DNA from: Escherichia coli
GTDB taxonomy: Bacteria; Pseudomonadota; Gammaproteobacteria; Enterobacterales; Enterobacteriaceae
NCBI RefSeq assembly: GCF_013315695.1
Contig: NZ_CP054353.1
DNA: 64,000 bases
Strand: one strand, 5' to 3'
In this document: positions 1 to 64,000 of the stretch, in pieces
How the letters are laid out: each line of letters starts with the position of its first letter
How positions within the stretch are numbered: the first letter of the stretch is position 1
Position numbers and translations under genes: made by a program
The notes under the pieces: generated by a model
The model's database searches: none
Told to the model about the DNA's origin: nothing
Seen by the model: the letters and a program-made list of their open reading frames with translations, nothing else

Positions 1-1
1 G

Positions 2-2362
2 GAGAAAGGCAGCGCTACGGGGATACAGCAGAGTAGCCAGGGCGCGTTGGTGGCAACCACCAGGGCGACGCGGGTCACAGGGACACGCGCTGATGGCGTC
101 GCGTTCAGCATCGAGCAGGATGCGGCGAACAATATCCTGCTGGCAAATGGCGGCGTGTTAACCGTGGAGTCAGACACCACTTCCGCCAAAACACAGGTCA
201 ATGCGGGCGGACGGGAGATCGTCAAAACAAAAGCCACTGCGACTGGCACGATGCTTACCGGCGGTGAACAAATCGTCGAGGGTGTGGCGAATGAGACAAC
301 GATTAACGACGGCGGAATACAAACAGTTTCGGCTAACGGTGAGGCAGTAAAAAAAACGATTAATGAAGGCGGTACGCTGACAGTCAACGATAATGGCAAA
401 GCGACAGATATCATCCAGAACAGCGGTGCCGCTCTCCAGACGAGCACGGCTAACGGTATTGAAATCAGCGGTACTCACCAGTACGGCACCTTTTCCATTG
501 CCGGCAATTTAGCGACCAATATGTTGCTGGAAAATGGCGGTAATTTATTGGTATTAGCAGGTACCGAAGCCCGTGACTCCAAGGTTGGCAAGGGTGGTGC
601 AATGCAAAACCTGGGTCAGGACTCCGCCACAAAGGTTAACTCTGGCGGGCAATATACCCTTGGGCGGTCAAAAGATGAGTTTCAGGCTCTGGCCCGGGCA
701 GAAGATCTCCAGGTCGCTGGCGGGACGGCAATCGTCTATGCAGGTACGCTGGCGGATGCATCGGTCAGTGGCGCGACAGGAAGCCTGTCGTTAATGACGC
801 CACGGGATAATGTTACGCCAGTTAAACTCGAAGGGGCGATCCGGATTACCGATAGCGCGACATTAACTATCGGAAATGGCGTCGATACGACGCTTACCGA
901 CCTGACGGCTGCCAGCCGGGGCAGTGTCTGGCTTAACAGCAATAATTCCTGTGCAGGTACCAGCAACTGCGAATATAGAGTAAACAGTTTGCTCCTCAAC
1001 GACGGTGATGTTTATTTATCAGCACAAACAGCAGCGCCTGCCACAACTAACGGTATCTACAATACGCTGACAACCAGTGAACTTTCCGGCAGCGGTAATT
1101 TCTACCTGCATACCAACGTTGCAGGCTCCCGGGGCGATCAACTGGTCGTCAACAACAACGCCACTGGTAATTTTAAAATCTTTGTTCAGGATACCGGCGT
1201 CAGCCCTCAGTCTGACGACGCGATGACGCTGGTGAAAACAGGGGGAGGGGATGCTTCGTTTACGCTGGGTAATACCGGCGGTTTCGTTGATCTTGGGACC
1301 TATGAGTATGTCCTGAAAAGCGACGGCAACAGCAACTGGAACCTGACCAATGATGTCAAACCCAACCCGGACCCCAACCCAAATCCGAAGCCGGATCCGA
1401 AACCAGACCCGACTCCCGATCCAACGCCGACACCCGTCCCGGAGAAACGCATCACGCCTTCTACGGCAGCCGTACTCAATATGGCAGCAACATTACCGTT
1501 GGTCTTTGATGCTGAGCTAAACAGTATTCGCGAGCGGTTGAACATAATGAAAGCGAGTCCACACAACAATAATGTCTGGGGGACGACGTATAACACCCGT
1601 AATAATGTCACCACCGATGCGGGTGCCGGGTTTGAGCAGACGCTGACCGGAATGACGGTGGGGATCGATAGCCGTAATGATATTCCTGAGGGGATTGCGA
1701 CTCTGGGCGCTTTTATGGGTTATTCCCATTCACATATCGGTTTTGATCGTGGAGGACATGGCAGTGTGGGCAGTTATTCTCTGGGGGGCTATGCCAGCTG
1801 GGAACATGAAAGTGGTTTCTATCTGGACGGTATCGTGAAGCTGAACCGCTTTGAAAGTAACGTAGCCGGTAAAATGAGCAGCGGTGGAGCCGCCAACGGC
1901 AGTTATCGCAGCAACGGGCTGGGCGGTCACATTGAAACCGGGATGCGATTTACCGATGGTAACTGGAACCTGACGCCGTATGCATCGTTAACGGGGTTCA
2001 CCGCTGATAACCCCGAATATCATTTATCCAATGGCATGGAATCGAAATCAGTCGATACCCGCAGTATATATCGTGAACTGGGCGCAACGCTGAGTTACAA
2101 CATGCGTCTGGGGAACGGCATGGAAGTTGAGCCGTGGCTGAAGGCGGCTGTGCGCAAAGAATTTGTCGATGATAACCGGGTGAAAGTGAATAATGACGGT
2201 AATTTTGTCAATGATTTGTCGGGCAGACGTGGAATATACCAGGCAGGTATTAAAGCCTCATTCAGCAGTTCGTTAAGCGGGAATCTCGGGGTGGGGTATA
2301 GCCATGGTGCCGGTGTGGAATCCCCGTGGAACGCAGTGGCTGGTGTGAACTGGTCGTTCTGA
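2..2362 (+). CDS. Autotransporter adhesin, C-terminal portion (passenger repeats, Pro/Asp/Asn-rich linker, beta-barrel translocator); 5' end lies outside the window
   Basis: Frame is open from the window edge (no stop between 2 and 47); PNPDPNPNPKPDPKPDPTPDPTPTP linker; C-terminal beta-domain ending ...VNWSF as in type Va autotransporters; position resembles ypjA next to CP4-57 in E. coli K-12. Confidence 0.8.
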   Translation, partial: EKGSATGIQQSSQGALVATTRATRVTGTRADGVAFSIEQDAANNILLANGGVLTVESDTTSAKTQVNAGGREIVKTKATATGTMLTGGEQIVEGVANETTINDGGIQTVSANGEAVKKTINEGGTLTVNDNGKATDIIQNSGAALQTSTANGIEISGTHQYGTFSIAGNLATNMLLENGGNLLVLAGTEARDSKVGKGGAMQNLGQDSATKVNSGGQYTLGRSKDEFQALARAEDLQVAGGTAIVYAGTLADASVSGATGSLSLMTPRDNVTPVKLEGAIRITDSATLTIGNGVDTTLTDLTAASRGSVWLNSNNSCAGTSNCEYRVNSLLLNDGDVYLSAQTAAPATTNGIYNTLTTSELSGSGNFYLHTNVAGSRGDQLVVNNNATGNFKIFVQDTGVSPQSDDAMTLVKTGGGDASFTLGNTGGFVDLGTYEYVLKSDGNSNWNLTNDVKPNPDPNPNPKPDPKPDPTPDPTPTPVPEKRITPSTAAVLNMAATLPLVFDAELNSIRERLNIMKASPHNNNVWGTTYNTRNNVTTDAGAGFEQTLTGMTVGIDSRNDIPEGIATLGAFMGYSHSHIGFDRGGHGSVGSYSLGGYASWEHESGFYLDGIVKLNRFESNVAGKMSSGGAANGSYRSNGLGGHIETGMRFTDGNWNLTPYASLTGFTADNPEYHLSNGMESKSVDTRSIYRELGATLSYNMRLGNGMEVEPWLKAAVRKEFVDDNRVKVNNDGNFVNDLSGRRGIYQAGIKASFSSSLSGNLGVGYSHGAGVESPWNAVAGVNWSF

Positions 2363-2375
2363 CCATCAACGAAAA

Positions 2376-2397
2376 AGCCCACATCTGTGGGCTTTCA
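2376..2397 (+). terminator. Putative hairpin terminator after the autotransporter gene
   Basis: agcccacatctgtgggct stem-loop followed by a short T-run, 14 bp after the stop codon. Confidence 0.4.
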
Positions 2398-2671
2398 TAT
2401 CACCAGGAGCCGCGGCTCCTTTGCGTATCCTTTTTTGTCTCCTCACCGTCTGGTCGGTGTCCTGCTGAGACTGCTAACTTCCTGTTTTTATTGGTGTTGT
2501 CCTTACACCGTCCAATCATGATTGGCTGGCGGAGTTTGAATAAATATTGTATTACTTTGATTTTTAATGATTTTGTTTGATTCAGTTTTTGTGCGTATAC
2601 CTAATCGTATACCAATGGCTGTAAGTTAATGTGAAATGAAAGCGCATTTTTACTTGGATTGATGCTATATC

Positions 2672-2990
2672 GTACAGGAAAAAAATTTTTTTTCGAAAGA
2701 ACTGTTCACACTGTTCACCTTTCTTTTTTCTCCTTTTATTTCATAGTGATAGGTGGTGAATAATGGGTGAAGGGTGAACATTCGATTCTTCACCTCCGGC
2801 ATTCTGCCGGTGTGACTTGTGCAGGGGATTAATTTCCCGTGCTGAAATCACACCGGAAGAAAAAAGTTTTTTTTGATTTGATTGTTCACACTGTTCACCT
2901 TTCGTTTTTCTCTTTTAATTTCAGTGTGATAACGGGTGAATATACGGTGAAGGGTGAACAGTGGATTGTTCACCTTCGGGGGATTCAGGG
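2672..2990. repeat. crr-like region: two ~120-bp direct repeats each carrying several TGTTCACC/GGTGAACA octamer iterons
   Basis: Units at about 2701-2810 and 2881-2990 are near-identical (ctgttcacactgttcaccttt...ggtgaa...gggtgaaca...ttcacc), each preceded by an A/T-run; sits just downstream of the alpha gene as P4 crr does. Confidence 0.75.
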
Positions 2991-2995
2991 ATAAA

Positions 2996-3024
2996 AAAAG
3001 ACCGGCAGATGCCGGTCAGATGAG
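2996..3024 (-). terminator. Rho-independent terminator downstream of the alpha gene
   Basis: gaccggca/tgccggtc hairpin followed by a T-run on the minus strand, immediately after the alpha stop. Confidence 0.5.
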
Positions 3025-3033
3025 TCATGATGG

Positions 3034-5367
3034 TCAGGTTGTTGCAGGGTCGTCACATTTTGGCAGCCAGTCGCCGTAGCTTTCCTCTTTCAGCGTCAGG
3101 TTGGTCTGTATCCCCTGTTTGGTATGGCGCTTCTCGTAATTCAGTCCGTATTCCTTCAGCATCACCGGCAGCCCCAGCCCGAACATTTTCAGACTGAGTA
3201 CATTCCGGTAGCCGTTTGCCTCCATGTAGGCCAGATAGGCGTGATAGAGGTATTTACGGTAATTACGCGGGATGATACTGGCGTTCCCCATATACATGCC
3301 GCTGGTCTGCAGCAGGGTTTCCAGATAGCCGATAAAATCAAACGTCGGGTCGGCATCCCGTTTGATGTTCAGTGCCTCGTCTGAGTTCTGCTGGGACTGA
3401 AGCAGTGACCGGGCGAGCATCGGGTCGCTGAACTTCTGCATCAGGTGACGCACGATGACCGCCAGCTCGCGGGTGATTTTGTCCTTAAGCTGCGGGTCGC
3501 GCTCCTGCGGGGCTATCTGTTCCGGGAAGTGAATAATCACCCGCCGGCGTGACACGCCGCCGCTGCGGTCGGTGAAGCGCATCGGGTTATTGTTCACGGC
3601 CAGAATCACCGCCGGGATGTGCGTGGAGTACGCATCCCGGTATTTCGGGTCAACGGACACTGCATCGCCGCCGGTGATGGCCTTGAGTCCGGCTCCGTCG
3701 CCGCTCCATTTTTCCTGGTCCGGCAGGCGTATCAGTGAGAAGCCAGTTAACGCGGCACGTTCACGCGGGGATTCCAGCGTCTCGATGGTGGCCGACGTGG
3801 CGTTATCCTCACCGGCCAGCAGGGTGGCGATTTCGGCCATGATACTTTTGCCGCTGCCGCCGGGACCGGTCACCTCCAGAAAGAGCTGCCAGTCGTAGCG
3901 GTTTGCCAGCACCATAAACAGTGCGGCCAGAATCACGTCGCGTTTTTCCGCACGGCCACCGGCGGCACGGTCAAGCCAGCGCCAGAACGCGGGGGCGTGG
4001 GTCTCCAGCGTTTCACCGTCCACCGGCGGGGTGAAATCCACATCGCACAGGGTGCGCATCCAGTGTGACGGACTGTGCGGATGGAACGTGCCGTTCTGCG
4101 TGTCGAGCACGCCGTTACGAAAGCCAATCAGGCGGCGGGAGGGGGCTTCCTGCTGCGGAATAATCAGTTTCAGGGTGTCCACCACGGAGGCCACCTTCCC
4201 GGAGGAGAACGGCGCGCGCAGACGCTGAAACAGCCCGGCCACATCCCGGGCAAAGTCCTGTGGCGGCAGCACCTTCCAGACACCATTTTCATAGCGGGAC
4301 AGAAGCTGGCCGTTGGCATCGACCGCGAGCGCCTCGCCGTAATGCTCATAGATACGCATGGCCTTTTCGCTGGTACTCATGGCGGAAAACTCTGCTTCGC
4401 TCATGGTGTCGAACGGGCTTTCAGCCGGTGGCCGGATGGCATCGTAAATGGCCTTACGGGTGGCCTCCCCGCCGTACTGCGTGAAGGCATCATTCCAGTC
4501 ACCGAAGACCGGCGGCAGGGCAACAACGCCCTCACACGCATCTGCGGCTGCGGCGGCTTTTTTCTGGCCGTCACCGCTGAGGTCACGGTCTGCGGCAAGG
4601 ACAATCTGACAGGCCGGATGCTTCTGCCGGGCAAGGCTGGCCAGAGAAAGGAGGTTCACGGAAGAAAGCGCCACCATCACCGTTTCACCGGTCAGGTGAT
4701 GCACGGTAAGTGCGGTCGCGTATCCCTCCGCTATCCACAGACGTTTTCCGGCCTGATTCTGTCCTTCAAGGGTGTGACAGGTGCCCCTGACCTGTCCGCC
4801 TTTCAGGGTGCGCTTACGGCCGTCAGCACTGATTAACTGAAGGTTAACCAGTTCGCCGCTGTCGTCATACAGTGGCACCACAAGGTCACCGGCGCGCCAG
4901 CTCACGCCACCGGCTCTGTGTGTGCCGGTCAGCATCCGGCATTCCCGGCCGGGAAAGCCCTTGCGGGTCAGGTAGGCGTTACCGGTTCCGGGACGGGTTT
5001 TTGCCATCAGGGTTTGTGCCAGTGCGGCGGCGTTCTTCCGGGCAGCGTCTGTTTCAGCAACGGCGGCGGCCGTCACTGCCGGGTCAGCCGGGGGCAGGCT
5101 GCCGGTCACGGCAGCCACCTTTGCGGCCGCGTCGGACGGAGAGACACCAAACACCTTTCCAACCAGTTTCAGGCCGTCACCGGCACCACACTGATTGCAG
5201 TACCAGGTGCCGCGCCCCTCCCTGTCATCAAAACGGAAGCGGTCACTCCCGCCACAGACCGGACAGGGCTGATGACGGTTTTTCAGCACCTGAATCCCCA
5301 GCGCCGGGAGAATACGCGGCCAGTGGCCGAGCGCATGGCTGACGGTGGCGGTTACGTTCATTTTCAT
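3034..5367 (-). CDS. P4 alpha-type bifunctional primase/helicase (777 aa)
   Basis: N-terminal zinc-binding motif CPVCGG...YCNQCG, central primase region, C-terminal P-loop helicase (GPGGSGKS); size and position match P4 alpha. Confidence 0.9.
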   Translation of the reverse strand: MKMNVTATVSHALGHWPRILPALGIQVLKNRHQPCPVCGGSDRFRFDDREGRGTWYCNQCGAGDGLKLVGKVFGVSPSDAAAKVAAVTGSLPPADPAVTAAAVAETDAARKNAAALAQTLMAKTRPGTGNAYLTRKGFPGRECRMLTGTHRAGGVSWRAGDLVVPLYDDSGELVNLQLISADGRKRTLKGGQVRGTCHTLEGQNQAGKRLWIAEGYATALTVHHLTGETVMVALSSVNLLSLASLARQKHPACQIVLAADRDLSGDGQKKAAAAADACEGVVALPPVFGDWNDAFTQYGGEATRKAIYDAIRPPAESPFDTMSEAEFSAMSTSEKAMRIYEHYGEALAVDANGQLLSRYENGVWKVLPPQDFARDVAGLFQRLRAPFSSGKVASVVDTLKLIIPQQEAPSRRLIGFRNGVLDTQNGTFHPHSPSHWMRTLCDVDFTPPVDGETLETHAPAFWRWLDRAAGGRAEKRDVILAALFMVLANRYDWQLFLEVTGPGGSGKSIMAEIATLLAGEDNATSATIETLESPRERAALTGFSLIRLPDQEKWSGDGAGLKAITGGDAVSVDPKYRDAYSTHIPAVILAVNNNPMRFTDRSGGVSRRRVIIHFPEQIAPQERDPQLKDKITRELAVIVRHLMQKFSDPMLARSLLQSQQNSDEALNIKRDADPTFDFIGYLETLLQTSGMYMGNASIIPRNYRKYLYHAYLAYMEANGYRNVLSLKMFGLGLPVMLKEYGLNYEKRHTKQGIQTNLTLKEESYGDWLPKCDDPATT

Positions 5368-5381
5368 GGTGTTGTTCTCCT

Positions 5382-5702
5382 TCAGTGCAGTACCGGCGCT
5401 TTTATGTGACGGGCACAGAGTTCATCCATCACAACCAGCCCGAGAAAGGACAGCGACGGCGCGGCCTTCAGGGGGCCGGATTCCATTAAATCTTCCAGCA
5501 GGGCACAGGCTATCTGACGCCCTTTTTCCTCACCGTGCTGGCGCAGATAAAAGCCTTCCAGCTCAGCGGCGATGGCCGCCTCCAGTGACTCAAGGGTGAG
5601 ATGCGGGTAGCGGTGCTGACGTTCGCACACGGTCAGCCAGGCACAGGCGACAGCGCGACGGTAAAGGGCAGCACGTAAGACGGGCGGTAAGGGTGTTTTC
5701 AT
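5382..5702 (-). CDS. Hypothetical protein, 106 aa (P4 orf106-like position)
   Basis: ORF in operon orientation directly upstream of alpha; no recognisable motif. Confidence 0.5.
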
Positions 5703-5837
5703 TTGTTTTCCTCCCTGTGACAGATGACTGCATTCCGTGCCGGTTGCATTAACTGATAAGGCATATCTGCGTCTCCTGAAGACGTGCGTATCCCTGCGCG
5801 AATACGCACATTTAATTTTTCGGGTGTCGTTTTTTAA

Positions 5838-6293
5838 TTACAGATAATTGCGGTAACTGTTATCCGGGGTGATTTCCGGGTCAGGCTCCGTGCGGGGAAT
5901 TTCCCGCCATTCCCGCGCCACCGGTGCCGCCCGGCTGACCGGAACAGGGGCCTGCGGGTAAATATCCAGATATTTCTCCCGCCATTTCTGTAATTCCGGG
6001 TCTCCGGCCATTTCTTTCAGTACCGCATGCCGGTTTACGGGGCTGCGTTTAAACAGGTCAGGACGGTCACAGGTAAATTCCCGCAGAAAACGCCCCAGCG
6101 GGATGTCTGTGGTGCGCCCGTCAGCGAGGATACGCACAAGGATACTGAATTTACGGCGGTACGGGTTCCAGACAATGTCCGGGCAGCGGTACGGCATTTC
6201 CCACGGAATACCGTCTTCCAGAATGCCGACCACGGCCACATCGGGAAAACCGGCAGAACGGTAAATCTCACCGGGCTGGGGAAAATCAAACAT
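5838..6293 (-). CDS. Hypothetical protein, 151 aa (P4 orf151-like position)
   Basis: ORF co-oriented with alpha operon; size matches a P4 early-operon ORF. Confidence 0.5.
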   Translation of the reverse strand: MFDFPQPGEIYRSAGFPDVAVVGILEDGIPWEMPYRCPDIVWNPYRRKFSILVRILADGRTTDIPLGRFLREFTCDRPDLFKRSPVNRHAVLKEMAGDPELQKWREKYLDIYPQAPVPVSRAAPVAREWREIPRTEPDPEITPDNSYRNYL

Positions 6294-6573
6294 GCGTCTT
6301 GTCTCCCCGGTCTTTCTGCTGGGCGAGAAAATCGCGGCACAGGCCTTTGGCTTTCAGCTCATTCAGCACAAAATCAATATCTTCATTCAGGTAGCTGAAA
6401 ATATGCGGAATGTAGAGCTGATGCAGGCCGGAGAGTTCACGGTGAATCAAATCACCCCCAACAAACTGGGATACGGCGCTGGCGCGGTTGAGCTTATGGT
6501 AAGCCTCAATGCTGAGGTGTTCACGGGCGTCATGACGCGCTGAGACGGTCTGAGGGGCTTTTTTATTACGCAC
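6286..6573 (-). CDS. Hypothetical small protein, 95 aa with proposed GTG start (possible epsilon-like)
   Basis: GTG at 6571-6573 (rc) preceded by GGTGGAGG; ATG-initiated versions of this ORF have N-termini that look non-coding. Confidence 0.35.
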
Positions 6574-6763
6574 GGGACACCTCCACCACCGGCAGACGGG
6601 CAGCAAGGGAGAGCACATAGTCACGGACAAGGGAACGGCGGGCACTGCGTTCATCACCGGCGACGGTGCGAAGCATGCAGATACGGGGATGACGGTCTGC
6701 GCGACGGACAGCCGCAAACACAAAGACAAATTCAGGGTGTGAAGGGGTAAGGGTTGTAGCCAT
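6566..6763 (-). CDS. Hypothetical small protein, 65 aa
   Basis: ATG at 6761-6763 (rc) with GGAGG 9 nt upstream; C-terminal part of a longer ORF-track frame. Confidence 0.3.
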
Positions 6764-7161
6764 GATGGCAGCCTCCGTTAGATAGCAGGTTACGCTATCG
6801 CCGGAGTTTCCACGCTCGATGGCGATAGCCCAGACGGGGGTGGAAATACCGGCTCTAACGGATACCGGCCAGCCCGGAGGCTGCCCCGCCTGAGCTACCA
6901 TTGACTCTGCGGCATAATGAGCGGACGCGGGCAGGATGCACGGAGTTCCATCTGCTCGACTGACCACACACCACACCATAATCTGGCGCTCTGTGGCGTT
7001 GATTGCGACACAAAAAAAGACGCATGGCGCGTCATATGTCGCCGTTAGATTGCTCGGGTTTCCACGCCCGGCTGCCGATTTTGCGACAGCGGAAAAACTA
7101 TATCCGCAAATGCCGGAAAAAGGCAAGCCAGAAAAAGGGACTTTTTGCAGAACAGGCATCA

Positions 7162-7428
7162 TCATGCGTCGTACCCCCGTTTGCGTCCGGCAATGCGGCC
7201 GGCCATCCATGCGGTGACTTCAGAGTGCAGCCAGGCCACATTTTTACCGCCAAGACTCACCTGCGGCGGAAATTCCCCCTTACGGATGAGTTCGTAGATG
7301 GTCGAGCGTGACAGGCCGCACAGGTGCATCACTTCCGGAAGACGTAAAAAACGCTCCTGTGTGATGTCCGGCAGCGGCATCAGTGGCGTCACAGGGGCGG
7401 GAGACGGGGAAGAAAAAACAGCTTGCAT
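7162..7428 (-). CDS. AlpA/Vis-family transcriptional regulator (88 aa)
   Basis: Conserved AlpA-type HTH region (LRLPEV...[17 protein letters not shown]); same length as P4 Vis. Confidence 0.8.
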
Positions 7429-7706
7429 CGGGCTACCTCGTTAATGTCCATACAGCACCGGATAAGTCCGTCCGGCTTCGGGTAGCGCTTTATTTTGTGA
7501 ATATTTTCGGCAGACGCAACAGGGGGGATTTGTTCCGGCAGCCTTACAATGGCTGTGCATTTTTTGTACATCAGCGCCAGATAGCTTTAAAACGCTCTGG
7601 AAGGAGCTGGAAAAAATTATAGTGAAATACAAATTGTTTTTTCTTATTTATTTCAGTGAATTAATAAAAATAAAAAGTAATAAACAGCACAAAAAGCCCA
7701 TCAACG

Positions 7707-7811
7707 GGTGAACAGTGGTGAACAGACGGTGAACAGTCATTACTGCGATTGTTCACCCTTTAACTTACTGTATTACTTATCTTTTTTCTTATTGTGAACA
7801 GAGGTGAACAG
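7707..7811. repeat. ori-like iteron cluster (six GGTGAACA/TGTTCACC octamers)
   Basis: gggtgaacagtggtgaacagacggtgaacag ... gattgttcaccc ... ttgtgaacagaggtgaacag between the Vis-like gene and sid; same octamer as the crr-like repeats. Confidence 0.65.
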
Positions 7812-7980
7812 TAAAATATAAAAAAAACAAACAGTAAGCCGGTTTTTCCTGCGACCTTTTCCTGGCTTGCCGGTCGGAGGATGAGTCTCCTGTGTCAGGG
7901 CTGGCACATCTGCAATGCGTCGTGTTGTTGTCCGGTGTACGTCACAATTTTCTTAACCTGAAGTGACGAGGAACCGGAAA

Positions 7981-8715
7981 ATGTCTGACAACACCATCCC
8001 TGAATATCTGCAACCCGCGCTGGCACAACTGGAAAAGGCCAGAGCCGCCCATCTTGAGAACGCCCGCCTGATGGATGAGACCGTCACGGCCATTGAACGG
8101 GCAGAGCAGGAAAAAAATGCGCTGGCGCAGGCCGACGGAAACGACGCTGACGACTGGCGCACGGCCTTTCGTGCAGCCGGTGGTGTCCTGAGCGATGAGC
8201 TGAAACAGCGCCACATTGAGCGCGTGGCACGCCGGGAGCTGGTACAGGAATATGACAATCTGGCCGTGGTGCTGAATTTTGAACGCGAACGCCTGAAAGG
8301 GGCGTGTGACAGCACGGCCACCGCCTACCGGAAGGCACATCATCACCTTCTGAGTCTGTATGCAGAGCATGAGCTGGAACACGCCCTGAATGAAACCTGT
8401 GAGGCGCTTGTCCGGGCAATGCATCTGAGCATCCTGGTACAGGAAAATCCGCTCGCCAACACCACCGGCCATCAGGGCTACATCTCACCGGAAAAGGCTG
8501 TCATGCAGCAGGTGAAATCATCGCTGGAACAGAAAATAAAACAGATGCAAATCAGCCTCAGCGGTGAGCCGGTTCTCCGGCTGGCCGGACTGTCAGCGGC
8601 AACACTCCCGCACATGGATTATGAGGTGGCAGGCACACCGGCGCAGCGCAAGGTGTGGCAGGACAAAATAGACCAGCAGGGAGCAGAGCTGAAGGCCAGA
8701 GGACTGCTGTCATGA
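7981..8715 (+). CDS. sid: Sid-like capsid size-determination (external scaffold) protein, 244 aa
   Basis: Position first in the sid-delta-psu block; length equals P4 Sid; stop overlaps the delta start (ATGA). Confidence 0.6.
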   Translation: MSDNTIPEYLQPALAQLEKARAAHLENARLMDETVTAIERAEQEKNALAQADGNDADDWRTAFRAAGGVLSDELKQRHIERVARRELVQEYDNLAVVLNFERERLKGACDSTATAYRKAHHHLLSLYAEHELEHALNETCEALVRAMHLSILVQENPLANTTGHQGYISPEKAVMQQVKSSLEQKIKQMQISLSGEPVLRLAGLSAATLPHMDYEVAGTPAQRKVWQDKIDQQGAELKARGLLS

Positions 8716-9212
8716 TTTACTGCCCGTCGTGTGGACATGTTGCTCACACCCGCCGCGCACATTTCATGGACGATGGCACCAAGATAATGATTGCACAGTG
8801 CCGGAATATTTATTGCTCTGCGACATTTGAAGCGAGTGAAAGCTTTTTCTCTGACAGTAAAGATTCAGGAATGGAATACATTTCAGGCAAACAGAGATAC
8901 CGCGATTCACTGACTTCTGCCTCCGGCAGTATGAAACGCCCGAAAAGAATGCTTGTGACCGGATATTGTTGTCGGAGATGTAAAGGCCTTGCACTGTCAA
9001 GAACATCGAGGCGTCTGTCTCAGGAAGTCACCGAGCGTTTTTATGTGTGCACGGAGCCGGGTTGTGGTCTGGTGTTTAAAACGCTTCAGACCATCAACCG
9101 CTTCATTGTTCGCCCGGTCACGCCGGACGAACTGGCAGAAAGCCTGCATGAAAAACAGGAACTGCCGCCAGTACGGTTAAAAACACAATCATATTCGCTG
9201 CGTCTGGAATGA
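8712..9212 (+). CDS. delta: Delta late-gene activator (tandem Ogr-like zinc fingers), 166 aa
   Basis: Two Ogr-type Cys motifs (CPSCGHVAHTRR...C..C and a second CxxC...C block); length equals P4 Delta. Confidence 0.8.
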   Translation: MIYCPSCGHVAHTRRAHFMDDGTKIMIAQCRNIYCSATFEASESFFSDSKDSGMEYISGKQRYRDSLTSASGSMKRPKRMLVTGYCCRRCKGLALSRTSRRLSQEVTERFYVCTEPGCGLVFKTLQTINRFIVRPVTPDELAESLHEKQELPPVRLKTQSYSLRLE

Positions 9213-9285
9213 GGGCTGCCGGTTAACCCCGGCCGTCGCCGCACACCGTATTTTTATTCTTCAGCATGATGAGAAAGAGATAACG

Positions 9286-9858
9286 ATGGAAAGCACAGCC
9301 TTACAGCAGGCCTTTGACACCTGTCAGAATAACAAAGCAGCATGGCTGCAACGCAAAAATGAGCTGGCTGCGGCCGAACAGGAATATCTGCGGCTTCTGT
9401 CAGGAGAAGGCAGAAACGTCAGTCGCCTGGACGAATTACGCAATATTATCGAAGTCAGAAAATGGCAGGTGAATCAGGCCGCCGGTCGTTATATTCGTTC
9501 GCATGAAGCCGTTCAGCACATCAGCATCCGCGACCGGCTGAATGATTTTATGCTGCAGCACGGCACAGCACTGGCGGCCGCACTGGCACCGGAGCTGATG
9601 GGCTACAGTGAGCTGACGGCCATTGCCCGAAACTGTGCCATACAGCGTGCCACAGATGCCCTGCGTGAAGCCCTCCTGTCCTGGCTTGCGAAGGGTGAAA
9701 AAATTAATTATTCCGCACAGGATAGCGACATTTTAACGACCATCGGATTCAGGCCTGACGCGGCTTCGGTGGATGACAGCCGTGAAAAATTCACCCCTGC
9801 GCAGAACATGATTTTTTCGCGTAAAAGTGCGCAACTGGCATCACGTCAGTCTGTGTAA
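9286..9858 (+). CDS. psu: Psu-like polarity-suppression / capsid decoration protein, 190 aa
   Basis: Position after delta and length equal to P4 Psu. Confidence 0.65.
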   Translation: MESTALQQAFDTCQNNKAAWLQRKNELAAAEQEYLRLLSGEGRNVSRLDELRNIIEVRKWQVNQAAGRYIRSHEAVQHISIRDRLNDFMLQHGTALAAALAPELMGYSELTAIARNCAIQRATDALREALLSWLAKGEKINYSAQDSDILTTIGFRPDAASVDDSREKFTPAQNMIFSRKSAQLASRQSV

Positions 9859-10021
9859 AACTCCCCGAAAATCCGCCCGTTTTACTGAAAAAAGCCATGC
9901 ATCGATAAGGTGCATGGCTTTGCATGCGTTTTCCTGCCTCATTTTCTGTAAACCGTGCCATTCCCGGCGCGGTCTGAGCGTGTCAGTACAACTGCATTAA
10001 AACCGCCCCGCAAAGCGGGCG

Positions 10022-10040
10022 GGCGAGGCGGGGAAAGCAC
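10022..10040. other. cos site (cohesive end) of the P4-like element
   Basis: ggcgaggcggggaaagcac matches the P2/P4-family cohesive-end sequence as I recall it; located after psu as in P4. Confidence 0.6.
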
Positions 10041-10074
10041 TGCGCGCAGTATAAGAATTAAATAGGTATGGATT

Positions 10075-12033
10075 TTAAAATCCATCAAGTAGCTGATTGA
10101 TACCATTGCTCTCATCACAATTTATTTGCTCTAACTCAAATAAAGCACTGTCGTACTTTATTTGGGGAGTGTTTTCAAATGACAATAAAGATTCGATTAG
10201 TCTTATTTCTTTATCTTTATTTATGTCTTTAAGTGAGTCTAAAGTTAAATTGAATTTAACTTCGGGTTGTTTTCCTACTTCCATCATGATATTTGACTCC
10301 AACTCTGGATCAGTATTGAAGAATCGATGTGTCTTATGGAAATAACTAGGTTTTCTTGATTTTAAAATACTTAGTATATCCGACTTGATAGTGCTTTCCC
10401 GTGCTATCACAAGCCAATGGTTGGCAACCCCTGTGATGGTGGTAATGATGTGGGAGCCATTTTCACTTAGTTCATTAAAGGCTCTTAAGTCACCCTTGAA
10501 AAAATCATTTAGCAACTCATTTTCTTTATCTTTATCAAAAAGGTAAATTATTGAATTGCCGGCTAATGATATTTCAGCCTTGGTTTTTATAGTATCGCAA
10601 TTAAATTGCGCGGTCTCATTTTTTAATTCTTCGTAAGATGATTTTAAGTCTAAAAGCAAGCATTTTATTATACTTGATCTGAAAGATGAGTAATCAATAT
10701 CAGCACAAAGTGAAAATAAATTTCTGTGACGAATGGATTCAGGGCTGTAATATAGCTTTGTTAATATTTCTTTTTGGCGTTCTTTTGTGTCACGACAGAT
10801 AAACATAGCTGCAAAATATTCCATTAATGATTTGTGTGACCAACGAATAATAGCGCCTTCTTTGACAAATAATGGAACGGTTTCAATTAAGTCCTGAATA
10901 AAAAGAGATGGTGAAGTTGATATTCCGGGAATTTTTGAAATGATATTTTGCAATGTTATTTGCAGATCGTCTTTCGTAAACTCAATTTTACCTCCGTCTT
11001 TCAAACACCAAAAACCTAATCTCCTTAAGACCTGATGGAAGTCAGTGGAGTCTAGCTTAGAAAATTTTTCTCTAACATAACCAAGTTCTTTAGTTAAATC
11101 ATGAGACTCATACAAAGCGTCAAATACTTGGCTATAAAATAACTCTCTTTTTCTTGGTATTATCGGTTTGAATTTATATGCACAAAATAATAATGAAACA
11201 TAAAGAGGTGTGGATAAAAATTCATTTAGATTATGACCATTCTCCAGTCGTAATCCTTTAATTAATTGAGATGAAATAGGGCCACGTCCATCATATCGAC
11301 GTAATAGATCATACGCTTGATTCGTTTCTAATGGGTTGATTTTAAATCTTGAGAAACCATGTAGTTCTGATAAGAAATTATCATGACGAGAAGTTATAAT
11401 TATTTTGCTTTCTGAGAAATTATTAGCAAAGGTACTTAGTAAATTTACGATCTTGGATTTGAGTTGTTGTGGGATTTCATCTATGCCATCGAAAAGATAA
11501 ATAAAAGGGATTTTTTTGAGGCAGTTGTCTGAAATGTCTTCTCCTAAACCAAGTTGATGTTTCACCTGTAGCGCAAAATCATAATCTTTAGCACGTCGTA
11601 ATTCAATGTATATTGGAATGTATTCCTTATTAGCGATGCAATCTAAAGCAATTCTTTTCATTAGGGTGGACTTACCCATTCCTGCTGAGTCAGTGATTAA
11701 TATATGATTGAAATTATCTAATAAATCTGCATTGTCTTTTATTAGGCATGTGTATGGTTTTTTTTCATTATCGTAATAAATGCTCATTGGCTCATAAATA
11801 TCTAGAAGCTCTACTGGAGTATTTTGAAAAGCTAAGGTATTCACAAGGGAGCATTGCCCTTTCACATTTGATAGGAAACGTTCAAGATTTTTATTCAAGA
11901 AGCGTGCTGCATGTACATCTATTAAATAATTACGAACACTACTTTCTATGATAGGTAATATTTTATTCTTAATAACCTCCTTTGCCCATGGAAGGGATGC
12001 AGAGACTAATACATCAAGAGATACTGGTTGCAT
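10075..12033 (-). CDS. NACHT-type STAND NTPase (652 aa), candidate anti-phage protein in the P4 cargo slot
   Basis: Walker A GMGKST and NACHT-type Walker B LFDGIDE; long C-terminal helical region; strongly AT-rich versus flanks; sits between cos/psu and int. Confidence 0.75.
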   Translation of the reverse strand: MQPVSLDVLVSASLPWAKEVIKNKILPIIESSVRNYLIDVHAARFLNKNLERFLSNVKGQCSLVNTLAFQNTPVELLDIYEPMSIYYDNEKKPYTCLIKDNADLLDNFNHILITDSAGMGKSTLMKRIALDCIANKEYIPIYIELRRAKDYDFALQVKHQLGLGEDISDNCLKKIPFIYLFDGIDEIPQQLKSKIVNLLSTFANNFSESKIIITSRHDNFLSELHGFSRFKINPLETNQAYDLLRRYDGRGPISSQLIKGLRLENGHNLNEFLSTPLYVSLLFCAYKFKPIIPRKRELFYSQVFDALYESHDLTKELGYVREKFSKLDSTDFHQVLRRLGFWCLKDGGKIEFTKDDLQITLQNIISKIPGISTSPSLFIQDLIETVPLFVKEGAIIRWSHKSLMEYFAAMFICRDTKERQKEILTKLYYSPESIRHRNLFSLCADIDYSSFRSSIIKCLLLDLKSSYEELKNETAQFNCDTIKTKAEISLAGNSIIYLFDKDKENELLNDFFKGDLRAFNELSENGSHIITTITGVANHWLVIARESTIKSDILSILKSRKPSYFHKTHRFFNTDPELESNIMMEVGKQPEVKFNLTLDSLKDINKDKEIRLIESLLSFENTPQIKYDSALFELEQINCDESNGINQLLDGF

Positions 12034-12036
12034 GAA

Positions 12037-13245
12037 TTATACCTTATTTTCTACGTTTAAATTTTTGACCTTAAGTCCCCACCAGTTCATTAAATCGATT
12101 CTGGTATGTAAATATGTTGAGCGGTTATATGCTCTTCTAACTTCGTTTTTGTCAGAGTGCGCTAAAGCAGCTTCAATGACATCTGGGTTAAAACCTCTTT
12201 CATTCATGGCTGTACTTGCTATTGAACGTAGACCATGAGCAACCAGCTTCCCGCCATAACCAATACGTTTTAAAGCAGCATTAGCAGTTTGGCTATTCAT
12301 TGGCTGTTTTGGGTCATTTCTACTGGGAAAAACATGTTCACGATGAGCACTGATTGGTTTCATTACCTCCAGAATCTCTATTGCCTGAGGTGATAAAGGA
12401 ACAATGTGTTCCCGCTTAGCTTTCATCCGTTCGGCTGGAATAGTCCAGAGCTTTGCGTCAAGATCGATCTCTGCCCAACGAGCACCGGAAGCTTCAGAAG
12501 GGCGCACAAGGGTCAGAAGCTGCCACTCAATTAGACAGCGAGTCGAAACAGAGAGGTTCGACATCACCAAAGAGCGCATGAGTTTTGGTAATTCTTCAGG
12601 TCGTAGCGTTGGCATGTGTTGCTTTTTGGGTTTCTCAAATGCCATACCAATACCAGATGCCGGGTTTGCATCAATCAGGCCAGTGTTGACGGCGTAGATC
12701 ATGATTTCGTTAATACGCTGCACCAGTCGACGTACAGTCTCTAGCGCCCCACGTGCTTTGATTGGCTCAAGGGTTTCAACTAGTGTTCGGGCTTTGATTT
12801 GCTGGACAGGGATCTCCCCGATGACAGGGAATACGTCTTTTTCCAGTGACCGCCATATATCTTTAGCGTAATCGGGTGTAACGCTTTTGCTTTTGAGCTG
12901 GAACCAGTTAGCGGCGACCGTTGAAAAAATACTGTCCAGAGCGATTTGCTGCTGTTCCTCTGCAACTTCGGCCTGAATTTGCGGGTCAATTCCGTTGGCT
13001 AACAAAGCAAGGTAATCCGCTCTTAACCGTCGAGCATCAGCAAGTGAAAGGGCGGGGAAAGCACCAAGCCCCATCATTGTCCGCTGTTTTGTTGCTGGAC
13101 GTTGATAACGGAAACGCCACAACTTCTTACCGTTCGTTTTAACGAGCAGAAAAAGACCATCGCCATCATGTAACGTTAGATCCTTTTCTAACGCTCTAGC
13201 GCGCAGAACTTCTGTGCTGGTCAGGGGGCGTGTCGTTCTTGCCAC
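12037..13245 (-). CDS. int: P4-type tyrosine integrase (402 aa)
   Basis: P4 integrase-like N-terminus (...GLFLLV...G.K.WRFRY) and C-terminal catalytic region (...HGLR...RAYNRS); adjacent to ssrA-derived att core. Confidence 0.9.
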   Translation of the reverse strand: MARTTRPLTSTEVLRARALEKDLTLHDGDGLFLLVKTNGKKLWRFRYQRPATKQRTMMGLGAFPALSLADARRLRADYLALLANGIDPQIQAEVAEEQQQIALDSIFSTVAANWFQLKSKSVTPDYAKDIWRSLEKDVFPVIGEIPVQQIKARTLVETLEPIKARGALETVRRLVQRINEIMIYAVNTGLIDANPASGIGMAFEKPKKQHMPTLRPEELPKLMRSLVMSNLSVSTRCLIEWQLLTLVRPSEASGARWAEIDLDAKLWTIPAERMKAKREHIVPLSPQAIEILEVMKPISAHREHVFPSRNDPKQPMNSQTANAALKRIGYGGKLVAHGLRSIASTAMNERGFNPDVIEAALAHSDKNEVRRAYNRSTYLHTRIDLMNWWGLKVKNLNVENKV

Positions 13246-13366
13246 TGTGGCCGCTCCTTCATTAATTGGTATACGCGTTTAGGTAAACATCCTACCGTAT
13301 ACCTAAACGTATACCAATAATCACTGGATTTAGCTGGATATCCTCGGACAACGGTAGACACAAAAA

Positions 13367-13394
13367 AGCCCGCAGAGCTTGTGCCATGCGGGCT
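13367..13394 (-). terminator. Rho-independent terminator next to the internal att core
   Basis: agcccgca/tgcgggct hairpin with T-run on the minus strand, ~35 bp beyond the tmRNA-3'-end copy. Confidence 0.5.
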
Positions 13395-13429
13395 TTCAGG
13401 ATTTCTCCGGACGTATCCGGAAGAGCAAG

Positions 13430-13474
13430 TGGTGGAGCTGGCGGGAGTTGAACCCGCGTCCGAAATTCCTACAT
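13430..13474. repeat. Internal att core: 45-bp copy of the ssrA 3' end (junction between P4-like element and P2-like prophage)
   Basis: tggtggagctggcgggagttgaacccgcgtccgaaattcctacat is identical to 48642-48686. Confidence 0.9.
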
Positions 13475-13589
13475 ACCATTTTCACTATAACAAAAACATT
13501 AACTTGCGTTTAAAATCATCAAGTTAGTATTATCTTATGTTTGTCCGTTTTACTCATTTTTAATGCTCTGTCGCCAATCTGTCGCCACA

Positions 13590-14240
13590 TTATCCGCTGC
13601 TTGAGTTGAAATCTGTGGGTTTACGGAGATTAGATCTTATGGTTTTTTCAGCGATACGAATAGTCGAAAATTTATGCAGGTTCATCAGTGCTATACAAAT
13701 CCCAAGTGCAAAAAAGTAGCTGGACATTCCTAATCTTTGCATATCAGTAAGTTTATTAATTTTCTCTAAAATATGTTGGGTTACTAATCCTTCGTATACA
13801 AAAGGTATGGAAGTTATAAAACCGCCAATAAAATAGAATGTTAAGCTTATCAGCTTTATAGATTTTCTATATATCCAAAAGCGATATCTTTTTTTTGTCC
13901 ATTTAAATATTTGTTTTTCACTACTAATAGAAATTAGTTTTTGACACTTGCTATAGTTATCAATGTCATTAACTGGATCGTTAACACCTAAAAGAATCTC
14001 TCTCTGTTCTGGAGTTAGGTTCTTATCTTTTGTTATTGCAGCAATACCATAATTATATGCAACTTTCTTGATTTTGGGATCTTCAGTATTCTTATATAGA
14101 TTGTATGCAAACTCGCTAATGTTTTTGCGCGAGTTGAAAATCTTATCTTTGGGGAAAACCCAGCCGGATCTTACCGCGAGCATCTGTATGATCGGGGTAA
14201 TTATCGCGACAGAATACTTAATTATCTCGTTTATGTTCAT
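13590..14240 (-). CDS. Hypothetical membrane protein (216 aa), cargo gene between attL and int
   Basis: AT-rich; soluble N-terminal ~125 aa followed by two hydrophobic helices; 14 bp downstream of int in the same orientation. Confidence 0.6.
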   Translation of the reverse strand: MNINEIIKYSVAIITPIIQMLAVRSGWVFPKDKIFNSRKNISEFAYNLYKNTEDPKIKKVAYNYGIAAITKDKNLTPEQREILLGVNDPVNDIDNYSKCQKLISISSEKQIFKWTKKRYRFWIYRKSIKLISLTFYFIGGFITSIPFVYEGLVTQHILEKINKLTDMQRLGMSSYFFALGICIALMNLHKFSTIRIAEKTIRSNLRKPTDFNSSSG

Positions 14241-14254
14241 GATCCATTGTTTAC

Positions 14255-15271
14255 TTAAATTAAGTTATAAAGAGGGTTTTTTGTTACTGCATCCTCCAGG
14301 TGGTCTGGAGAGAAGTGTGCATAAATCATCGTCATTTTAATATCTGAGTGCCCTAAAATATCACGTAAAACGAGTATGTTCCCACCGTTCATCATAAAAT
14401 GGCTGGCAAATGTATGGCGCAGGACGTGGGTGCATTGGCCTTCCGGTAGTTCAATACCGGCCCGTTTTACCGCCCGTTCAAAGGCTTTTCTGCATGGTGT
14501 GAATAATTTCCCTCGGTTTTTGGGTAGCTCGTTGTACAGATCCTGAGATATCGGTACGGTACGGTTTTTTTTACCCTTGGTCTTTGTATAGGTAATCCGG
14601 TATTTCGATAGTTGATGGCCCTGCAGGTTTTCAGCTTCACTCCAACGAGCACCGGTTGCTAGGCATATTTTTGCAATCATTAGCAGACTGGGGCTTTGAG
14701 AATCAGCACAGGCATCCAGCAGACGTTTAATTTCCTCCGGGGTTAGGAACGCCAGTTCACCCTCCGTAATTTTAAATGTTGGAAGCCCGGCAAGCGGGTT
14801 GGGGGCTGACCAGTGGCCCAGCTTTTTCAGTGTACCAAAAACAGATGATAGGTTGCGCTGTTCAAGGTTTACCGTGCGGGGCTTAACGGGTGACATGAAC
14901 GAGCCGTCTTCATTTTGGACCTCCCCCTTTAATCTGGCTTCCCGATATTTTGTGAAATCACCTGCTGTCAGCTCAGAGGCGATGGGATCGCCTAGACCAT
15001 TACAGATAATTCTAAGTTTCGCCATCAGGCGTTTGGGGTCTGCGAGTGTTTGACCATATAGGGAATACCACTGCTCAATCACTTCTGATAATCGCCGCCG
15101 ATCTTCCTTCTCACCAAGCCATGGCTTTTTGTTTACTTCGTTCATGGTGAAGTTTTCGAATGCTATGGCTTCGCCTTTCGTGGCAAATTGCTTACGCACG
15201 CGCTTGCCATTGCGTCCATTGGGATAGCACTCACACAACCATTTTCCGTTCGGCTGTTTTCTGATGGTCAT
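14255..15271 (-). CDS. int: P2-type tyrosine integrase (338 aa)
   Basis: Catalytic region motifs (...ARWSE...HVLRHTFASHF...LGHSDIKMTMIYAH); position next to att and repressor. Confidence 0.9.
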   Translation of the reverse strand: MTIRKQPNGKWLCECYPNGRNGKRVRKQFATKGEAIAFENFTMNEVNKKPWLGEKEDRRRLSEVIEQWYSLYGQTLADPKRLMAKLRIICNGLGDPIASELTAGDFTKYREARLKGEVQNEDGSFMSPVKPRTVNLEQRNLSSVFGTLKKLGHWSAPNPLAGLPTFKITEGELAFLTPEEIKRLLDACADSQSPSLLMIAKICLATGARWSEAENLQGHQLSKYRITYTKTKGKKNRTVPISQDLYNELPKNRGKLFTPCRKAFERAVKRAGIELPEGQCTHVLRHTFASHFMMNGGNILVLRDILGHSDIKMTMIYAHFSPDHLEDAVTKNPLYNLI

Positions 15272-15272
15272 A

Positions 15273-15905
15273 TCAAAGGCTCTTAATGATTTTCAGTGCA
15301 CGGCCTACTACCTCAATGTCATCCAGGCCACACTCAAACGATGAATCATCCTGATGCACTACTAATCTGTTTCCCGGGAGTCGAGTCAATTTAACAATGC
15401 TTTTTATCCCGTCGATATCGACTAACCACATACCATTCACTGGTGGTGTTTGGTTGCGATCTATTAAATAAGAATCACCAGAAGTAGTCACCAGCAGTAG
15501 GTTGCTTGAGTCTGAGGGGAGTATGCTGCTATCAATGATTGCTTTTCCAGCATCGACCAATAAACCACCGTTGAGAGTCGCCTTGTCAATTTCAGGAGAT
15601 ACTAGTTCAGAAAGAGGTACAACCTTGCTGGAGTTCACGGAATTGATATTTTTTTTAGGTTCAATGTTTGGACCTGGCTCCCCCTGTCCGGTGGTTAGCC
15701 ACAGTAAAGAAACTCCTGTTTCCAAGGCGCACTGAATCACCCACTCTGCAGGAAAACTATCTCTTAAGTATCTGTTTGCCATGGTGCTTTTTGATGCGCC
15801 TAAGTGATCGCAAAGTTGCTGTCTGGACTTGAAATCATAGGCTGCCATTAGTCTATGGATAGCTTCTCTTCCCCCTGTATTCTCTCCAGCCTTTACCTGT
15901 ATCAT
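15273..15905 (-). CDS. CI-type immunity repressor (210 aa, HTH N-terminus)
   Basis: Divergent from the apl/cox-like gene, adjacent to int; size closer to phage 186 CI than P2 C. Confidence 0.7.
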   Translation of the reverse strand: MIQVKAGENTGGREAIHRLMAAYDFKSRQQLCDHLGASKSTMANRYLRDSFPAEWVIQCALETGVSLLWLTTGQGEPGPNIEPKKNINSVNSSKVVPLSELVSPEIDKATLNGGLLVDAGKAIIDSSILPSDSSNLLLVTTSGDSYLIDRNQTPPVNGMWLVDIDGIKSIVKLTRLPGNRLVVHQDDSSFECGLDDIEVVGRALKIIKSL

Positions 15906-16024
15906 TTTTTAATCCTGTTGACGTATCAAATATTGGATCGTAGTATCTCGATGTATCAAATATTGAATCAATTAAAACGAGATAAAACGACGTAAACCAA
16001 ACCTTAATCGGGAGATACTGCACT

Positions 16025-16267
16025 ATGAGCACTGATATTTCAATTCGTGTACCAAAAGAGATGGCTACGCCTGCAGAGTTCGCGGAATGGGAAGGTATCT
16101 CCCGCGGCTCCGTGTATCAAAAAATTCACCATGGTCAGCTTGCTAAATACATGGTCAAGAAAGAAAAAAATAAAGGCCGCGTAAACCTTCGTTATCTGAT
16201 GTACAAAACTGATCAGGTCCGTGAATCCCTCGGTCATTCCAACTTCCGCGTCATTGTTGGTAAGTAA
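16025..16267 (+). CDS. Apl/Cox-like excisionase and early regulator (80 aa)
   Basis: First gene of the rightward early operon divergent from the repressor. Confidence 0.6.
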   Translation: MSTDISIRVPKEMATPAEFAEWEGISRGSVYQKIHHGQLAKYMVKKEKNKGRVNLRYLMYKTDQVRESLGHSNFRVIVGK

Positions 16268-16299
16268 GTTCAATTATGGGAACTTTCTAAGGGGGCACC

Positions 16300-16809
16300 A
16301 TGTTTGATTACAAGATTTCCAAACATCCGCATTTCGATGAAGCCTGTAGGGCTTTTGCACTGCGTCACAACCTGGTGCAACTGGCAGAACGTGCAGGCAT
16401 GAATGTACAGATTCTGCGGAACAAGCTGAACCCAGCTCAGCCTCATTTATTAACCGCACCAGAAATCTGGCTGCTTACCGATCTGACTGAAGATTCAACG
16501 CTGGTAGATGGTTTTCTGGCACAGATTCATTGTCTGCCATGTGTACCGATTAATGAGGTGGCAAAAGAGAAACTGCCACATTACGTCATGAGTGCAACCG
16601 CAGAGATCGGGCGTGTTGCTGCAGGTGCGGTATCTGGCGATGTAAAAACCTGTGCCGGTCGTCGTGATGCTATCAGCAGCATTAACTCTGTAACACGACT
16701 GATGGCGCTGGCGGCTGTTTCATTGCAGGCCCGTTTACAGGCTAATCCTGCGATGGCGAGTGCAGTTGATACCGTGACTGGCCTCGGTGCTTCATTCGGT
16801 TTGCTGTGA
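16300..16809 (+). CDS. CII-like lysogeny establishment regulator (169 aa)
   Basis: Second early gene; length equals phage 186 CII. Confidence 0.55.
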
Positions 16810-16983
16810 GGTGCTTATGCTGACGAAAGAACCATCATTTGCATCGCTGCTGGTAAAACAAAGCCCGGCAATGCACTACGGTCACGGCTGGATCATGGGT
16901 GAGGATGGTAAACGCTGGCATCCGTGCCGTTCACAAGATGAATTGCTGTCTGAATTGACCACGGGGAAACGGAGAAAGTCAAA

Positions 16984-17208
16984 ATGTATGCAGCGGAAAG
17001 TGAAGTGGTTTATCAGTTTCGTTACAGAGGGGAGAGTTATTCAGTACCTGAAGATGATTTGCTCTGTTGTTATCCGTCGTTGTCGGGCGATGGCAGTTAC
17101 TTTTTCACGCTAAAGGATGGGACGTTTTTACGAGGAGAGCAGGTTAAAGAAACGATACGAAAAAATGTATCTCCTCTCGAACGTTACCGTAAGAACAAAG
17201 AACAATAG
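16984..17208 (+). CDS. Hypothetical early protein (74 aa)
   Basis: ATG with ggagaaag upstream; protein-like composition; overlaps the tail of another frame (16817-17113). Confidence 0.4.
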   Translation: MYAAESEVVYQFRYRGESYSVPEDDLLCCYPSLSGDGSYFFTLKDGTFLRGEQVKETIRKNVSPLERYRKNKEQ

Positions 17209-17230
17209 TTGCGTTTTGGGGATATGAATT

Positions 17231-17572
17231 ATGGCAATTAATGGCGCTGCAGCGACTGTTCCATTAAGCCCCGGTGAACGCCTGAATGGACTTAATCATA
17301 TTGCGGAGTTAAGGGCGAAAGTATTTGGCCTTAATATTGAGTCAGAGCTTGAGCGGTTTATTAAAGATATGCGTGATCCACGGGATATCAATAATGAACA
17401 AAATAAACGGGCACTGGCTGCCATATTCTTTATGGCAAAAATTCCAGCTGAACGTCATAGCATCAGCATTAATGAGCTGACCACTGACGAAAAGCGGGAG
17501 TTGATTAAAGCAATGAATCATTTTCGTGCAGTGGTGAGCTTATTTCCCAGACGGCTAACCATGCCGAATTAA
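17231..17572 (+). CDS. Hypothetical early protein (113 aa)
   Basis: Co-oriented ORF in the early operon. Confidence 0.5.
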   Translation: MAINGAAATVPLSPGERLNGLNHIAELRAKVFGLNIESELERFIKDMRDPRDINNEQNKRALAAIFFMAKIPAERHSISINELTTDEKRELIKAMNHFRAVVSLFPRRLTMPN

Positions 17573-17633
17573 CCAACTAATGAAATTAATGGCGTAAACC
17601 CGCCGGGCATCCCTTTATCTAAATTCAGGAGAA

Positions 17634-17873
17634 TTGATTATGCGTAATATTGAAACCCTCTCGACTAAAACCGGACCGGATGACGCAGGGCTTAATATTT
17701 TACTGACAGAGGCTCGTCTGGAAGAACGCCGGGCAAGGGCTGAAGCAATGGCAGCTCGCCTTGATAGCCTGGCGTGTCATATCACATCCCGCCAGCTAAA
17801 CCACGTCGAAGCGGCAGAACTGCTGCGTGTAACTGCTGAAGCAATCCAGAACGAAGCGCAGGAGATCCACTAA
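17634..17873 (+). CDS. Hypothetical early protein (79 aa)
   Basis: Co-oriented ORF; stop overlaps the next start. Confidence 0.5.
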   Translation: MIMRNIETLSTKTGPDDAGLNILLTEARLEERRARAEAMAARLDSLACHITSRQLNHVEAAELLRVTAEAIQNEAQEIH

Positions 17874-18100
17874 TGGCTGATGCAATGGATCTCGTACAGC
17901 AGCGCGTTGAAGAAGAACGCCAGCGCCATATTCGTGCTGCCCGTGCCAAAACACCGGGCGTGTCTCGCGTGCTTTGTATTGAATGTGAAGCGCCAATTCC
18001 GCCAGCACGACGCCGCGCCATTCCGGGAGTGCAGCTTTGCATTACCTGCCAGGAAATCGTAGAGCTGAAAGGCAAACATTACAACGGAGGTGCTGTATGA
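17873..18100 (+). CDS. TraR/DksA-family C4 zinc-finger protein (75 aa)
   Basis: CIECEAPIP....CITCQ four-cysteine motif typical of phage TraR-like proteins. Confidence 0.65.
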
Positions 18101-18399
18101 CAAGGGCAGTGCGTATCCATCAATTAAAAATTGCACCTAAGTATTTCAACGCTGTGGTTGCAGGTCAAAAGACGGCTGAACTTCGTAAAGACGATCGTGG
18201 CTATAAAGTTGGTGATGTTCTTTCTCTTTGCGAATGGAAGCATGGCGTATTTACGGGTAGGGAATGGGCCGCTGTTATCTCTCATGTGCTTCCGGTTAAT
18301 GACGTCATGGCAGTTTCAGAACAATGGGTGATGCTATCAATTCGCCCATTAACTCCATTAGAAGCTTTGGGATATGTTATTGCAGGAGGTGCTGTATGA
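18097..18399 (+). CDS. Hypothetical early protein (100 aa)
   Basis: ATG overlapping the previous stop (ATGA), GGAGG upstream. Confidence 0.5.
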
Positions 18400-19253
18400 G
18401 CACCATCCTGAAATGGGCAGGTAATAAAACTGCCATTATGTCCGAACTGAAAAAACATCTTCCTGCTGGCCCGCGACTGGTTGAACCTTTCGCGGGTTCC
18501 TGTGCTGTGATGATGGAGACGGATTACCCCAGCTATCTTGTTGCGGATATTAATCCTGATTTAATCAACCTCTATAAAAAGGTTGCTGCTGATTGTGAAT
18601 CGTTTATATCTCGCGCCAGAGTTTTATTTGAGATCGCAAACAGGGAGGTGGCTTATTACAACATAAGGCAGGAGTTTAATTACTCAACTGAAATTACTGA
18701 TTTCATGAAAGCGGTATATTTCCTGTATCTAAATCGTCACGGTTACCGTGGTTTATGTCGCTATAACAAGAGCGGGCATTTCAACATTCCCTACGGTAAT
18801 TATAAAAATCCGTATTTCCCTGAAAAAGAAATTCGCGCATTTGCAGAAAAAGCCCAGCGAGCAACGTTTATCTGCGCCAGCTTTGATGAAACGCTGGCGA
18901 TGTTGAAAGCGGGGGATGTGGTGTATTGCGATCCGCCGTATGACGGTACGTTTTCCGGCTATCACACTGACGGCTTCACTGAAGATGACCAGTATCACCT
19001 GGCATCTGTTCTTGAACATCGGTCATCAGAAGGACATCCGGTCATTGTTTCTAACAGTGACACATCCCTGATCCGTTCGCTGTATCGCAATTTTACTCAC
19101 CACTACATCAAGGCAAAACGCAGCATCGGTGTGGCAGCTGGCGAGGGTAAATCAGCAACAGAAATCATTGCTGTTTCCGGGCCGCGCTGCTGGGTGGGAT
19201 TTGATTATTCGCGTGGCGTGGATAGTTCTGCCGTGTACGGAGTACGTGCATGA
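18396..19253 (+). CDS. DNA adenine methyltransferase (Dam-like, 285 aa)
   Basis: N-terminal SAM-binding region (LKWAGNK...EPFAGS) and DPPY catalytic motif. Confidence 0.85.
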
Positions 19254-21664
19254 GTCATGCCGATATGAACAACTGCTGCGGCTTTAACGAAGCTGCCGCA
19301 TCGTTCTCATGGAACAGCCCGAAAAAGGCCATTAACCCTTATCTGGACCCGGCGGAAGTTGCGCCGGTTTCTACGCTTTCAAACCTGATCACTCTGTACG
19401 CTGCCGATAACGAGCAGGAACAGCTGCGCCGTGAGGCGCTGAGTGATCAGGTCTGGGAGCGTTATTTCTTTAATGAATCCCGTGATCCTGTCCAGCGCGA
19501 AATGGAGCAGGATAAGCTCATTAGTCGGGCAAAGCTGGCGCATGAGCAGCAGCGTTTTAACCCGGACATGGTCATTCTGGCAGACGTCAGCGCCCAGCCC
19601 TCCCATATCAGCAAGCCGCTGATGCAACGTATTGAATACTTCAGCAGCCTTGGCAGGCCAAAGGCTTATTCCCGCTATTTGCGTGAGACGATTAAGCCAT
19701 GTCTGGAACGGCTGGAGCATGTACGCGACAGTCAGCTATCCACATCTTTTCGCTTTATGGCAAGCCATGAAGGGCTGGACGGCCTGCTGATTCTGCCTGA
19801 AATGAGTCAGGATCAGGTGAAACGCCTGTCCACCCTTGTTGCTGCGCATATGAGCATGTGCCTTGATGCAGCTTGTGGCGATTTGTATGCCACCGATGAC
19901 GTTAAGCCAGAAGAAATCCGCAAGACATGGGAAAAGGTGGCAGCAGAAACCCTGCGACTGGATGTCATACCGCCTGCGTTTGAGCAACTCCGCCGGAAAA
20001 GAAACCGCCGTAAACCCGTGCCATATGAACTCATTCCGGGTTCGCTGGCGCGTATGTTGTGCGCCGATTGGTGGTACCGGAAATTATGGAAGATGCGTTG
20101 CGAATGGCGGGAAGAGCAGTTGCGTGCTGTTTGCCTGGTCAGCAAAAAAGCATCTCCCTATGTCAGCTATGAAGCCGTGATGCATAAACGTGAGCAGCGC
20201 CGTAAGTCGCTGGAGTTTTTCCGTTCTCATGAACTGGTGAACGAAGACGGCGACACGCTGGACATGGAGGATGTGGTAAACGCCAGCAGCAGCAACCCTG
20301 CGCATCGCCGCAATGAGATGATGGCCTGTGTTAAAGGTCTGGAGCTTATCGCGGAAATGCGCGGTGACTGCGCCGTTTTCTACACCATCACCTGTCCGTC
20401 ACGTTTCCATTCCACGCTAAATAACGGCAGGCCCAACCCGACCTGGACAAATACGACGGTAAGACAAAGCAGTGATTATCTGGTCGGCATGTTTGCTGCA
20501 TTTCGTAAGGCGATGCACAAAGCCGGATTGCGCTGGTATGGCGTGCGGGTGGCTGAGCCGCATCATGACGGTACAGTTCACTGGCACCTGTTGTGTTTTA
20601 TGCGCAAAAAAGATCGCCGCACCATTACTGCTTTGTTGCGTAAGTTTGCCATTCGTGAAGACCGCGAGGAGCTGGGTAATAACACGGGACCACGCTTTAA
20701 GTCTGAGCTGATAAACCCGCGCAAAGGTACGCCAACAAGCTACATCGCGAAATACATCAGTAAGAACATTGACGGGCGTGGTCTGGCTGGCGAGATCAGC
20801 AAGGAAACGGGTAAATCCCTGCGTGATAACGCTGAATACGTTAATGCCTGGGCGTCTCTGCATCGTGTTCAGCAATTCCGCTTCTTTGGCATTCCGGGGC
20901 GTCAGGCTTACCGTGAACTGCGATTGCTGGCTGGTCAGGCGGCAAGGCAACAGGGGGACAAAAAAGCAGGTGCGCCGGTACTGGATAACCCGCGCCTTGA
21001 TGCAATCCTGGCTGCTGCTGATGCTGGTTGTTTTGCCACCTACATCATGAAGCAGGGCGGCGTACTGGTTCCCCGCAAATATCACCTCATCAGAACTGCT
21101 TATGAAATCAACGAAGAACCGACCGCATATGGCGATCACGGTATTCGTATTTATGGCATCTGGTCACCCATTGCAGAGGGCAAGATCTGCACTCATGCGG
21201 TGAAGTGGAAAATGGTTCGTAAGGCCGTTGACGTTCAGGAGGCGGCAGCCGACCAGGGCGCTTGCGCCCCTTGGACTCGTGGCAATAACTGTCCCCTTGC
21301 TGAAAATTTGTACCAACAAGGGAAAGACAAATCAGCTGATGGAGATACCAGAACGGATATCACCCGCATGGATGACAAGGAGTTGCACGATTACCTGCAC
21401 AGTATGAGCAAAAAAGAGCGCCGGGAACTGGCAGCAAGGTTACGCCTGGTGAAACCGAAACGGCGTAAAGACTACAAACAGCGAATTACAGATCATCAGC
21501 GACAGCAGCTCGTGTATGAACTGAAGTCCAGGGGATTTGATGGCAGCGAGAAAGAGGTCGATTTACTGCTTCGCGGCGGCAGTATTCCGTCAGGAGCAGG
21601 CCTGCGTATCTTCTATCGGAACCAGCGTTTGCAGGAAGATGATAAGTGGCGAAACCTGTATTAA
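19250..21664 (+). CDS. Replication initiation protein A (rolling-circle nicking endonuclease), 804 aa
   Basis: Size and position of P2/186 gene A at the end of the early operon. Confidence 0.85.
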
Positions 21665-21756
21665 TTACGCGGGTTAACAATTCGTGCTCTTAATAATACC
21701 AGGCATATCAGGCCGATGAACGTAAAAAAACGTTTTACATCAGTAAGATTATTATA

Positions 21757-21776
21757 TACTGTAAATATAAACAGTA
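21757..21776. promoter_or_regulatory. LexA (SOS) box upstream of the tum/dinI-like genes
   Basis: tactgtaaatataaacagta fits TACTGT-N8-ACAGTA; an additional acagta half-site follows. Confidence 0.7.
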
Positions 21777-21816
21777 GTTATTTATACAGTATTTCTTTGG
21801 TGTTATAGGAGGAAAG

Positions 21817-22005
21817 ATGCAGGACTATTTTTTGGAGTCTTTGAAGCTCCAGCGCATTGATTTTTTTCTTAAGCTTGTAGCGGCTAGTGAGTGTAGTGAT
21901 GAAGAGAAGGGGCTGGCTTTGCAGTGGGTTTCTGAACTGACAGATGAACTTATGGCAAAAATCAGAACCCACGAATACAACCGCTCAATGGATGTCATCA
22001 GTTGA
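21817..22005 (+). CDS. Small SOS-controlled protein (62 aa), possible Tum-like antirepressor
   Basis: First ORF downstream of the LexA box, aggagg RBS. Confidence 0.4.
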   Translation: MQDYFLESLKLQRIDFFLKLVAASECSDEEKGLALQWVSELTDELMAKIRTHEYNRSMDVIS

Positions 22006-22015
22006 GGTGACTTTT

Positions 22016-22249
22016 ATGCGCATTGAAATAATGATCGATAAAGAGCAGAAGATTAGCCAGTCTACCCTGGACGCCTTTGAATCCGAGCTTTACCGCAATC
22101 TGCGCCCCCTGTATCCCAAAACGGTAATTCGTATCCGTAAAGGTAGCTCTAACGGTGTGGAACTGACCGGACTGCAACTGGACGAAGAAAGGAAACAAGT
22201 AATGAAAATTATGCAGAAGGTGTGGGAAGACGACAGCTGGCTGCATTAA
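22016..22249 (+). CDS. DinI-family protein (77 aa)
   Basis: MRIEIMIDKE...ELYRNL...VWEDDSW resembles E. coli DinI (MRIEVTIAK...WESADDW). Confidence 0.75.
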   Translation: MRIEIMIDKEQKISQSTLDAFESELYRNLRPLYPKTVIRIRKGSSNGVELTGLQLDEERKQVMKIMQKVWEDDSWLH

Positions 22250-22519
22250 GAAACGTTGCTGGCGTCTGAACTTGCTTCTGGCGTCAGCAAGGTTGAACAA
22301 CGAGCTATGCGAGGCGTTAGTGTCAATTTGTTACCTTAACCACTATATATGCCAGGAAATTAACAGTTCTTAAGAAACCGCTTGCATGATCGAGCGCATT
22401 GAACTTAAGTTTAAGTAACGAAATCAACAGATGATATTGTTGTCTAAATTTTAAAGATAATCTGTTGAGGTTGTAGGCGTCGGAGTGTAGACTTCCGCGC
22501 CATGTGAAAAGGGGGAGTT

Positions 22520-22735
22520 ATGTCAAGCATCGCCGCATTTAGCCTGGGTAACCCAGTTGAACGTCTGGCAAGGGTTCTTAAAGAGAACCAGGACAAACTC
22601 AATCTTAGTAAAGATGGTTTTGTGTCCGTAGACTTGTCTAACAAAAGAGCAATGGATGCCATCAAGGCACAGATGGATAAGCTTGAAGGCATCAAAACGA
22701 GCACTGTAAAAGAGAAAACTAATAGAACCAGATAA
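22520..22735 (+). CDS. Hypothetical small protein (71 aa), first gene of a two-gene cargo module
   Basis: Strong RBS (gggggag); stop overlaps the next start (ATAATGG). Confidence 0.5.
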   Translation: MSSIAAFSLGNPVERLARVLKENQDKLNLSKDGFVSVDLSNKRAMDAIKAQMDKLEGIKTSTVKEKTNRTR

Positions 22736-23577
22736 TGGCAACATTACTTTTAGCAGTGATTTTGGTTAGTGGTTTTATTTATGTAAACCTATCACTTTCA
22801 ACAAGATACCGATATAAGCGTTCCAACGGCTGGGACGCTTATTTTTTTGTGGCTGCCTGGGGTATCGTTTTTTTTCTCCTTGGCGGTTTTTTCACCTTTA
22901 TTTTGAACGTCAGCGGAGGGTTTCGTTGGCTGGCTAATGCCTTGAATCTAACACCTGACAGTTTTAACGGCATGTTGTCTTCATCGAAAGACAAACTTCA
23001 AAGAATAAATGAAATCAAACAGATAGCATGGGTTATGATTTCAATTGTCCTCGCTGCGATTTCAGGTTTTGGAAATAAGTTACGCACATCACGTGGAGAT
23101 CGTCGCTGGGATGCCTTAGCTAAAGCTGTGGGTAATAACGCTTTCGAATCATTACTCATGGAAGCGTCCGCAAGACAGTTTCCGATCATAGCAACTCTGT
23201 CGTCTCGCAAAATCTATGTTGGTCTTGTTACTTGTCCGGCGTTAGAAAACGGGCTTTCAGAACACCTTGAACTTCTCCCGATGTTAAGCGGATATAGGGA
23301 TAAAGATGATCTAACGATTAGTATCACGACTAACTATCACCAACATTATCTTGATAGTGGTGTGATAAGTGGAATGTCTCGGCTTAATATCGAAGATTTC
23401 CGTGTGCTCATACCAAAAGATGAGGTTGAAACAATTTCGTTTTTTGATACTGAGACATATAACAAATTTAAAGAAAATGAAGCCAGGGATAGAAAGAACT
23501 GTCGAAAGATTGGTAGTAAAAGTGCATCTTCGCGCAGCAAGCGTGCAGCAGATGCTGAGTCAAATGATCGTGCATGA
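22735..23577 (+). CDS. Hypothetical membrane protein (280 aa: ~3 N-terminal TM helices plus soluble C-terminal domain)
   Basis: Translationally coupled to the 71-aa ORF; hydrophobic N-terminus, charged C-terminus. Confidence 0.6.
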   Translation: MATLLLAVILVSGFIYVNLSLSTRYRYKRSNGWDAYFFVAAWGIVFFLLGGFFTFILNVSGGFRWLANALNLTPDSFNGMLSSSKDKLQRINEIKQIAWVMISIVLAAISGFGNKLRTSRGDRRWDALAKAVGNNAFESLLMEASARQFPIIATLSSRKIYVGLVTCPALENGLSEHLELLPMLSGYRDKDDLTISITTNYHQHYLDSGVISGMSRLNIEDFRVLIPKDEVETISFFDTETYNKFKENEARDRKNCRKIGSKSASSRSKRAADAESNDRA

Positions 23578-23694
23578 CTATGCTGCATGAGATCGCATGA
23601 TCGTTTGAGGATCGTTTTTGCTAAGGCCCGCCAGAACTGGCGGGCTTTTGCGTAGATCATGCACCTGCATGAAAACTACTACATAAAGCGGGCA

Positions 23695-23713
23695 GGCGTG
23701 GCGGGGATACGAG
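23695..23713. other. Putative cos site of the P2/186-like prophage
   Basis: ggcgtggcggggatacgag shares the GGCG(A/T)GGCGGGG core with the P4-like cos at 10022. Confidence 0.5.
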
Positions 23714-23903
23714 CGCGCGTTGGGATGATAATGTCCTTTCGAATGTAAGGCAGAGTATGTTATTTTTACTCTTGGTTGCTTTGTATAGTTCGATAAAATT
23801 ATTATATATTTAGTATGTGATATATTGATGTCGATGGTGACTGGTTGTGGATGAAGCTAAAAACAAAAAGGCATGATGCGATTTATTGAAGGAATGATGA
23901 TTA

Positions 23904-24320
23904 ATGATTGATGTCATTGGTAATAAATACGTTGTTGCTTTAATTTTTCCATTGTTGATGATTCTATGTGGGGCTTTTGTAAAAAAACTTGCCAGATCCT
24001 CTGGTTGGCAAAAGAGTGATTTTTACTTTGGGAATGAGTTGATATTATCGACAATTGGTGCATCATTGTTGAATTTATATGATTTGACTAAAACTGTTCA
24101 AACAGTAACCACGGTTAACCAAGTGGTTAATCAGTACATTGGAACTACTAGCTTTCTTGCCTTCTCTCTTTTTGTATTACTGGGGATCATGTCTTTTCAT
24201 CAAGATTGGGAAGGGCGAACAGGAAATCCAAAAGGTCAAATTTGGGTTTTATGTATTGGGTGTAATTTAGTCGGCATATTATTTTTTGCTTCCTTTGTTT
24301 TGTGGATTAAGGGTGTGTAA
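23904..24320 (+). CDS. Hypothetical small integral membrane protein (138 aa, ~4 TM helices)
   Basis: AT-rich; four hydrophobic segments; immediately followed by the TIR-like gene. Confidence 0.6.
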   Translation: MIDVIGNKYVVALIFPLLMILCGAFVKKLARSSGWQKSDFYFGNELILSTIGASLLNLYDLTKTVQTVTTVNQVVNQYIGTTSFLAFSLFVLLGIMSFHQDWEGRTGNPKGQIWVLCIGCNLVGILFFASFVLWIKGV

Positions 24321-24923
24321 ATGAAAAAAAATACTCTTTATATTATTTCAATTGCATTGGCTGTTGTTGGGTTTCTTATGGCTCTTATTCCACGGCTCCC
24401 ATATTTATTTCAAGGAGTTAATGATGAGATTATCATCTCCGTTATTGGATTATCTTTTGCCTATTCTGGCCTGAGTTTGATTGTGTTAATGAAATTAAGG
24501 GAAAGAAGACTAAAGGCCGTTAAAAAAGGAAAGCAAATATTTCTAATGTATCCCGTACAAGAAAAAGATAAGGCCCGTCAAATAACTTGTAAGCTTAATG
24601 AGTTAGGTTTTGATGTATGGTTTGATGAAAATAACATATTGCCCGGGCAGATTATTGAAAAGCAAATTAATCAGGCTATAGACAATAGCGCTGCGGCTAT
24701 ATTGCTTCTGTCTAATGAAGATATGGAGTCATATATAAGAAAGGAGGTAGAGGGCTTTCTCCGTAAAGCTACGGTAAAAGATGAAAACTATGTTCCTATA
24801 ATTCCTGTGATAATTGGTGATGCTGAATTGCCTGCGATGCTCAAAAACATCAAGTCTGTAAACTATGAGGATGAAAAATTAATTGATAAGCTCAATTTGT
24901 CATTGAAGTCCATTCTTGGTTGA
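24321..24923 (+). CDS. Membrane-anchored TIR-like domain protein (200 aa: 2 TM helices plus TIR-like domain)
   Basis: C-terminal region follows the TIR pattern: KQIFLMY...LNELGFDVWFDENNILPGQII...INQAIDNSAAAILLLSNEDMESYIRKEV...YVPIIPVII. Confidence 0.6.
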   Translation: MKKNTLYIISIALAVVGFLMALIPRLPYLFQGVNDEIIISVIGLSFAYSGLSLIVLMKLRERRLKAVKKGKQIFLMYPVQEKDKARQITCKLNELGFDVWFDENNILPGQIIEKQINQAIDNSAAAILLLSNEDMESYIRKEVEGFLRKATVKDENYVPIIPVIIGDAELPAMLKNIKSVNYEDEKLIDKLNLSLKSILG

Positions 24924-24955
24924 AATAAGGAGTCAGAATATCTGACTCCGTTTTT

Positions 24956-25987
24956 TCAAGTAAGCTGATAACTATCGAATGTTACTATTTCCTCATCTAG
25001 CCATATGTTTATTTCCTGTAATCTTTTTTGCAACGGTAATAACTCATTACGAACAAATACTTTACTAGCCTTCTCCACATCCCCAAACCCCCCAACATTA
25101 TTCGGCATAATCCCCATCATCTGTGGCGGAACGCGATGTGCTGCCATCATGTCATCCCGGCTCACGTTCTTGATATTTAGAAACTCATCCTTCGCCGCAA
25201 CTTCTGACAAAGGGATGATCTGAAGGCCGTCCTTTTTGCCGTTAGGCGAGTACATAAACAGGTTGCGGAAGTTACCCGGACCTTTGGCACTTTTCATTGC
25301 ATTGCGGAGGTTGTTCACGTCCTCCTGGTTCTGCGCAGCATCGGTCATGTACATGATGAAGCCTGCATGACTACCGTTAATGTAATACTTGCGGCGGAAC
25401 AGCGTGGCGGACTCATTGAGCAGGGCGGACGGAATGGCAGAAAGATAGCCGGGCAGGCCGTAGATCTCCTGGTTAATGTCCGGTTCCATCAGATGAAAAA
25501 TGCTGCCTTTCGTGAACTGATATGGCTGCGTGGTCATACCGTATTGCACAAACCAGTAGGTATCCAGGTCTAACCCGCGTCGGGTGTATTTTGCCAGGGC
25601 AGGTTCAAGGGCGATAACTTCACCGAAGCGGTTCGTGCGTTTCTCCAGGTAGGCGTTACCAAATACCAGATAGTCCTGCACAAAACGCGAAAAAGCCTGC
25701 TGGCTGAGCAGCGGGTGAGGGATGTAGGTGCTGGTCAGAATGTTGCACTTTACTGCAATCGGGGAACTATGATGAACGGCAGCGCGGAAGGTGCGCGCCA
25801 GTCCGTCAAAGCTGACGGGCGGCTCATACCAGCGGTCCATCTGTACGCATTCCACATAATCCAGCAGTTCTCGGCGGTCCAGAACAGGAACGGGATCGCC
25901 GAAGCTGAATGCTTCGGCTGTAGTTTGACTTTTAAGCTGGATCTGTTTCGTCGCCGCAGCGCGGTTCTTCTTACTCTTTCCCATCAA
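24956..25987 (-). CDS. Portal protein (P2 Q-like), 343 aa
   Basis: Size, orientation and pairing with the terminase ATPase gene as in P2 Q-P. Confidence 0.9.
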   Translation of the reverse strand: MMGKSKKNRAAATKQIQLKSQTTAEAFSFGDPVPVLDRRELLDYVECVQMDRWYEPPVSFDGLARTFRAAVHHSSPIAVKCNILTSTYIPHPLLSQQAFSRFVQDYLVFGNAYLEKRTNRFGEVIALEPALAKYTRRGLDLDTYWFVQYGMTTQPYQFTKGSIFHLMEPDINQEIYGLPGYLSAIPSALLNESATLFRRKYYINGSHAGFIMYMTDAAQNQEDVNNLRNAMKSAKGPGNFRNLFMYSPNGKKDGLQIIPLSEVAAKDEFLNIKNVSRDDMMAAHRVPPQMMGIMPNNVGGFGDVEKASKVFVRNELLPLQKRLQEINIWLDEEIVTFDSYQLT

Positions 25988-27750
25988 AAAATCTCCACAA
26001 TATTGCTGGTATTGGCGGATTCGCCCTGCAGCGGTTCGTTAAACAGTGCGTGCATCGTTGCCCAGGCCAGATCGGCGTGGCTGGCTTCTTCGCTGCGGCT
26101 GGCTTCATAGGTCGGGCGGTTGCCACTGGCGGTGGTGGCGCGACGGATTGCCATAAAGGACTGCGCTATGTCGGTGTGTCCGGCGTCAAACTCCAGACGG
26201 CGGTGGCTGATAATGTCGTAGGCCTTGAGTACCAGGGCGTTTTTAACGTTGGGGTTGTAGACAAACTCCCGGACGGCAGGAAAAAACGCTTTCACGTTCT
26301 CATAAACCCCGTGACCAACGCCGGTTGAGTCGATACCGATATAGGTCACGTTGTACTGTTCGGTCAGTTTTTTGATGGCGTCAGCCTGGGCGCGGAAGTC
26401 CATTCCGCGCCACTGGTGACGCTCAAGAATGCGGAACTTACCGCCCGGCACGGCTGGCGGCGCCACCACCACGCATCCGGCGCTGTCGCCGTTCTGCGTA
26501 CCTTTCGCCGGGTCATATCCGATCCACACTTCGCGCCAGCCAAACGGGCGCAGGGCCAGTGCATGAAAGTCGGTCCAGACTTCCCAACTGTCCACCATGC
26601 ACGCCTGCAGCTCGCTGAGTGGGAACACAGACGCGAGATCGTCCACGAACTCACACATCAGCAGGTTTTGGTATTCGTCCGGGCTGTACTCCATGCGCAA
26701 CTGGTCGAGGTCGAACAGGTTACAGCCGCCGCGCACCGCATCTTCCACAGTGACTATCTGGCGGTACTGCCCGTCTGCGCACAGCAGGCCGGGGGCCAGA
26801 TTGCTGTGGGACAGGTCGATGTCCACCTTATCGGCTTTGTTGCGCCCTCGGTTGAACAGCGCACCGGACCAGAACGGATAAGCACTGTGTGTCAGGCTGG
26901 ATGGCGTGGAAAAATAGGTTTGTCGCCATTTTTTGTGAATAGCCATACCGGAAGCCACTTTGCGCAGCTCCTGGAATTTCGGTATCCAGAAATATTCATC
27001 CAGATACAGGTTGCCGTGGTAACTCTGGGCCGTGCGGGCATTGGTGCCGAGGAAGTACAGCGTGGCCCCGTTAGGAAGCACCATCGGATCGCCTTTCAGC
27101 TCCACCTCCACTTCTTTGGCGAAGTCGATGATGTACTGCTTAAAGACGTGGGCCTGAGCCTTGCTGGCGGAAAGGAAAATCTGGTTACGCCCGGTTAGCA
27201 GGGCGTCAATCAGGGCTTCACGGGCAAAATAGAAGGTCGCGCCGATCTGGCGTGACTTCAGCAGGTTGCGGATGCGGTTGGTTTTTCCGGCTTCCCACCA
27301 GTGGCGCTGGTAGTTGAACATGGAGGAATGGAAAATTTCTTCCAGCTTCTCAATCTGTTCATCGGTGAAAACGTTCTTTTCCGGCTGACGGCGCGGGCCT
27401 TTGTTGCGGTTGGCGACGTTAGGGTTTAAGTCGGCTTCGTTGCCGCCATTGTTAAACTTGCCGATCCGCGCATGGCGCTCCGACTGGCGCGCCAGCAGGT
27501 CAATCTCTTTGAAATCTTTCCCTTCTTTGTGCTCCTTCATAATGAGCTGGCAGTAGCGTGCGGCGGTGGTGAGCTGCATCTGATCCAGCGGCCCATAGTC
27601 ACCCCACTTGTCGCGTTTTTTCCAGCTGTGAACGGTTGCAACTTTCTCGCCCAGCATTTCAGCAATGCGGGCTACGCGGTATCCCTGAAAGTACAGCAGC
27701 ATGGCCTGCCGACGGGGATCGAGATCTGCGGGTGTCAGTGTGGTGTTCAT
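25984..27750 (-). CDS. Terminase large (ATPase) subunit (P2 P-like), 588 aa
   Basis: Size and position match P2 gene P; overlaps the portal gene start. Confidence 0.9.
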   Translation of the reverse strand: MNTTLTPADLDPRRQAMLLYFQGYRVARIAEMLGEKVATVHSWKKRDKWGDYGPLDQMQLTTAARYCQLIMKEHKEGKDFKEIDLLARQSERHARIGKFNNGGNEADLNPNVANRNKGPRRQPEKNVFTDEQIEKLEEIFHSSMFNYQRHWWEAGKTNRIRNLLKSRQIGATFYFAREALIDALLTGRNQIFLSASKAQAHVFKQYIIDFAKEVEVELKGDPMVLPNGATLYFLGTNARTAQSYHGNLYLDEYFWIPKFQELRKVASGMAIHKKWRQTYFSTPSSLTHSAYPFWSGALFNRGRNKADKVDIDLSHSNLAPGLLCADGQYRQIVTVEDAVRGGCNLFDLDQLRMEYSPDEYQNLLMCEFVDDLASVFPLSELQACMVDSWEVWTDFHALALRPFGWREVWIGYDPAKGTQNGDSAGCVVVAPPAVPGGKFRILERHQWRGMDFRAQADAIKKLTEQYNVTYIGIDSTGVGHGVYENVKAFFPAVREFVYNPNVKNALVLKAYDIISHRRLEFDAGHTDIAQSFMAIRRATTASGNRPTYEASRSEEASHADLAWATMHALFNEPLQGESANTSNIVEIF

Positions 27751-27892
27751 GGCACAAACCTACAGCCTTGAATGAAGGCTTTCCCCGCCTGCGGTTTGTG
27801 TGGTTGTCGGTACAAATACCGCGCATTGTTTCACTGCCCCCATCACCGCAACCATAAGGCTCCAGTAAGTTTTTTCTAACGGAGCACGGCTC

Positions 27893-28726
27893 ATGACAGT
27901 GAAAGCAAAGCGTTTTCGCATCGGGGTGGAAGGTGCCACCACCGACGGACGCGAAATCCAGCGTGAATGGCTGGAACAGATGGCAGCCAGCTACAACCCG
28001 GCGGTGTATACCGCGCTGATTAACCTTGAGCACATCAAGTCTTATCTGCCGGACAGCACCTTTAACCGCTACGGCAAGGTGACGGCGCTGTTTGCTGAAG
28101 AAATCCCGGAAGGTCCGCTGGCAGGCAAGATGGCGCTGTATGCCGACGTTGAGCCAACGGAGTCCCTGGTGGAACTGGTGAAAAAAGGCCAGAAATTATT
28201 CACCTCTATGGAAGTCAGCCCGAAGTTCGCTGATACGGGCAAAGCCTATCTGGTCGGCCTGGCTGCCACTGATGACCCTGCCAGTCTGGGTACGGAAATG
28301 CTGACATTCAGCGCCAGTGCAGCCCATAACCCGCTGGCAAACCGCAAGCAGAATCCTGCCAATCTCTTTACCGCTGCAGAGGAAACGGTGATCGAACTGG
28401 AAGAAATCCAGGACGACAAACCGTCCCTGTTTGCCCGCGTCACGGCGCTGTTTACCAAAAAAGAGCAGTCCGATGACGCCCGGTTCTCTGATGTGCATAA
28501 GGCCGTGGAGCTGGTCGCCACTGAGCAGCAGAACCTGAGCGCGCGCACCGAAAAATCCCTGTCTGAGCAGGAAGAACGCCTGTCTGAGCTGGAGACTGCC
28601 CTGCAGGCACAGCAAACCGCCTTTAACGAACTGGTGGACAAGCTGAGTCATGAAGACAGTCGCCAGGACTACCGCCAGCGTGCAACAGGCGGTAACGCCC
28701 CCGCTGACACTCTGACCAATTGCTGA
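27893..28726 (+). CDS. Capsid scaffolding protein (P2 O-like), 277 aa
   Basis: First gene of the rightward late operon; charged coiled-coil-like C-terminus. Confidence 0.85.
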   Translation: MTVKAKRFRIGVEGATTDGREIQREWLEQMAASYNPAVYTALINLEHIKSYLPDSTFNRYGKVTALFAEEIPEGPLAGKMALYADVEPTESLVELVKKGQKLFTSMEVSPKFADTGKAYLVGLAATDDPASLGTEMLTFSASAAHNPLANRKQNPANLFTAAEETVIELEEIQDDKPSLFARVTALFTKKEQSDDARFSDVHKAVELVATEQQNLSARTEKSLSEQEERLSELETALQAQQTAFNELVDKLSHEDSRQDYRQRATGGNAPADTLTNC

Positions 28727-28742
28727 TGGAGCACAAAACCCG

Positions 28743-29801
28743 ATGAAGAAGAATACCCGCTTTGCTTTTAACGCTTACCTGCAGCAGCTGGCGCGTCTGA
28801 ACGGTGTGGCAGTTGAAGAACTGTCCAGCAAGTTCACTGTGGAGCCCTCTGTGCAGCAGACGCTGGAAGACCAGATCCAGCAGTCCGCCGCTTTCCTGAC
28901 GCTGATTAACGTCACGCCAGTGACTGAGCAGTCCGGTCAGCTGCTGGGGCTGGGAGTTGGCAGCACCATTGCCGGAACCACTGACACCACCGCGAAAGAG
29001 CGTGAACCTGTCGATCCGACGCTGATGGTCGATGTGGAATATAAATGCGAGCAGACCAACTTTGACACGGTGCTGACCTACGCGAAGCTGGACCTGTGGG
29101 CGAAGTTTCAGGATTTCCAGGTGCGCATCCGTGACGCCATCGTGAAACGTCAGGCTCTGGACCGCATCATGATCGGCTTTAACGGCGTGAAGCGTGCGAA
29201 AACCTCCAACCGTAGCGAAAACCCGCTGCTGCAGGATGTGAACAAAGGCTGGCTGCAGAAAATCCGTGAAGATGCACCGGATCACGTCATGGGCAGCACC
29301 ACCACGGGCGGTGAAACCACACCGGGTGCGGTGAAAGTCGGGAAAGGTGGCGAATATGCCAACCTGGACGCCGTGGTGATGGATGCCGTCAATGAGCTTA
29401 TCGATGTGGTCTACCAGGACGATGACGATCTGGTGGTGATTTGCGGTCGTGAACTGCTGTCTGACAAGTATTTCCCGCTGGTCAACAAAGAGCAGGAAAA
29501 CAGTGAAAAACTGGCTGCCGATATGATCATCAGTCAGAAACGCATGGGTGGCCTGCAGGCCGTGCGTGCGCCGTTCTTCCCGCCGAATGCACTGCTGATC
29601 ACCCGTCTGGATAACCTGTCCATCTACTGGCAGGAAGACACCCGCCGCCGCTCAGTTATCGACAACCCGAAACGTGACCGGATTGAAAACTTTGAATCCG
29701 TTAACGAAGCCTATGTGGTTGAGGACTACCGCTGCGCCGCACTGGTGGAAAACATCCAGATTGGCGACTTCAGCGCCGCAGCAGCAGAAACCGGAGCGTA
29801 A
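28743..29801 (+). CDS. Major capsid protein (P2 N-like), 352 aa
   Basis: Size and position after the scaffold gene. Confidence 0.9.
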   Translation: MKKNTRFAFNAYLQQLARLNGVAVEELSSKFTVEPSVQQTLEDQIQQSAAFLTLINVTPVTEQSGQLLGLGVGSTIAGTTDTTAKEREPVDPTLMVDVEYKCEQTNFDTVLTYAKLDLWAKFQDFQVRIRDAIVKRQALDRIMIGFNGVKRAKTSNRSENPLLQDVNKGWLQKIREDAPDHVMGSTTTGGETTPGAVKVGKGGEYANLDAVVMDAVNELIDVVYQDDDDLVVICGRELLSDKYFPLVNKEQENSEKLAADMIISQKRMGGLQAVRAPFFPPNALLITRLDNLSIYWQEDTRRRSVIDNPKRDRIENFESVNEAYVVEDYRCAALVENIQIGDFSAAAAETGA

Positions 29802-29804
29802 TTC

Positions 29805-30455
29805 ATGAGCCTGAGTCCCGCACGGCAGCATCGCCTGCGCGTTCAGGCTGAACAGGCCGCCCGCGAGGGCGGTAGCGTTCGCCACGCGTCGGGCTATGAC
29901 CTGATGCTGCTGCAACTGGCGGAAGACCGCCGCCGTCTCAAGGGCGTTCAGTCCACGGTCAAAAAAGCGGAAATCAAGGTGGAGCTGCTGCCGAAGTACG
30001 CCGCCTGGGCGGAGGGTGTCCTGGCTGCCGGAGGCGCTCAACAGGATGACGTGCTGATGTACGTGATGCTGTGGCGCATTGATGCCGGAGATTATGCCGG
30101 GGCGCTGGATATCGGGCGTCACGCCCTGCGTCATGGCTGGGTGATGCCGTTAGGTAACCGCAACGTGCAGACCGTGCTGGCAGAGGAAATGGCAGATGCA
30201 GCCCAGAGCGCAATGCTTGCCGCCACCGGCTTTGATGCCGATCTGTTGCTGCAGACCCTGGAGCTGACAGACGGTATGGATATGCCGGACCAGTCACGGG
30301 CGCGTCTGCATAAAGCGATTGGCGCTGTCCTGAGTGAAAGAAATCCGGCGTCTGCCCTTAATCATCTCAACCATGCGTTACAGCTCGATCCCCGCTGTGG
30401 CGTGAAAAAAGACAAACAGCAGCTGGAGCGCAGACTGCGCAATGACAGCCGCTGA
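29805..30455 (+). CDS. Terminase small (endonuclease) subunit (P2 M-like), 216 aa
   Basis: Position after the capsid gene. Confidence 0.8.
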   Translation: MSLSPARQHRLRVQAEQAAREGGSVRHASGYDLMLLQLAEDRRRLKGVQSTVKKAEIKVELLPKYAAWAEGVLAAGGAQQDDVLMYVMLWRIDAGDYAGALDIGRHALRHGWVMPLGNRNVQTVLAEEMADAAQSAMLAATGFDADLLLQTLELTDGMDMPDQSRARLHKAIGAVLSERNPASALNHLNHALQLDPRCGVKKDKQQLERRLRNDSR

Positions 30456-30550
30456 CAGAACGTGCCCCCGCGCACGGGCGGCACGGGGTGGCGAAAGGCA
30501 CTGCCACATCAAAACCCCGTCCACCGCCCTCTATTTCAGGAGAAAGCAGC

Positions 30551-31015
30551 ATGAAGTTTGTTGCGCCAGAACAGGCACCGGAACAGGCGGAAATCATCAG
30601 GAATACGCCGTTCTGGCCTGATGTGGACCTGTTGGAGTTTCGCAGTGTGATGCGCACTGACGGCACGGTGACGCAGCCGCGTTTAAAACAGGTTGCCCTG
30701 TCGGCAATTTCGGAGGTCAACGCAGAGCTGTATGAGTTTCGCAGACGCCAGCAGATGCTGGGGTATGCCTCGCTGGCAGAAGTCCCGGCGGAACAACTGG
30801 GCGGCAAAAGCGAGCGCATTCAGCACTATTTCAACGCGGTTTACTGCTGGGCACGCGCCATGCTCAACGAACGTTACCAGGACTATGACGCCACGGCATC
30901 CGGTGCGAAGCGAGGCGAGGAACTGGCGGAAGCAAGCGGTGATTTATGGCGTGACGCCCGCTGGGCCATCAGCCGGGTGCAGGATGCGCCGCACTGCACA
31001 GTGGAGCTTATCTGA
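30551..31015 (+). CDS. Head completion/stabilisation protein (P2 L-like), 154 aa
   Basis: ATG at 30551 with aggagaaag RBS; stop overlaps the X start. Confidence 0.8.
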   Translation: MKFVAPEQAPEQAEIIRNTPFWPDVDLLEFRSVMRTDGTVTQPRLKQVALSAISEVNAELYEFRRRQQMLGYASLAEVPAEQLGGKSERIQHYFNAVYCWARAMLNERYQDYDATASGAKRGEELAEASGDLWRDARWAISRVQDAPHCTVELI

Positions 31016-31218
31016 TGAAAGTGCGTGCGCATCAGTATGACACGGTGGACGCACTTTGCTGGCGTCATTACGGGCGCACGCAGGGTGTCACGGAGCAGGT
31101 ACTGAAGGCAAATCCGGGGCTTGCCGAATACGGCCCCTTTTTACCTCACGGGCTGCAGGTGGAGCTGCCGGACATTCCGACAACCACCACCGTGCAGACC
31201 GTCCAGCTATGGGACTGA
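31015..31218 (+). CDS. Tail protein X (67 aa)
   Basis: Length equals P2 X; position. Confidence 0.75.
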   Translation: MKVRAHQYDTVDALCWRHYGRTQGVTEQVLKANPGLAEYGPFLPHGLQVELPDIPTTTTVQTVQLWD

Positions 31219-31221
31219 ATT

Positions 31222-31437
31222 ATGACGCTTGAGCGAATCAGCGCCTTTATCACGTATTGCATCGCCGTCGTGCTGGCCTGGCTGGGCGATTTGTCCATCA
31301 AGGATGCCTCAACGCTGGGCGGCCTGATGATCGGTGTGCTGATGCTGGCTATCAACTGGTACTACAAACACAAAGCCTACCAGCTTCTGCGCGACGGGCA
31401 GATCTCGCGGGAGGACTATGAATCCATCAATCGTTAA
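31222..31437 (+). CDS. Holin (71 aa, two hydrophobic helices)
   Basis: Small membrane protein immediately upstream of the endolysin. Confidence 0.6.
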   Translation: MTLERISAFITYCIAVVLAWLGDLSIKDASTLGGLMIGVLMLAINWYYKHKAYQLLRDGQISREDYESINR

Positions 31438-31930
31438 ACGCTGCCTTGTCGGGGCCGTGCTGGCTATTGCTGCCACGCTGCCGGGGTTTCAGCAGCTTCA
31501 CACCTCCGAGGAGGGACTGAAACTGATCGCCGATTATGAAGGCTGTCGTCTGCAGCCGTATCAGTGCAGCGCGGGTGTCTGGACCGACGGCATTGGTAAT
31601 ACGTCGGGCGTCATTCCCGGCAAAATTATTACGGAACGACAGGCAGCTGAAGGGCTGATCTCCAACGTGCTACGAGTGGAGCGGGCGCTGGAAAGGTGTG
31701 TGAAGCAACAGCCGCCGCAGAAGGTGTATGACGCTACGGTGTCGTTTGCCTTCAACGTGGGGACGGGCAATGCCTGTAGTTCCACGCTGGTGAAATTGCT
31801 CAATCAGCGGCGCTGGGCGGATGCATGCCGACAGTTGCCGCGCTGGGTTTATGTGAAAGGTGTTTTTAATCAGGGGCTGGATAACCGCCGTGGGCGGGAG
31901 ATGGCCTGGTGTTTACAGGGAGCAAACTGA
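31418..31930 (+). CDS. Endolysin (lysozyme-like, with N-terminal signal-anchor), 170 aa
   Basis: Hydrophobic N-terminus then lysozyme-type region (...EGLKLIADYEGCRLQPYQC...WTDGIGNT...). Confidence 0.85.
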   Translation: MNPSIVKRCLVGAVLAIAATLPGFQQLHTSEEGLKLIADYEGCRLQPYQCSAGVWTDGIGNTSGVIPGKIITERQAAEGLISNVLRVERALERCVKQQPPQKVYDATVSFAFNVGTGNACSSTLVKLLNQRRWADACRQLPRWVYVKGVFNQGLDNRRGREMAWCLQGAN

Positions 31931-31931
31931 A

Positions 31932-32309
31932 ATGAAAAAGAAATTAATCAGCGGACTGTTTCTGATGTTATGGATGGCGCTGTTAATCGCAGCAATGGTG
32001 TATCCGCAGGGGATTTTTCCGGTACTGGCAGCGTCCGGCGTTTGGGTAGCCTGTTTGCTGACATGGGCGGTAATTCCGGTAGCACTGGCTGCGTTAATTA
32101 AGAATGGCCCGCTCTGGCAGGAGTTAAGGGCATCTTTGCTGAAGACAATTACCCGAAAAGAAAACGTATTTACCAGTTGGGTGATGCGATTGCTGATTGT
32201 TGTAAGTCTCGCCTGGACGGGGTGGGCTATTACCCTGGTCTTTTATCTACTGACCGTTATTGCCTTCTGGATCACCCGTAATCAGATGGCGCAACAGGTA
32301 GCAGCATGA
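31932..32309 (+). CDS. LysA-like lysis timing membrane protein (125 aa)
   Basis: Multi-TM small protein after the endolysin. Confidence 0.6.
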   Translation: MKKKLISGLFLMLWMALLIAAMVYPQGIFPVLAASGVWVACLLTWAVIPVALAALIKNGPLWQELRASLLKTITRKENVFTSWVMRLLIVVSLAWTGWAITLVFYLLTVIAFWITRNQMAQQVAA

Positions 32310-32734
32310 ACCGGTTGCTGCTGGTTGTGCTGACGTTATTACTGGCGGCGCTGGGCTGGCAGACGTGGCGGCTGGCTGATGCCAGCCAGACCATCAGCAC
32401 GCAGGCAGACGAGCTGCAGAGCAAAAGCCAGGCACTGGCAAAGAGCAATAGCCAGCTTATCAGCCTGTCCATTCTGACTGAAACCAATAACCGGGAGCAG
32501 GCGCGGCTCTATGCCGAAGCAGAACAGACCAGCACGCTGCTGAGACAACGACAACACCGGATCGAGGAACTGAAACGTGAGAACGAGGATTTACGCCGCT
32601 GGGCTGATACTCCTTTGCCTGCTGACATTATCCGGCTGCGGAAACGTCCGGCACTCACCGGAGGTATGGCTTACCGTCAGTGGTTGTCCGCGAGTGACGC
32701 CGTGTCGGCTGGATCAGGCAACGCCGCGCACTAA
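32306..32734 (+). CDS. LysB-like i-spanin (142 aa)
   Basis: N-terminal TM anchor plus coiled-coil-like periplasmic part. Confidence 0.7.
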   Translation: MNRLLLVVLTLLLAALGWQTWRLADASQTISTQADELQSKSQALAKSNSQLISLSILTETNNREQARLYAEAEQTSTLLRQRQHRIEELKRENEDLRRWADTPLPADIIRLRKRPALTGGMAYRQWLSASDAVSAGSGNAAH

Positions 32735-32867
32735 CGGTGATCTGAACGCGTTGCTGGATGAAACGGAGGCCGCCTGGGCGGTCTGTGCAGACAAAGTGGA
32801 CATGATTATTGCGTGTCAGGAGCGAAACAGTGAACAAACCACAATCCCTGCGCCACGCCCTCAATAA
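32577..32867 (+). CDS. LysC-like o-spanin lipoprotein (96 aa, GTG start), overlapping lysB in another frame
   Basis: Signal peptide with lipobox LTLSGC; embedded/overlapping arrangement typical of Rz/Rz1. Confidence 0.5.
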   Translation: MRTRIYAAGLILLCLLTLSGCGNVRHSPEVWLTVSGCPRVTPCRLDQATPRTNGDLNALLDETEAAWAVCADKVDMIIACQERNSEQTTIPAPRPQ

Positions 32868-33261
32868 AGCGGTGCCTTATGTCCGCAATAACCCGGACAA
32901 ACTGCATCTGTTTGTGGATAACGGTTCGCTGGTTGCCACGGGGGCCAGCTCCATGTCGTGGGAGTACCGTTACACACTGAACGCGGTGATTGAGGATTTC
33001 AGCGGCGACCAGAATCTGCTGATGGCCCCGGTTTTGCTGTGGCTGAGGGATAACCAGCCCGATGCCATCAATAACCCGGCGTTACGGGAAAAGCTATTCA
33101 CCTTTGAGGTGGATATTCTGCGCAACGATGTCTGTGATATCAGCCTGAACCTGCAACTGACGGAACGTGTGCTGGTCAGCACTGACGGCAGTGTGTCGAG
33201 CGTTGAAGCTATAGCGGAACCTGATGCACCTGAAGAAATGTGGACGGTGAAACGTGGCTGA
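32809..33261 (+). CDS. Tail completion protein R (150 aa)
   Basis: Position and size as P2 R (alternative GTG start at 32830). Confidence 0.8.
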   Translation: MRVRSETVNKPQSLRHALNKAVPYVRNNPDKLHLFVDNGSLVATGASSMSWEYRYTLNAVIEDFSGDQNLLMAPVLLWLRDNQPDAINNPALREKLFTFEVDILRNDVCDISLNLQLTERVLVSTDGSVSSVEAIAEPDAPEEMWTVKRG

Positions 33262-33700
33262 ACTGCAGAAGGTGGACGACTGGCTGAGTGCCTTGCTGGC
33301 GAATCTGGAACCAGCCTCGAGAAGCCGCATGATGCGCCAGCTGGCGCAGGAACTTCGCCGGACACAGCAGCAGAATATCAGGATGCAGCGCAACCCTGAC
33401 GGCAGCAGCTATGAACCGCGACGGGTAACAGCACGCAGTAAAAAAGGCCGTATCAAACGTCAGATGTTTGCAAAGCTGCGCACCACAAAATACCTGAAAA
33501 CTGCCGCCAGCACCGACTCTGCCAGCGTGCAGTTTGAAGGCAAGGTGCAGCGCATTGCCCGCGTTCACCATTACGGCCTGCGAGATCGCGTCAGTCGTAA
33601 GGGACCGGAGGTGCGTTACGCAGAGCGTCGCCTTCTGGGTGTAAATGATGATGTTGAGGCAATGACCCGCGACATGATTCTGCAATGGCTGGCGGGGTGA
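33254..33700 (+). CDS. Tail completion protein S (148 aa)
   Basis: Position and size as P2 S. Confidence 0.8.
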   Translation: MAELQKVDDWLSALLANLEPASRSRMMRQLAQELRRTQQQNIRMQRNPDGSSYEPRRVTARSKKGRIKRQMFAKLRTTKYLKTAASTDSASVQFEGKVQRIARVHHYGLRDRVSRKGPEVRYAERRLLGVNDDVEAMTRDMILQWLAG

Positions 33701-33768
33701 TCTTTGTATCAGCACTGATACAAGTTGCAGCACTGCCGCCTTTCTTCCCCTGATGGCAACCTTTCCCT

Positions 33769-34347
33769 ATGAACGCACAATTAACCGAAATCATGCGCCT
33801 TATCACCAACCTAATCCGCACAGGGGTAGTCACCGAAGTGGACAGGGAAAACTGGCTTTGCCGGGTGAAAACGGGCGAGCTTGAAACCAACTGGATCAGC
33901 TGGCTGACGCTGCGTGCCGGGAATGCCCGTACATGGTGGCGACCATCGGAAGGTGAGCAGGTGGTGCTGCTGAGTCTGGGCGGCAATCTGGACACCGCCT
34001 TTGCGCTGCCCGCTGTCTATTCGAATCAGTTCGCACCACCGTCGACGTCGGCGGACGCCTGCGTGACAGAACATCCTGACGGTGGCTGGTTTGAATACGA
34101 ACCCGCCACCGGGCGCTGGTATGTCAGGGGCATCAAATCAATGGTCATTGAGGCTGCTGACAACATCACCATGAAAACCAGTGAGTTTGTACTGGAGGCT
34201 GACCGCACACGCATTAACAGCGAAGTGGTGATCAATGGTGGCGTTACCCAGGGCGGCGGAGCGATGAGTTCTAACGGGATCGTGGTTGATGCGCATCAGC
34301 ATACTGGCGTCCTGAAAGGCGGCGATACAACCGGAGGCCCGGTATGA
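33769..34347 (+). CDS. Baseplate spike protein V (192 aa)
   Basis: Position and size as P2 V. Confidence 0.85.
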   Translation: MNAQLTEIMRLITNLIRTGVVTEVDRENWLCRVKTGELETNWISWLTLRAGNARTWWRPSEGEQVVLLSLGGNLDTAFALPAVYSNQFAPPSTSADACVTEHPDGGWFEYEPATGRWYVRGIKSMVIEAADNITMKTSEFVLEADRTRINSEVVINGGVTQGGGAMSSNGIVVDAHQHTGVLKGGDTTGGPV

Positions 34348-34703
34348 CGCTTTATAGCGGGATGAACAATACCAGCGGCAAAGTCATTACTGATATTGAT
34401 CATCTGCGCCAGTCGGTGCGGGACATTCTGCTGACACCGCAGGGTAGCCGTATTGCCCGCCGGGAATATGGTTCCCTGCTGTCGGCACTGATAGATCAGC
34501 CACAAAATCCGGCATTACGCCTGCAGGTCATGTCGGCAGTGTATGTGGCGCTGAGTCGCTGGGAGCCACGGTTGACGCTGGATTCCATCACCATCAACAG
34601 CAATTTTGACGGTTCAATGGTGGTGGAGCTGACCGGGCGGCGGAATAACGGTGTGCCTGTGTCCCTTTCCGTATCAACAGGAGCAGAGAATGGCAGTGAT
34701 TGA
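34344..34703 (+). CDS. Baseplate protein W (119 aa)
   Basis: Position and size as P2 W. Confidence 0.85.
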   Translation: MTLYSGMNNTSGKVITDIDHLRQSVRDILLTPQGSRIARREYGSLLSALIDQPQNPALRLQVMSAVYVALSRWEPRLTLDSITINSNFDGSMVVELTGRRNNGVPVSLSVSTGAENGSD

Positions 34704-35598
34704 CCTTTCGCAGTTGCCTGCACCGCAGATTGTGGATGTGCCGGACTTTGAGACGCTGCTTGCCGAACGCAAGGCAGAATTTGTGGCGCTTCATCCGAAA
34801 GATGAACAGGAAGCAGTGATCCGCACGCTGGAACTGGAATCTGAACCCGCCACTAAATTGTTGCAGGAGAACGCTTACCGTGAGTTGCTTCTGCGCCAGC
34901 GCATTAACGAAGCCGCGCAGGCGGTGATGGTGGCTTACGCGATGGGCGGCGATCTTGACCAGCTCGCTGCCAACTACAACGTGACACGCCTGACGGTGAC
35001 GCCTGCTGATAATGATGCTGTGCCGCCCGTTGCAGCTGTGATGGAAAGCGATGAAGCGTTGCGCCTGCGTGTGCCTGCAGCCTTTGAAGGGCTTTCTGTT
35101 GCGGGGCCAACTGCAGCTTATGAATTTCATGCCCGAAGCGCCGACGGTCGGGTGGCGGATGCCAGTGCAACCAGCACGGCACCTGCAGAGGTGGTGCTGA
35201 CTGTCCTTAGCCGCGAAGGCGATGGAACTGCAGAAAAAGACCTGCTGGACGTGGTGGAAAAAGCTCTGAACAGTGAGAACGTCCGCCCGGTGGCTGACCG
35301 TCTTACGGTTCGCAGCGCAGAAATCATCCCGTATCGCGTGGAAGCCACCATTTTTCTCTATCCGGGACCGGAAGCAGAGCCGGTAATGGCAGCGGCAAAA
35401 GCCAGTCTGCAGAAGTACATTGCCAGCCAGACGCGTCTTGGTCGGGATATTCGCCGTAGCGCCATCTTTGCTGCTCTGCATGTTGAGGGTGTTCAACGTG
35501 TGGAACTGGCTTCTCCGCTGGCGGATGTGGTCCTGAACAAAACACAGGCGGCATCATGTACGCAGTGGAGCGTAACCAACGGAGGAACGGATGAATAG
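34690..35598 (+). CDS. Baseplate protein J (302 aa)
   Basis: ATG at 34690 overlapping the W stop; size as P2 J. Confidence 0.85.
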   Translation: MAVIDLSQLPAPQIVDVPDFETLLAERKAEFVALHPKDEQEAVIRTLELESEPATKLLQENAYRELLLRQRINEAAQAVMVAYAMGGDLDQLAANYNVTRLTVTPADNDAVPPVAAVMESDEALRLRVPAAFEGLSVAGPTAAYEFHARSADGRVADASATSTAPAEVVLTVLSREGDGTAEKDLLDVVEKALNSENVRPVADRLTVRSAEIIPYRVEATIFLYPGPEAEPVMAAAKASLQKYIASQTRLGRDIRRSAIFAALHVEGVQRVELASPLADVVLNKTQAASCTQWSVTNGGTDE

Positions 35599-36196
35599 TC
35601 TGCTGCCACCGGGTTCAACTTCACTGGAGCGCCGACTGGCGCAAACCTGTAGCGGGATTTCTGATTTGCAGGTGCCGCTGCGTGACTTGTGGAATCCGGC
35701 TACCTGTCCGGTCAGCTTCCTGCCTTATCTCGCCTGGGCGTTCTCTGTGGATCGCTGGGACGAGGGCTGGACAGAAAGCGTCAAACGCCAGGTAGTGAAG
35801 GATGCTTTTTATATTCATCAGCATAAAGGAACCACCAGTGCCGTACGGCGAGTGGTGGAACCGTTCGGATTCCTGATCCGCATTATTGAGTGGTGGCAGA
35901 CCGGAGAAACACCGGGCACGTTTCGCCTGGATATCGGCGTGCAGGACCAGGGCATCACTGAAGATACCTATCTGGAACTTGAGCGACTGATAAGCGATGC
36001 CAAACCATGTAGCCGCCACATGATCGGCATGTCCATCAATCTGCAGACCAGCGGCCCGCATTGGGTGGGAGCCGCCAGCTATCTTGGCGAAGAAATCACG
36101 ATCTATCCGTATATCAACGAAACGATTATTTCCGGTGGCACCGCGCATGAAGGCGGGGCGGTCCATGTTATTGACACAATGAGAGTGAATCCATGA
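35591..36196 (+). CDS. Baseplate protein I (201 aa)
   Basis: Position after J. Confidence 0.8.
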   Translation: MNSLLPPGSTSLERRLAQTCSGISDLQVPLRDLWNPATCPVSFLPYLAWAFSVDRWDEGWTESVKRQVVKDAFYIHQHKGTTSAVRRVVEPFGFLIRIIEWWQTGETPGTFRLDIGVQDQGITEDTYLELERLISDAKPCSRHMIGMSINLQTSGPHWVGAASYLGEEITIYPYINETIISGGTAHEGGAVHVIDTMRVNP

Positions 36197-37314
36197 GCAC
36201 AAAATTTTATACCCTGCTGACGGATATTGGCGCGGCGAAACTTGCCAGCGCCGCCGCGCTCGGTGTGCCGCTAAAAATTACCCATATGGCGGTGGGCGAT
36301 GGCGGTGGAGTATTGCCAACGCCGGACGCAAAGCAGACGGCACTGGTAAATGAGAAACGCCGGGCTGCGCTGAATATGCTTTATATCGACCCGCAGAACA
36401 GCAGCCAGATTATTGCCGAACAGGTGATCCCTGAAAACGAGGGCGGTTGGTGGATACGTGAAGTGGGCTTGTTTGATGAGTCCGGGGCATTGATTGCCGT
36501 GGGCAACTGCCCGGAAAGCTATAAGCCGCAACTGGCTGAAGGTAGCGGGCGCACTCAGACCGTGCGCATGGTGCTGATTACCAGCAGCACGGACAATATC
36601 ACCCTGAAAATCGACCCTGCTGTAGTGCTGGCAACCCGCAAGTATGTGGATGACAAGGCACTGGAGCTGAAGGTGTACGCAGATGATCAGATGGCAAAAC
36701 ATCTTGCCGCACCGGACCCGCATTCACAGTACGCGCCAAAAGCCAGCCCGACATTTACCGGAACCCCCAAAGCGCCAACGCCAGCGGCGGGGAATAATAC
36801 CACGCAGGTTGCGACCACTGCGTTTGTACAGGCGGCACTGACGGCCCTTATTAATGGTGCGCCAGCCACGCTGGACACGCTGAAAGAAATAGCCGCAGCC
36901 ATTAACAATGATCCGAATTTCAGTACCACCATTAACAATGCGCTGGCACTAAAAGCGCCACTGTCGAGTCCGGCACTCACCGGAACGCCAACAGCACCTA
37001 CTGCGGCACAGTCGGTCAACAATACACAGATTGCCACTACAGCTTTTGTGAAATCAGCGATTGCAGCAATGGTGGGTTCTGCACCCGCGGCACTGGATAC
37101 ACTGAACGAACTGGCGGCGGCACTGGGGAATGATCCGAACTTTGCCACGACAATGCTTAATGCGCTGGCAGGTAAACAACCGCTGGACAATACGCTGACT
37201 AATTTGAGTGGAAAGGATGTAGCTGGTCTTCTCGCATACCTTGGTTTGGGAGAAGGCGGCAAAACTGGGTGTGCCTGTTCCAGGGGCCTTCAGATACCGG
37301 ACAACAGGCTTTGA
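36193..37314 (+). CDS. Tail fibre protein H, constant N-terminal part; ORF terminates 20 codons past the inversion crossover site
   Basis: Conserved tail-fibre N-terminus (MSTKFYT...LKITHMAVGDGGG); only 373 aa versus ~670 aa for P2 H. Confidence 0.75.
   Translation: MSTKFYTLLTDIGAAKLASAAALGVPLKITHMAVGDGGGVLPTPDAKQTALVNEKRRAALNMLYIDPQNSSQIIAEQVIPENEGGWWIREVGLFDESGALIAVGNCPESYKPQLAEGSGRTQTVRMVLITSSTDNITLKIDPAVVLATRKYVDDKALELKVYADDQMAKHLAAPDPHSQYAPKASPTFTGTPKAPTPAAGNNTTQVATTAFVQAALTALINGAPATLDTLKEIAAAINNDPNFSTTINNALALKAPLSSPALTGTPTAPTAAQSVNNTQIATTAFVKSAIAAMVGSAPAALDTLNELAAALGNDPNFATTMLNALAGKQPLDNTLTNLSGKDVAGLLAYLGLGEGGKTGCACSRGLQIPDNRL
37229..37254. other. Left inversion crossover site (gix/hix-like)
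   Basis: ttctcgcataccttggtttgggagaa; its reverse complement matches 39115-39140 and the hix/gix core AAACCAAGGT. Confidence 0.6.
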
Positions 37315-39114
37315 AATGCAAGTGGTGATGGATGGATGAAATTACCCGGAACTGGAAAATCCTGCAAAATGGTCGTGGTGATTTACGCCGAGTTTATCGA
37401 CGCTGGGATGAGAATTACATTGATTAGGCATCGTGTTTTATTGAGTAAGGCCGGACTGCGGAAAAGCACCGTCATCCTGGTGATGGCGGTGCGACTTCAA
37501 AAGCGCTGGGGGAACTGGCGATGATCTTCAGAAGGCCCAACGTTAACAGGGGGCTTTATGCCGCTGCTTACAGAACGTCATCCAACCAGCGACACGGTAT
37601 CGATGAACGACAGTTGGTGGGCTGTTGGCGGGAGTAATTTTATCCAGGGTGATTTATATTGAACGAATATGTTTATAGCTGCAATGGATAACGCCGTATT
37701 TTCCCGAGGATACCACGATTGCGGGGAATATATAAATCATAGGGATGGGATTGGTGAGACGCGGGAATATATTTCTGCATCAACTCAAAATATTTGCAGT
37801 GGGAGTTTCGGTATTGAACCGCCACAAGGACGCTCCGGTACATCTAAGGCTGGAGATGATTTGCTGTTCTGCGTGGAGAAAATCATGGGAATATGTGTCA
37901 GAAGAACTTATTGAAATTACTGAATCAGAAAACACCGGAAACCAAGATGCCAACGAAATACAGAACAGGCGACTATCCCGAAAATACAGCCGCTATCGGT
38001 CGCCATGAACGATAAATGAACTGGCGCAATATAATTGACAGATACTGGATTATCTGGACGGTGGAACTGGTTGATTCCTCCAGCACAGCGCCAGTCATTG
38101 ATTGATGGCAATGGCCTCCGGCAGTCTGGCCAGATGAAACATCCGGCGCGGGACTGTAAACTGTTGCCGTCACCGAAACAATGTAATCCAGCGCAGCGTT
38201 AAGTTGGTTGACGCTGGTGACGGCAACAGATACCGTCCGGCCGGATGTCATCAGTTGAACTGCCTGAGGCGCAGGCCATTTGCATCAATCTGGTGACTGG
38301 GAGGAATCAACCAGTTCAGTGCGTCCAGATAATCCAGCCACAAATTACCCATTTTCGCCAGTTCCCATTTATCAGACGACGTTAGCGGCTTTACCGGGTG
38401 GTTGTATTTTCATGATATTCGCCTGGCTTGATTTAATTAGTAGCTCTGTCTTTCTGATTCAGTTATAGACGATTTCACTTCGATGGTGGGTGGATGATTT
38501 TTAAATCCACAGAACGGCAAATTCATAACCAGCCTTACGGATTTTGAGCGTTGTGGCAGGTTCTGGAATAAACTCACTGCAAGATATTTTTGATGCAGAA
38601 ATATATTCCCGCGTCTCACCATCATAGTTATAGACGGTCAATATATCCACGCCTTCGTGGTAATGCCTTGCGCTATTTAAACACGGCGTCGTTCATTAAT
38701 GCAGCCCTGACGATAAGTTAAACCAACAGCCCACGGGTTGTAATTCGCCGATACCGATGTCGCTGGTGAATGACGTTCGGTGATGGGATCAGAATTAAAG
38801 CCGGTTAACCCCCTGGGCCTTCGTGCAGTCATCACGAATTGTCGCCCAGCGCCCATTCCTCTTTGAGCCATCACCCAGAATGAGTACAGGATGACGGTGC
38901 TTTTCCAGCATTTTGGGGAAAGGGATGCTAAAAACACGTCCTCATTGTTACCGCGATAATGTCGGCGTAACCGCGAATAACGACCGCATAAATCAGGTAA
39001 TTTATTTGTTGGATAATTGCCAGTTCCATCCATCAAAATGCCGCACCGTTGCAAAAGCCAGCCTGTCCGGTATCTGAAGGCCATGGAACAGTCACACCAT
39101 CCCGTTTTGCAGAG

Positions 39115-39140
39115 CTTCTCCCAAACCAACGTTTATGAAA
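39115..39140. other. Right inversion crossover site (gix/hix-like)
   Basis: ttctcccaaaccaacgtttatgaaaa, inverted relative to 37229-37254. Confidence 0.6.
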
Positions 39141-39196
39141 ATGCAGAGATAATGGCTAACTGGCATCATCCCCGGTTTTTATTCAGGGGGATGATC

Positions 39197-39763
39197 ATGC
39201 TTATTGGCTATGTACGCGTGTCAACAAATGACCAGAACACCGATTTGCAACGTAATGCACTGAACTGCGCGGGATGTGAGCGGATTTTTGAGGATAAAAT
39301 CAGTGGCACTAAGTCCGACAGACCAGGGTTGAAAAAACTGCTCAGGACACTATCGGCAGGAGACACGCTGGTTGTCTGGAAGCTGGACAGGTTGGGGCGC
39401 AGTATGCGGCATCTTGTTACGCTGATAGAAGAGTTGCGTCAGCGAGGCGTGAATTTCCGAAGCCTGACTGACAGTATTGATACCAGCACCCCAATGGGCC
39501 GTTTCTTTTTTCATGTCATGGGTGCCCTGGCTGAAATGGAACGCGAACTGATAGTTGAACGTACCAGGGCAGGGCTGGCTGCAGCTCGTGCCAAAGGCAG
39601 AGTAGGTGGACGCCGTCCTAAGTTGACCACCGAACAGTGGGCACAGATTGGGCGTTTACTCGAGGCCGGAGAATCAAGACAGCGTATTGCACTGATTTTT
39701 GATGTAGGCGTTTCTACCATTTATAGAAAATTTCCGGCAAATAAGAGCAATGAATCTCCCTGA
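39197..39763 (+). CDS. pin: Serine DNA invertase (Pin/Gin/Hin family), 188 aa
   Basis: MLIGYVRVSTNDQNTDLQRNAL...DTLVVWKLDRLGRSM... matches E. coli Pin; aggggg RBS before ATG 39197. Confidence 0.9.
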   Translation: MLIGYVRVSTNDQNTDLQRNALNCAGCERIFEDKISGTKSDRPGLKKLLRTLSAGDTLVVWKLDRLGRSMRHLVTLIEELRQRGVNFRSLTDSIDTSTPMGRFFFHVMGALAEMERELIVERTRAGLAAARAKGRVGGRRPKLTTEQWAQIGRLLEAGESRQRIALIFDVGVSTIYRKFPANKSNESP

Positions 39764-39904
39764 ATCAGCATTATTTTGATTATCCCTGCAGCAGACAAAT
39801 ACCGTCATTTTGTGTGAATAACGGTACAACTGCGCTTAGCTGTTTGTCAGGCACAATCACTTCAACATAGGGCGAAGCCTAATCCAATCAGGAGGTTCGC
39901 CACT

Positions 39905-41077
39905 ATGGCTCAGGATTACCACCATGGGGTGCGCGTTGTTGAAGTCAACGAAGGCACCCGATCCATTACCACGGTGAGCACCGCCATCGTGGGTATGGTC
40001 TGCACGGGCGACGATGCCGATGCAAAAATGTTTCCTCTTAATAAACCCGTGCTGATCACTGATGTGCTGACTGCCAGCGGTAAAGCGGGTGAGTCCGGCA
40101 CGCTGGCCCGTTCGCTGGACGCCATCGCTGACCAGGCAAAACCCGTGACCGTTGTTGTGCGTGTGCCGCAGGGTGAAACGGAAGAAGAAACCACAACCAA
40201 TATCATCGGCGCAGTGACCGCCGAGGGTAAAAAAACAGGCATGAAAGCCCTGCTATCTGCCCAGTCACAGCTCGGCGTTAAACCGCGCATTCTCGGCGTG
40301 CCAGGTCACGATAACAAAGCCGTTGCTACTGAGTTGCTGAGTGTGGCGCAAAGCCTGCGTGGGTTTGCCTACCTGTCAGCATATGGCTGCAAGACGGTAC
40401 AGGAGGCGATCACTTACCGTGAAAACTTCAGCCAGCGCGAAGGGATGCTGATCTGGCCTGACTTTACTGGCTGGGACACGGTGCTGAACGCCGAAGCAAT
40501 GGCATATGCCACCGCCCGTGCGCTTGGTCTGCGTGCCAAAATTGATGAGCAGACCGGGTGGCACAAAAGCCTGTCCAACGTGGGCGTGAACGGTGTCACC
40601 GGAATTTCTGCAGATGTGTTCTGGGATCTGCAGGACCCGGCAACCGATGCAGGTCTGCTGAACCAGAACGACGTCACCACGCTTGTGCGTAAAGACGGTT
40701 TCCGCTTCTGGGGTTCCCGCTGCCTGAGTGATAACCCGCTCTTTGCCTTCGAAAACTACACCCGCACGGCGCAGGTGCTGATGGACACGATGGCAGAAGC
40801 ACACATGTGGGCGGTGGATAAACCGCTTAACCCGTCGCTGGCCCGCGACATTATCGAAGGTATCCGCGCCAAAATGCGCAACCTGGTCAGTCAGGGCTAT
40901 CTCATTGGTGGTGATTGCTGGCTGGACGAGTCGGTGAACGACAAAGACACGCTTAAAGCCGGAAAACTCACCATCGACTACGACTACACGCCAGTGCCGC
41001 CACTTGAAAATCTGATGCTGCGCCAGCGCATCACCGATCAGTACCTGGTGAATTTCGCCAGCCAGGTCAGCGCGTAA
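39905..41077 (+). CDS. Tail sheath protein FI (390 aa)
   Basis: Size and position as P2 FI. Confidence 0.9.
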
Positions 41078-41086
41078 GGGGACAAC

Positions 41087-41602
41087 ATGGCTTTACCACG
41101 TAAATTAAAACATCTGAACTTGTTTAACGACGGGAACAACTGGCAGGGGATCGTTGAGTCGCTGACGCTGCCGAAATTCACCCGCAAATATGAGAAGTAT
41201 CGCGGCGGCGGTATGCCGGGGGCGGTGGATGTGGATCTGGGACTGGATGACAGTGCACTGGATACAGAATTTTCCATTGGTGGTACTGAACTGCTGCTGT
41301 TTAAGCAGATGGGCAAATCCACGGTGGATGGCATCCAGCTGCGCTTTACCGGCTCTATCCAGCGTGACGATACCGGGGAAGTGCAGGCCGTGGAGCTTGT
41401 CGTGCGTGGACGTCACAAAGAAGTGGATTCCGGCGAGTGGAAGACGGGCGAAAGCAACACCACCAAAGTGACCAGTACCAACAGCTACGCGAAGCTGACC
41501 ATCAATGGTGAGGTGCTCTATGAAGTGGACCTTATCAACATGGTGGAAATTGTGGACGGTGTGGACCTGATGGAAGCGCACCGCAACGCCCTCGGCCTCT
41601 GA
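41087..41602 (+). CDS. Tail tube protein FII (171 aa)
   Basis: Size and position as P2 FII. Confidence 0.9.
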   Translation: MALPRKLKHLNLFNDGNNWQGIVESLTLPKFTRKYEKYRGGGMPGAVDVDLGLDDSALDTEFSIGGTELLLFKQMGKSTVDGIQLRFTGSIQRDDTGEVQAVELVVRGRHKEVDSGEWKTGESNTTKVTSTNSYAKLTINGEVLYEVDLINMVEIVDGVDLMEAHRNALGL

Positions 41603-41656
41603 TGTATCTGAACGGCGCGGAATGCCGCGCCAGAACCTAATTTACAGGACAACAAA

Positions 41657-41959
41657 ATGAGCGATAAACAGACTGAAAAGACCATTCAACTGGATACCCC
41701 CATCATGCGCGGTAAAACAGAAATTACCGAAATTGTGTTGCGTAAACCGCAGTCTGGTGCGCTGCGCGGCACACGCCTGCAGGCCATTATGGATATGGAT
41801 GTGAACGCGATGATGACCGTGATCCCCCGCATCTCCAGTCCGGCACTGACTGCACAGGAAATCGCAGAGATGGACCCGGCAGATCTCACAGCCATGTCGG
41901 TTGAGGTTGTCACTTTTTTGTTGAAGAAGTCGGTGCTTGCCGGTTTACCGACAGCCTGA
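41657..41959 (+). CDS. Tail assembly chaperone E (100 aa)
   Basis: Position between tube and tape-measure genes. Confidence 0.8.
   Translation: MSDKQTEKTIQLDTPIMRGKTEITEIVLRKPQSGALRGTRLQAIMDMDVNAMMTVIPRISSPALTAQEIAEMDPADLTAMSVEVVTFLLKKSVLAGLPTA
41914..41920 (+). other. Programmed -1 ribosomal frameshift site producing E+E' (extension to 42093)
   Basis: Slippery heptamer TTTTTTG inside E; the -1 frame stays open to 42093, overlapping the tape-measure start. Confidence 0.6.
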
Positions 41960-42085
41960 CGGTTGACGATCTGGTGGCAGATATCGCCACCATTTTTCAC
42001 TGGCCGCCATCCGTTACTGACGTTATGCCGCTGACCGAAGTGCTGGAATGGCGGTATAAAGCGATTCAGAGAAGCAGGGCCAACG

Positions 42086-45000
42086 ATGAGTGATAACAAC
42101 CTGCGCCTGCAGGTCATTCTTAATGCGGTTGACAAACTCACCCGCCCATTCCGTGCTGCACAGGCCAGTTCGAAAGAGCTGGCTGGCGCAATCAGAAACT
42201 CCCGTGACGCATTAAAGCAACTCAATCAGGCGGGTAACAGCCTGGAAAAATTTCGCAAGCTGCAGGCTGATAACAAGAAGTTAGGTGACAGGCTGAACTA
42301 TGCCAGACAGAAGGCTAATTTGCTTAGCTCTGAGCTGGAGGCGATGGAACAACCATCACAACGGCACCTTGTGGCTTTAGGTCGGCAAACGCTGGCAGTC
42401 CAACGCCTGGAAGAACAACAAAAATATTTGCAGAAGCAAACGGCGCTTGTGCGTGCAGAACTGTACCGGGCGGGAATTTCTGCGAAAGATGATGCGGGAG
42501 CAACTGCCCGTTTAGCCCGTGAAACATCACGTTATAACCAGGAATTGTCGAAACAGGAGGCGCGGCTGAAGCGACTGGGTGAAGCTCAGCGCAGGATGAA
42601 TGCGGCGCGTGCCAGTTATGCCCGTTCGCTGGAGGTGCGTGATCGTATTGCAGGAGCCGGAGCCACCACCACGGCTGCAGGGCTGGCAATGGGAACACCA
42701 GTGATGGCGGCAGTAAAAAGCTATACCAGCATGGAAGATGCCATGAAAGGTGTGGCAAAGCAGGTCAATGGTCTGCGTGACGATAATGGCAACCGCACTG
42801 CACGTTTTTATGAAATGCAGGATGCCATCAAGGCTGCCAGCGAACAGTTGCCGATGGAAAACGGTGCGGTGGACTTCGCTGCACTGGTTGAAGGTGGTGC
42901 GCGCATGAACGTCGCAAACCCTGACGACAGCTGGGAAGACCAGAAACGTGACCTGCTGGCCTTCGCCAGTACGGCAGCAAAGGCGGCAACAGCCTTTGAG
43001 CTGCCAGCGGATGAACTGTCAGAAAGTCTGGGGAAAATCGCCCAGCTCTACAAAATACCTACCCGCAATATTGAACAGCTCGGCGATGCGCTGAACTATC
43101 TGGATGATAACGCCATGTCGAAAGGGGCGGACATCATTGATGTCATGCAACGTCTGGGCGGTGTGGCTGATCGTCTGGATTATCGTAAAGCGGCGGCGCT
43201 GGGTTCCACCTTTCTGACACTGGGCGCTGCGCCAGAGGTTGCAGCCAGTGCAGCAAACGCGATGGTGCGTGAATTGTCCATTGCCACCATGCAAAGCAAG
43301 AGTTTCTTTGAAGGGATGAATCTGCTGAAACTCAATCCTGAAGTGATTGAAAAGCAGATGACGAAGGATGCGATGGGAACTATCCAGCGTGTGCTGGAGA
43401 AGGTGAACGCACTGCCGCAGGACAAGCGTCTGTCTGCCATGACCATGTTGTTTGGTAAAGAGTTTGGTGATGACGCGGCGAAACTGGCAAACAACCTTCC
43501 GGAACTGCAGCGCCAGCTAAAACTGACTGCGGGCAATGATGCGCTCGGTTCCATGCAGAAAGAATCCGACATCAACAAAGACTCACTTTCTGCGCAGTGG
43601 TTGCTGGTCAAAACCGGAGCGCAGAACACCTTCAGCAGCCTGGGCGAAACGCTGCGCCAGCCGCTGATGGATATTCTGTACACGGTAAAAAGCATCACGG
43701 GGGCGTTGCGCCGCTGGGTGGAAGCTAACCCGGAACTGACAGGCACACTGATGAAAGTAGCGGCTGTTGTGGCTGCGGTTACCGTAGGCCTCGGCACCTT
43801 AGCGGTGGCGCTGGCTGCAGTGCTGGGGCCGCTGGCAGTCATCCGTTTGGGATTCTCTGTGCTGGGTATCAAAACGTTACCTTCCGTTACGGCAGCAGTA
43901 ACACGAACCAGCAGCGCGTTGTCCTGGCTGGCTGGCGCTCCACTGGCACTGCTGCGACGCGGGCTTGCTTCATCGGGCAACGCAGCGGGTTTACTTACTG
44001 CGCCGTTGTCGTCTTTGCGCCGCATGGCATCACTGACGGGGAATGTCCTGAAAACTGTAGCAGGTGTGCCGGTTGCACTGTTGCGGTCTGGATTATCCGG
44101 TTTACGTGCTGTTGCTGTGATGTTTATGAATCCACTGGCAGCACTACGCGGTGGACTGGCTGCCGCAGGCGCGGTGCTGCGAGTACTGGCATCCGGTCCG
44201 CTGGCGATGCTGCGCGTTGCCCTGTATGCCGTATCTGGTCTGTTAGGTGCTCTGCTCAGTCCGATAGGTCTTGTGGTTACTGCACTGGCGGGCGTGGCGC
44301 TGGTTGTCTGGAAATACTGGCAACCCATCACCGCATTTCTCGCTGGTGTGGTGGAAGGATTCAACGCGGCGGCAGGTCCCATCAGTGCAGCATTCGAACC
44401 GCTTAAGCCTGTGTTTCAGTGGATTGGCGATAAAGTGCAGGCGTTGTGGGGCTGGTTTACTGATCTGCTGACGCCCGTTAAGTCGACCTCTGCCGAACTG
44501 CAGAGTGCAGCGGCAATGGGGCGGCGATTCGGAGAGGCACTGGCGGAAGGGCTGAATATGGTCATGCATCCGCTGGACTCCCTGAAATCCGGCGTTTCCT
44601 GGTTGCTGGAGAAACTTGGCATTGTCAGTAAAGAGGCCGCAAAGGCAAAACTGCCGGAAAGCATGACGCGTCAGCAACCTGCGACGGTGAATGCAGACGG
44701 TAAAGTGATGATGCCATCGGGTGGTTTTCCGTCATGGGGATATGGCTTTGCGGGGATGTATGACAGCGGCGGGTATATCCCGCGCGGGCAGTTTGGCATC
44801 GTCGGTGAAAACGGGCCGGAAATTGTTAACGGCCCGGCAAATGTGACCAGCCGGAGAAATACAGCTGCACTGGCTGCCGTTGTTGCCGGAATGATGGGCG
44901 TTGCTGCCGCGCCAGCAGAGCTTCCACCGTTGCACCCTTTGGCACTTCCCGCGAAAGGTGGAGAAGCAATTGTGAGTCGCGCAGCCACTGTGCCGCTCGT

Positions 45001-45163
45001 TCAACGGATTGAGGCACCGACGCAGATCATCATTCAGACGCAGCCAGGACAAAGTGCGCAGGATATTGCGCGGGAGGTGGCACGCCAGCTTGATGAACGT
45101 GAACGCAGGCTGAAGGCAAAAGCCAGGAGTAACTACAGCGATCAGGGGGGATACGACGCATGA
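42086..45163 (+). CDS. Tail tape measure protein T (1025 aa)
   Basis: Long Ala/Leu-rich protein at the T position. Confidence 0.9.
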   Translation: MSDNNLRLQVILNAVDKLTRPFRAAQASSKELAGAIRNSRDALKQLNQAGNSLEKFRKLQADNKKLGDRLNYARQKANLLSSELEAMEQPSQRHLVALGRQTLAVQRLEEQQKYLQKQTALVRAELYRAGISAKDDAGATARLARETSRYNQELSKQEARLKRLGEAQRRMNAARASYARSLEVRDRIAGAGATTTAAGLAMGTPVMAAVKSYTSMEDAMKGVAKQVNGLRDDNGNRTARFYEMQDAIKAASEQLPMENGAVDFAALVEGGARMNVANPDDSWEDQKRDLLAFASTAAKAATAFELPADELSESLGKIAQLYKIPTRNIEQLGDALNYLDDNAMSKGADIIDVMQRLGGVADRLDYRKAAALGSTFLTLGAAPEVAASAANAMVRELSIATMQSKSFFEGMNLLKLNPEVIEKQMTKDAMGTIQRVLEKVNALPQDKRLSAMTMLFGKEFGDDAAKLANNLPELQRQLKLTAGNDALGSMQKESDINKDSLSAQWLLVKTGAQNTFSSLGETLRQPLMDILYTVKSITGALRRWVEANPELTGTLMKVAAVVAAVTVGLGTLAVALAAVLGPLAVIRLGFSVLGIKTLPSVTAAVTRTSSALSWLAGAPLALLRRGLASSGNAAGLLTAPLSSLRRMASLTGNVLKTVAGVPVALLRSGLSGLRAVAVMFMNPLAALRGGLAAAGAVLRVLASGPLAMLRVALYAVSGLLGALLSPIGLVVTALAGVALVVWKYWQPITAFLAGVVEGFNAAAGPISAAFEPLKPVFQWIGDKVQALWGWFTDLLTPVKSTSAELQSAAAMGRRFGEALAEGLNMVMHPLDSLKSGVSWLLEKLGIVSKEAAKAKLPESMTRQQPATVNADGKVMMPSGGFPSWGYGFAGMYDSGGYIPRGQFGIVGENGPEIVNGPANVTSRRNTAALAAVVAGMMGVAAAPAELPPLHPLALPAKGGEAIVSRAATVPLVQRIEAPTQIIIQTQPGQSAQDIAREVARQLDERERRLKAKARSNYSDQGGYDA

Positions 45164-45645
45164 TGATGGTGCTGGGATTGTACGTGTTTATGCTGCGCAC
45201 CGTTCCGTATCAGGAACTGCAGTATCAACGCAGCTGGCGACATGCGGCAAACAGTCGGGTAAACCGACGTCCGTCCACGCAGTTTCTGGGACCGGAAAAC
45301 GACATGCTGACGCTTTCCGGTGTTCTTATGCCGGAGATAACAGGCGGCAGGCTGTCGTTGCTGGCACTGGAGCAGATGGCAGAACAGGGGAAAGCATGGC
45401 CCCTGATTGAAGGCAGCGGCACGATTTACGGCATGTATGTGATTGAGGGACTGAATCAGACTAAAACGGAGTTTTTCCGCGACGGTATGCCGCGCCGGAT
45501 TGAGTTCACCCTGTCGCTCAAACGAGTGGATGAATCCCTGTCCGATATGTTCGGTGATCTCAGTGCGCAACTGAATAATCTGCAGGACACGGCAACGTCT
45601 GCCTTAAGCGATATCAGTAAAACGGTGGGAGGGCTGCTGTCGTGA
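45160..45645 (+). CDS. Tail protein U (161 aa)
   Basis: Size and position as P2 U. Confidence 0.85.
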   Translation: MMMVLGLYVFMLRTVPYQELQYQRSWRHAANSRVNRRPSTQFLGPENDMLTLSGVLMPEITGGRLSLLALEQMAEQGKAWPLIEGSGTIYGMYVIEGLNQTKTEFFRDGMPRRIEFTLSLKRVDESLSDMFGDLSAQLNNLQDTATSALSDISKTVGGLLS

Positions 45646-46742
45646 ATTTCAGCGCTGAACTGCTTAACACAGGCAACAAAACTCCCGCATTCAGCATCAG
45701 TATTGAGGGCAGGGATATCACCACTGTGCTGGATAACCGCCTGATGAGTTTGACGCTGACGGATAACCGGGGCTTTGAAGCGGACCAGCTTGATCTGGAG
45801 CTGGATGACGCTGACGGAAAAATCGTGCTGCCGCGCCGTGGTGCGGTCATTACGCTGGCGCTGGGCTGGAAGGGGCAGCCGCTTTTCCCTAAAGGGGCAT
45901 TCACAGTGGACGAGATTGAACACACTGGCGCACCGGACCGCCTGACTATCCGGGCGCGAAGTGCTGATTTTCGGGAAACGCTGAATACCCGCCGTGAAAA
46001 ATCGTGGCATAAGACCACCGTCGGGGAAGTGGTGAAGGAAATAGCCGCGCGGCACAAGCTGAAGATGGCACTGGGTAAAGACCTGTCGGATAAGCCCGTG
46101 GAGCATATAGACCAGACTAATGAGAGTGACGGCAGTTTTCTGATGCGGCTGGCGCGACAGTACGGTGCCATCGCGTCGGTGAAAAATGGCAATCTGTTAT
46201 TCATCCGGCAGGGGCAGTGCAAAAGCGCCACTGGTAAACCTCTGCCAGTGATCACTATCACACGCAAGGACGGTGACAGTCACCGATTTATCCTGGCAGA
46301 TCGCGGAGCCTACACGGGCGTAATTGCCAGCTGGTTGCATACCCGCGAACCTGCGAAGAAAGAAAGCACCACGGTGAAGCGTAAGCGCAGAACTAAGAAG
46401 CAGAAGAAAGAGCCAGAAGCGAAGCAGGGCGATTACCTGGTGGGTACGGATGAAAACGTGCTGGTACTTAATCGCACTTATGCCAACCGGAGCAACGCCG
46501 AACGAGCGGCGAAAATGCAGTGGGAACGCCTGCAACGCGGCGTTGCGTCATTTTCTCTACAACTGGCAGAAGGGCGGGCAGATCTCTACACGGAAATGCC
46601 TGTGAAGGTCAGTGGTTTTAAACAGCCGATAGATGATGCGGAATGGACCATTACGACTCTGACACATACCGTCAGCCCGGATAACGGTTTTACAACCAGT
46701 ATTGAACTTGAAGTGAAAATTAATGATCTTGAAATGGAATAA
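45642..46742 (+). CDS. Tail protein D (366 aa)
   Basis: Size and position as P2 D. Confidence 0.85.
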   Translation: MNFSAELLNTGNKTPAFSISIEGRDITTVLDNRLMSLTLTDNRGFEADQLDLELDDADGKIVLPRRGAVITLALGWKGQPLFPKGAFTVDEIEHTGAPDRLTIRARSADFRETLNTRREKSWHKTTVGEVVKEIAARHKLKMALGKDLSDKPVEHIDQTNESDGSFLMRLARQYGAIASVKNGNLLFIRQGQCKSATGKPLPVITITRKDGDSHRFILADRGAYTGVIASWLHTREPAKKESTTVKRKRRTKKQKKEPEAKQGDYLVGTDENVLVLNRTYANRSNAERAAKMQWERLQRGVASFSLQLAEGRADLYTEMPVKVSGFKQPIDDAEWTITTLTHTVSPDNGFTTSIELEVKINDLEME

Positions 46743-46810
46743 ATGGTTCTCAATATTGATATTTTGTGTATCATTGCATTGATTATGATAGCAAAGGTAG
46801 GGATCTGGAT

Positions 46811-47029
46811 ATGATGAATTGTCCAAAGTGTGGTCATGCGGCGCACACAAGGAGCAGTTTTCAAGTAACGGAAAGCACCAAAGAACGTTACTGCCAGTGC
46901 CAAAATATTAACTGCGGGAGCACTTTTGTTACCCATGAAACAGTGGTCCGGTTTATTGTGACACCTGCAGTGATTGCCACAGCCCCTCCACATCCATTGC
47001 CAGATGGTCAGGGCCATATGAATTTTTAA
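46811..47029 (+). CDS. ogr: Ogr late-gene transcriptional activator (zinc finger, 72 aa)
   Basis: MMNCPKCGHAAHTRSS...CQCQNINC... matches P2 Ogr. Confidence 0.85.
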   Translation: MMNCPKCGHAAHTRSSFQVTESTKERYCQCQNINCGSTFVTHETVVRFIVTPAVIATAPPHPLPDGQGHMNF

Positions 47030-47269
47030 GAAAGAGAACCTGCTACGGCAGGTTTTATTTTTCTGTAAGCCTATCCATTTAAAGTATAAATGAATATTTA
47101 CATTGATGATTATCATTAGAGTTGCGTTAAAGACTACACCTGCCATTTGTACAATGTTTTAAAGTAATGGCTGCAATTAAATGCAGCCATTATTTATAAT
47201 GATTAATATATATAAAATATCAGACACTGAATAATAACGTACTTTATGTTCAAGGGTCGATATAATCAC

Positions 47270-48346
47270 TTAATAGAATGTTTCTACTAAAGCGTTTACA
47301 TGTTCTCTAGCCTCGCGATAACGCTCTCTTACAACGTTGATAATTTCACCGTTTGGCATTTCATAATGAGTTTGAGCAGGAAGTTTGAAAAGAGGAATTC
47401 CCAAACTTGCAGAAACTTTCCCTGAAGTATGAAAATCTTTAACTTCAGAAAGATAGGCCGCCTCCCATTCATTTAAGTTATTGATTTCACGATATCGCTC
47501 CGTGAATAGTTCTGGGAAGTTCTGATATTGTGTAAAAGCAAAAGCACAAAGGGATTCTTTGATTGAATCATAAGCTCTGGCAACACCAAGATTAGACGTA
47601 AAGTTATTGAAAACAAAGCGATCTAACTTAGGTAATGTAAGATTATTATTCACAACTTGGCTATGAAAAGTGACAAACTTTTCTGCATAGGTTTGTGCAG
47701 CAGAAGAGGGATAATGGCCATAAAGAAGCATCATTATTCCTTTCATCCCTTCTAATGAACTGTAATCAGCCATCATAGGGACGACCAGTCTATCTGAAGA
47801 TAGTAGAGCCATTTGGGTGTAGATAGAAAAACTTGGATTACAGTCAATAAAGACAACCATATCATCGTAATCATCAATATCATGTTCTAGAGTACATAGT
47901 CGACGAAATGCTGTCATATACTCTTTCCATGCGAACCTGTTAGCTGGACTGATAACTGCATAGTTCAGTGCAAGAGTAAGGGACTCGAGGAATGAATCAC
48001 CGGCGATGAGAAACAAATTATCGCTGATTTCATCATTATATTGGTTTACTGCTACTTTGAAAGAACGTCGAATACTGGTGAAATTTGAATGGCCATCTAA
48101 AAGCCAGTCCAGAAACCCTACGACATTTTTGCGTGTTCGTGAAGATTGTAGCTCTTGATTAGTATTGTACCCACGATCACCTCCTCCAAGCAGGTATTGA
48201 GAAATGTTTGCTTGCGGACACAAATCTATTACTAGTACCTGTGTGCTGGGATTTTCTTCTGCATACTGTGCAGCAATGTTGAAACCAAGTGTTGTTTTTC
48301 CAACACCGCCTTTGTTGTTATACATTGCATAAATCTTAACTGCCAT
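47270..48346 (-). CDS. ParA/MinD-like P-loop ATPase with ~150-aa C-terminal extension (358 aa), cargo gene between ogr and attR
   Basis: Deviant Walker A NKGGVGKTT, A' motif VLVIDLCPQANIS, Walker B VVFIDCNPS; AT-rich. Confidence 0.7.
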   Translation of the reverse strand: MAVKIYAMYNNKGGVGKTTLGFNIAAQYAEENPSTQVLVIDLCPQANISQYLLGGGDRGYNTNQELQSSRTRKNVVGFLDWLLDGHSNFTSIRRSFKVAVNQYNDEISDNLFLIAGDSFLESLTLALNYAVISPANRFAWKEYMTAFRRLCTLEHDIDDYDDMVVFIDCNPSFSIYTQMALLSSDRLVVPMMADYSSLEGMKGIMMLLYGHYPSSAAQTYAEKFVTFHSQVVNNNLTLPKLDRFVFNNFTSNLGVARAYDSIKESLCAFAFTQYQNFPELFTERYREINNLNEWEAAYLSEVKDFHTSGKVSASLGIPLFKLPAQTHYEMPNGEIINVVRERYREAREHVNALVETFY

Positions 48347-48641
48347 GTGTATTTCACCCGAGGTTGAATAAAAGCCTACTACATCGCTATTTTACCATTC
48401 AATTTTATCATTAGCAGATTCCAATGAAGAAGATACTTCTGGTTTATCTAATGAAAATTGTGAAGTAAAAGTAGGATACTTCATTCTTCTGCAGTGAGGG
48501 GGGCGTGGATAACATTATAATTTCTTGTTGTATAGCCTTTTCGGGAAAGAGCAGACAAGATTTACATAAAACTCTGTCGCCATTTTGCCGCCACTTCCAA
48601 AGAAAAAGGGGCTACGCTTTCACGTAACCCCTTGATTTATT

Positions 48642-48686
48642 TGGTGGAGCTGGCGGGAGTTGAACCCGCGTCCGAAATTCCTACAT
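48642..48686. repeat. attR core: 3' end of ssrA, identical to 13430-13474
   Basis: 45-bp exact direct repeat. Confidence 0.9.
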
Positions 48687-49004
48687 CCTCGGTACTACAT
48701 GCTTAGTCAGTCTTTACATTCGCTTGCCAGCTGCGGACGGACACGCCACTAACAAACTAGCCTGATTAAGTTTTAACGCTTCAACCCCAGGCAGGGCTTC
48801 CACGCGATCTCTTTTGGGTTTGACCTCTCTTGATCCCCGTCCTAAGAGCGGAGGCTAGGGAGAGAGGGCTCTAAGCAGGTTATTAAGCTGCTAAAGCGTA
48901 GTTTTCGTCGTTTGCGACTATTTTTTGCGGCTTTTTACGAGGCCAACCGCCCCTCGGCATGCACCTTGGGTTTCGCAAATCCCGTCGAATCCAGAATCAG
49001 CCCC
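48642..49004 (-). ncRNA. ssrA: tmRNA (SsrA RNA), 363 nt
   Basis: Reverse complement begins GGGGCTGATTCTGGATTCGACGGG and ends GGGTTCAACTCCCGCCAGCTCCACCA; tag ORF region (GCAAACGACGAAAACTACGCTTTAGCAGCTTAA) present. Confidence 0.97.
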
Positions 49005-49218
49005 AATGTGTAACGGTAAGTATACCAGATTCATGAGTGCCATGACCAGCCTCAATGGCGTTATCGTTAAAGATTTAGCACCCATGTAGCCTGATTTTTA
49101 TTCGATTAAGCAATGGGATGGCAACATTTGTGTCGGATGTGATAGCCAATAAGATGTGCATTCGCGCCGCCGGAGAGGGAGGCGCGGTGAGGAACTGGTC
49201 AATAATTGCAGTGCAGGT

Positions 49219-49701
49219 TTAACGGTGGGCGTTTTTCATGATACGCGCTTTATCCACCTGCCATTCGCGTTCTTTGATATCTGAACGTTTATCATGCTGT
49301 TTCTTACCTTTGGCGACGCCGATTTTCACTTTGCACCAGGCATTTTTCCAGTACAGGGAGAGCGCCACTACGGTATAGCCTTCTCGATTGACGCGACCGT
49401 ACAATGAGTCCAGTTCGCGCTGGTTGAGAAGTAACTTGCGGGTACGGGTAGGATCGCACACCACATGCGTGGAGGCCACGGCCATTGGCGTGATGTTAGC
49501 GCCAAACAGAAATGCCTCTCCGTCACGCAGAAGGACGTAGCTGTCGCTGATATTGGCTTTTCCTGCGCGCAGGGATTTAACTTCCCAGCCTTGCAGGGCA
49601 AGTCCCGCTTCGAACTCTTCTTCGATAAAGTATTCGTGACGGGCGCGCTTGTTAAGCGCGATGGTCGCTGAACCAGGTTTATGTGCTTTTTTCTTCGTCA
49701 T
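49219..49701 (-). CDS. smpB: SsrA-binding protein SmpB (160 aa)
   Basis: Sequence-level match to E. coli SmpB; adjacent to ssrA. Confidence 0.97.
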
Positions 49702-49832
49702 AAGCGTCGTGAATCATCGGTAATCTGAAATCGAAAACACCCCATATCAATCCTGCGGGGGACAAGGCTCTATCTTAGCATGAACCCGATGTTACCCAGC
49801 GCCGGGATAGCGTTTTTTTTACAGCAGGATAA

Positions 49833-50309
49833 ATGATATTATTTGTTGGATTTTTGTTGATGGAAATTGTTATGCCTCAGATTAGCCGGACCGCACTGGT
49901 ACCCTACAGCGCGGAGCAAATGTATCAGTTAGTGAATGACGTTCAGTCTTATCCTCAGTTTTTGCCGGGTTGTACCGGAAGTCGGATTCTGGAGTCCACT
50001 CCTGGGCAGATGACTGCGGCGGTAGATGTCTCTAAGGCTGGGATCAGCAAAACGTTTACTACCCGCAACCAGTTGACCAGTAACCAAAGTATTCTTATGA
50101 ATCTGGTGGATGGGCCGTTCAAGAAATTGATCGGTGGATGGAAGTTTACGCCGCTGAGCCAGGAGGCGTGTCGTATCGAGTTTCATCTCGACTTTGAGTT
50201 TACCAATAAGTTGATTGAACTCGCCTTTGGTCGCGTGTTTAAAGAGCTGGCGGCTAATATGGTCCAGGCTTTTACGGTTCGTGCGAAAGAGGTTTACAGT
50301 GCCAGGTAA
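49833..50309 (+). CDS. ratA: Ribosome association toxin RatA (SRPBCC family)
   Basis: Matches E. coli RatA/YfjG; alternative start at 49872. Confidence 0.9.
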
Positions 50310-50589
50310 AATTGCCGTTGAGGTGGCTTATGCGCTACCTGAGAAGCAGTACCTGCAGCGCGTGACGCTGCAGGAGGGTGCGACGGTTGAAGAAGCTATT
50401 CGTGCCAGTGGCTTGCTGGAATTGCGTACCGATATCGATTTAACTAAAAACAAAGTCGGCATTTACAGCCGTCCGGCCAAACTGAGCGATACCGTGCATG
50501 ATGGCGATCGGGTGGAGATTTATCGTCCTCTCATTGCCGATCCGAAAGAGCTGCGCAGGCAACGAGCAGAAAAATCAGCGAATAAATAA
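50299..50589 (+). CDS. ratB: RatB/YfjF (UPF0125), GTG start
   Basis: [21 protein letters not shown]... matches E. coli YfjF; overlaps the ratA stop. Confidence 0.85.
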
Positions 50590-50602
50590 CAGACAGAAAA
50601 AA

Positions 50603-50625
50603 GGTGCTCATTGAGCACCTTTTTT
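50603..50625. terminator. Bidirectional rho-independent terminator between ratB and bamE
   Basis: ggtgctcattgagcacc hairpin flanked by an A-run and a T-run. Confidence 0.55.
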
Positions 50626-50650
50626 AACCTCTTTGAGAGCAACTTTATTA

Positions 50651-50992
50651 TTAGTTACCACTCAGCGCAGGTTTGTTATCAATGTTGGTCAACACACCGC
50701 TACTGTTAAAGGTCAGCGTCAGCGTTTGCTGCGTTACACCTTCATGACCAGGTTGCTGGCGGAAGACATAGAACCAGGTATTTGTACCAAATGGATCGGA
50801 CATCAGCGGTGTACCCAATGCGTACGCAACTTGTTGTTGCGTCATGCCAACACGTATTTTGGATACGTCGTTAGCGGTCAGATAATTCCCCTGGTTGATG
50901 TCAGGACGGTAAACCACTCGCTCCAGAGTGGAACAGCCTGCGGTCAACATCAATAGTACTGCTGCTGCAGCAGTCAGCGTTTTACAGCGCAT
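50651..50992 (-). CDS. bamE: Outer membrane protein assembly factor BamE (113 aa)
   Basis: Lipoprotein signal (LMLTAGCS) and match to E. coli BamE/SmpA. Confidence 0.9.
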
Positions 50993-51140
50993 AGTGATTT
51001 GATTCCTTTTCGGGCCCGAGCAGTACGTGGCTCATCTGTAATATGCCGATGATAATAGACCTTTCATCACTTTAAAACCTTTTGCTTTCCGGTCCTACGG
51101 CGTTTTGCTGTTTACTCTGACCGTGAAGCAGGAAAAAAGT

Positions 51141-52802
51141 TTACGCCGCAAGCAGTTCTTTCGCATTCGCCAGTGTGTTACGTGTGACTTCACTGCCACC
51201 AAGCAGGCGTGCCAGCTCTTGTAACCGCGCTTTTTTATCCAGGGATTGCATGTGCGTTTCTGTCATCGCACCATCGGTTTCTTTGCTGACAAAATAGTGT
51301 TGATGACCACATCCCGCGACTTGTGGCAGGTGGGTAACACACATCACCTGAGTTGATTCGCCAAGTTGACGCAGCAGTTTGCCGACAACTGCCGCTGTTG
51401 GGCCGCTAATCCCTACATCCACTTCATCAAAAATCAGTGCCGGGGTTTCCATTTTACGCGCCGTGATGACCTGAATTGCCAATGCGATGCGGGACAACTC
51501 ACCACCGGATGCGACTTTGGCAATAGGCTGCATTGGCTGACCTGGGTTGGTGGTTACCCGAAACTCAATACGATCAGCGCCGTCAGCGCCCAGGTGATGC
51601 TCGTCAAATTTAACATCGATCGTAAACTGCCCATGCGGCATAGAGAGTGCATGCATACTGTCGGTGATCAGCTGTGCAAGTTCTTCTGCATAGTGCTGGC
51701 GTTGCTGGTGTAACGCGCGCGCCGTTTCCAGTGCCTGCTGATGATGTTTCGTTACCGCCAGCGCGAGCGTTTCTTGTGAGTCGGCCTGATCGTCCAGTTG
51801 CTGCTGTTCTTCCAGTAGCGACTGGTAATACTGTGGCAATGCCTCAGGGCTGACGTGATGTTTACGTGCCAGCGAAATCTGTCTTGAGATGCGCTGTTCA
51901 AGTTCAAACAGTCGGTTGGGATCGAGATCCAGACGATCGCAGTAGTGGCGCAGTTCATCGCTGGCTTCAGCAATCTGGATGGTAGCTTCTTCCAGCATAT
52001 CAAGTACGCCGGACAGTTTGCTGTCCATGCCAATCAATTCGCTCACCAGTTGTTTAGCCGTGTAAAGCTGACTTTGCAGGTTTGCGTCTTCACCGTCGGC
52101 CATTACTGCCAATGCATTCTGGCTGGTAGTCAGCAATTGACCGCTGTTCGCCAGACGTTTGTACTCTTCGTCGATTTGCTCAAACTCTCCGGGCTGCGGA
52201 TTAAATTCGTTAAGTTCTTTTAATTGGTATTGCAGCAGTTCTGCACGGGCGGCGCGTTCCTGACTTAACTGTTGATGATGCGCGAGGTCACGGCAGCTTT
52301 GATGCCACAACTGATAACGTGCGGTCATTTCCTGGAGTAGAGAGGTTTCATTGGCATAGCCATCAAGCAGGAATTTTTGGTGCTCGGGTTTGGTGAGTAA
52401 CTGATGAGCGTGCTGACCATGGATCTGAATCAGCAACTGACCCAGTTCGCGCAGTTGTGAAAGAGGAACCGCTGTACCGTTGATAAAACCACGGGAGCGA
52501 CCATCGCTGCTGATTACGCGACGAAGCAAACATTCATGCCCGTCTTCAAGCTGGTTTTCTTCCAGCCAGCGCAGGGCCGCTGGCGTATCTTTCAGAGAAA
52601 AACGGGCGCACAGGTCAGCGCGAGCAGCGCCGGTACGCACCATGTCGGCTTCAGCGCGACCACCGAGACAAAGACCGAGGGCATCTATTGCAATAGATTT
52701 ACCCGCGCCGGTCTCGCCAGTTATTACGGTCATGCCGCTATGAAAATCAATCTCAAGCTCACGAACGATAGCAAAGTTGCTGATGGTCAGTTGTGCCAAC
52801 AT
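51141..52802 (-). CDS. recN: DNA repair protein RecN (553 aa)
   Basis: SMC-like ATPase with Walker A GETGAGKS; matches E. coli RecN. Confidence 0.95.
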
Positions 52803-52810
52803 AGTTGTTT

Positions 52811-52870
52811 TCCTGTATGAAAAACCATTACTGTTATTGTGTACAGTATAAACTGGTTTTATATACAGTA
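52811..52870 (-). promoter_or_regulatory. recN promoter region with LexA boxes
   Basis: rc reads tactgtatataaaaccagtt, tactgtacacaataacagta, taatggtttttcatacagga, all CTGT-N8-ACAG-like. Confidence 0.7.
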
Positions 52871-52887
52871 AAGAGGCTGGCGTAAAA

Positions 52888-54480
<1,593 letters not shown>

Positions 54481-54514
54481 ATATCTGATGGCCGACGCGA
54501 AGTCGGCCATTTTT

Positions 54515-55156
54515 TTAGCTTAAAAAATCCTGTACTTCCAGCCACGGCGTGTTGAAATCATCTATTTTTTTATATTCGTTCATTGGCAGAACGGCCACGT
54601 TATAACTATCTGTTCCTTCATTCAGATTGAAAATTTGGTAGCCCCGTTCATTAAGCTGGTCCTGAATGCGTCCAAAGATCTCGTCAAGGTAACGATCACC
54701 ATCTTCGCAGGCATCTGCAATTTCATCTTCCTGAGTTATGTCGATAAGCAGACTTCGTAGTGTCTCTGAGGCTGTCAGGTCTTTACACAGATCGTAGAAG
54801 CGGTCAGCAGCAAAATTTGCCAGCTCACCATCTTCTTCTTCGCCTTTCCAGTCAACAATATGGATTAATCCTTCGTTGCGTAGGATTTGTAAAAATGCCT
54901 GCCCCAATGCGTCATTTCCTAAATCGCCACCGCTGCAATTGAGAACGTCTTGCAATCCATATTCGTCTTCATCTTCGTCTTCAAAGATTTCAGGAGTGGT
55001 GGCAAGTTGAGAGACGATACCAGACCATAGCGTTGGCTCGTGGGGGAAAAACACGCTGGCGACAACGTTGAGATCGTCTTCAAAATCCTTATCCCACTCA
55101 ATTACATAATCTTCTGACATAACATCGATATCCTTTCCGAATAATTGAAATGTCAT
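54515..55156 (-). CDS. Hypothetical highly acidic protein (213 aa)
   Basis: Long ORF with normal GC between grpE and yfjD; Asp/Glu-rich ([12 protein letters not shown]); 3' end abuts the grpE terminator hairpin. Confidence 0.5.
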
Positions 55157-55240
55157 TATTGCATTGTGAAGTAAAAGGAAGGAATTGATGGAATCCTAAA
55201 AGGCGGCGATAAGAAAGGCGAACCGGAGCTCGCCACTGTA

Positions 55241-56503
55241 TTACTCCGCCACGCTCTCGCGTAGCGGTTTCACAGGAAAAACTTTTACCTGCTTAATCAT
55301 ATTGTCCTGAACGTCGAGAATATCAATATCGTACTCGCCAATACGCACGCGGGTGCCTGCTACCGGGATCTCCTCCAGCGCTTCCAGAATGACGCCGTTA
55401 ACAGTACGAGCATCATCTTCCGGTAGATGCCAGTTAAAGGCTTTGTTAATTTCTCGCACGTTGGCAGTGCCATCAATAATCACCGAACCGTCGTTTTGTG
55501 GCGTAACTTCTTCGGCAAGTGTTGGCGACATCGACGTGGTGAAATCGCCGACAATCTCTTCCAGAATATCTTCAACCGTCACCAGCCCCTGAATGTCTCC
55601 ATACTCGTTGACGACCAGGCCGACTTTCTTTTTGTTGCGCTGAAACTTCACCAACTGCGTGCTGAGCGGCGTACCTTCCGGGACAAAATAGATCTCGTCC
55701 GCGGCGCGTAGCATGGTTTCTTTGGTGAACTCTTTTTTCTCCGACATGAGTCGCCAGGCTTCACGCACACGCAGCATACTGATGGCGTCGTCCAACGAGT
55801 CACGGTAGAGCACGATACGTCCGTGAGGTGAGTGGGAGAGTTGGCGCAGAATCGATTTCCAGTCATCGTTGATATCAATACCGATAATTTCACTGCGCGG
55901 CACCATGATGTCATCGACGGTCATCTTTTCCAGATCGAGAACCGAAAGCAGCATATCCTGATTGCGACGGGAAATTTGTGAGCGCGATTCGTGCACGATG
56001 GTGCGCAACTCTTCTTTGCTCAAAGAGCCGCTAACCACGATATCGGTTTTGATGCCCATCATGCGCATTAACATGCGGGTAATAGCATTCAGCAACCAGA
56101 CCAGCGGCATCATCAAAATTTGCAGCGGAGCCAGCAGAAAACTACTCGGATAAGCGACTTTTTCCGGGTACAGCGCGGCAATGGTTTTCGGCAATACCTC
56201 AGCAAAAACCAGTACGACAAAAGTCAGCACACCAGTCGCAATTGCCACGCCCGCATCGCCGTACAAACGCATCCCAACAATAGTGCCGAGCGCGGAGGCA
56301 AGAATATTGACCAGGTTATTGCCGATTAACACCAGGCTAATCAGGCGGTCTGGCTTACGCAGCAATTTTTCGACGCGTTTGGCCGAGCGATTACCCTGTT
56401 TCGCCATATGTCGCAGACGATAGCGGTTGAGGGTCATCATTCCGGTTTCGGACCCGGAAAAATAGGCTGAAATGACCACCATGATGATCAGAATAATGAT
56501 CAA
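55241..56503 (-). CDS. yfjD: CNNM/CorC-family membrane protein YfjD (DUF21-CBS-CorC)
   Basis: Matches E. coli YfjD; true start may be a non-ATG codon a few codons upstream. Confidence 0.9.
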   Translation of the reverse strand: MIIILIIMVVISAYFSGSETGMMTLNRYRLRHMAKQGNRSAKRVEKLLRKPDRLISLVLIGNNLVNILASALGTIVGMRLYGDAGVAIATGVLTFVVLVFAEVLPKTIAALYPEKVAYPSSFLLAPLQILMMPLVWLLNAITRMLMRMMGIKTDIVVSGSLSKEELRTIVHESRSQISRRNQDMLLSVLDLEKMTVDDIMVPRSEIIGIDINDDWKSILRQLSHSPHGRIVLYRDSLDDAISMLRVREAWRLMSEKKEFTKETMLRAADEIYFVPEGTPLSTQLVKFQRNKKKVGLVVNEYGDIQGLVTVEDILEEIVGDFTTSMSPTLAEEVTPQNDGSVIIDGTANVREINKAFNWHLPEDDARTVNGVILEALEEIPVAGTRVRIGEYDIDILDVQDNMIKQVKVFPVKPLRESVAE

Positions 56504-56547
56504 CGTAGTAGTAGAAATGTGTTCCAGGGGAAACTCCTTTTCTGGGT

Positions 56548-57339
56548 TTAGCTGATTAACTGCTGGACAATTCGGCTGCCGAAGTAGGCCAGTGTCAGAA
56601 TGACTGCACCCGCAACGTTAAACCAGACGACGCGGCGTCCACGCCATCCTTCATGATAATGTCCCCACAGCAGCACAATATAGACAAACCACGCCACGAT
56701 AGAGAGCACTGCCTTGTCGATATTTTCCATGCTAAATAAGTTGTGCATGTAGAACAGGCCAGTGCAAAGAGTGAGCGTTAGCAGCACCACGCCAATCTGC
56801 GTGATGTGGAACATTTTACGCTCGATACTCATCAATGGCGGCATTTCCTGGTTAAACGCCAGTTTCTTGTTCTTCAGTTGGTAATCAATCCACGCCAGTT
56901 GCAGCGCGTACAGGGCGGCGATAATTAGCGTGGCATAGGAAAAGAGCGATAAGCCAATGTGCACCAGCATCCCAGGCGTTGCTTCCAGATGGGTGATGTA
57001 TTCATTGGGCATGAAGGTCGCCAGCGCCAGGTTGATAAGCGCAAAGGCATAGACAATGGGTAGCAGCAACCAGCCACGATTGCGAGAAGCCACAATGGTC
57101 ATTACCGTACAGATCATCAAACTGACCAATGAACCAACGTTCAGCAGGCTGAGGTTTTGTCCGCTATCACCGTCGGGCAGGATGCGGGCTTCCAGAGCGA
57201 TTGCGTGGCAGACCAGCGCAATGACCGCAGAAATAATAGCCATGCGCCGCCAGCCGCCGTTTTTTTGCAGCAGACCGGGAACAATCAGCGCAAGACTGAC
57301 GGAGTAGGCGACAAGCGCGAGCAGAGCAAAAACGGGCAT
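56548..57339 (-). CDS. ypjD: Inner membrane protein YpjD (263 aa)
   Basis: Multi-TM protein matching E. coli YpjD; start at internal ATG 57339. Confidence 0.85.
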   Translation of the reverse strand: MPVFALLALVAYSVSLALIVPGLLQKNGGWRRMAIISAVIALVCHAIALEARILPDGDSGQNLSLLNVGSLVSLMICTVMTIVASRNRGWLLLPIVYAFALINLALATFMPNEYITHLEATPGMLVHIGLSLFSYATLIIAALYALQLAWIDYQLKNKKLAFNQEMPPLMSIERKMFHITQIGVVLLTLTLCTGLFYMHNLFSMENIDKAVLSIVAWFVYIVLLWGHYHEGWRGRRVVWFNVAGAVILTLAYFGSRIVQQLIS

Positions 57340-57505
57340 AGTAATGTCGACAGTTTGAGCAATAAGAAAGAGAAGCAGTATAGCGTCAGGTGAACGCTGC
57401 TCCAACCGTTGCATAACAACAAAGACGCCTTCATGTTATACTGCGGCAAAATACTGATGATGTGTCGCGATTGCGGCCAACCGTTTCCACCCCAGGCGAG
57501 AGACA

Positions 57506-58867
57506 ATGTTTGATAATTTAACCGATCGTTTGTCGCGCACGCTGCGCAATATCAGTGGCCGTGGACGCCTCACTGAAGACAACGTAAAAGATACGCTGCG
57601 CGAAGTGCGCATGGCGCTGCTGGAGGCGGACGTCGCCCTGCCGGTAGTGCGTGAGTTTATCAATCGCGTAAAAGAGAAAGCGGTTGGTCATGAAGTTAAT
57701 AAGAGCCTGACGCCGGGGCAGGAGTTCGTCAAAATCGTCCGTAACGAACTGGTTGCGGCGATGGGCGAAGAGAACCAGACCCTGAATCTGGCTGCGCAAC
57801 CGCCAGCGGTGGTACTGATGGCGGGCCTGCAAGGTGCCGGTAAAACAACCAGCGTGGGCAAGCTCGGTAAGTTCCTGCGTGAGAAGCACAAGAAAAAAGT
57901 GTTGGTGGTTTCTGCCGACGTTTATCGTCCGGCGGCAATCAAACAGCTGGAGACGCTGGCAGAGCAGGTGGGCGTTGATTTCTTCCCTTCTGATGTTGGT
58001 CAGAAGCCGGTAGATATCGTTAACGCGGCGCTGAAAGAAGCCAAACTGAAATTCTACGACGTGCTGCTGGTGGATACCGCCGGTCGTCTGCACGTTGACG
58101 AAGCGATGATGGACGAGATCAAACAAGTCCATGCGTCGATTAATCCGGTTGAAACCCTGTTTGTGGTTGATGCCATGACTGGTCAGGATGCGGCCAATAC
58201 GGCAAAAGCATTCAATGAAGCGTTACCGCTTACTGGTGTAGTGTTGACCAAAGTGGACGGCGATGCCCGCGGTGGTGCGGCGCTCTCTATTCGTCACATC
58301 ACTGGCAAACCGATCAAGTTCCTCGGTGTTGGCGAGAAAACTGAGGCGCTGGAGCCGTTCCATCCGGACCGCATCGCGTCGCGTATTCTCGGCATGGGCG
58401 ACGTACTGTCACTGATCGAAGATATTGAAAGCAAAGTTGACCGCGCGCAGGCAGAGAAATTAGCCAGCAAGCTGAAAAAAGGCGACGGCTTCGATCTCAA
58501 CGACTTTCTTGAGCAGCTGCGCCAGATGAAAAATATGGGCGGCATGGCTAGCCTGATGGGCAAGCTGCCGGGCATGGGGCAGATCCCGGATAACGTCAAG
58601 TCGCAGATGGACGATAAAGTGCTGGTGCGTATGGAAGCCATCATCAACTCGATGACGATGAAAGAGCGCGCTAAGCCAGAAATCATCAAAGGTTCGCGTA
58701 AGCGTCGTATCGCCGCCGGTTGCGGGATGCAGGTACAGGACGTTAACCGCCTTCTGAAACAGTTCGACGACATGCAGCGCATGATGAAGAAAATGAAGAA
58801 GGGCGGGATGGCGAAGATGATGAGAAGCATGAAAGGGATGATGCCGCCGGGATTTCCTGGTCGCTAA
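57506..58867 (+). CDS. ffh: Signal recognition particle protein Ffh (453 aa)
   Basis: SRP54-type GTPase (GLQGAGKTT, DTAGR) and Met-rich C-terminal M domain. Confidence 0.97.
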   Translation: MFDNLTDRLSRTLRNISGRGRLTEDNVKDTLREVRMALLEADVALPVVREFINRVKEKAVGHEVNKSLTPGQEFVKIVRNELVAAMGEENQTLNLAAQPPAVVLMAGLQGAGKTTSVGKLGKFLREKHKKKVLVVSADVYRPAAIKQLETLAEQVGVDFFPSDVGQKPVDIVNAALKEAKLKFYDVLLVDTAGRLHVDEAMMDEIKQVHASINPVETLFVVDAMTGQDAANTAKAFNEALPLTGVVLTKVDGDARGGAALSIRHITGKPIKFLGVGEKTEALEPFHPDRIASRILGMGDVLSLIEDIESKVDRAQAEKLASKLKKGDGFDLNDFLEQLRQMKNMGGMASLMGKLPGMGQIPDNVKSQMDDKVLVRMEAIINSMTMKERAKPEIIKGSRKRRIAAGCGMQVQDVNRLLKQFDDMQRMMKKMKKGGMAKMMRSMKGMMPPGFPGR

Positions 58868-58925
58868 ATGACCTTATGCGACAGAGTTATTAACTGCTGA
58901 TTGCATTTTCTCCAGAAATCAGTAA

Positions 58926-59252
<327 letters not shown>

Positions 59253-59270
59253 TCTGTCACGGTGGTCATG

Positions 59271-59819
59271 ATGAGCAAACAACTCACCGCGCAAGCACCT
59301 GTTGATCCCATCGTTTTGGGAAAAATGGGTTCGTCTTACGGTATTCGTGGGTGGCTCAGAGTGTTTTCTTCCACCGAAGACGCCGAAAGCATTTTTGACT
59401 ATCAGCCCTGGTTTATCCAGAAGGCGGGTCAGTGGCAGCAAGTCCAGCTGGAAAGCTGGAAGCACCACAATCAGGACATGATCATCAAGCTGAAAGGCGT
59501 TGACGATCGTGATGCGGCGAACCTGCTGACGAATTGTGAAATTGTCGTGGATTCATCGCAGTTGCCTCAGCTTGAAGAGGGTGACTACTACTGGAAAGAC
59601 TTGATGGGCTGCCAGGTAGTAACCACTGAAGGCTACGATCTCGGTAAAGTCGTCGATATGATGGAAACCGGATCTAATGACGTTCTCGTCATTAAGGCAA
59701 ACCTGAAAGATGCGTTTGGTATCAAGGAACGTCTCGTACCGTTCCTCGATGGGCAGGTTATCAAGAAAGTCGATCTCACTACTCGTTCAATCGAAGTAGA
59801 TTGGGATCCTGGTTTTTAA
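59271..59819 (+). CDS. rimM: Ribosome maturation factor RimM (182 aa)
   Basis: Matches E. coli RimM; rpsP-rimM-trmD-rplS operon order. Confidence 0.95.
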
Positions 59820-59849
59820 ACCACCGGATAAACGGTAAAAGACGGCGCT

Positions 59850-60617
59850 ATGTGGATTGGCATAATTAGCCTGTTTCCTGAAATGTTCCGCGCAATTACC
59901 GATTACGGGGTAACTGGCCGGGCAGTTAAAAATGGCCTGCTGAGCATCCAGAGCTGGAGTCCTCGCGACTTCACGCATGACCGGCACCGTACCGTGGACG
60001 ATCGTCCTTACGGCGGCGGACCGGGGATGTTAATGATGGTGCAACCCTTGCGGGACGCCATTCATGCAGCAAAAGCCGCGGCGGGTGAAGGCGCAAAGGT
60101 GATTTATCTGTCACCACAGGGACGCAAGCTTGATCAAGCGGGCGTCAGCGAACTGGCAACGAATCAAAAATTGATTCTGGTGTGCGGTCGCTACGAAGGT
60201 ATAGATGAGCGCGTGATCCAAACCGAAATTGACGAAGAATGGTCAATCGGCGATTACGTTCTCAGTGGTGGTGAGTTACCAGCAATGACGCTGATTGACT
60301 CCGTTTCCCGGTTTATTCCGGGAGTACTGGGACATGAAGCCTCGGCAACGGAAGATTCCTTTGCTGAAGGATTGCTGGATTGCCCGCACTATACGCGGCC
60401 TGAGGTGTTAGAAGGGATGGAAGTTCCGCCAGTGTTACTGTCGGGCAACCATGCCGAGATACGTCGCTGGCGTTTGAAACACTCGCTGGGCCGTACCTGG
60501 CTTAGAAGACCTGAACTTCTGGAAAACCTGGCTCTGACTGAAGAGCAAGCAAGGTTGCTGGCGGAGTTCAAAACGGAACACGCACAACAGCAACATAAAC
60601 ATGATGGGATGGCGTAA
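59850..60617 (+). CDS. trmD: tRNA (guanine37-N1)-methyltransferase TrmD (255 aa)
   Basis: Matches E. coli TrmD. Confidence 0.95.
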
Positions 60618-60655
60618 GCCCCCGAGATATCAGTTTACCCAGGATAAGAGATTAA

Positions 60656-61006
<351 letters not shown>

Positions 61007-61037
61007 GATTTCGCTAAAGCGACATCCTGTTAAGAAG

Positions 61038-61067
61038 GGCTGGCCAATTGGCTGGCCCTTTTTTTAT
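61038..61067 (+). terminator. Rho-independent terminator after rplS
   Basis: gggctggccaattggctggccc hairpin followed by tttttttat. Confidence 0.6.
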
Positions 61068-61082
61068 CTGTTTGCTCGTGTT

Positions 61083-61565
61083 TTAAGGGGTTGTAATCAC
61101 CACTGCGACGCGGCGGTTCTCGGCGCGGCCCTGGGCGGTCTTGTTACTGGCTATGGGATATTTTTTTCCTAAACCCTGTGTGGTGAGATTGCTGCGCGGA
61201 ATTTGTCCACCCATAGCCCATGCATCGGCCACGACATTCGCCCGTTTTAATGATAAGACTTCGTTGTAACTGTCTTCACCATAGTTGTCGGTGTGTCCAT
61301 CCATACGGGCATGTGTTAGCCCTGTCGAGGCCAATTTGGCTGCCATGGTTTGGATTTGTTGCTGGCTTTCCGGGAGCAATTTGTAGTCATTTTTTGCGAA
61401 CAGAATGGCATCTGATAAGCCCAGCGACCAGTCGCCGGCGGATTCAGTAAATCCATAAGATTGCATAGCGGCGACTTGCTCAGGAGTAAACTTTCCCTGA
61501 GGGGACTGGCAGCCAGTAAGTATTAGCGAGGTGAAAATCAGGGGTGCTACCAGGTGCTTTATCAT
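61083..61565 (-). CDS. yfiB: OmpA-family lipoprotein YfiB (160 aa)
   Basis: Lipobox LILTGCQ and OmpA-like C-terminus; yfiRNB operon context. Confidence 0.85.
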   Translation of the reverse strand: MIKHLVAPLIFTSLILTGCQSPQGKFTPEQVAAMQSYGFTESAGDWSLGLSDAILFAKNDYKLLPESQQQIQTMAAKLASTGLTHARMDGHTDNYGEDSYNEVLSLKRANVVADAWAMGGQIPRSNLTTQGLGKKYPIASNKTAQGRAENRRVAVVITTP

Positions 61566-61580
61566 ATCGATATATCCTTG

Positions 61581-62807
61581 TTATCTCACCAGCTTTTCGG
61601 CACGCTGGTGTTTGGCCTGATACATATTGTGATCGGCAAGCTCTTGTAAATTTTCCGCAGAGGCGTGCTCAATGGTCATCGCGTAACCAATGCTTAATGT
61701 CATGGTAGTCTGATGGCCATTATGAAGATCAAACGGGAGATTAAAAATTTGTGTCAGTGCTGAGCATATCTGCTGCACTTCAGATTCCGATTGTACATCA
61801 TAGAGCACCATAGCGAATTCATCGCCGCCCAGGCGGTATGCTTTATGTCGCAGCCCGCCAAATTCAGTTAACCGTTTTGCTATTTCAATCAAGACTCTAT
61901 CGCCCGTCGCATGACCCCAGGTATCATTGATATATTTGAAATTATCGCCATCAAGAAATAGTAACGCCGACGTTTTTCGGGCATCGGAATTGTTCATCAA
62001 CGTGTTGATGCCGCTACGAAACGCTGCGCGGTTAGCCAGCCCGGTTAATGGGTCATGTAGCGCGGTACGTAGAAGCTGCGCATTTTTGGCCTGTAAACGA
62101 AGCTGCCACTCTTCCATTTCATCCAGCAGACTGTTGAAGTCGAGAGCGAAGCGGTGAAACTCAGCGATACGTTCTTCCGAAACTCGTCGGGAAAAATTGC
62201 GGTTAGAACGCACATCATGTACGACATCGGTGATATTTTTCAGCGCTTCCACCAGGCCATTGTGCAAATGGCGGGTGAGGGTAATTGCGATGCCTGATGC
62301 CAGCAGAATACAACCGGTCAGGACAGCGAGCGAAAACCAGATAAAATGGCTGATTGAACTGTCGCGAGCAGTTAAGCGTACTTCGCCAATGGTTTCACCA
62401 TTGTGACGAATCGGCTGAGTGATGGGGGCAGGGAAGAGCCAGTGGCTTATGAAATTGCTGAAAGTATCGCCTGGATCCTTACGGGTGTAATGCCAGGATG
62501 CCAGAATATTTTGCTGCTTATCACGCACTTCTGCAGTTGAAAATTGCCCTTGCTTCCCCAGCGCTGCCAGTGTTTGAGTTGCTGCAGGGCCATCGGCAAA
62601 AACGACCGCTGCTTCCAGACTGTAAGTCATTGTTGCTGCTGTCAGTGCCAGGTTTTTTTGCGCGTACTGTTTCAGGGTCAGCACCGAGGTCACGGAAAGC
62701 AGCAACCAGATCAGCATCATAGTGATAAATATGCTGGTCATACTGATGTTGCGTAATGCTCTTTTAAACGTGGGGCGCTTATTAAGAGAATTATCGTTAT
62801 CCATCAT
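61581..62807 (-). CDS. yfiN: Diguanylate cyclase YfiN/DgcN (408 aa)
   Basis: Two TM helices with periplasmic domain, HAMP-like region, GGDEF domain (RLGGDEF). Confidence 0.9.
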
Positions 62808-63315
62808 TTTTCTTCCGTGCGAGCATTAAGACATCCGGGTTGACCTTTACACCGCTACGCGATAAGGCATCCAGGTTTACGGCAAATCTGACGTCATTAT
62901 TGTGGATGATTAGACAAAAGGCGCTACCAATAATGCATTCGGTATTTTGTTCGGCAATTAATAATAACGCCTTTGACGGATATTGTTCGGTTAATTCCAT
63001 CTGGAATATCGGTGACTCGTTGCCAAAATAAAAACCATTGCAGCCTGAAATCATCGCCTCTTGTTGAGTGTGAATGATGACAGGTAGATAAGGCAAAGAT
63101 GTCGTGCCATTCTCTTGTAGGGCGTTACTAAAATGTGAAGATGAAAAGATACATAACTTTGGTGGCCCTGATAGCGCAGGCCAGCGGGTGTAACTGACAA
63201 TACCGGAAACCATCATACGCACGTTTTTCGCAACGTCAGAAGGTTCCTGAGCGAGTATTGGTGCTCCCGTCAGCAGGAGAATCAGCAGTAAGAACAGTCG
63301 GTGAGAAAAACGCAT
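62797..63315 (-). CDS. yfiR: Periplasmic repressor of YfiN, YfiR (172 aa)
   Basis: Signal peptide and operon position upstream of yfiN. Confidence 0.85.
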
Positions 63316-63464
63316 TCAGGGATCCTCACCATCTTCGCTCGAAATGCATCGATATTTTTTAAGAATGCTCATTAAAATATCATTCTTTCATGCGGTCGTC
63401 ATCAATGTGAGAAATAAAACACAATGAGTAGAATCTCATGTTTAATTTATTTGTGGGGGTTTAA

Positions 63465-63830
63465 TTAATTTAATCGTATTGTGCTGGCATTTTCATCAGC
63501 CCCTTTTTGCCATACTTCATGCAGTTGGCTGGCATTTTCAACATTGTTGCAGCTGGCAGGAAAGCTTTTACCGGAAAGTCCTCGGGCATAAGTAAAATCG
63601 GTCTGGCAAGTTTTCTTTTGTCCTTCGGCATATCCTTTAAGGTATAGACCGCGATCCGCCTGTGAATCGCTAAATGCATCGTCATCTTTTATGGCGTTGC
63701 CCGATATCGCATCTTCCATACCAACATCATACCAGTCGGTGCTGGTCAAGGTTGGCGCGTGAGTATAAGGATCAATCTGACATCCGCTAACCAGTAAAGC
63801 CAACAAGGGGGCGATAAACTTTTTCATCAT
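63465..63830 (-). CDS. yfiL: Lipoprotein YfiL (121 aa)
   Basis: Lipobox LLVSGCQ; start at internal ATG 63830. Confidence 0.7.
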   Translation of the reverse strand: MMKKFIAPLLALLVSGCQIDPYTHAPTLTSTDWYDVGMEDAISGNAIKDDDAFSDSQADRGLYLKGYAEGQKKTCQTDFTYARGLSGKSFPASCNNVENASQLHEVWQKGADENASTIRLN

Positions 63831-64000
63831 TTCTTTCTCCTTTTTCAAAGCATAGCGGATTGTTTTCAAAAGGTGGTGTAAATTTATTTATACATAAACA
63901 AGGGTTAAAAGCGCGAATAAATTGTTTGTGTAAAGAAAAATGTACGAAATATGGATTGAAAACTTTACTTTATGTGTTATCGTTACGTCATCCTCGCTGA

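Follow-up and report, generated by a model that had tools for sequence, protein, structure and literature searches.

How should a temperate phage and a satellite of such phages be understood when they are found end to end at a single attachment gene? The question arises from a 64-kb stretch of an Escherichia coli genome (the window), in which a P2-family prophage and a P4-like element abut each other beside ssrA. A first-pass annotation had taken the two for a potentially functional helper-satellite pair. We consider it probable that each is an independent and apparently intact element, the two being stacked in tandem ('piggy-back'), and that their adjacency is a by-product of target choice.

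Architecture of the ssrA locus

Both elements occupy the chromosomal slot between ssrA and ypjA, and they are delimited as follows.

48642-49004, minus strand: intact ssrA (tmRNA), by ARAGORN and Rfam (tmRNA, 295.8 bits)
48642-48686, minus strand: proximal att copy, the last 45 bp of ssrA (exact repeat)
13475-48641: Elveevirus-like P2-family prophage of the Cartapus/Fels-2 type, 35.2 kb including one att copy
13430-13474, minus strand: internal 45-bp copy of the ssrA 3' end (exact repeat), the boundary common to both elements
about 2540-13429: satellite element of 10.9 kb, a P4 variant with 97.4% nucleotide identity from crr to cos
2522-2540, minus strand: degenerate distal att of the satellite, where the displaced 3' end of ssrA runs into satellite DNA (TTGGCTGGCGGAGTTTGAA), located by flank comparison

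The ssrA 3' end had been described as present twice in direct orientation, and this holds exactly, with the 45-mer TGGTGGAGCTGGCGGGAGTTGAACCCGCGTCCGAAATTCCTACAT found at 13430-13474 and 48642-48686. It had no match in 100 dinucleotide-preserving shuffles, even with up to 3 mismatches allowed, and a pattern search for a third copy at the same tolerance returned only the two. The distal att copy of the satellite is detectable solely by comparing flanks with LR-33, HS4 and MARGA_3. Homology with E. coli LR-33, whose ypjA flank is free of the element, ends exactly at positions 2522-2540, and the same junction is found in HS4, where the ssrA end is better kept (TGGTGGGCTGGCGGAGTTTGAA), and in MARGA_3. 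The earlier statement that no distal att lies in 2363-2700 is thus superseded by the cross-genome comparison, and since the att lies at 2522-2540 the left boundary of the satellite moves from 2590 to about 2540. The degenerate core is common to all satellite copies compared, so it appears to be the normal attR of this satellite.

The locus therefore holds an intact ssrA, and each island has an integrase (14255-15271 in the prophage and 12037-13245 in the satellite) and a displaced fragment of the gene's 3' end, every copy lying in direct orientation. The original description of two elements in tandem at ssrA, a prophage between the two exact copies and a P4-like element with an integrase of its own to the left, stands.

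The P4-type satellite

The satellite carries the following features.

2594-2616, plus strand: 23-nt repeat CGTATACCTAATCGTATACCAAT, recurring at 13296-13318 (96% identical, 10.7 kb apart)
2680-2979, plus strand: crr (cis replication region) with two 120-bp direct repeats, collinear with the annotated P4 crr at 4291-4590
3034-5367, minus strand: alpha primase-helicase, 777 aa, full length, 99% amino acid identity to P4 alpha
5382-7428, minus strand: left operon (orf106, orf151, epsilon, cI region, orf88/vis), full length, 92-100% amino acid identity to P4
6818-6905: CI RNA, within the cI region of the left operon
7162-7428, minus strand: orf88/vis, P4 homologue
7981-8715, plus strand: sid, full length, 97% amino acid identity to P4
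8712-9212, plus strand: delta, full length, 96% amino acid identity to P4
9286-9858, plus strand: psu, full length, 99% amino acid identity to P4
10022-10040, plus strand: cos of the satellite, whose cohesive end GGCGAGGCGGGGAAAGCAC matches the P2 and P4 termini exactly, with P4-like flanks
10075-12033, minus strand: short NACHT protein, 652 aa, C-terminal domain SNaCT5, at the P4 defence hotspot as cargo that replaces P4 gop/beta/cII
12037-13245, minus strand: satellite integrase, 402 aa, ssrA-specific type (NCBIfam PRK09692, 588 bits)

Alignment to P4, a check named beforehand, confirmed homology from crr to cos, with 97.4% nucleotide identity between window positions 2680-10021 and P4 positions 4291-11624. 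The core set of P4-like elements is given as an integrase, psu, delta, sid, an AlpA/Vis-type regulator, epsilon/ash and alpha (Moura de Sousa & Rocha; PMC8628076, PMC10085698). All 7 of these are present here, co-localised and in conserved order, and tblastn against P4 recovers full-length matches for alpha (99%), the epsilon region (97%), vis (99%), sid (97%), delta (96%) and psu (99%). The claims that the left element is P4-like, with its integrase next to the internal att copy, and that it carries sid, delta and psu are both borne out, the last three at 96-99% amino acid identity. Rfam finds the C4 antisense RNA (76 bits) and isrK (72 bits) in the left operon. The Psid activator sites at 7891 and 7929 precede sid and are identical to the P4 sites at 9493 and 9531, and a P2-type cos lies between psu and the integrase-side hotspot. 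The list of open reading frames for 2540-13429 contained no capsid, tail or terminase genes, only P4 homologues, the NACHT gene and the integrase.

The element departs from P4 on its integrase side. The cargo protein has Pfam matches to NACHT, SNaCT5 and nSTAND3 and is a 'NACHT domain-containing protein' in RefSeq. The integrase shares only 37% amino acid identity with P4 Int, and in genomes that lack the prophage it directly adjoins an intact ssrA. The 23-nt repeats are candidate arm-type integrase binding sites flanking the attP core of the satellite.

The P2-family prophage

The features of the prophage that bear on its identity and on its possible role as a helper are listed here.

14255-15271, minus strand: int, amino acid identity 94% to Cartapus and 54% to 186
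15273-15905, minus strand: CI repressor, 210 aa, amino acid identity 51% to Cartapus and 32% to 186
16025-16267, plus strand: Cox/Apl-like protein, 80 aa, 99% amino acid identity to Cartapus (PHROG: Cox-like excisionase)
16300-16809, plus strand: CII, amino acid identity 99% to Cartapus and 68% to 186
21758-21777, plus strand: LexA box TACTGTAAATATAAACAGTA, from a pattern scan, followed by a 62-aa open reading frame and then the DinI/Tum-like gene
22016-22249, plus strand: DinI/Tum-like gene (NCBIfam DinI), 43% amino acid identity to the C-terminal part of 186 Tum
23695-23713, plus strand: prophage cos, cohesive end GGCGTGGCGGGGATACGAG, Cartapus type
24956-30455: portal and large terminase (minus strand), scaffold, major capsid and small terminase (plus strand), amino acid identity 96-100% to Cartapus and 45-63% to P2/186
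46811-47029, plus strand: Ogr/B-family late activator, 72 aa, amino acid identity 99% to Cartapus Ogr, 56% to P2 Ogr and 66% to 186 B

The element had been called a complete P2/186-like prophage. The completeness stands, as this is a complete member of the Peduoviridae: the P2-type morphogenetic set is present in P2 order (Q P / O N M L X ... V W J I H ... FI FII E T U D ogr), together with cos, int and the replication gene A. The likeness to P2 and 186 is not close, since the structural proteins share 45-67% amino acid identity with theirs, and across the whole set, with int and A, the P2/186 homologues range from 38 to 69%. Each essential gene of Cartapus has a full-length counterpart here. 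The morphogenetic and replication proteins are mostly 96-100% identical to those of Cartapus (tape measure 89%, S 84%, LysB 81%), and rejoining the prophage ends gives exactly the attP of the free phage Cartapus. By megablast over 13475-38400, Cartapus covers 74% at 95.8% identity and Klebsiella phages 81% at 95.2%. The nucleotide similarity to Cartapus is about 0.71 when computed for 13475-38400 only, with the remainder compared at the protein level (89-99%). The ICTV genus guideline is about 70% nucleotide identity over the genome length. By these comparisons the prophage is neither P2 nor 186 and is classed as an Elveevirus/Cartapus (Fels-2-like) phage. Spontaneously encapsidated DNA of Cartapus has been reported in strain LF82 (PMC9928086).

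By homology the lysogeny switch is of the 186-style CI/Apl/CII kind, the Tum-like operon is probably under LexA control, and no protein of the lysogeny module has detectable similarity to the P2 C repressor. Four cargo proteins, of 216, 71, 280 and 138 aa, received no assignment from PADLOC, NCBIfam or Pfam.

The tail-fibre cassette and the integrity of the elements

One region of the prophage has the look of decay.

37229-39141: invertible tail-fibre cassette with 27-nt inverted crossover sites at its flanks, a mosaic of both orientations
39197-39763, plus strand: Gin/Pin-type DNA invertase, 100% amino acid identity to the Cartapus invertase

Decay of 37315-39190 was considered on account of in-frame stops at 37312 and 37522, frameshifted tfa genes and an identity of only about 76% to any cassette from E. 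coli. It was ruled out by an excess of nested repeats and by a mosaic test. Nested inverted-repeat pairs number 13 in the cassette at 37229-39141, where real cassettes have 2-3, and 96% of the bases in this cassette match either the forward or the reverse 23CRST024 cassette (F 573, R 504, with 192 switches). The test is backed by simulated mosaics and by a real-cassette control, the pro483 cassette, which gave F 1032 and R 74. The scrambling is thus evidently an assembly or consensus mosaic of two orientations and not gene decay, and it implies an active invertase. H keeps an intact constant part (residues 1-369, 96% to Cartapus), and its variable cassette is unreadable as a mosaic.

This result bears on whether the two elements have become immobilised, domesticated islands that are kept for their cargo (NACHT, TIR, ParA-like) and are phage and satellite no longer. 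Defence-type cargo in known P4 and P2 hotspots, the degenerate distal core of the satellite and a tail-fibre cassette without long open reading frames would all fit such a reading. However, no essential gene of either element is truncated outside the invertible cassette, the disruption of the cassette is accounted for by the two orientations, and a distal core that is degenerate in every satellite copy compared is what a normal attR would look like. There is likewise no damage to either att pair, either cos site or the candidate arm repeats. We therefore regard domestication as improbable.

Recurrence of the tandem arrangement

A junction running from the satellite integrase through the att site into the prophage arm was found in 19 of the 5,426 complete genomes of E. 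coli, and about 9 would be expected from chance co-occurrence. The expectation assumes independence of the distal junction of the satellite (233 genomes) and the integrase type of the prophage (219 genomes). The comparison is a rough one, since the 19 include clonal duplicates and the expectation ignores clonality and phylogeny. On this rough estimate there is no clear enrichment of the pairing, although the excess could reflect a mild real association. A preliminary impression that no tandem case exists elsewhere was discarded: long queries had ranked genomes with only the satellite or only the prophage first, and the short junction query returned the 19. Two of them, HS4 and MARGA_3, were inspected in full and have the same order of ypjA, satellite and prophage, with other cargo genes and a different satellite variant. 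The satellite also occurs alone at ssrA, as does the prophage or a prophage remnant.

These counts also speak to an assembly error, in which repeats were collapsed or misjoined at the 45-bp repeat. The mosaic at 37229-39141 is one clear consensus artefact in the window, but 19 complete genomes, each assembled independently, have the junction, with the same order in both that were inspected in full, and an error of this kind is very hard to credit.

The adjacency needs no functional reason, because the target sites of the two integrases overlap at the 3' end of ssrA. The satellite integrase would cross over in the last 15-20 nt or so of ssrA, and the prophage attP shares 45 bp with the gene, such that a cell holding both elements would be expected to hold them end to end. 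Each element could in principle excise alone, via its own pair of repeats. The arrangement is an ordinary tandem tDNA array. 'Piggy-back' prophages are described in work on Phage_Finder (PMC1635311), and tandem islands at such genes in work on Islander (PMC4383910). In the literature searched we found no discussion of a helper and a satellite sharing one att site. Tandem genomic islands at tRNA and tmRNA genes are reportedly treated by Williams in 2003, under the title 'Traffic at the tmRNA gene'.

Compatibility of helper and satellite

The remaining question is whether the neighbours also work together, with the induced prophage supplying capsid, tail, terminase and lysis, Sid and Psu remodelling the capsids, and the satellite being packaged from its own cos. 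The P4 hijacking set is intact (epsilon, sid, delta, psu, alpha, cos) and its neighbour is an intact P2-family phage. TGT-N12-ACA sites near -55 (Ogr/delta sites) are the basis of reciprocal late-gene transactivation. The prophage has them in its three expected late-promoter regions, at 27797 (the divergent late promoter within 24956-30455), 33705 and 39811, and the satellite at 7531, 7891 and 7929 (Psid, PLL). With Psid sites identical to those of P4 and a prophage activator at 56-66% identity to Ogr/B, the late-promoter activator sites of the two elements look compatible, as judged at the sequence level. SOS induction could then act through the Tum-like protein to inactivate CI and lead to expression of the Ogr-type activator, which may in turn switch on sid-delta-psu from the satellite Psid. 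It is possible that the neighbour is exploited in this way at late transcription.

The other interactions of the P2/P4 system are less well matched. P4 epsilon binds the P2 C-type repressor and so derepresses the helper. The resident repressor, the 210-aa CI, is 32% identical to 186 CI and has no detectable similarity to P2 C, which argues against derepression by epsilon, whose specificity is established in the P4 literature. Helper and satellite are said to share the cos packaging signal, in a statement that PMC9122126 attributes to Ziermann & Calendar 1990. The two cos sites here differ at 5 of the 19 cohesive-end bases and in the left flank, and have only short conserved blocks in common (TGCAT.AAAA, AAG.GGGC, GGCG.GGCGGGGA and GCGCG). 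The satellite cos differs from that of its neighbour in all three tandem pairs examined. The proteins that would have to recognise the satellite DNA and be remodelled by Sid are also distant: amino acid identity to P2/186 is 48% for TerS, 63% for TerL, 59% for the major capsid protein (gpN in P2) and 45% for the scaffold, against 70-88% for the same proteins between P2 and 186, both proven helpers. Terminase, scaffold and capsid have therefore diverged more from P2/186 than these two have from each other. In the literature searched we located neither the gpN residues that define Sid responsiveness (sir) nor a report of an Elveevirus or Fels-2-type phage helping P4.

The claim of a potentially functional pair thus keeps its support from the activator sites and loses it at cos, at the repressor and in the terminase, scaffold and capsid. 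Phage 186 reportedly helps P4 despite cos differences of its own (attributed to Sauer et al. in 1982), and together with the shared cos blocks this makes packaging by the neighbour possible. The conserved block architecture of cos and a tandem junction at about twice the chance frequency point the same way. Helper function of the neighbouring prophage is plausible from the sequences, and we hold a functional pair to be a tentative reading, clearly second to that of two independent elements. Less probable again, and in our view unlikely, is the wider proposal that this P2-cos satellite is mobilised by a Fels-2/Cartapus-type phage whose cos, terminase, scaffold and capsid fall well outside the P2-186 range, with ssrA keeping the pair linked and one SOS signal (LexA, Tum-like, Ogr) launching both. 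The exact P2-type cos of the satellite suggests that a true P2-type phage usually serves as its helper. Our view covers the 64 kb of the window, and a better-matched P2-type helper may lie elsewhere in the genome.

If mobilisation by a Cartapus-type phage were true, the helper range of P4 would be wider and the locus would be a co-inherited helper-satellite module and not a coincidence. As it stands, the locus is a clean, fully delimited case of a satellite and a P2-family phage at one attachment gene, and it illustrates that co-location of a helper family and a satellite family can come simply from shared integrase targets. The strain is a convenient natural one for asking whether the helper range of P4 reaches Cartapus/Fels-2-type phages. 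Two annotation traps also become apparent: a degenerate distal att that is visible only across genomes, and a flipping tail-fibre cassette that resembles a run of pseudogenes once averaged by the assembler.

Comparison with known systems

The satellite is closest to P4 (X51522 / NC_001609), with which it shares the stretch from crr to cos, vis and the origin included, in the same gene order, and an identical 19-nt cohesive end. It differs in that the NACHT gene and the 402-aa integrase stand in place of P4 1-4290 (gop, beta, cII, int and a leuX-type attP), and in its location at ssrA instead of leuX. The prophage is closest to Cartapus (OV696611, Elveevirus; the prophage of AIEC LF82, described as Fels-2-like), with an identical cos, an attP that holds the same 45-bp ssrA segment and an identical DNA invertase. 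Unlike Cartapus, it has a CI that is only 51% identical, which implies a different immunity, other cargo at att-int, A-to-cos, cos-to-portal and ogr-att, a different tail-fibre cassette and an extra 120-aa gene before dam.

As a pair, the elements resemble P2-P4 and 186-P4 in combining a P2-family myovirus, which has an Ogr/B-type activator and TGT-N12-ACA late promoters, with a satellite that has sid, delta, psu and epsilon. They differ from them in structural and packaging proteins that are 45-63% identical, in a cos that differs at 5 of 19 positions and in the lack of a P2 C repressor, and the literature searched gave no experiment in which this phage type helps P4. The cryptic prophage CP4-57 of E. 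coli K-12, which we take to be a decayed element running from ssrA and intA to ypjA, appears to use the same slot and to have a PRK09692-type integrase beside ssrA, and the satellite here differs from it in having a full P4 gene set. Tandem tDNA islands have the same plan of an intact target followed by successive islands, each with an integrase and a displaced 3'-end copy, and the present locus differs from them in that its islands come from a helper family and a satellite family.

Integration site and ends of the two elements

The locus lies between two host genes:
47-2362: 3' part of ypjA, left flank of the window
48642-49004, minus strand: intact tmRNA gene (ssrA), the one such gene called by ARAGORN and Rfam

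The terminal 45 bases of ssrA (48642-48686) have a single further exact copy, at 13430-13474 in the same orientation, which bears out the direct repeat reported by the first-pass annotation; the 45-mer went unmatched in all 100 shuffles, even at a tolerance of three mismatches. In E. coli strain LR-33, ssrA is followed on its right by smpB, ratA and onward; this gene order and the ypjA flank identify the host as E. coli and the locus as its slot between ssrA and ypjA. The genome of phage Cartapus reads acgctttcacgtaaccccttgatttatt, then the 45-mer, then accattttt..., corresponding to window 48614-48641 fused to 13475 onward. As the ends of the right-hand prophage rejoin as Cartapus sequence, the 45-bp repeats are its true ends.

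For the P4-like satellite on the left, a third att copy had been reported as not found in 2363-2700, and comparison of flanks across genomes reveals a degenerate one there. In LR-33, without the satellite, a displaced ssrA end (...CCAATCATGATTGGGGGCTGGCGGGAGTTGAACCCGCG...) comes after the ypjA terminator. The corresponding flank in the window reads ...CCAATCATGATTGGCTGGCGGAGTTTGAATAAAT... before satellite DNA starts, and the equivalent positions read TGGTGGGCTGGCGGAGTTTGAATAAAT in strain HS4 and GATTGGCTGGCGGAGTCTGAATAAAT in strain MARGA_3. This comparison places the distal junction at 2522-2540. The short match alone is not significant; it is validated by coinciding with the point where homology breaks off in the three other genomes. 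The crossover maps to the final ~15-20 nt of ssrA, GCTGGCGG(G)AGTT.

The satellite

Features of the satellite are:
2594-2616 and 13296-13318: 23-nt repeat, copies 96% identical, on both sides of the att core; candidate arm-type integrase site, from its position
10022-10040: cos, exact match to the P2/P4 cohesive end GGCGAGGCGGGGAAAGCAC
10075-12033, minus strand: hotspot cargo, 652-aa short NACHT protein with SNaCT5 C-terminal domain

The proposal of a P4-like element with its own integrase is upheld by database search. A single alignment joins window 2680-10021 to P4 4291-11624 at 97.4% identity, and alpha (777 aa), orf106, orf151, epsilon, vis/orf88, sid, delta and psu are full length with 92-100% amino acid identity to P4. 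The crr repeats and cI region are also retained, with a C4-family antisense RNA (Rfam) at the cI locus position. Rfam also matches isrK, an Hfq-binding sRNA, at 7013-7090 (minus strand) within the P4 left-operon leader, adjoining the CI/C4 RNA locus, which is consistent with isrK-type RNAs being derived from P4-like elements.

Past cos, the NACHT/SNaCT5 gene and a 402-aa tyrosine integrase of the PRK09692 type, only 37% identical to P4 Int, stand in place of P4 gop, beta, cII and int. The satellite is ~10.9 kb long, near the 11.6 kb of P4. The cos-integrase interval is a known defence hotspot of such satellites (Rousset et al., PMC9122126). At least two dozen RefSeq E. coli genomes encode the NACHT protein at 99.7-100% identity, and in these ssrA is occupied by the satellite without a neighbour.

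The prophage

Features of the prophage are:
13590-14240, minus strand: 216-aa cargo ORF, matching only PHROG families without assigned function
21758-21777: perfect LexA box TACTGTAAATATAAACAGTA, upstream of a 62-aa ORF and a DinI/Tum-like gene
22520-23577, plus strand: 71-aa and 280-aa cargo ORFs, matching only PHROG families without assigned function
23904-24923, plus strand: two-gene cargo between cos and the portal gene
37229-39141: invertible tail-fibre cassette
47270-48346, minus strand: 358-aa ParA/AAA_31-type ATPase, in a low-GC (0.36) stretch between ogr and att

The description of this element as P2/186-like is right at the family level, but a much closer relative exists: proteins of 13475-48641 are 45-69% identical to those of P2 and 186, and most are 96-100% identical to those of Escherichia phage Cartapus (Elveevirus, Peduoviridae). 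The prophage is complete as first described, with a full-length counterpart for every essential Cartapus gene. These include portal, both terminase subunits, scaffold, capsid and head completion; the lysis genes, R, S, V, W, J, I, the constant part of H and the invertase; FI, FII, E/E', T, U, D and ogr; and int, apl/cox-like, cII, dam and A. Cartapus is itself an LF82 prophage, called Fels-2-like, whose encapsidated DNA arises spontaneously (PMC9928086), and by analogy the present prophage is likely viable.

Its CI (210 aa) is 32% identical to 186 CI and 51% to Cartapus CI, its CII is 68% identical to 186 CII, and a Cox/Apl-like protein is also encoded. The LexA box ahead of the DinI/Tum-like gene suggests 186-style SOS induction, and the regulatory layout is 186-like rather than P2-like. 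In LR-33, a 3.9-kb remnant of the same prophage (L001 13151-17050, 99.9% identical) lies between ypjA and ssrA with the 216-aa gene, int, CI, apl-like and a truncated cII; here a relative has decayed through internal deletion.

Several intervals carry cargo. The pair beside cos, in the P2 hotspot, is a candidate TIR defence pair anchored in the membrane. One gene encodes 138 aa with about four hydrophobic helices; the product of the other, 200 aa long, has a TIR_2 domain and, at its N terminus, two hydrophobic helices. PADLOC gave only domain-level matches (SAVED-TIR, PDC-S66, ThsB) and no system-level match. Cargo hotspots beside cos are described for both element types (PMC9122126). The ogr-att interval is a further variable cargo locus, since its content in related prophages differs: a BRCT-domain protein, an exonuclease-like gene or others. 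In the att-int interval, relatives have an HNH endonuclease, a RES-domain protein or something else.

The H reading frame is interrupted by in-frame stops within the cassette region, and 37315-39190 holds no ORF above 150 aa. This could be read as tail-fibre decay. However, 13 inverted-repeat pairs are nested about a single centre in the cassette, where real cassettes have 2-3, and 96% of the bases in the segment match the cassette of strain 23CRST024 in forward or reverse-complement orientation, with informative positions split 573 forward to 504 reverse over 192 switches. The genuine pro483 cassette, as a control, gave 1032 against 74, and a simulated block mosaic with a mean block length of 6 matches the numbers of the window. 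The excess of repeats and the near-equal mosaic rule out decay. The best E. coli match is collinear yet only ~76% identical, and the adjoining invertase gene matches its Cartapus counterpart at 100% identity. Most likely the cassette is a consensus of reads from both orientations, the segment actively flipping in the sequenced culture, and the ~50:50 fine-scale mosaic puts spurious stops and frameshifts into four genes.

Compatibility of the pair

The suggestion of a potentially functional helper-satellite pair fares unevenly, with activator and activator sites in its favour and cos, repressor and packaging proteins less favourable to it. The Ogr-family activator of the prophage is 56% identical to Ogr and 66% to 186 B, TGT-N12-ACA elements occur in its P/O, V and F promoter regions, and in the satellite both Psid sites are identical to those of P4 and the PLL site is kept. 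With such sites in both elements, transcriptional cross-talk is likely. P4 epsilon targets P2 C, to which the prophage repressor bears no relation, so derepression by the satellite's epsilon is unlikely. The prophage cohesive end GGCGTGGCGGGGATACGAG differs from that of the satellite at 5 of 19 positions, and its left flank also differs, with short blocks conserved between the two cos regions. This mismatch recurs in two other tandem genomes: the satellite cos is P2-type in HS4 (L009 8790) and 186-like GGCGTGGCGGGGAGAGCAT in MARGA_3 (L008 8833), each next to a prophage with the Cartapus-type cos.

P2 and 186 were both reportedly proven as P4 helpers by Sauer et al. in 1982. Their proteins share 88% (TerL), 70% (TerS), 76% (capsid) and 81% (scaffold) amino acid identity, against only 63%, 48%, 59% and 45% between the prophage and either phage. 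Our literature search found no test of Cartapus/Fels-2-type phages as P4 helpers.

Adjacency and precedent

HS4 and MARGA_3 share this order (ypjA, then the P4-like satellite, att and a Cartapus-type prophage) and have different cargo genes, the MARGA_3 satellite being of a different lineage. A 351-bp junction query (coverage at least 80%) found the tandem in 19 of 5,426 complete E. coli genomes. The distal satellite junction occurs in 233 of these and the prophage integrase type in 219, so ~9 tandems would be expected under independence against the 19 observed, which include obvious clonal repeats. Either element also occurs alone at ssrA. Since either order of arrival gives the same final structure, the order is unreadable from the sequence. 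Two integrases with a target gene in common are an adequate explanation of the adjacency.

Tandem islands at tRNA/tmRNA genes were reportedly described by Williams in 2003. They are well documented (PMC1635311, PMC4383910), and about half of E. coli genomes have a P4-like satellite, often together with P2-like prophages (PMC8628076; bioRxiv 10.64898/2026.02.27.708500). In the literature searched we found no discussion of a satellite and a helper-family phage on one att site. The locus is a new instance in which the kinds of element and the kind of arrangement are both already known.

Follow-up and report, generated by a model that had tools for sequence, protein, structure and literature searches.

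Octamer repeats at both ends of an ssrA-integrated P4-like element are probably arm-type sites of its own integrase

A P4-like element of Escherichia coli (contig NZ_CP054353.1) carries the octamer CGTATACC near both of its ends, which raises the question of what these repeats are and which protein would recognise them. We addressed this in the 64-kb stretch of DNA that contains the element, hereafter the window. A sequence-only reading had described the octamer in direct and inverted copies at both places, and both the strings that it quoted and their positions agree with the window. Exact matches number five, compared with 0.83 expected, and all five fall in the two att arms, so that within the 64-kb window the octamer is not equally frequent elsewhere. 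The expectation was derived from 100 dinucleotide-preserving shuffles (mean 0.83, maximum 4), none of which reached five. The repeat is longer than originally described. A 23-mer, CGTATACCTAANCGTATACCAAT, is found at 2594-2616 and again at 13296-13318 with no mismatches between the copies and zero expected occurrences, and it consists of two 12-bp units in tandem. A full-text literature search for the motif string returned unrelated primers only. A fourth int-proximal site, which is inverted and degenerate (GGTAAACA at 13282-13289), had been overlooked; it reads GGTATACA in most relatives. The features of the att region are listed in Table 1.

Table 1. Features of the attachment region, with positions in the window.
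Feature	Position	Strand	Details
Distal att core remnant	2523-2540		TGGCTGGCGGAGTTTGAA = TGG-CTGGCGG-AGTTTGAA; ypjA flank/element junction
Distal (P') arm tandem pair of 12-bp units	2592-2616	+	TGCGTATACCTA, ATCGTATACCAA, T; octamers at 2594 and 2606
crr	2680-2979	+	Two 120-bp direct repeats with TGTTCACC iterons; P4 annotation
vis (AlpA-family excisionase/regulator)	7162-7428	-	PF05930; product 87/88 identical to P4 Vis
Integrase gene, 402 aa	12037-13245	-	GTG start, AAGGAG ahead
P-arm site closest to int, inverted	13265-13277	-	ATTGGTATACGCG on +, CGCGTATACCAAT on -
Second inverted P-arm site, degenerate here	13280-13291	-	14 bp away from the inverted site closest to int
P-arm tandem pair of 12-bp units	13294-13318	+	ACCGTATACCTA, AACGTATACCAA, T; octamers at 13296 and 13308
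Four YGGAY repeats, 10-bp phase	13325-13359	+	TGGAT 13325, TGGAT 13335, CGGAC 13345, TAGAC 13355
Hairpin and T-run, terminator	13362-13397	-	Supplied by the element downstream of the ssrA 3' end
ssrA 3'-end copy, 45 nt	13430-13474	-	First 15 nt (13430-13444, TGGTGGAGCTGGCGG) = core common with the element attP
CGTATACC copies, direct	2594-2601, 2606-2613, 13296-13303, 13308-13315	+	Exact match
CGTATACC copy, inverted	13268-13275	-	Exact match

We consider that the CGTATACC words are probably, at a likelihood of about 85%, the centres of 12-bp arm-type sites for the element's own ssrA-targeting tyrosine integrase of the P4 family. This integrase contains Arm-DNA-bind_3 (PF13356, E-value of 1.5e-22), Phage_int_M (PF22022) and Phage_integrase (PF00589) domains, and the structures of two arm-type binding domains, 3JU0 (E-value of 7e-17) and 3JTZ, match it over residues 8-94. 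It has the composition of a heterobivalent integrase, with an N-terminal arm-type domain besides core-binding and catalytic domains. Its identity is 37% to P4 Int and 61% to IntA of CP4-57.

The element spans about 2523-13444 and was correctly recognised as P4-like, as positions 2680-10021 of the window match P4 4291-11624 at 97.4% identity. It carries the P4 gene set (alpha primase-helicase, crr, ori iterons, epsilon, cI, vis, sid, delta, psu and cos), and the P4 left cos end carries on at 10022. Homology to P4 is confined to 2680-10021. The first P4-homologous DNA is crr, which bounds the swapped int/att module on that side, and the arm sites and int both lie in DNA without P4 homology. Judged from its sequence, the element is a P4 hybrid in which the crr-to-cos part is that of P4 and the int/attachment module is a different, ssrA-targeting one. 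The cargo between cos and int encodes a NACHT protein, for which PADLOC gave no match.

Comparison with the attP arm sites of P4, an obvious check on the arm-site proposal, revealed that the octamers occupy the positions of the annotated P4 arm repeats. As a reference we used the NC_001609/X51522 annotation (tRNA-Leu leuX, 20-bp core), in which the arm repeats appear to be sequence annotations. The distance from the P-arm pair to the TGG of the core is exactly 112 nt both here and in P4 (pair 3942-3965, core 4078), and the distance between the start of the second tandem pair and the core TGG is 74 nt here and 73 nt in P4. The P4 repeat at 3915-3926 is the counterpart of the int-proximal inverted site. 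Both attachment regions thus consist of 12-bp arm units with an inverted unit at the start of int, tandem pairs on both sides of a core that starts where the target RNA gene has its CCA end, and, after the first tandem pair, an array of four phased YGGAY-type repeats. They differ in the arm word, which is ATGCCCCCAA in P4 and CGTATACC(W)A here, and in the core and target, leuX in P4 versus ssrA (TGGTGGAGCTGGCGG) here. This element also has a second inverted site, and its int begins 20 nt beyond the inverted site, whereas the P4 start codon overlaps it. In P4, gop, beta and cII lie between cos and int, in place of the NACHT protein.

CP4-57 of strain K-12, with its IntA and AlpA, likewise targets the 3' end of ssrA; its excision deletes T357 of that gene (PMC10107115). 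It shares the distal core type TGGTGG-GCTGGCGG-AGTCTGAA, an inverted unit and tandem pair by intA and, at the opposite end, another tandem pair. The P-arm pair of our element aligns in register with the pairs of both P4 and CP4-57. The arm word of CP4-57 is a different one, however, TGGGCCTA/TGGTCCTA at both of its ends, and this 22-kb island lacks the P4 genes for replication and capsid size. P4 Int, IntA and the integrase described here therefore correspond to three different words at identical attP positions. The general plan also resembles that of lambda-type integrases and of KplE1 IntS/TorI, in which arm-type sites are contacted by the N-terminal domain and the core by the C-terminal domain. 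In those systems, int is autoregulated through arm sites that overlap its promoter, and the phased direct repeats recognised by the directionality factor lie between arm sites and core. The integrase subfamily, the arm-binding fold class (PF13356 here) and the sequences, numbers and spacings of the sites are different.

We determined how well the sites are conserved in 50 unique int-upstream regions of relatives, which were ascertained through the integrase protein (84-99% identical) and not through the motif. The tandem pair was exact in 42 of these, and seven of the other eight had one mismatch. The int-proximal inverted site was found in 49/50, and the variable columns were located in the spacers between the sites. 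The sites are thus kept in relatives that were found independently of the motif, although part of this conservation reflects limited divergence, as most of the relatives are close. For the distal arm we relied on 11 elements with both ends captured, of which seven had matched the search pattern in the int-proximal arm only and two in the distal arm only. As a distal arm profile ascertained by the motif is circular at the motif itself, we used it for spacing only. The distance from CTGGCGG to the start of the distal pair is exactly 68 nt in all 11 elements, as it is in the window. Two relatives located beside clearly different ssrA sequences retain the pair in both arms, and their flanks have diverged.

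A relative, in the form of a circularly permuted 10,182-bp contig (L074), contains the intact attP that the two ends predict. Here, both site clusters surround one core, which reads TGGTGGAGCTGGCGG followed directly by AGTCTGAA. A short motif outside the core is repeated on both core sides within the element, in agreement with the earlier suggestion that the octamers mark the attL and attR arms.

The distal core copy had been considered unrecognisable, but we found it directly after the chromosomal ypjA flank, which ends in catgat at 2522. In the empty site of strain ET82, catgat is followed immediately by TGGTGGAGCTGGCGGGAGTTGAA. Where the same element is inserted singly at ssrA the junction reads catgatTGGGCTGGCGGAGTTTGAA, and the counterpart junction of CP4-57 in K-12 is catgatTGGTGGGCTGGCGGAGTCTGAA. 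Relative to these, 5 nt of the ssrA 3' end are missing from the distal core in the window. An ungapped placement of the distal core (2524-2540, 13 of 17 positions matching) was dropped, because the empty site and the sister elements show the 5-nt gap. At the other end, the 45-nt ssrA copy has the same sequence as 48642-48686 in the intact tmRNA gene, and what follows its first 15 nt is the junction at the distal end of the neighbouring P2-family prophage. The hairpin and T-run next to it are homologous to the DNA downstream of ssrA in K-12. The sequence TGGTGGAGCTGGCGG is common to the attP of L074, ssrA and the int-proximal junction, and ssrA is intact beside the same element in strain MLI023K1. 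The core is the 3' end of the target tmRNA gene, which is rebuilt upon integration. The arrangement shows that the satellite went in first and that the P2-family prophage later inserted between the satellite and ssrA. Since one of its four P-arm sites is degenerate and its distal core is 5 nt short, this copy of the element may be impaired.

From these layouts we infer binding, bridging and autoregulation by Int. The excised circle would contain a single attP consisting of int, two inverted sites, the tandem pair and then 112 nt that hold the four phased YGGAY repeats and the hairpin. After the core TGGTGGAGCTGGCGG would follow an AT-rich spacer of ~60 nt, the second tandem pair and crr, and the predicted junction of the circle contains gaagagcaagTGGTGGAGCTGGCGGAGTTTGAATAAAT. 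Int would place its N-terminal domain on an arm site and its catalytic domain on the core, bridging arms to core, and the resulting intasome would recombine attP with the 3' end of ssrA. One cluster of sites would then be found at each prophage end (2592-2616 and 13265-13318) because integration splits attP. Through the four sites by the start of int, Int probably also acts as a repressor of its own gene, which has been reported for P4. A sigma-70 consensus scan of 13200-13480 revealed no promoter over the P arm, so we suggest this autoregulation step tentatively. By eye, a weak minus-strand candidate matching 8/12 positions (TTGGTA, 17 nt, TAGGAT) can be seen that overlaps the tandem pair; we did not rely on it. 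The exact IHF consensus WATCAANNNNTTR has five matches in the window, all of them outside the two arms, and we therefore claim no IHF site.

The sequence-only reading had left open whether integrase or Vis/AlpA would bind the octamers. The arm domain, the P4 layout and the relatives favour the integrase, and we regard binding by the AlpA-family Vis instead as improbable. Vis is encoded in the element, the octamer sites are just upstream of int, and P4 Vis reportedly binds in the attP region of P4 (PMC2603039) and represses Pint (PMC7286903). Yet Vis is 99% identical to its P4 homolog, and a search of P4 attP for a CGTATACC-like word found none, with ATGCCCCCAA occupying those positions instead. 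The motif therefore follows Int and not Vis. Directionality-factor sites are, moreover, described as typically being direct repeats about one helical turn apart (PMC7498355), whereas the octamers have a 12-bp period, occur on both arms and include inverted copies, and they do not co-vary with Vis. The adjoining YGGAY repeats, in exact 10-bp phase, are likelier candidate Vis sites. P4 has a counterpart array of the same layout (CGGAT 3973, CGGAC 3983, CGGAA 3993, AGGAC 4003), and the GGATTT and CTCGGA columns are invariant in P4, CP4-57 and this element and 93-100% conserved in the relatives. Upstream of vis itself (7450-7490), CCGGAT and GTCCGG occur but are not phased.

That the sites are operators for int transcription only, bound by Int or another repressor and without a role in recombination, seems no more probable than binding by Vis. 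The four P-arm sites do make up a near-palindrome immediately upstream of the ribosome-binding site of int, and P4 Int is reported to repress its own promoter (PMC7286903). However, the second pair lies beyond the core, which in the prophage puts it 10.7 kb away from int, and its spacing to the core is invariant in the 11 elements, which fits the needs of an intasome and not those of an operator. The layout of arms on both sides is also that of P4 attP. Operator and recombination roles are compatible, and the integrase arm-site explanation that we prefer already includes autoregulation. Still less probable is that the shared words are due to chance, are a relic of homologous recombination between elements or are iterons of the P4 alpha protein. 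An 8-mer is short, and the distal pair is only 64 nt from crr, but the shuffles and the zero expectation of the 23-mer pair argue against chance. The alpha iterons read TGTTCACC, and P4, with 97% identical alpha, crr and ori, has no such motif in its att region. A relic or coincidence is also at odds with sites kept at fixed spacing in relatives beside clearly different ssrA sequences.

Arm sites are an ordinary feature of this known kind of element, and the known working of such integrases is unchanged by our results. Among P4, CP4-57 and this element, the arm words and core vary, and the spacings (112 nt and about 74 nt) and the 10-bp-phased YGGAY array are constant. A speculative reading, which we hold to be possible though somewhat doubtful, is that int/attP of P4-like satellites is an exchangeable cassette on a fixed scaffold, with one essentially unchanged Vis directing excision with 37%-identical integrases at different targets. 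If so, target switching would need only co-replacement of the N-terminal specificity of Int, the arm words and the core, and the excisionase would be the universal part. The missing distal core and the order of locus assembly are resolved in either case. The word GTATACC in a 12-bp unit could be used for annotating such elements and for testing site recognition by the arm domain. The exact ends and the complete predicted attP apply to a common family of ssrA-integrating P4-like satellites; this int-proximal arm is found in about 396 of 5,426 complete E. coli genomes.

Exact copies of CGTATACC number five in the 64-kb window, at 2594 (+), 2606 (+), 13268 (-), 13296 (+) and 13308 (+), against a mean of 0.83 in shuffled sequences; none of 100 shuffles reached five. 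The coordinates quoted for the octamer strings in the sequence-only reading were correct. The shared repeat is longer than the octamer: CGTATACCTAANCGTATACCAAT, a tandem pair of 12-bp units, lies at 2594-2616 and 13296-13318 with zero mismatches between the copies.

Comparison with the attP of phage P4, which that reading had proposed, showed that the sites of the P4-like satellite mirror the annotated P4 arm repeats (see table). In a five-way alignment, the 12-mers of P4 (AGATGCCCCCAA TTATGCCCCCAA) and of CP4-57, the K-12 cryptic prophage at ssrA (GTTGGGCCTATC AATGGGCCTAAA), occupy the same columns as those of the element, and the far end of CP4-57 carries a corresponding pair (TTTTGGTCCCAT TGTTGGTCCTAA). 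Three related integrases thus share one architecture but have three different words. The attP architecture of the element is of the textbook P4/lambda type.

Features of the element, its P4 counterparts and the neighbouring prophage.
Feature	P4 (L001)	Window	Strand	Remarks
Inverted arm repeat near int start	3915-3926	13265-13277		
Second inverted unit	none	13280-13291		degenerate; GGTATACA in relatives
Int-side tandem 12-mers	3942-3965	13294-13317		
Gap, int-side pair to core TGG	112 nt	112 nt		
YGGAY array	3973-4007	13325-13359		P4: CGGAT 3973, CGGAC 3983, CGGAA 3993, AGGAC 4003; window: TGGAT 13325, TGGAT 13335, CGGAC 13345, TAGAC 13355
Core	4078-4097	13430-13444		
Second tandem pair	4151-4174	2592-2615		
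Second pair, offset from core TGG	73 nt	74 nt		element value in intact attP
crr start	4291	2680		
Distal core		2523-2540		catgat TGG CTGGCGG AGTTTGAA
Integrase, 402 aa		12037-13245	-	non-P4
Int-to-crr DNA (circular sense)		13246-13444 + 2533-2679		non-P4
NACHT + SNaCT5 protein, 652 aa		10075-12033	-	non-P4
P2-family prophage integrase		14255-15271	-	Int_N + Phage_integrase; at end far from ssrA
P2-family prophage end-specific tandem repeats		13568-13587 and 48574-48593		

An intact attP was found in L074, a 10,182-bp contig of a relative that is circularly permuted, its two ends meeting inside the alpha gene. Its order, GGTATACG ... GGTATACA, CGTATACCTAAACGTATACCAAT, 112 nt, TGGTGGAGCTGGCGG AGTCTGAA, spacer, TGGTATACCTAAGCGTATACCAAT and crr iterons, is exactly the attP predicted from the joined ends of the window element; this is a sequence arrangement and not necessarily a free circle, as a tandem-copy junction would look identical. 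With sites on both sides of the core and this attP, the proposal that the octamers mark both att arms holds.

The element is a P4 hybrid: window 2680-10021 matches P4 4291-11624 at 97.4% (crr, alpha, orf106, epsilon, cI, vis, ori, sid, delta and psu, to cos), and the left cos end of P4 carries on at 10022. The non-P4 parts are the NACHT/SNaCT5 gene, the integrase gene and the int-to-crr DNA. The NACHT/SNaCT5 gene fills the cos-int slot, where P4 carries gop/beta/cII; its product is presumably anti-phage cargo, and PADLOC 2.0 returned no match for the 652-aa protein. The integrase (Arm-DNA-bind_3, Phage_int_M and Phage_integrase domains) is 61% identical to IntA of CP4-57 and 37% to P4 Int, and residues 8-94 of the protein match two arm-type binding domains of solved structure, 3JU0 and 3JTZ. 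From these comparisons, we consider it likely (probability about 0.85) that the 12-bp units are arm-type sites for the Int N-terminal domain. With this domain on the arm units and the catalytic domain on the core, an intasome would form, presumably by arm-core bridging, and recombine attP with the ssrA 3' end. For the ssrA-targeting integrase clade, no report of the arm word turned up in the searchable literature.

The sequence-only reading had left open whether the octamers were integrase or Vis/AlpA sites. Layout and covariation favour the integrase. Vis of the element is identical to P4 Vis at 87 of 88 residues, the P4 att region contains no CGTATACC-like word, and the motif falls within DNA exchanged along with int; the motif therefore follows the integrase, which makes binding by Vis very improbable. 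Better candidate Vis sites, we infer, are four YGGAY repeats that directly follow the tandem pair in exact 10-bp phase in both P4 and the element, despite the difference in arm words. Among relatives they are 93-100% conserved, and in P4, CP4-57 and relatives alike the GGATTT and CTCGGA columns do not vary. Sites for directionality factors typically take the form of direct repeats spaced by one helical turn (PMC7498355). A fixed attP scaffold, in which one Vis serves different integrases and exchange is limited to the arm words and the core, is a tentative extension.

Int autorepression, which PMC7286903 reports for P4, is probably a second function of the four sites that lie immediately upstream of the int ribosome-binding site; consensus promoter and exact IHF site searches in the arms found none. 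That the sites are operators only is just as improbable as Vis binding, since it does not account for a distal pair whose distance from the core is fixed. Least credible is that the repeats are chance, a relic or alpha-protein iterons: the shuffles and the conservation contradict this, and P4 lacks the motif although its replication module is the same.

Conservation was assessed in two sets of relatives. A 23-mer scan of viral contigs gave 70 loci, which, being ascertained by the motif, were used only for features not forced by the search pattern. The distal pair begins exactly 68 nt past CTGGCGG in all 11 elements with both ends captured, and the spacers diverge. In seven of these the search had hit only the int-proximal arm, and in two (L019, L053) only the distal arm; the unmatched arm of all nine has the tandem pair too. 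L019 and L053, which adjoin clearly different ssrA sequences, thus keep it in both arms. The second set was assembled by way of the integrase protein (84-99% identity). Here, 42 of 50 unique upstream regions have the exact tandem pair; seven carry a single mismatch, and the remaining one is a deletion variant. Of the 50, 49 retain the int-proximal inverted site, and the variable alignment columns lie in the spacers between sites. The int-proximal arm occurs in about 396 of 5,426 complete E. coli genomes. A block, AATTCA(A/G)nTTT, is conserved 10-20 nt before the distal pair (window 2570-2592 and relatives) in otherwise diverged spacers; it departs from the strict IHF consensus and may be a bending-protein site.

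The distal core, which the sequence-only reading could not recognise, was located next to ypjA. It keeps CTGGCGG, but the ssrA 3' end is shorter by 5 nt (2523-2532, TGG-CTGGCGG versus TGGTGGAGCTGGCGG). The counterpart junctions are TGGGCTGGCGGAGTTTGAA in MLI023K1, a strain with a single sister element, and TGGTGGGCTGGCGGAGTCTGAA in K-12 CP4-57; 4 nt are missing in the former and 1 in the latter, as in many viral-contig loci. The A absent from the CP4-57 junction corresponds to ssrA T357, reportedly deleted upon CP4-57 excision (PMC10107115), which places the crossover inside GCTGGCGG. Precise excision directly beside ssrA would give a shortened acceptor stem, as known for CP4-57.

The sole intact tmRNA gene of the window is at 48642-49004 (-), and its last 45 nt are repeated at 13430-13474. 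Chromosomal ypjA flanks the element on the left; it joins ssrA directly in the empty-site strain ET82 (...catgat|TGGTGGAGCTGGCGGGAGTTGAA), and the same element lies alone between the two in MLI023K1. A P2-family prophage of ~35 kb (13475-48641), 95% identical to Klebsiella phage Kp4849-2 and its relatives, separates the element from intact ssrA. The order is thus ypjA, P4-like satellite, ssrA 3' copy, P2-like prophage, ssrA, and the satellite must have integrated first. Satellite and possible helper lie in tandem at a single attachment site. The window has three exact copies of CTGTCGCCA (13568, 13579 and 48574), confined to the two ends of this prophage, with TTGCCGCCA following the third copy at 48585; these repeats are probably arm-type sites of its integrase.

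A relative, L021 (789-5345), has distal and int-proximal arm sites only ~4.4 kb apart and thus represents a much-reduced element that retains both site clusters. An int-proximal arm of the element's integrase type is joined to a CP4-57-type distal arm (TTGGTCCCAT TGTTGGTCCTAA) in L029 (10420-10760) and to another element's distal arm, a CGTGTACC variant, in L024 (2100-2500). These junctions indicate that mixed tandem arrays at ssrA are common and that a near-cognate arm word exists.

Follow-up and report, generated by a model that had tools for sequence, protein, structure and literature searches.

P4-type crr and ori sites in a satellite prophage at the ssrA locus of Escherichia coli

Results

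The satellite prophage and its chromosomal site

The window, by which we mean the whole 64-kb stretch of E. coli DNA that was analysed, carries a P4-like satellite prophage of about 10.9 kb (window ~2.53-13.43 kb), with the ssrA 3' end as its integration site. Window positions 2680-10048 are collinear with positions 4291-11624 and then 1-27 of P4 (X51522), at 97% identity (97.4% over 2680-10021). The genes, junctions and RNA of the element to which we refer below are the following.

2519..2541, left (alpha-side) chromosome junction: degenerate partial copy of the ssrA 3' end, placed by aligning strain EC17GD31, in which the ypjA-ssrA site is empty
3034..5367, minus strand, alpha: primase, SF3 helicase and origin-binding protein, 777 aa, 770/776 residues identical to P4 alpha
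5382..5702, minus strand, cnr (ORF106): adjoins alpha, 106/106 residues identical to P4 ORF106
6818-6905, immunity RNA: match to Rfam C4
7162..7428, minus strand, vis (ORF88): left neighbour of ori, 98.9% identical to P4 ORF88
7981..8715, plus strand, sid: right neighbour of ori, 98% identical to P4 Sid
9997..10048, cos junction: P4 right end joined to left end at 10021/10022
12037..13245, minus strand, tyrosine integrase: Pfam Arm-DNA-bind_3, Phage_int_M and Phage_integrase, 36.6% identical to P4 Int
13430..13474, right (int-side) junction: 45-bp copy of the ssrA 3' end, an exact repeat of 48642-48686

The genes alpha, cnr, ORF151, epsilon, vis, sid, delta and psu are 94-100% identical to those of P4 (tblastn) and stand in the P4 order, the figures for vis, sid, delta, psu, epsilon and ORF151 being 97-99%. 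The core P4 genes are full length and free of frameshifts. Alpha has the Pfam domains Zn_Ribbon_Prim, Toprim_3, D5_N, DUF5906 and Pox_D5, and its residues 671-770 are identical at 99/100 positions to PDB 1KA8, the solved origin-binding domain; the change P686L falls within this DNA-binding domain. Cnr is the copy-number regulator of P4 replication. At cos, 9997-10021 is an exact copy of the final 25 bp of P4, followed by a match to P4 1-27 at 10022-10048; the cohesive-end sequence is kept, and the site is predicted to be usable by a P2-type terminase. P4-like satellites of the Enterobacterales have been described by Moura de Sousa & Rocha 2021 (PMC8628076) and Rousset et al. 2022 (PMC9122126), with seven core components, namely int, psu, delta, sid, alpA/vis, epsilon and alpha (PMC8628076). 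All seven are present here in canonical order, the stretch between psu/cos and int is a hotspot of variable cargo, and the integrase has been exchanged relative to P4; nothing notable sets the element apart from these satellites. This integrase is intact but not of the P4 type (only 37% identical), a NACHT gene takes the place of P4 gop-beta-cII, and the sequence to the left of crr (the att side) is unrelated to P4. PADLOC returned zero matches for the NACHT cargo protein.

The integration site of P4 is the leuX tRNA gene. A tRNA site of that kind was considered here and rejected, as the window has zero tRNA genes and the site is ssrA (48642-49004, minus strand); in strain AF3 the same integrase gene lies 185 bp from ssrA. 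A clean direct-repeat att core was sought at both ends, and the left end gave a degenerate match only, with a junction that falls 5 nt short of a simple reciprocal product. The right junction is parted from ssrA by the later insertion of a P2-family prophage, which leaves satellite and prophage head-to-tail at ssrA. The same chromosomal site, between ssrA and ypjA, is occupied in E. coli K-12 by CP4-57, and K-12 derivatives match window 2363-2541, so the distal junction sequence is seemingly common to the two elements. We take CP4-57 to be the cryptic P4-like prophage of K-12 at ssrA, presumably without the P4 replication and capsid-hijacking core, whereas the present element has a complete core.

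A site that also hosts a cryptic relative, an irregular left junction and a second prophage between the element and ssrA all fit a rival reading, in which true homologues of P4 ori and crr sit in a domesticated or cryptic prophage whose replicon is disused. The sites would then be kept by recent ancestry or by some other role such as defence cargo, and the element is indeed chromosomal, with a NACHT gene that could be the selected trait. We regard this as distinctly unlikely, given that the core genes are all full length at 94-100% identity without a frameshift and that cos and the integrase are intact; the conservation of the replication sites, described below, speaks against it as well.

The crr region

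Past the 3' end of alpha lies a repeat region with these features.

2680..2979, plus strand, crr (cis replication region): two 120-bp direct repeats and a 60-bp spacer, aligning to P4 X51522 4291-4590
2680..2799, plus strand, crr direct repeat 1: opens with A7T8, 2/120 bp differ from P4 4291-4410
2703-2710 (+), 2712-2719 (+), 2755-2762 (-), 2773-2780 (-), 2787-2794 (+), type I octamers of repeat 1: 5/5 as in P4
2800..2859, crr spacer, 60 bp between the repeats: imperfect inverted repeat 2802-2828 / 2835-2861
2860..2979, plus strand, crr direct repeat 2: opens with A6GT8, 0/120 bp differ from P4 4471-4590
2883-2890 (+), 2892-2899 (+), 2935-2942 (-), 2953-2960 (-), 2967-2974 (+), type I octamers of repeat 2
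2993..3017, minus strand, Rho-independent terminator of the alpha transcript (t-alpha): identical to annotated P4 4604-4628

The first-pass annotation had described two near-identical direct repeats of about 120 bp at 2701-2810 and 2881-2990, each preceded by A/T runs. Repeat detection finds a single direct-repeat family of 120 nt with a start-to-start distance of 180 bp. The two repeats therefore exist, but the units begin some 20 bp further left, and they are not near-identical: they agree at 82%, exactly as the two crr repeats of P4 do with one another. The A/T runs are real, although they form the first 15-16 bases of the P4-defined units instead of preceding them. The octamers do occur in both orientations, five per repeat on the plus and minus strands, and crr does lie just downstream of alpha, beyond the conserved t-alpha and the alpha stop at 3034. 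In X51522, the GenBank labels under the match read 'crr (cis required region for replication)' and, twice, 'crr 120bp direct repeat', and base-level mapping finds 10/10 of the annotated 'ori type 1 repeat' octamers of crr to be the same as in P4. The layout is thus that of P4 throughout, with two 120-bp repeats around a 60-bp spacer downstream of the alpha terminator and with five type I octamers per repeat at the same positions and in the same orientations. Divergence is concentrated in the spacer, where 13/60 positions differ from P4, against 2/240 in the repeats. The spacer is variable in other E. coli copies too, and, judged by eye, that of P4 pairs more weakly than the spacer hairpin of this element (2802-2861).

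The ori region

A second cluster of octamers lies between vis and sid, 4.9 kb from crr as in P4.

7574..7603, site of the three 10-bp 'ori type 2 repeats' of P4: unrelated sequence here
7617..7700, A+T segment beside the ori iterons: A+T 0.80 against 0.50 for the whole window, aligning to P4 from 9219
7707..7810, ori type I iteron cluster: aligns to P4 9310-9413 ('ori type 1 repeat', six copies), 5/6 identical
7707-7714 (-), 7717-7724 (-), 7728-7735 (-), 7750-7757 (+), 7793-7800 (-, variant TGTTCACA), 7803-7810 (-), ori octamers

Six octamers had been reported at 7707-7811, between the Vis-like gene and sid. The location is right, and the cluster is present at 7707-7810 with five exact octamers and one variant. 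The variant is the fifth, TGTTCACA, which matches at 7/8 positions and carries a G-to-T change relative to the P4 octamer; TGTTCACA is already annotated twice as an octamer in the crr of P4. Taking ori and crr together, 15/16 annotated type I octamers are identical to P4, with one single change. The first three ori octamers are 10-11 bp apart, which places them on the same face of the helix. In X51522 the feature beneath the ori match is 'origin of DNA replication', and the A+T segment, which falls within the annotated rep_origin of P4, is a candidate unwinding region. As whole query blocks, crr and ori are 94.3-94.7% identical to P4; within ori, the iterons form a block that is nearly identical.

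The type 2 repeats are a different case. Base mapping at 7574-7603 gives CCACTTAAAG/TCATTTAAAG/CCACTTAAAG for P4 and the unrelated GCGCCAGATA/GCTTTAAAAC/GCTCTGGAAG for the window. The allele of the window occurs in 372 E. coli genomes and that of P4 in 439, and the segment is polymorphic, with at least three alleles, among E. coli elements that all retain the type I cluster. It is a discrete polymorphic cassette, two of whose alleles occur in about 400 E. coli genomes each. Since the window allele is so widespread, replacement of the type 2 repeats by other sequence is a common natural state, and since the segment varies while the type I cluster is always kept, these repeats are unlikely to be family-defining. 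We know of no demonstrated function for them in P4, and the variation among these sequences suggests that they are dispensable.

Enrichment and conservation of the octamers

The 64-kb window has 11 exact copies of TGTTCACC/GGTGAACA where 2.2 are expected; 0/100 shuffles reach 11, and 10/11 copies lie inside the two clusters. Allowing up to one mismatch, there are 10 sites in 2703-2974 and 6 in 7707-7810, where a background of ~52 sites per 64 kb predicts ~0.2 and ~0.1. The shuffles rule out chance as the source of the octamers. A related reading takes them for compositional repeats, or for sites of a protein with no part in replication, for instance a transcription factor that regulates the vis and sid promoters. 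The ori cluster does lie within the divergent vis-sid promoter region, a region in which the late promoters of P4 are regulated. Yet this octamer is found again 4.9 kb from there, past the alpha terminator and outside a promoter region, and the sites are orthologous to the annotated origin and crr of P4, so that with the shuffle result we find this reading hardly credible.

Conservation was measured in alignments that took in the diverged E. coli copies GF3-3 and NCTC9041. For ori (8 elements, including a diverged one), 46/48 octamer columns are invariant, against 219/433 of the other columns. For crr (E. coli element alignment), the counts are 76/80 and 125/220. The invariant share is thus 95-96% in the octamers and 51-57% elsewhere (Fisher p ~1e-10 to 1e-11). 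Invariant octamers within diverged flanks indicate ongoing purifying selection on the sites themselves, which is not what a disused replicon kept by recent ancestry would lead one to expect. At the level of these alignments, natural variation modestly confirms the classical P4 model, in that the octamers are fixed while the crr spacer and the type 2 segment are free to change.

These sites are common. Of 5426 complete E. coli genomes, 1077 have crr and 1006 have ori, so about 1 in 5 sequenced strains carry them, and other E. coli genomes contain copies of this ori and crr at 100% identity.

Discussion

The closest known system is P4 ori (ori1) and crr (X51522 / NC_001609; X05623; X02534), and the repeats and octamer cluster described here are very probably the crr and ori of a P4-like satellite prophage that would replicate by the P4 mechanism. 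Alignment with P4 ori and crr had been named beforehand as a way to refute this reading; it recovers both sites, with 10/10 crr and 5/6 ori octamers identical, and the P4 ori1/crr arrangement is reproduced (crr at P4 4291-4590, ori at P4 9310-9413), including six octamers between vis and sid. Alpha is 99% and Cnr 100% identical to the P4 proteins. What distinguishes the element from P4 at these sites is 13 spacer differences, one TGTTCACA octamer in ori and the replaced type 2 repeats. The first-pass annotation had also argued that the replicon is intact. At the sequence level this is supported because the sites, alpha, cnr, the core genes and cos are conserved, but the type 2 ori repeats of P4 are missing.

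Some observations weigh on the other side. The type 2 repeats are replaced, one octamer is changed and alpha carries P686L. The element is also a chromosomal prophage with a left att 5 nt short, which makes excision, and hence use of the replicon, putative.

The mechanism that we propose draws its steps from the feature annotation of X51522 and X05623, from secondary mentions (PMC2777425, PMC8628076) and from general knowledge. After derepression of the satellite, or after its entry as a plasmid, alpha would bind the TGTTCACC type I iterons in ori and crr, presumably through its C-terminal winged-helix domain, as its near-identity to P4 alpha implies. Both sites, 4.9 kb apart, would be needed in cis. 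The SF3 helicase and Toprim primase of alpha would open and prime the DNA at ori, beside the 80% A+T segment, and theta replication would proceed bidirectionally without a host initiator, helicase or primase, with Cnr acting on alpha to limit copy number. We infer alpha binding, looping, firing and opening of the A+T segment by analogy with P4.

Iteron plasmid origins (R6K, pSC101, P1 oriR) offer a wider comparison. They share with the present element short repeats, predicted here to be bound by an element-encoded initiator with a winged-helix domain, as well as adjoining A+T-rich DNA and a second, distant group of iterons. Unlike theirs, the initiator of P4 doubles as helicase and primase. 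P4 also requires its distant cluster, crr, for initiation, whereas that of the iteron plasmids is a negative control locus only.

Two further readings go beyond the P4 model. The type 2 cassette might determine specificity or regulation, for example in the firing of the origin, in the control of late promoters or in the incompatibility of P4-like satellites that share a host, and alpha-driven replication in situ could co-amplify the neighbouring P2-family prophage, a candidate helper. We give the two jointly only a slim chance. Our preferred reading remains a P4-type replicon: the element is probably a mobile satellite and not a remnant, and judged from its genes and sites the replication module looks functional.

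The sites themselves are already known, being the well-characterised ori and crr of P4 almost unchanged. Because they have been characterised in P4 and are carried by roughly a fifth of E. coli strains, the finding is correct but ordinary. Its importance beyond annotation is small: the window holds a complete P4-type satellite, and two presumably functional non-coding regions are now marked that RefSeq leaves unannotated or, in some genomes, under spurious CDS calls.

The crr and ori clusters match the replication sites of phage P4

The exact octamer TGTTCACC occurs 11 times on the two strands of the window against 2.2 expected, and no shuffle reaches 11. Ten of these copies fall inside two clusters of five each (2712-2974 and 7707-7810), which confirms the octamer clusters that the first-pass annotation had placed in both regions. 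The remaining copy (263-270), within the ypjA/ehaD coding region, is consistent with chance. Allowing up to one mismatch, there are 10 octamers in 2703-2974 and 6 in 7707-7810, where about 0.2 and 0.1 are predicted at the background rate, about 52 per 64 kb. The second cluster had been described as six octamers; all six are present, five of them exact and one matching at only 7 of 8 positions. The first three are spaced by 10-11 bp, which puts them on the same helix face.

The repeat search returns a single direct-repeat family, two 120-nt units at 2680-2799 and 2860-2979, 180 bp apart start to start and 82% identical. The direct repeats of about 120 bp noted in the first pass are therefore real, but they had been drawn about 20 bp too far to the right (2701-2810 and 2881-2990), and calling them near-identical is too strong. 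The A/T runs said to precede them also exist (A7T8 at 2680-2694 and A6GT8 from 2860), but under the P4 definition of the units they belong to the repeats themselves, as their opening bases.

Alignment to the P4 ori and crr had been named beforehand as one check on this assignment, and both clusters match the annotated P4 sites. In a distant blastn search of 50,697 phage records, P4 is the sole match both for window 2600-3050 (94.3-94.5% identity) and for 7560-7900 (94.4-94.7%). The P4 features under the first match are "crr (cis required region for replication)", two copies of "crr 120bp direct repeat", ten of "ori type 1 repeat" and the alpha terminator; those under the second are "origin of DNA replication" and six copies of "ori type 1 repeat". 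A single collinear megablast piece aligns window 2680-10021 with P4 4291-11624 at 97.4%, and crr and ori lie about 4.9 kb apart, just as they do in P4. All P4 features were carried onto the window through pairwise alignments, as listed here.

Replication features of the element compared with P4
2680-2799, crr repeat 1: 2/120 differences
2800-2859, crr spacer: 13/60 differences
2860-2979, crr repeat 2: 0/120 differences
crr type I octamers, ten sites: all as in P4
2993-3017, alpha terminator: as in P4
7707-7810, ori type I octamers: 5/6 as in P4

The divergent ori octamer (7793-7800) is TGTTCACA where P4 has TGTTCACC; TGTTCACA is itself annotated twice in the crr of P4, whose two crr repeats are likewise 82% identical to each other. 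Within crr it is the spacer that evolves fast, with 13/60 differences against 2/240 in the repeats. It carries an inverted repeat (2802-2828/2835-2861; 27 nt, 81% complementary) that by eye seems better paired than that of P4. These comparisons support the assignment of the two clusters as the predicted ori/crr replicon of a P4-like satellite.

Alpha and the satellite core

The alpha ORF (3034-5367, minus strand) encodes 777 aa, with 770/776 residues identical to P4 alpha, and includes primase zinc ribbon, Toprim, D5_N, DUF5906 and Pox_D5 domains. Residues 671-770 are identical to PDB 1KA8 at 99/100 positions. The sole change, P686L, falls within this solved origin-binding winged-helix domain, and the other five differences from P4 all lie outside it. 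A tblastn search with all P4 proteins finds full-length counterparts of cnr/ORF106 (100% identical), ORF151 (98%), epsilon (98%), the old "cI ORF137" (94%), vis/ORF88 (99%), sid (98%), delta (98%) and psu (99%). The two P4 ends meet in an intact cos junction, the right end exact at 9997-10021 and P4 1-27 at 10022-10048. With a near-identical alpha, full-length P4 proteins and an intact cos, the replicon and the entire satellite core are intact at the sequence level, and to that extent the intact replicon proposed in the first-pass annotation is borne out by sites, alpha, cnr, core genes and cos.

Rfam identifies a C4-family immunity RNA (6818-6905, minus strand) and isrK (7013-7090, minus strand). 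The two matches sit where old P4 records annotate a "cI" protein ORF, and C4 antisense RNA is the family to which we take the CI immunity RNA of P4 to belong.

In established P4 biology, alpha would bind the type I iterons of both ori and crr, the two sites being needed in cis, and would provide helicase and primase activity. Replication would start at ori and proceed bidirectionally, with copy number held down by Cnr. A stretch of 80% A+T (7617-7700) adjoins the ori iterons, and the DNA would presumably open there.

Integration site, integrase and cargo

P4 homology starts precisely where crr does (2680) and breaks off 27 bp beyond cos (10048). Left of crr, other E. coli elements have either P4-type or window-type sequence. 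The sharp breaks fit an att/int module swapped as a unit. The integrase (12037-13245, minus strand) has 37% identity to P4 Int, and the element is integrated at ssrA rather than at a tRNA gene. Direct copies of CGTATACCTAA(T/A)CGTATACCAAT near both ends of the element (2594-2616 and 13296-13318), with an inverted relative near 13270-13290, are plausibly candidate arm-type integrase binding sites.

In place of P4 gop-beta-cII, the element has a NACHT/SNaCT5 STAND NTPase (10075-12033, minus strand; 652 aa). This gene sits in the cargo hotspot between psu/cos and int of P4-like satellites (PMC8628076, PMC9122126) and is probably anti-phage cargo; the protein has no match in PADLOC v2.0.0. Strain AF3 carries the same element between ypjA and ssrA; its int is 185 bp away from ssrA, and an IS1 separates the NACHT gene from int.

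Features flanking the satellite
47-2362, plus strand: ypjA/ehaD autotransporter adhesin, C-terminal part, truncated by the window start
13430-13474 and 48642-48686: 45-bp duplicate of the ssrA 3' end
13475-48641: P2-family prophage of about 35 kb, with int (14255-15271), 186-type CI (15273-15905) and an ogr-like gene (46811-46966), at 95% identity to Klebsiella phage Kp4849-2
48642-49004: intact ssrA

Flanked by the ssrA duplication, the P2-family prophage separates the satellite int from ssrA, so that one site houses the satellite and, in tandem with it, a candidate helper. When the element is compared with the empty site of strain EC17GD31, the left junction falls at about 2519-2541. It reads GATTG-GCTGGCGGAGTTTGAA, the empty site reads GATTGGTGGAGCTGGCGGGAGTTGAA, and the junction is 5 nt short of a simple reciprocal att product. 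Since K-12 derivatives match as far as window 2541, the left junction may be common to CP4-57.

Conservation across E. coli

Of 5426 complete E. coli genomes, 1077 have crr and 1006 have ori, chromosomal in every case, and some copies are 100% identical to the window. We aligned fetched copies sampled across the identity range. The diverged elements GF3-3 (ori) and NCTC9041 (crr) have many substitutions in flanks and spacers but keep the octamers at the same spacing, along with the poly-A/poly-T runs. Invariant columns make up 46/48 of octamer against 219/433 of other positions in ori (Fisher p ~6e-11), and 76/80 against 125/220 in crr (Fisher p ~1e-11). This is the pattern that selection on predicted alpha-binding sites would give, and it argues against recent common ancestry alone. 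In the loci fetched from E. coli T309.Ta3 (L010, 1-201) and O157:H7 MB9-1 (L013, 1-201), short RefSeq CDSs ("integrase", "hypothetical protein") run over crr repeat 1, and in some other genomes RefSeq has nothing at ori or crr; these CDSs are probably spurious calls on a non-coding replication site.

In the ori of P4, three "type 2" repeats of 10 bp each stand in tandem (9176-9205); the corresponding window 7574-7603 is unrelated sequence. The segment, roughly 45 bp (window 7566-7620, P4 9168-9222), is a discrete polymorphism or cassette: the window allele occurs in 372/5426 E. coli genomes, the P4 allele in 439/5426, and FORC064 and 2009C_3689 have a third. By eye, A-rich motifs recurring about every 10 bp seem to be common to all the alleles. 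Because the neighbouring type I cluster stays the same whichever of the three alleles is present, the type 2 repeats, judged from these alignments, are no conserved requirement of the P4 ori/crr family. The replicon itself is essentially identical to that of the type phage P4, already known and very common in E. coli.

What the first reader, a model, noticed from the sequence alone, without database searches (positions are those of the whole stretch)
10075..12033. AT-rich NACHT/STAND NTPase occupying the P4-type defence hotspot between cos/psu and int
The 652-aa protein has Walker A GMGKST and the NACHT-type Walker B hhhhDGhDE (LFDGIDE), a ~100-aa N-terminal region of unknown function and a ~400-aa C-terminal helical region. 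Its base composition is far lower in GC than the flanking int and psu genes, and it sits exactly where P4-like satellites carry exchangeable anti-phage cargo. Bacterial NACHT and Avs-type STAND proteins are established antiviral sensors; the N-terminal region here does not obviously resemble a known nuclease or protease effector, so it may be an uncharacterised subtype.
Basis: partly seen in the sequence, partly recalled or inferred. Interest (0 to 1): 0.75.

Follow-up and report, generated by a model that had tools for sequence, protein, structure and literature searches.

The report
Known satellite-borne NACHT immune protein bNACHT22
This gene encodes bNACHT22, a bacterial relative of animal NLR immune sensors that was already catalogued as cargo of P4-like phage satellites and already tested, without a convincing anti-phage effect, so the finding is real but not new.

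Summary
A 652-aa ORF lies at 10075..12033 (-), at 33% GC. It sits between the P4-type cos site (10022..10040) with psu on one side and the satellite integrase on the other. It carries Walker A GMGKST and the NACHT Walker B LFDGIDE.

It is not uncharacterised. The protein is 652/652 identical to WP_001183326.1. That accession is bNACHT22 of Kibby et al. (clade 14, from E. coli ECOR36). Rousset et al. 2022 list it 24 times as P4-hotspot cargo. Kibby et al. tested it on ten phages and saw only an ambiguous drop in T3 titre. The relatives bNACHT24 and bNACHT04 also have no phage listed.

What I add:
- From residue 1 to about 449 it is homologous to the validated bNACHT02/11 family (hhalign E 1.7e-32). 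This includes an N-terminal MQPVS helix matching their MDPIT/MEPIS cell-killing motif.
- The C-terminal sensor domain is a different family (Pfam SNaCT5). It has no solved structural relative and is the fastest-evolving part of the protein.
- The gene is under strong purifying selection (dN/dS about 0.05-0.08).

Most likely it is an abortive-infection sensor whose trigger is unknown. Novelty: already known.

The parts
10075..12033 (-). bNACHT22 coding sequence (652 aa plus stop), 100% identical to WP_001183326.1
11899..12033 (-). N-terminal helices, aa 1-45, starting MQPVSLD; putative cell-killing effector element related to the MDPIT/MEPIS motif; P15, A17 and P27 are invariant in the family
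   Evidence: function inferred from bNACHT11
10699..11736 (-). NACHT module, aa 100-445 (P-loop NBD, helical domain, winged helix with conserved H400)
   Evidence: Pfam NACHT; Foldseek top hit NLRC4 4kxf, E 6e-13; hhalign to the bNACHT02/11 family
11665..11691 (-). Walker A DSAGMGKST (aa 115-123)
11476..11502 (-). Walker B IYLFDGIDE (aa 178-186), carrying the NACHT signature D[GAS]hDE
   Evidence: signature as defined
10120..10698 (-). SNaCT5 domain (aa 446-638), alpha/beta, putative sensor; the most variable region
   Evidence: Pfam PF22711, E 3.4e-7; entropy 2.64 bits against 1.1-1.6; pN 0.19-0.26 against 0.02-0.09; no solved relative
10078..10119 (-). Conserved C-terminal tail D-x-SNGI-x-x-LL-x-GF (aa 639-652), comparable to the ...DILGF tail of the bNACHT02/11 family
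   Evidence: a role in oligomerisation is inferred from bNACHT11 delta633-639
10022..10040 (+). P2/P4-type cos core GGCGAGGCGGGGAAAGCAC; left border of the variable cargo (conserved flank ends at about 10047-10053)
   Evidence: the identity of the 19-mer as cos is from my own knowledge
10003..10022 (-). GC-rich hairpin followed by T-run, terminator-like, downstream of the NACHT stop codon
   Evidence: consensus match only
12037..13245 (-). P4-like integrase. Its stop codon is 3 nt before the NACHT ATG, so a two-gene operon is likely. Its last 40-100 nt belong to the swapped cargo segment
   Evidence: Kibby Table S2 lists 2 genes in the operon
9286..9858 (+). psu (polarity suppression protein), the conserved flank of the hotspot

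Best explanation
The gene is bNACHT22, a single-gene clade-14 bacterial NLR-related protein. It is carried as the only cargo in the variable hotspot of a P4-like satellite integrated at ssrA, and it is probably co-transcribed with the satellite integrase. By homology with bNACHT11 it most likely works as an abortive-infection sensor, in four inferred steps. (1) The fast-evolving C-terminal SNaCT5 domain binds one or more phage proteins that are still unknown. (2) Binding releases NTP-dependent oligomerisation of the NACHT module into a ring, helped by the conserved C-terminal ...LLDGF tail. (3) Oligomerisation clusters the about 45-residue N-terminal helices that start with MQPVS, a variant of the MDPIT/MEPIS motif. 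(4) The clustered helices disturb the inner membrane or osmotic balance and kill or arrest the cell before phage release. What is shown here: the protein's identity, its domain make-up, its homology to the validated family from residue 1 to about 449, purifying selection, and its hotspot position. What is inferred: every functional step, including defence itself, which the one published test did not demonstrate.
For: Identity: 652/652 to WP_001183326.1, which is bNACHT22, clade 14. NACHT: Pfam E 6.5e-8; the AF2 model (pLDDT 85.5) matches NLRC4, NOD2 and NLRP3, best E 6e-13. Homology to validated defence proteins: BLASTP against bNACHT11 gives 27% identity over 366 aa, E 2e-28. hhalign of the two families gives probability 99.9, E 1.7e-32, columns 4-449 against 1-447, including the extreme N-terminus. 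In bNACHT11, D2A and P3A substitutions abolish defence, the sensor domain binds phage proteins, and a heptamer forms. The effector slot is modular: relatives with the same NACHT+SNaCT5 body carry Mrr_cat or DUF4062 at the N-terminus instead. Selection: the E. coli, Enterobacter and Citrobacter orthologues are all 652 codons without indels, with dN/dS 0.05-0.08; SNaCT5 has 3-10-fold higher pN than the NACHT core. All three sit between int and psu. Hotspot behaviour: 2,307 of 5,426 E. coli genomes match the flanks, but only 24 hold the gene. It is listed as P4-hotspot cargo in Rousset's Table S1.
Against: The published test of this exact protein, cloned with int under native sequence, showed no accepted defence against T2-T7, lambda-vir, M13, MS2 or Qbeta. 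There was only a T3 titre drop without smaller plaques. The near-identical bNACHT24 and the Klebsiella homologue bNACHT04 also have no phage listed. Position 2 is Q, where bNACHT11 has the acidic D that was mutated (with P3) in the defence-dead D2A;P3A variants. The SNaCT5 domain shows no detectable sequence similarity to the bNACHT02/11 sensor domain, so the binding mode cannot be transferred. PADLOC has no model that matches.
Confidence: 0.6

Rival explanations
1. The protein is functional, but its target is not a lytic phage of the classical panel. It may sense other mobile elements (competing satellites, temperate phages, plasmids) or a host perturbation, and so serve satellite competition rather than general host defence.
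For: There is no accepted defence on ten classical phages, yet the gene is under strong purifying selection and keeps its place in P4-like satellites of three genera. Rousset et al. found P4 cargo generally permissive to P2-like helpers and active in inter-viral competition. bNACHT25 senses a host chaperone rather than a phage protein directly.
Against: Homologues at 38-42% identity occur outside satellites, for example in a Pseudomonas chromosome, so the function is not tied to satellites. All characterised clade-14 members are anti-phage.
Confidence: 0.2
2. It is a narrow-range defence protein that acts weakly on T3-like podophages only.
For: Kibby et al. saw a decrease in T3 plaque-forming units.
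Against: Plaque size did not decrease, and the authors themselves discounted the result. No replicate or mutant control is reported.
Confidence: 0.1
3. It is an inactive or decaying passenger gene, or an addiction-type toxin that merely stabilises the satellite.
For: No accepted defence phenotype was seen. IS1 is inserted next to or just upstream of the gene in some strains.
Against: dN/dS is 0.05-0.08 with no indels across three genera. All catalytic motifs, the N-terminal P15/A17/P27 and the C-terminal tail are invariant or nearly so in 60 homologues. No partner antitoxin gene fits in the 2-kb cargo.
Confidence: 0.05

Closest known systems
[quoted passage not shown]
   Same: Identical sequence, 652/652, via the RefSeq accession. 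Same int-upstream context, since the cloned region begins in the P4-like int. bNACHT24 is near-identical over the shown ~400 aa, and bNACHT04 matches the 65%-identical cluster P0006.
   Different: Nothing differs in sequence. Here the satellite sits next to a P2/186-like prophage rather than directly beside ssrA.
bNACHT11 / bNACHT02 / bNACHT01 / bNACHT12 / bNACHT23 (validated clade-14 bNACHT proteins)
   Same: One-gene systems of about 610-650 aa. They are homologous from the first residue to the end of the winged-helix domain (hhalign E 1.7e-32). They share the N-terminal M-[DEQ]-P-[IV]-[TS] motif followed by a helix with a conserved AK, a short non-repeat C-terminal domain, and a conserved hydrophobic ...GF C-terminal tail.
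   Different: The sensor domain belongs to another family. This protein matches Pfam SNaCT5. The bNACHT02-like protein matches no Pfam SNaCT model, and the profiles stop aligning at about residue 449. Q replaces D at position 2. No phage target or activator is known.
Avs2 (AVAST type 2) and Bab/Bell, fungal HeLo/HELLP 'MEPIS' proteins
   Same: A similar extreme N-terminal motif, which in those proteins is tied to membrane-associated cell death.
   Different: The rest of the protein is unrelated. PADLOC Avs2 matches only the P-loop stretch, E 0.0021, residues 91-173. No amyloid motif or partner gene is present.
Animal NLRs (NLRC4, NOD2, NLRP3)
   Same: The NACHT fold (NBD, helical domain, winged helix): Foldseek E 6e-13 to 1e-9. 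The profile also hits NLRP14 and NLRC4 weakly.
   Different: No LRR sensor and no CARD or PYD effector; 13-18% sequence identity.
TIR-NLR and other STAND cargo of the P4 hotspot (Rousset et al. 2022)
   Same: The same locus between psu/cos and int, and a STAND NTPase core.
   Different: Those proteins carry TIR, SIR2 or nuclease effectors and TPR-type repeats, and TIR-NLR gave measurable defence. This one has a short helical N-terminus and an SNaCT5 domain.

Membership tests
NACHT clade of STAND NTPases | Walker A GxxxxGK[ST] | tested here: met
   AGMGKST, residues 117-123; G118, G120, K121 and T123 invariant in 60 homologues
NACHT clade of STAND NTPases | Walker B hhhhD[GAS]hDE, the feature that separates NACHT from other STAND NTPases (Kibby Fig. 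S1 legend) | tested here: met
   IYLFDGIDE, residues 178-186; D182, G183, D185 and E186 invariant
NACHT clade of STAND NTPases | Match to the NACHT profile and the NBD-HD-WHD fold | tested here: met
   Pfam PF05729, E 6.5e-8; Foldseek to NLRC4 4kxf, E 6e-13, TM 0.47 normalised to the query
NACHT clade of STAND NTPases | Conserved winged-helix histidine | tested here: met
   H400 in RWSHKS is nearly invariant and aligns with LHKS of the bNACHT02/11 family. Equivalence to the NLRC4 histidine is by alignment only.
NACHT clade of STAND NTPases | NTP binding and NTP-dependent oligomerisation | not testable with these tools
   Needs biochemistry
bNACHT clade 14 (bNACHT01-like, NACHT+SNaCT) | Placement in clade 14 of the authors' NACHT phylogeny | tested here: met
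   Kibby Table S1 lists WP_001183326.1 as clade 14, bNACHT22; the window protein is identical to that accession
bNACHT clade 14 (bNACHT01-like, NACHT+SNaCT) | Short C-terminal domain without repeats (SNaCT) that evolves faster than the NACHT module | tested here: met
   Pfam SNaCT5, E 3.4e-7; entropy 2.64 against 1.1-1.6 bits; higher pN. However, it is not alignable to the bNACHT02/11 SNaCT.
bNACHT clade 14 (bNACHT01-like, NACHT+SNaCT) | N-terminal MDPIT-like motif on a short extension | tested here: inconclusive
   MQPVS keeps P3, a hydrophobic residue at position 4 and S/T at position 5, and the N-termini align by hhalign. The acidic residue 2, mutated (with P3) in the defence-dead bNACHT11 variants, is Q here.
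bNACHT clade 14 (bNACHT01-like, NACHT+SNaCT) | Anti-phage activity that depends on the Walker A lysine | not testable with these tools
   The published test of this protein gave no accepted defence on ten phages, only an ambiguous T3 effect
P4-like satellite hotspot cargo (Rousset et al. 2022) | Lies between psu/cos and int of an element carrying the P4 core genes | tested here: met
   alpha primase, sid, psu and int confirmed by PHROGs, delta from ORF position and RefSeq annotation, cos
P4-like satellite hotspot cargo (Rousset et al. 2022) | Conserved flanks with variable content between genomes | tested here: met
   2,307 genomes match the flanks and 24 hold the gene; the borders are at about 10050 and about 12076-12140. 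Listed in Rousset's Table S1.
Avs / AVAST | Full-length match to an Avs family model | tested here: not met
   Only an 83-residue P-loop match to Avs2, E 0.0021

The most novel reading that the evidence does not exclude
The SNaCT5 branch of clade 14 may be a working immune sensor whose trigger class is absent from classical coliphage panels. Its sensor fold has no solved relative, and it recurs behind interchangeable effectors (MEPIS-like helix, Mrr nuclease, DUF4062). Identifying its ligand would add a new recognition module to bacterial NLR biology and would explain why three tested alleles looked inactive.
Probability: 0.35. Interest if true: 0.45.

Novelty: already known. Interest (0 to 1): 0.22.

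Why it matters
This is a correct call on a gene that two published studies had already catalogued, so it adds no new kind of system. Two points retain some value. First, bNACHT22 is a conserved, selected clade-14 NLR-like protein for which defence has not been shown. Second, the comparison here places the difference from the working relatives in the sensor domain (SNaCT5) and in residue 2 of the effector motif. That gives a concrete reason to retest it with verified expression, a wider phage set and a phage-gene activator screen.

Tried and rejected
- PADLOC and NCBIfam gave no family-level match, only P-loop-level hits to Avs2, mad8 and EruA.
- Sequence search of the PDB with the single protein found nothing. 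The family profile found only weak NLRP14 and NLRC4 hits. bNACHT11 (9ORF) was not found in either held PDB copy, so no direct structural comparison of the sensor domains was possible.
- BLASTP and hhalign found no similarity between SNaCT5 and the bNACHT02/11 sensor domain.
- A Pfam scan of a bNACHT02-like protein found no SNaCT family.
- The first exact-sequence look-up failed because I cut off the start codon. Identity was settled by comparison with the annotated RefSeq CDS instead.
- The published Cell version of Kibby et al. is not held, so the phenotype statements rest on the 2022 preprint.
- The Domainator paper and the 2026 P2/P4 hotspot paper do not mention NACHT cargo.
- 'NACHT' appears only in Rousset's hotspot list, the HHpred tables for other systems and a reference list, so I found no sign that they cloned this gene.
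- The promoter scan found no convincing promoter upstream of the gene within the int 3' end. I therefore rejected an independent transcription unit in favour of an int operon.

Full report
OBSERVATION

The window holds an ATG-initiated ORF at 10075..12033 on the minus strand, encoding 652 aa.
- Walker A (DSAGMGKST, residues 115-123) and Walker B (IYLFDGIDE, residues 178-186) are present. Their key residues are invariant in 60 homologues.
- GC is 0.31-0.34 over the gene, against about 0.5 in psu and 0.42-0.49 in int.
- The surrounding element is a P4-like satellite. PHROGs identifies the alpha primase (3034..5367), Sid (7963..8715), Psu (9286..9858, E 4.6e-100) and the integrase (12037..13245).
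- The 19-nt sequence GGCGAGGCGGGGAAAGCAC occurs once, at 10022..10040, 34 nt beyond the stop codon. That this is the P2/P4 cohesive-end sequence is my own knowledge.

IDENTITY

Megablast against 5,426 complete E. coli genomes finds the full gene in 24 genomes, always annotated 'NACHT domain-containing protein' and always between psu and int.
- In NZ_CP007394.1 the CDS carries accession WP_001183326.1, and its translation is 652/652 identical to the window protein.
- Kibby et al. (bioRxiv 10.1101/2022.07.19.500537) list WP_001183326.1 as bNACHT22. Table S1 gives clade 14 with the NACHT module at 100..477. Table S2 gives E. coli ECOR36 as the source, cloned with the upstream integrase as a predicted two-gene operon.
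- Rousset et al. 2022 (PMC9122126) list 'NACHT WP_001183326' 24 times in their table of P4-hotspot contents.
- Both the gene and its location were therefore already on record.

PUBLISHED PHENOTYPE

Kibby et al. challenged 27 bNACHT constructs with T2-T7, lambda-vir, M13, MS2 and Qbeta.
- The 'Phage Defense' column is empty for bNACHT22, for the near-identical bNACHT24 (ECOR35, cloned behind about 100 nt that look like the end of an IS1), and for the Klebsiella homologue bNACHT04.
- The Methods state that bNACHT22 reduced T3 plaque-forming units without reducing plaque size, so the authors did not count it.
- Caveats: I could read only the preprint, I found no statement that expression of these three constructs was verified, and an empty cell could also hide a growth problem.

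ANATOMY

Pfam gives three matches: NACHT (113-247, E 6.5e-8), nSTAND3, and SNaCT5 (PF22711, 446-638, E 3.4e-7, covering the full model length).
- An AlphaFold2 model built on 60 homologues is confident (pLDDT 85.5, pTM 0.79).
- The model shows three N-terminal helices (6-12, 14-32, 40-61), the NBD, helical and winged-helix domains up to about 445, and then an alpha/beta domain with four strands.
- Foldseek against the PDB returns NLRC4 (E 6e-13), NOD2 and NLRP3. These are the same kind of top hits reported for bNACHT11.

RELATION TO THE VALIDATED CLADE-14 PROTEINS

- BLASTP against the first 399 aa of bNACHT11 gives 27% identity over 366 aa, E 2e-28.
- BLASTP against a full bNACHT02-like protein from an E. 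coli plasmid gives 25% identity over 389 aa. Nothing aligns after residue 444.
- Profile-profile comparison of the bNACHT22 family (A1) with the bNACHT02/11 family (A3) gives probability 99.9 and E 1.7e-32. It aligns columns 4-449 with 1-447, so it runs from the extreme N-terminus to the end of the winged helix and stops where the sensor domains begin.
- The N-termini read MQPVSLDVLVSASLPWAKEVI (this protein), M(x)LETITLE.AI.L..P.AKKIF (wider family consensus) and MDPITNEILKIGIGETAKLIF (bNACHT11).
- P15, A17 and P27 are invariant in the bNACHT22 family.
- Both families end in a conserved hydrophobic tail finishing in GF.

WHAT THE RELATIVES DO

For bNACHT11, the 2024-2026 preprint (10.1101/2024.12.17.629029) reports the following.
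- The SNaCT domain binds several unrelated phage proteins by beta-augmentation.
- A heptameric wheel forms, and deleting the last seven residues stops puncta formation.
- The roughly 45-residue N-terminal extension with the MDPIT motif is needed for killing (D2A and P3A substitutions), which looks like plasmolysis.

Ibarlosa et al. (10.1101/2024.11.07.622273) link the same 'MEPIS' motif to Bell/HeLo membrane-targeting domains and to Avs2.

THE N-TERMINAL POSITION IS AN EFFECTOR SLOT

A profile of the SNaCT5 region, searched against 1.84 billion cluster representatives, finds 173 clusters.
- Nearly all have the domain at the C-terminus of proteins of about 650 aa.
- A few proteins of 810-898 aa keep the NACHT+SNaCT5 body but start with Mrr_cat (P0297, E 8.5e-4) or DUF4062 (P0379, E 3.4e-10).
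- In these proteins the segment equivalent to residues 46-99 of bNACHT22 is retained. The swappable part in bNACHT22 is therefore roughly residues 1-45, not 1-100.

THE SENSOR DOMAIN

SNaCT5 is the most variable region: mean column entropy is 2.64 bits, against 1.09-1.62 in the NACHT module.
- The bNACHT02-like protein matches no Pfam SNaCT family.
- The binding mode and the targets of bNACHT11 therefore cannot be transferred to this protein.

IS THE GENE ALIVE?

Orthologues in Enterobacter (84% identity) and Citrobacter (80% identity) sit in the same int-NACHT-psu arrangement.
- All three genes are 652 codons long, have no indels and are about 33% GC.
- Nei-Gojobori dN/dS is 0.05-0.08 overall, although dS is near saturation.
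- pN is 0.02-0.09 in the NACHT core and 0.19-0.26 in SNaCT5.
- This argues against a decaying passenger gene.

LOCUS STRUCTURE

Across E. coli genomes, similarity on the psu/cos side ends at window position about 10047-10053. It resumes inside the 3' end of int at about 12076-12140.
- The swapped unit is thus about 2.0-2.1 kb: this one gene plus the last 40-100 nt of int.
- The int stop codon (TAA, 12037-12039) is separated from the NACHT ATG by 3 nt.
- No promoter-like site lies upstream within int, and a terminator-like hairpin follows the gene at 10003-10022.
- An int-bNACHT22 operon is the simplest reading.
- More distant homologues (38-42% identity) occur as solitary genes in other contexts: in Proteus next to an Ogr/Delta remnant and an IS, and in a Pseudomonas chromosome.

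VERDICT

The finding is real and the annotation is right, but the gene is already known by name. The most likely function is an abortive-infection sensor of the bNACHT11 type with a different, uncharacterised sensor domain. The mechanism is inferred, and the only direct test so far was negative or ambiguous.

Noticed in passing
window 13430..13474 and 48642..48686; prophage about 13.4-48.6 kb; tmRNA 48642..49004 (-): A 45-nt exact direct repeat of the ssrA 3' end brackets a roughly 35-kb P2/186-like prophage (int 14255..15271, CI-like 15273..15905, portal 24956..25987, terminase 25984..27750). The prophage lies between the P4-like satellite and ssrA, so satellite and potential helper sit in tandem at one attachment site. 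In other strains the satellite int lies directly beside ssrA.
   Followed up: partly
window 23690..23712 versus 10022..10040: The neighbouring P2-like prophage has a cos-like site, GGCGTGGCGGGGATACGAG, that differs from the satellite's GGCGAGGCGGGGAAAGCAC at 5 of 19 positions. The adjacent prophage may therefore not be the cognate helper for packaging this satellite.
   Followed up: partly
window 24321..24923 (+), with 22735..23577 (+): A 200-aa TIR-domain protein (PADLOC SAVED_TIR 5e-11, ThsB-like 1.6e-4; phrog_24215; GC about 0.35) lies between the prophage's cos-like site and the portal gene. A 280-aa protein of unknown function (phrog_3630) precedes it. Only 2 of 5,426 E. coli genomes hold this arrangement. 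It is probably P2-hotspot defence cargo.
   Followed up: partly
window 13590..14240 (-): An AT-rich (GC about 0.32) 216-aa ORF with hydrophobic, possibly membrane-spanning stretches sits immediately downstream of the P2-like integrase and in the same direction. This mirrors the int-cargo layout of the satellite. PHROG phrog_21256, function unknown; no PADLOC hit.
   Followed up: partly
window 47270..48346 (-): An AT-rich (GC 0.36) 358-aa ORF with ParA/AAA-like similarity (phrog_164, E 5.9e-40) lies at the ssrA-proximal end of the P2-like prophage. No PADLOC hit.
   Followed up: no
NZ_OZ547117.1 (hits H1/H21); bNACHT24 clone from ECOR35: IS1 is inserted in the psu-NACHT-int region in one strain (H1/H21) and, by my reading of its upstream sequence, just upstream of the gene in the bNACHT24 clone from ECOR35. 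This could uncouple the gene from the int promoter and is relevant to the negative bNACHT24 assay.
   Followed up: no
L001 1565..9630 (NZ_CP007394.1): In strain ST2747 the satellite carrying the same NACHT gene has a tandem second set of P4-like replication and immunity genes (two primase copies, several frameshifted). This suggests recombination between two satellites at this site.
   Followed up: no
proteins P0295, P0297, P0373, P0378 (848-898 aa) and P0379 (810 aa): These are relatives with the same NACHT+SNaCT5 body but an N-terminal Mrr_cat nuclease (Pfam-confirmed for P0297) or a DUF4062 domain (P0379) in place of the short helical N-terminus. They are natural effector swaps within one sensor family.
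   Followed up: partly
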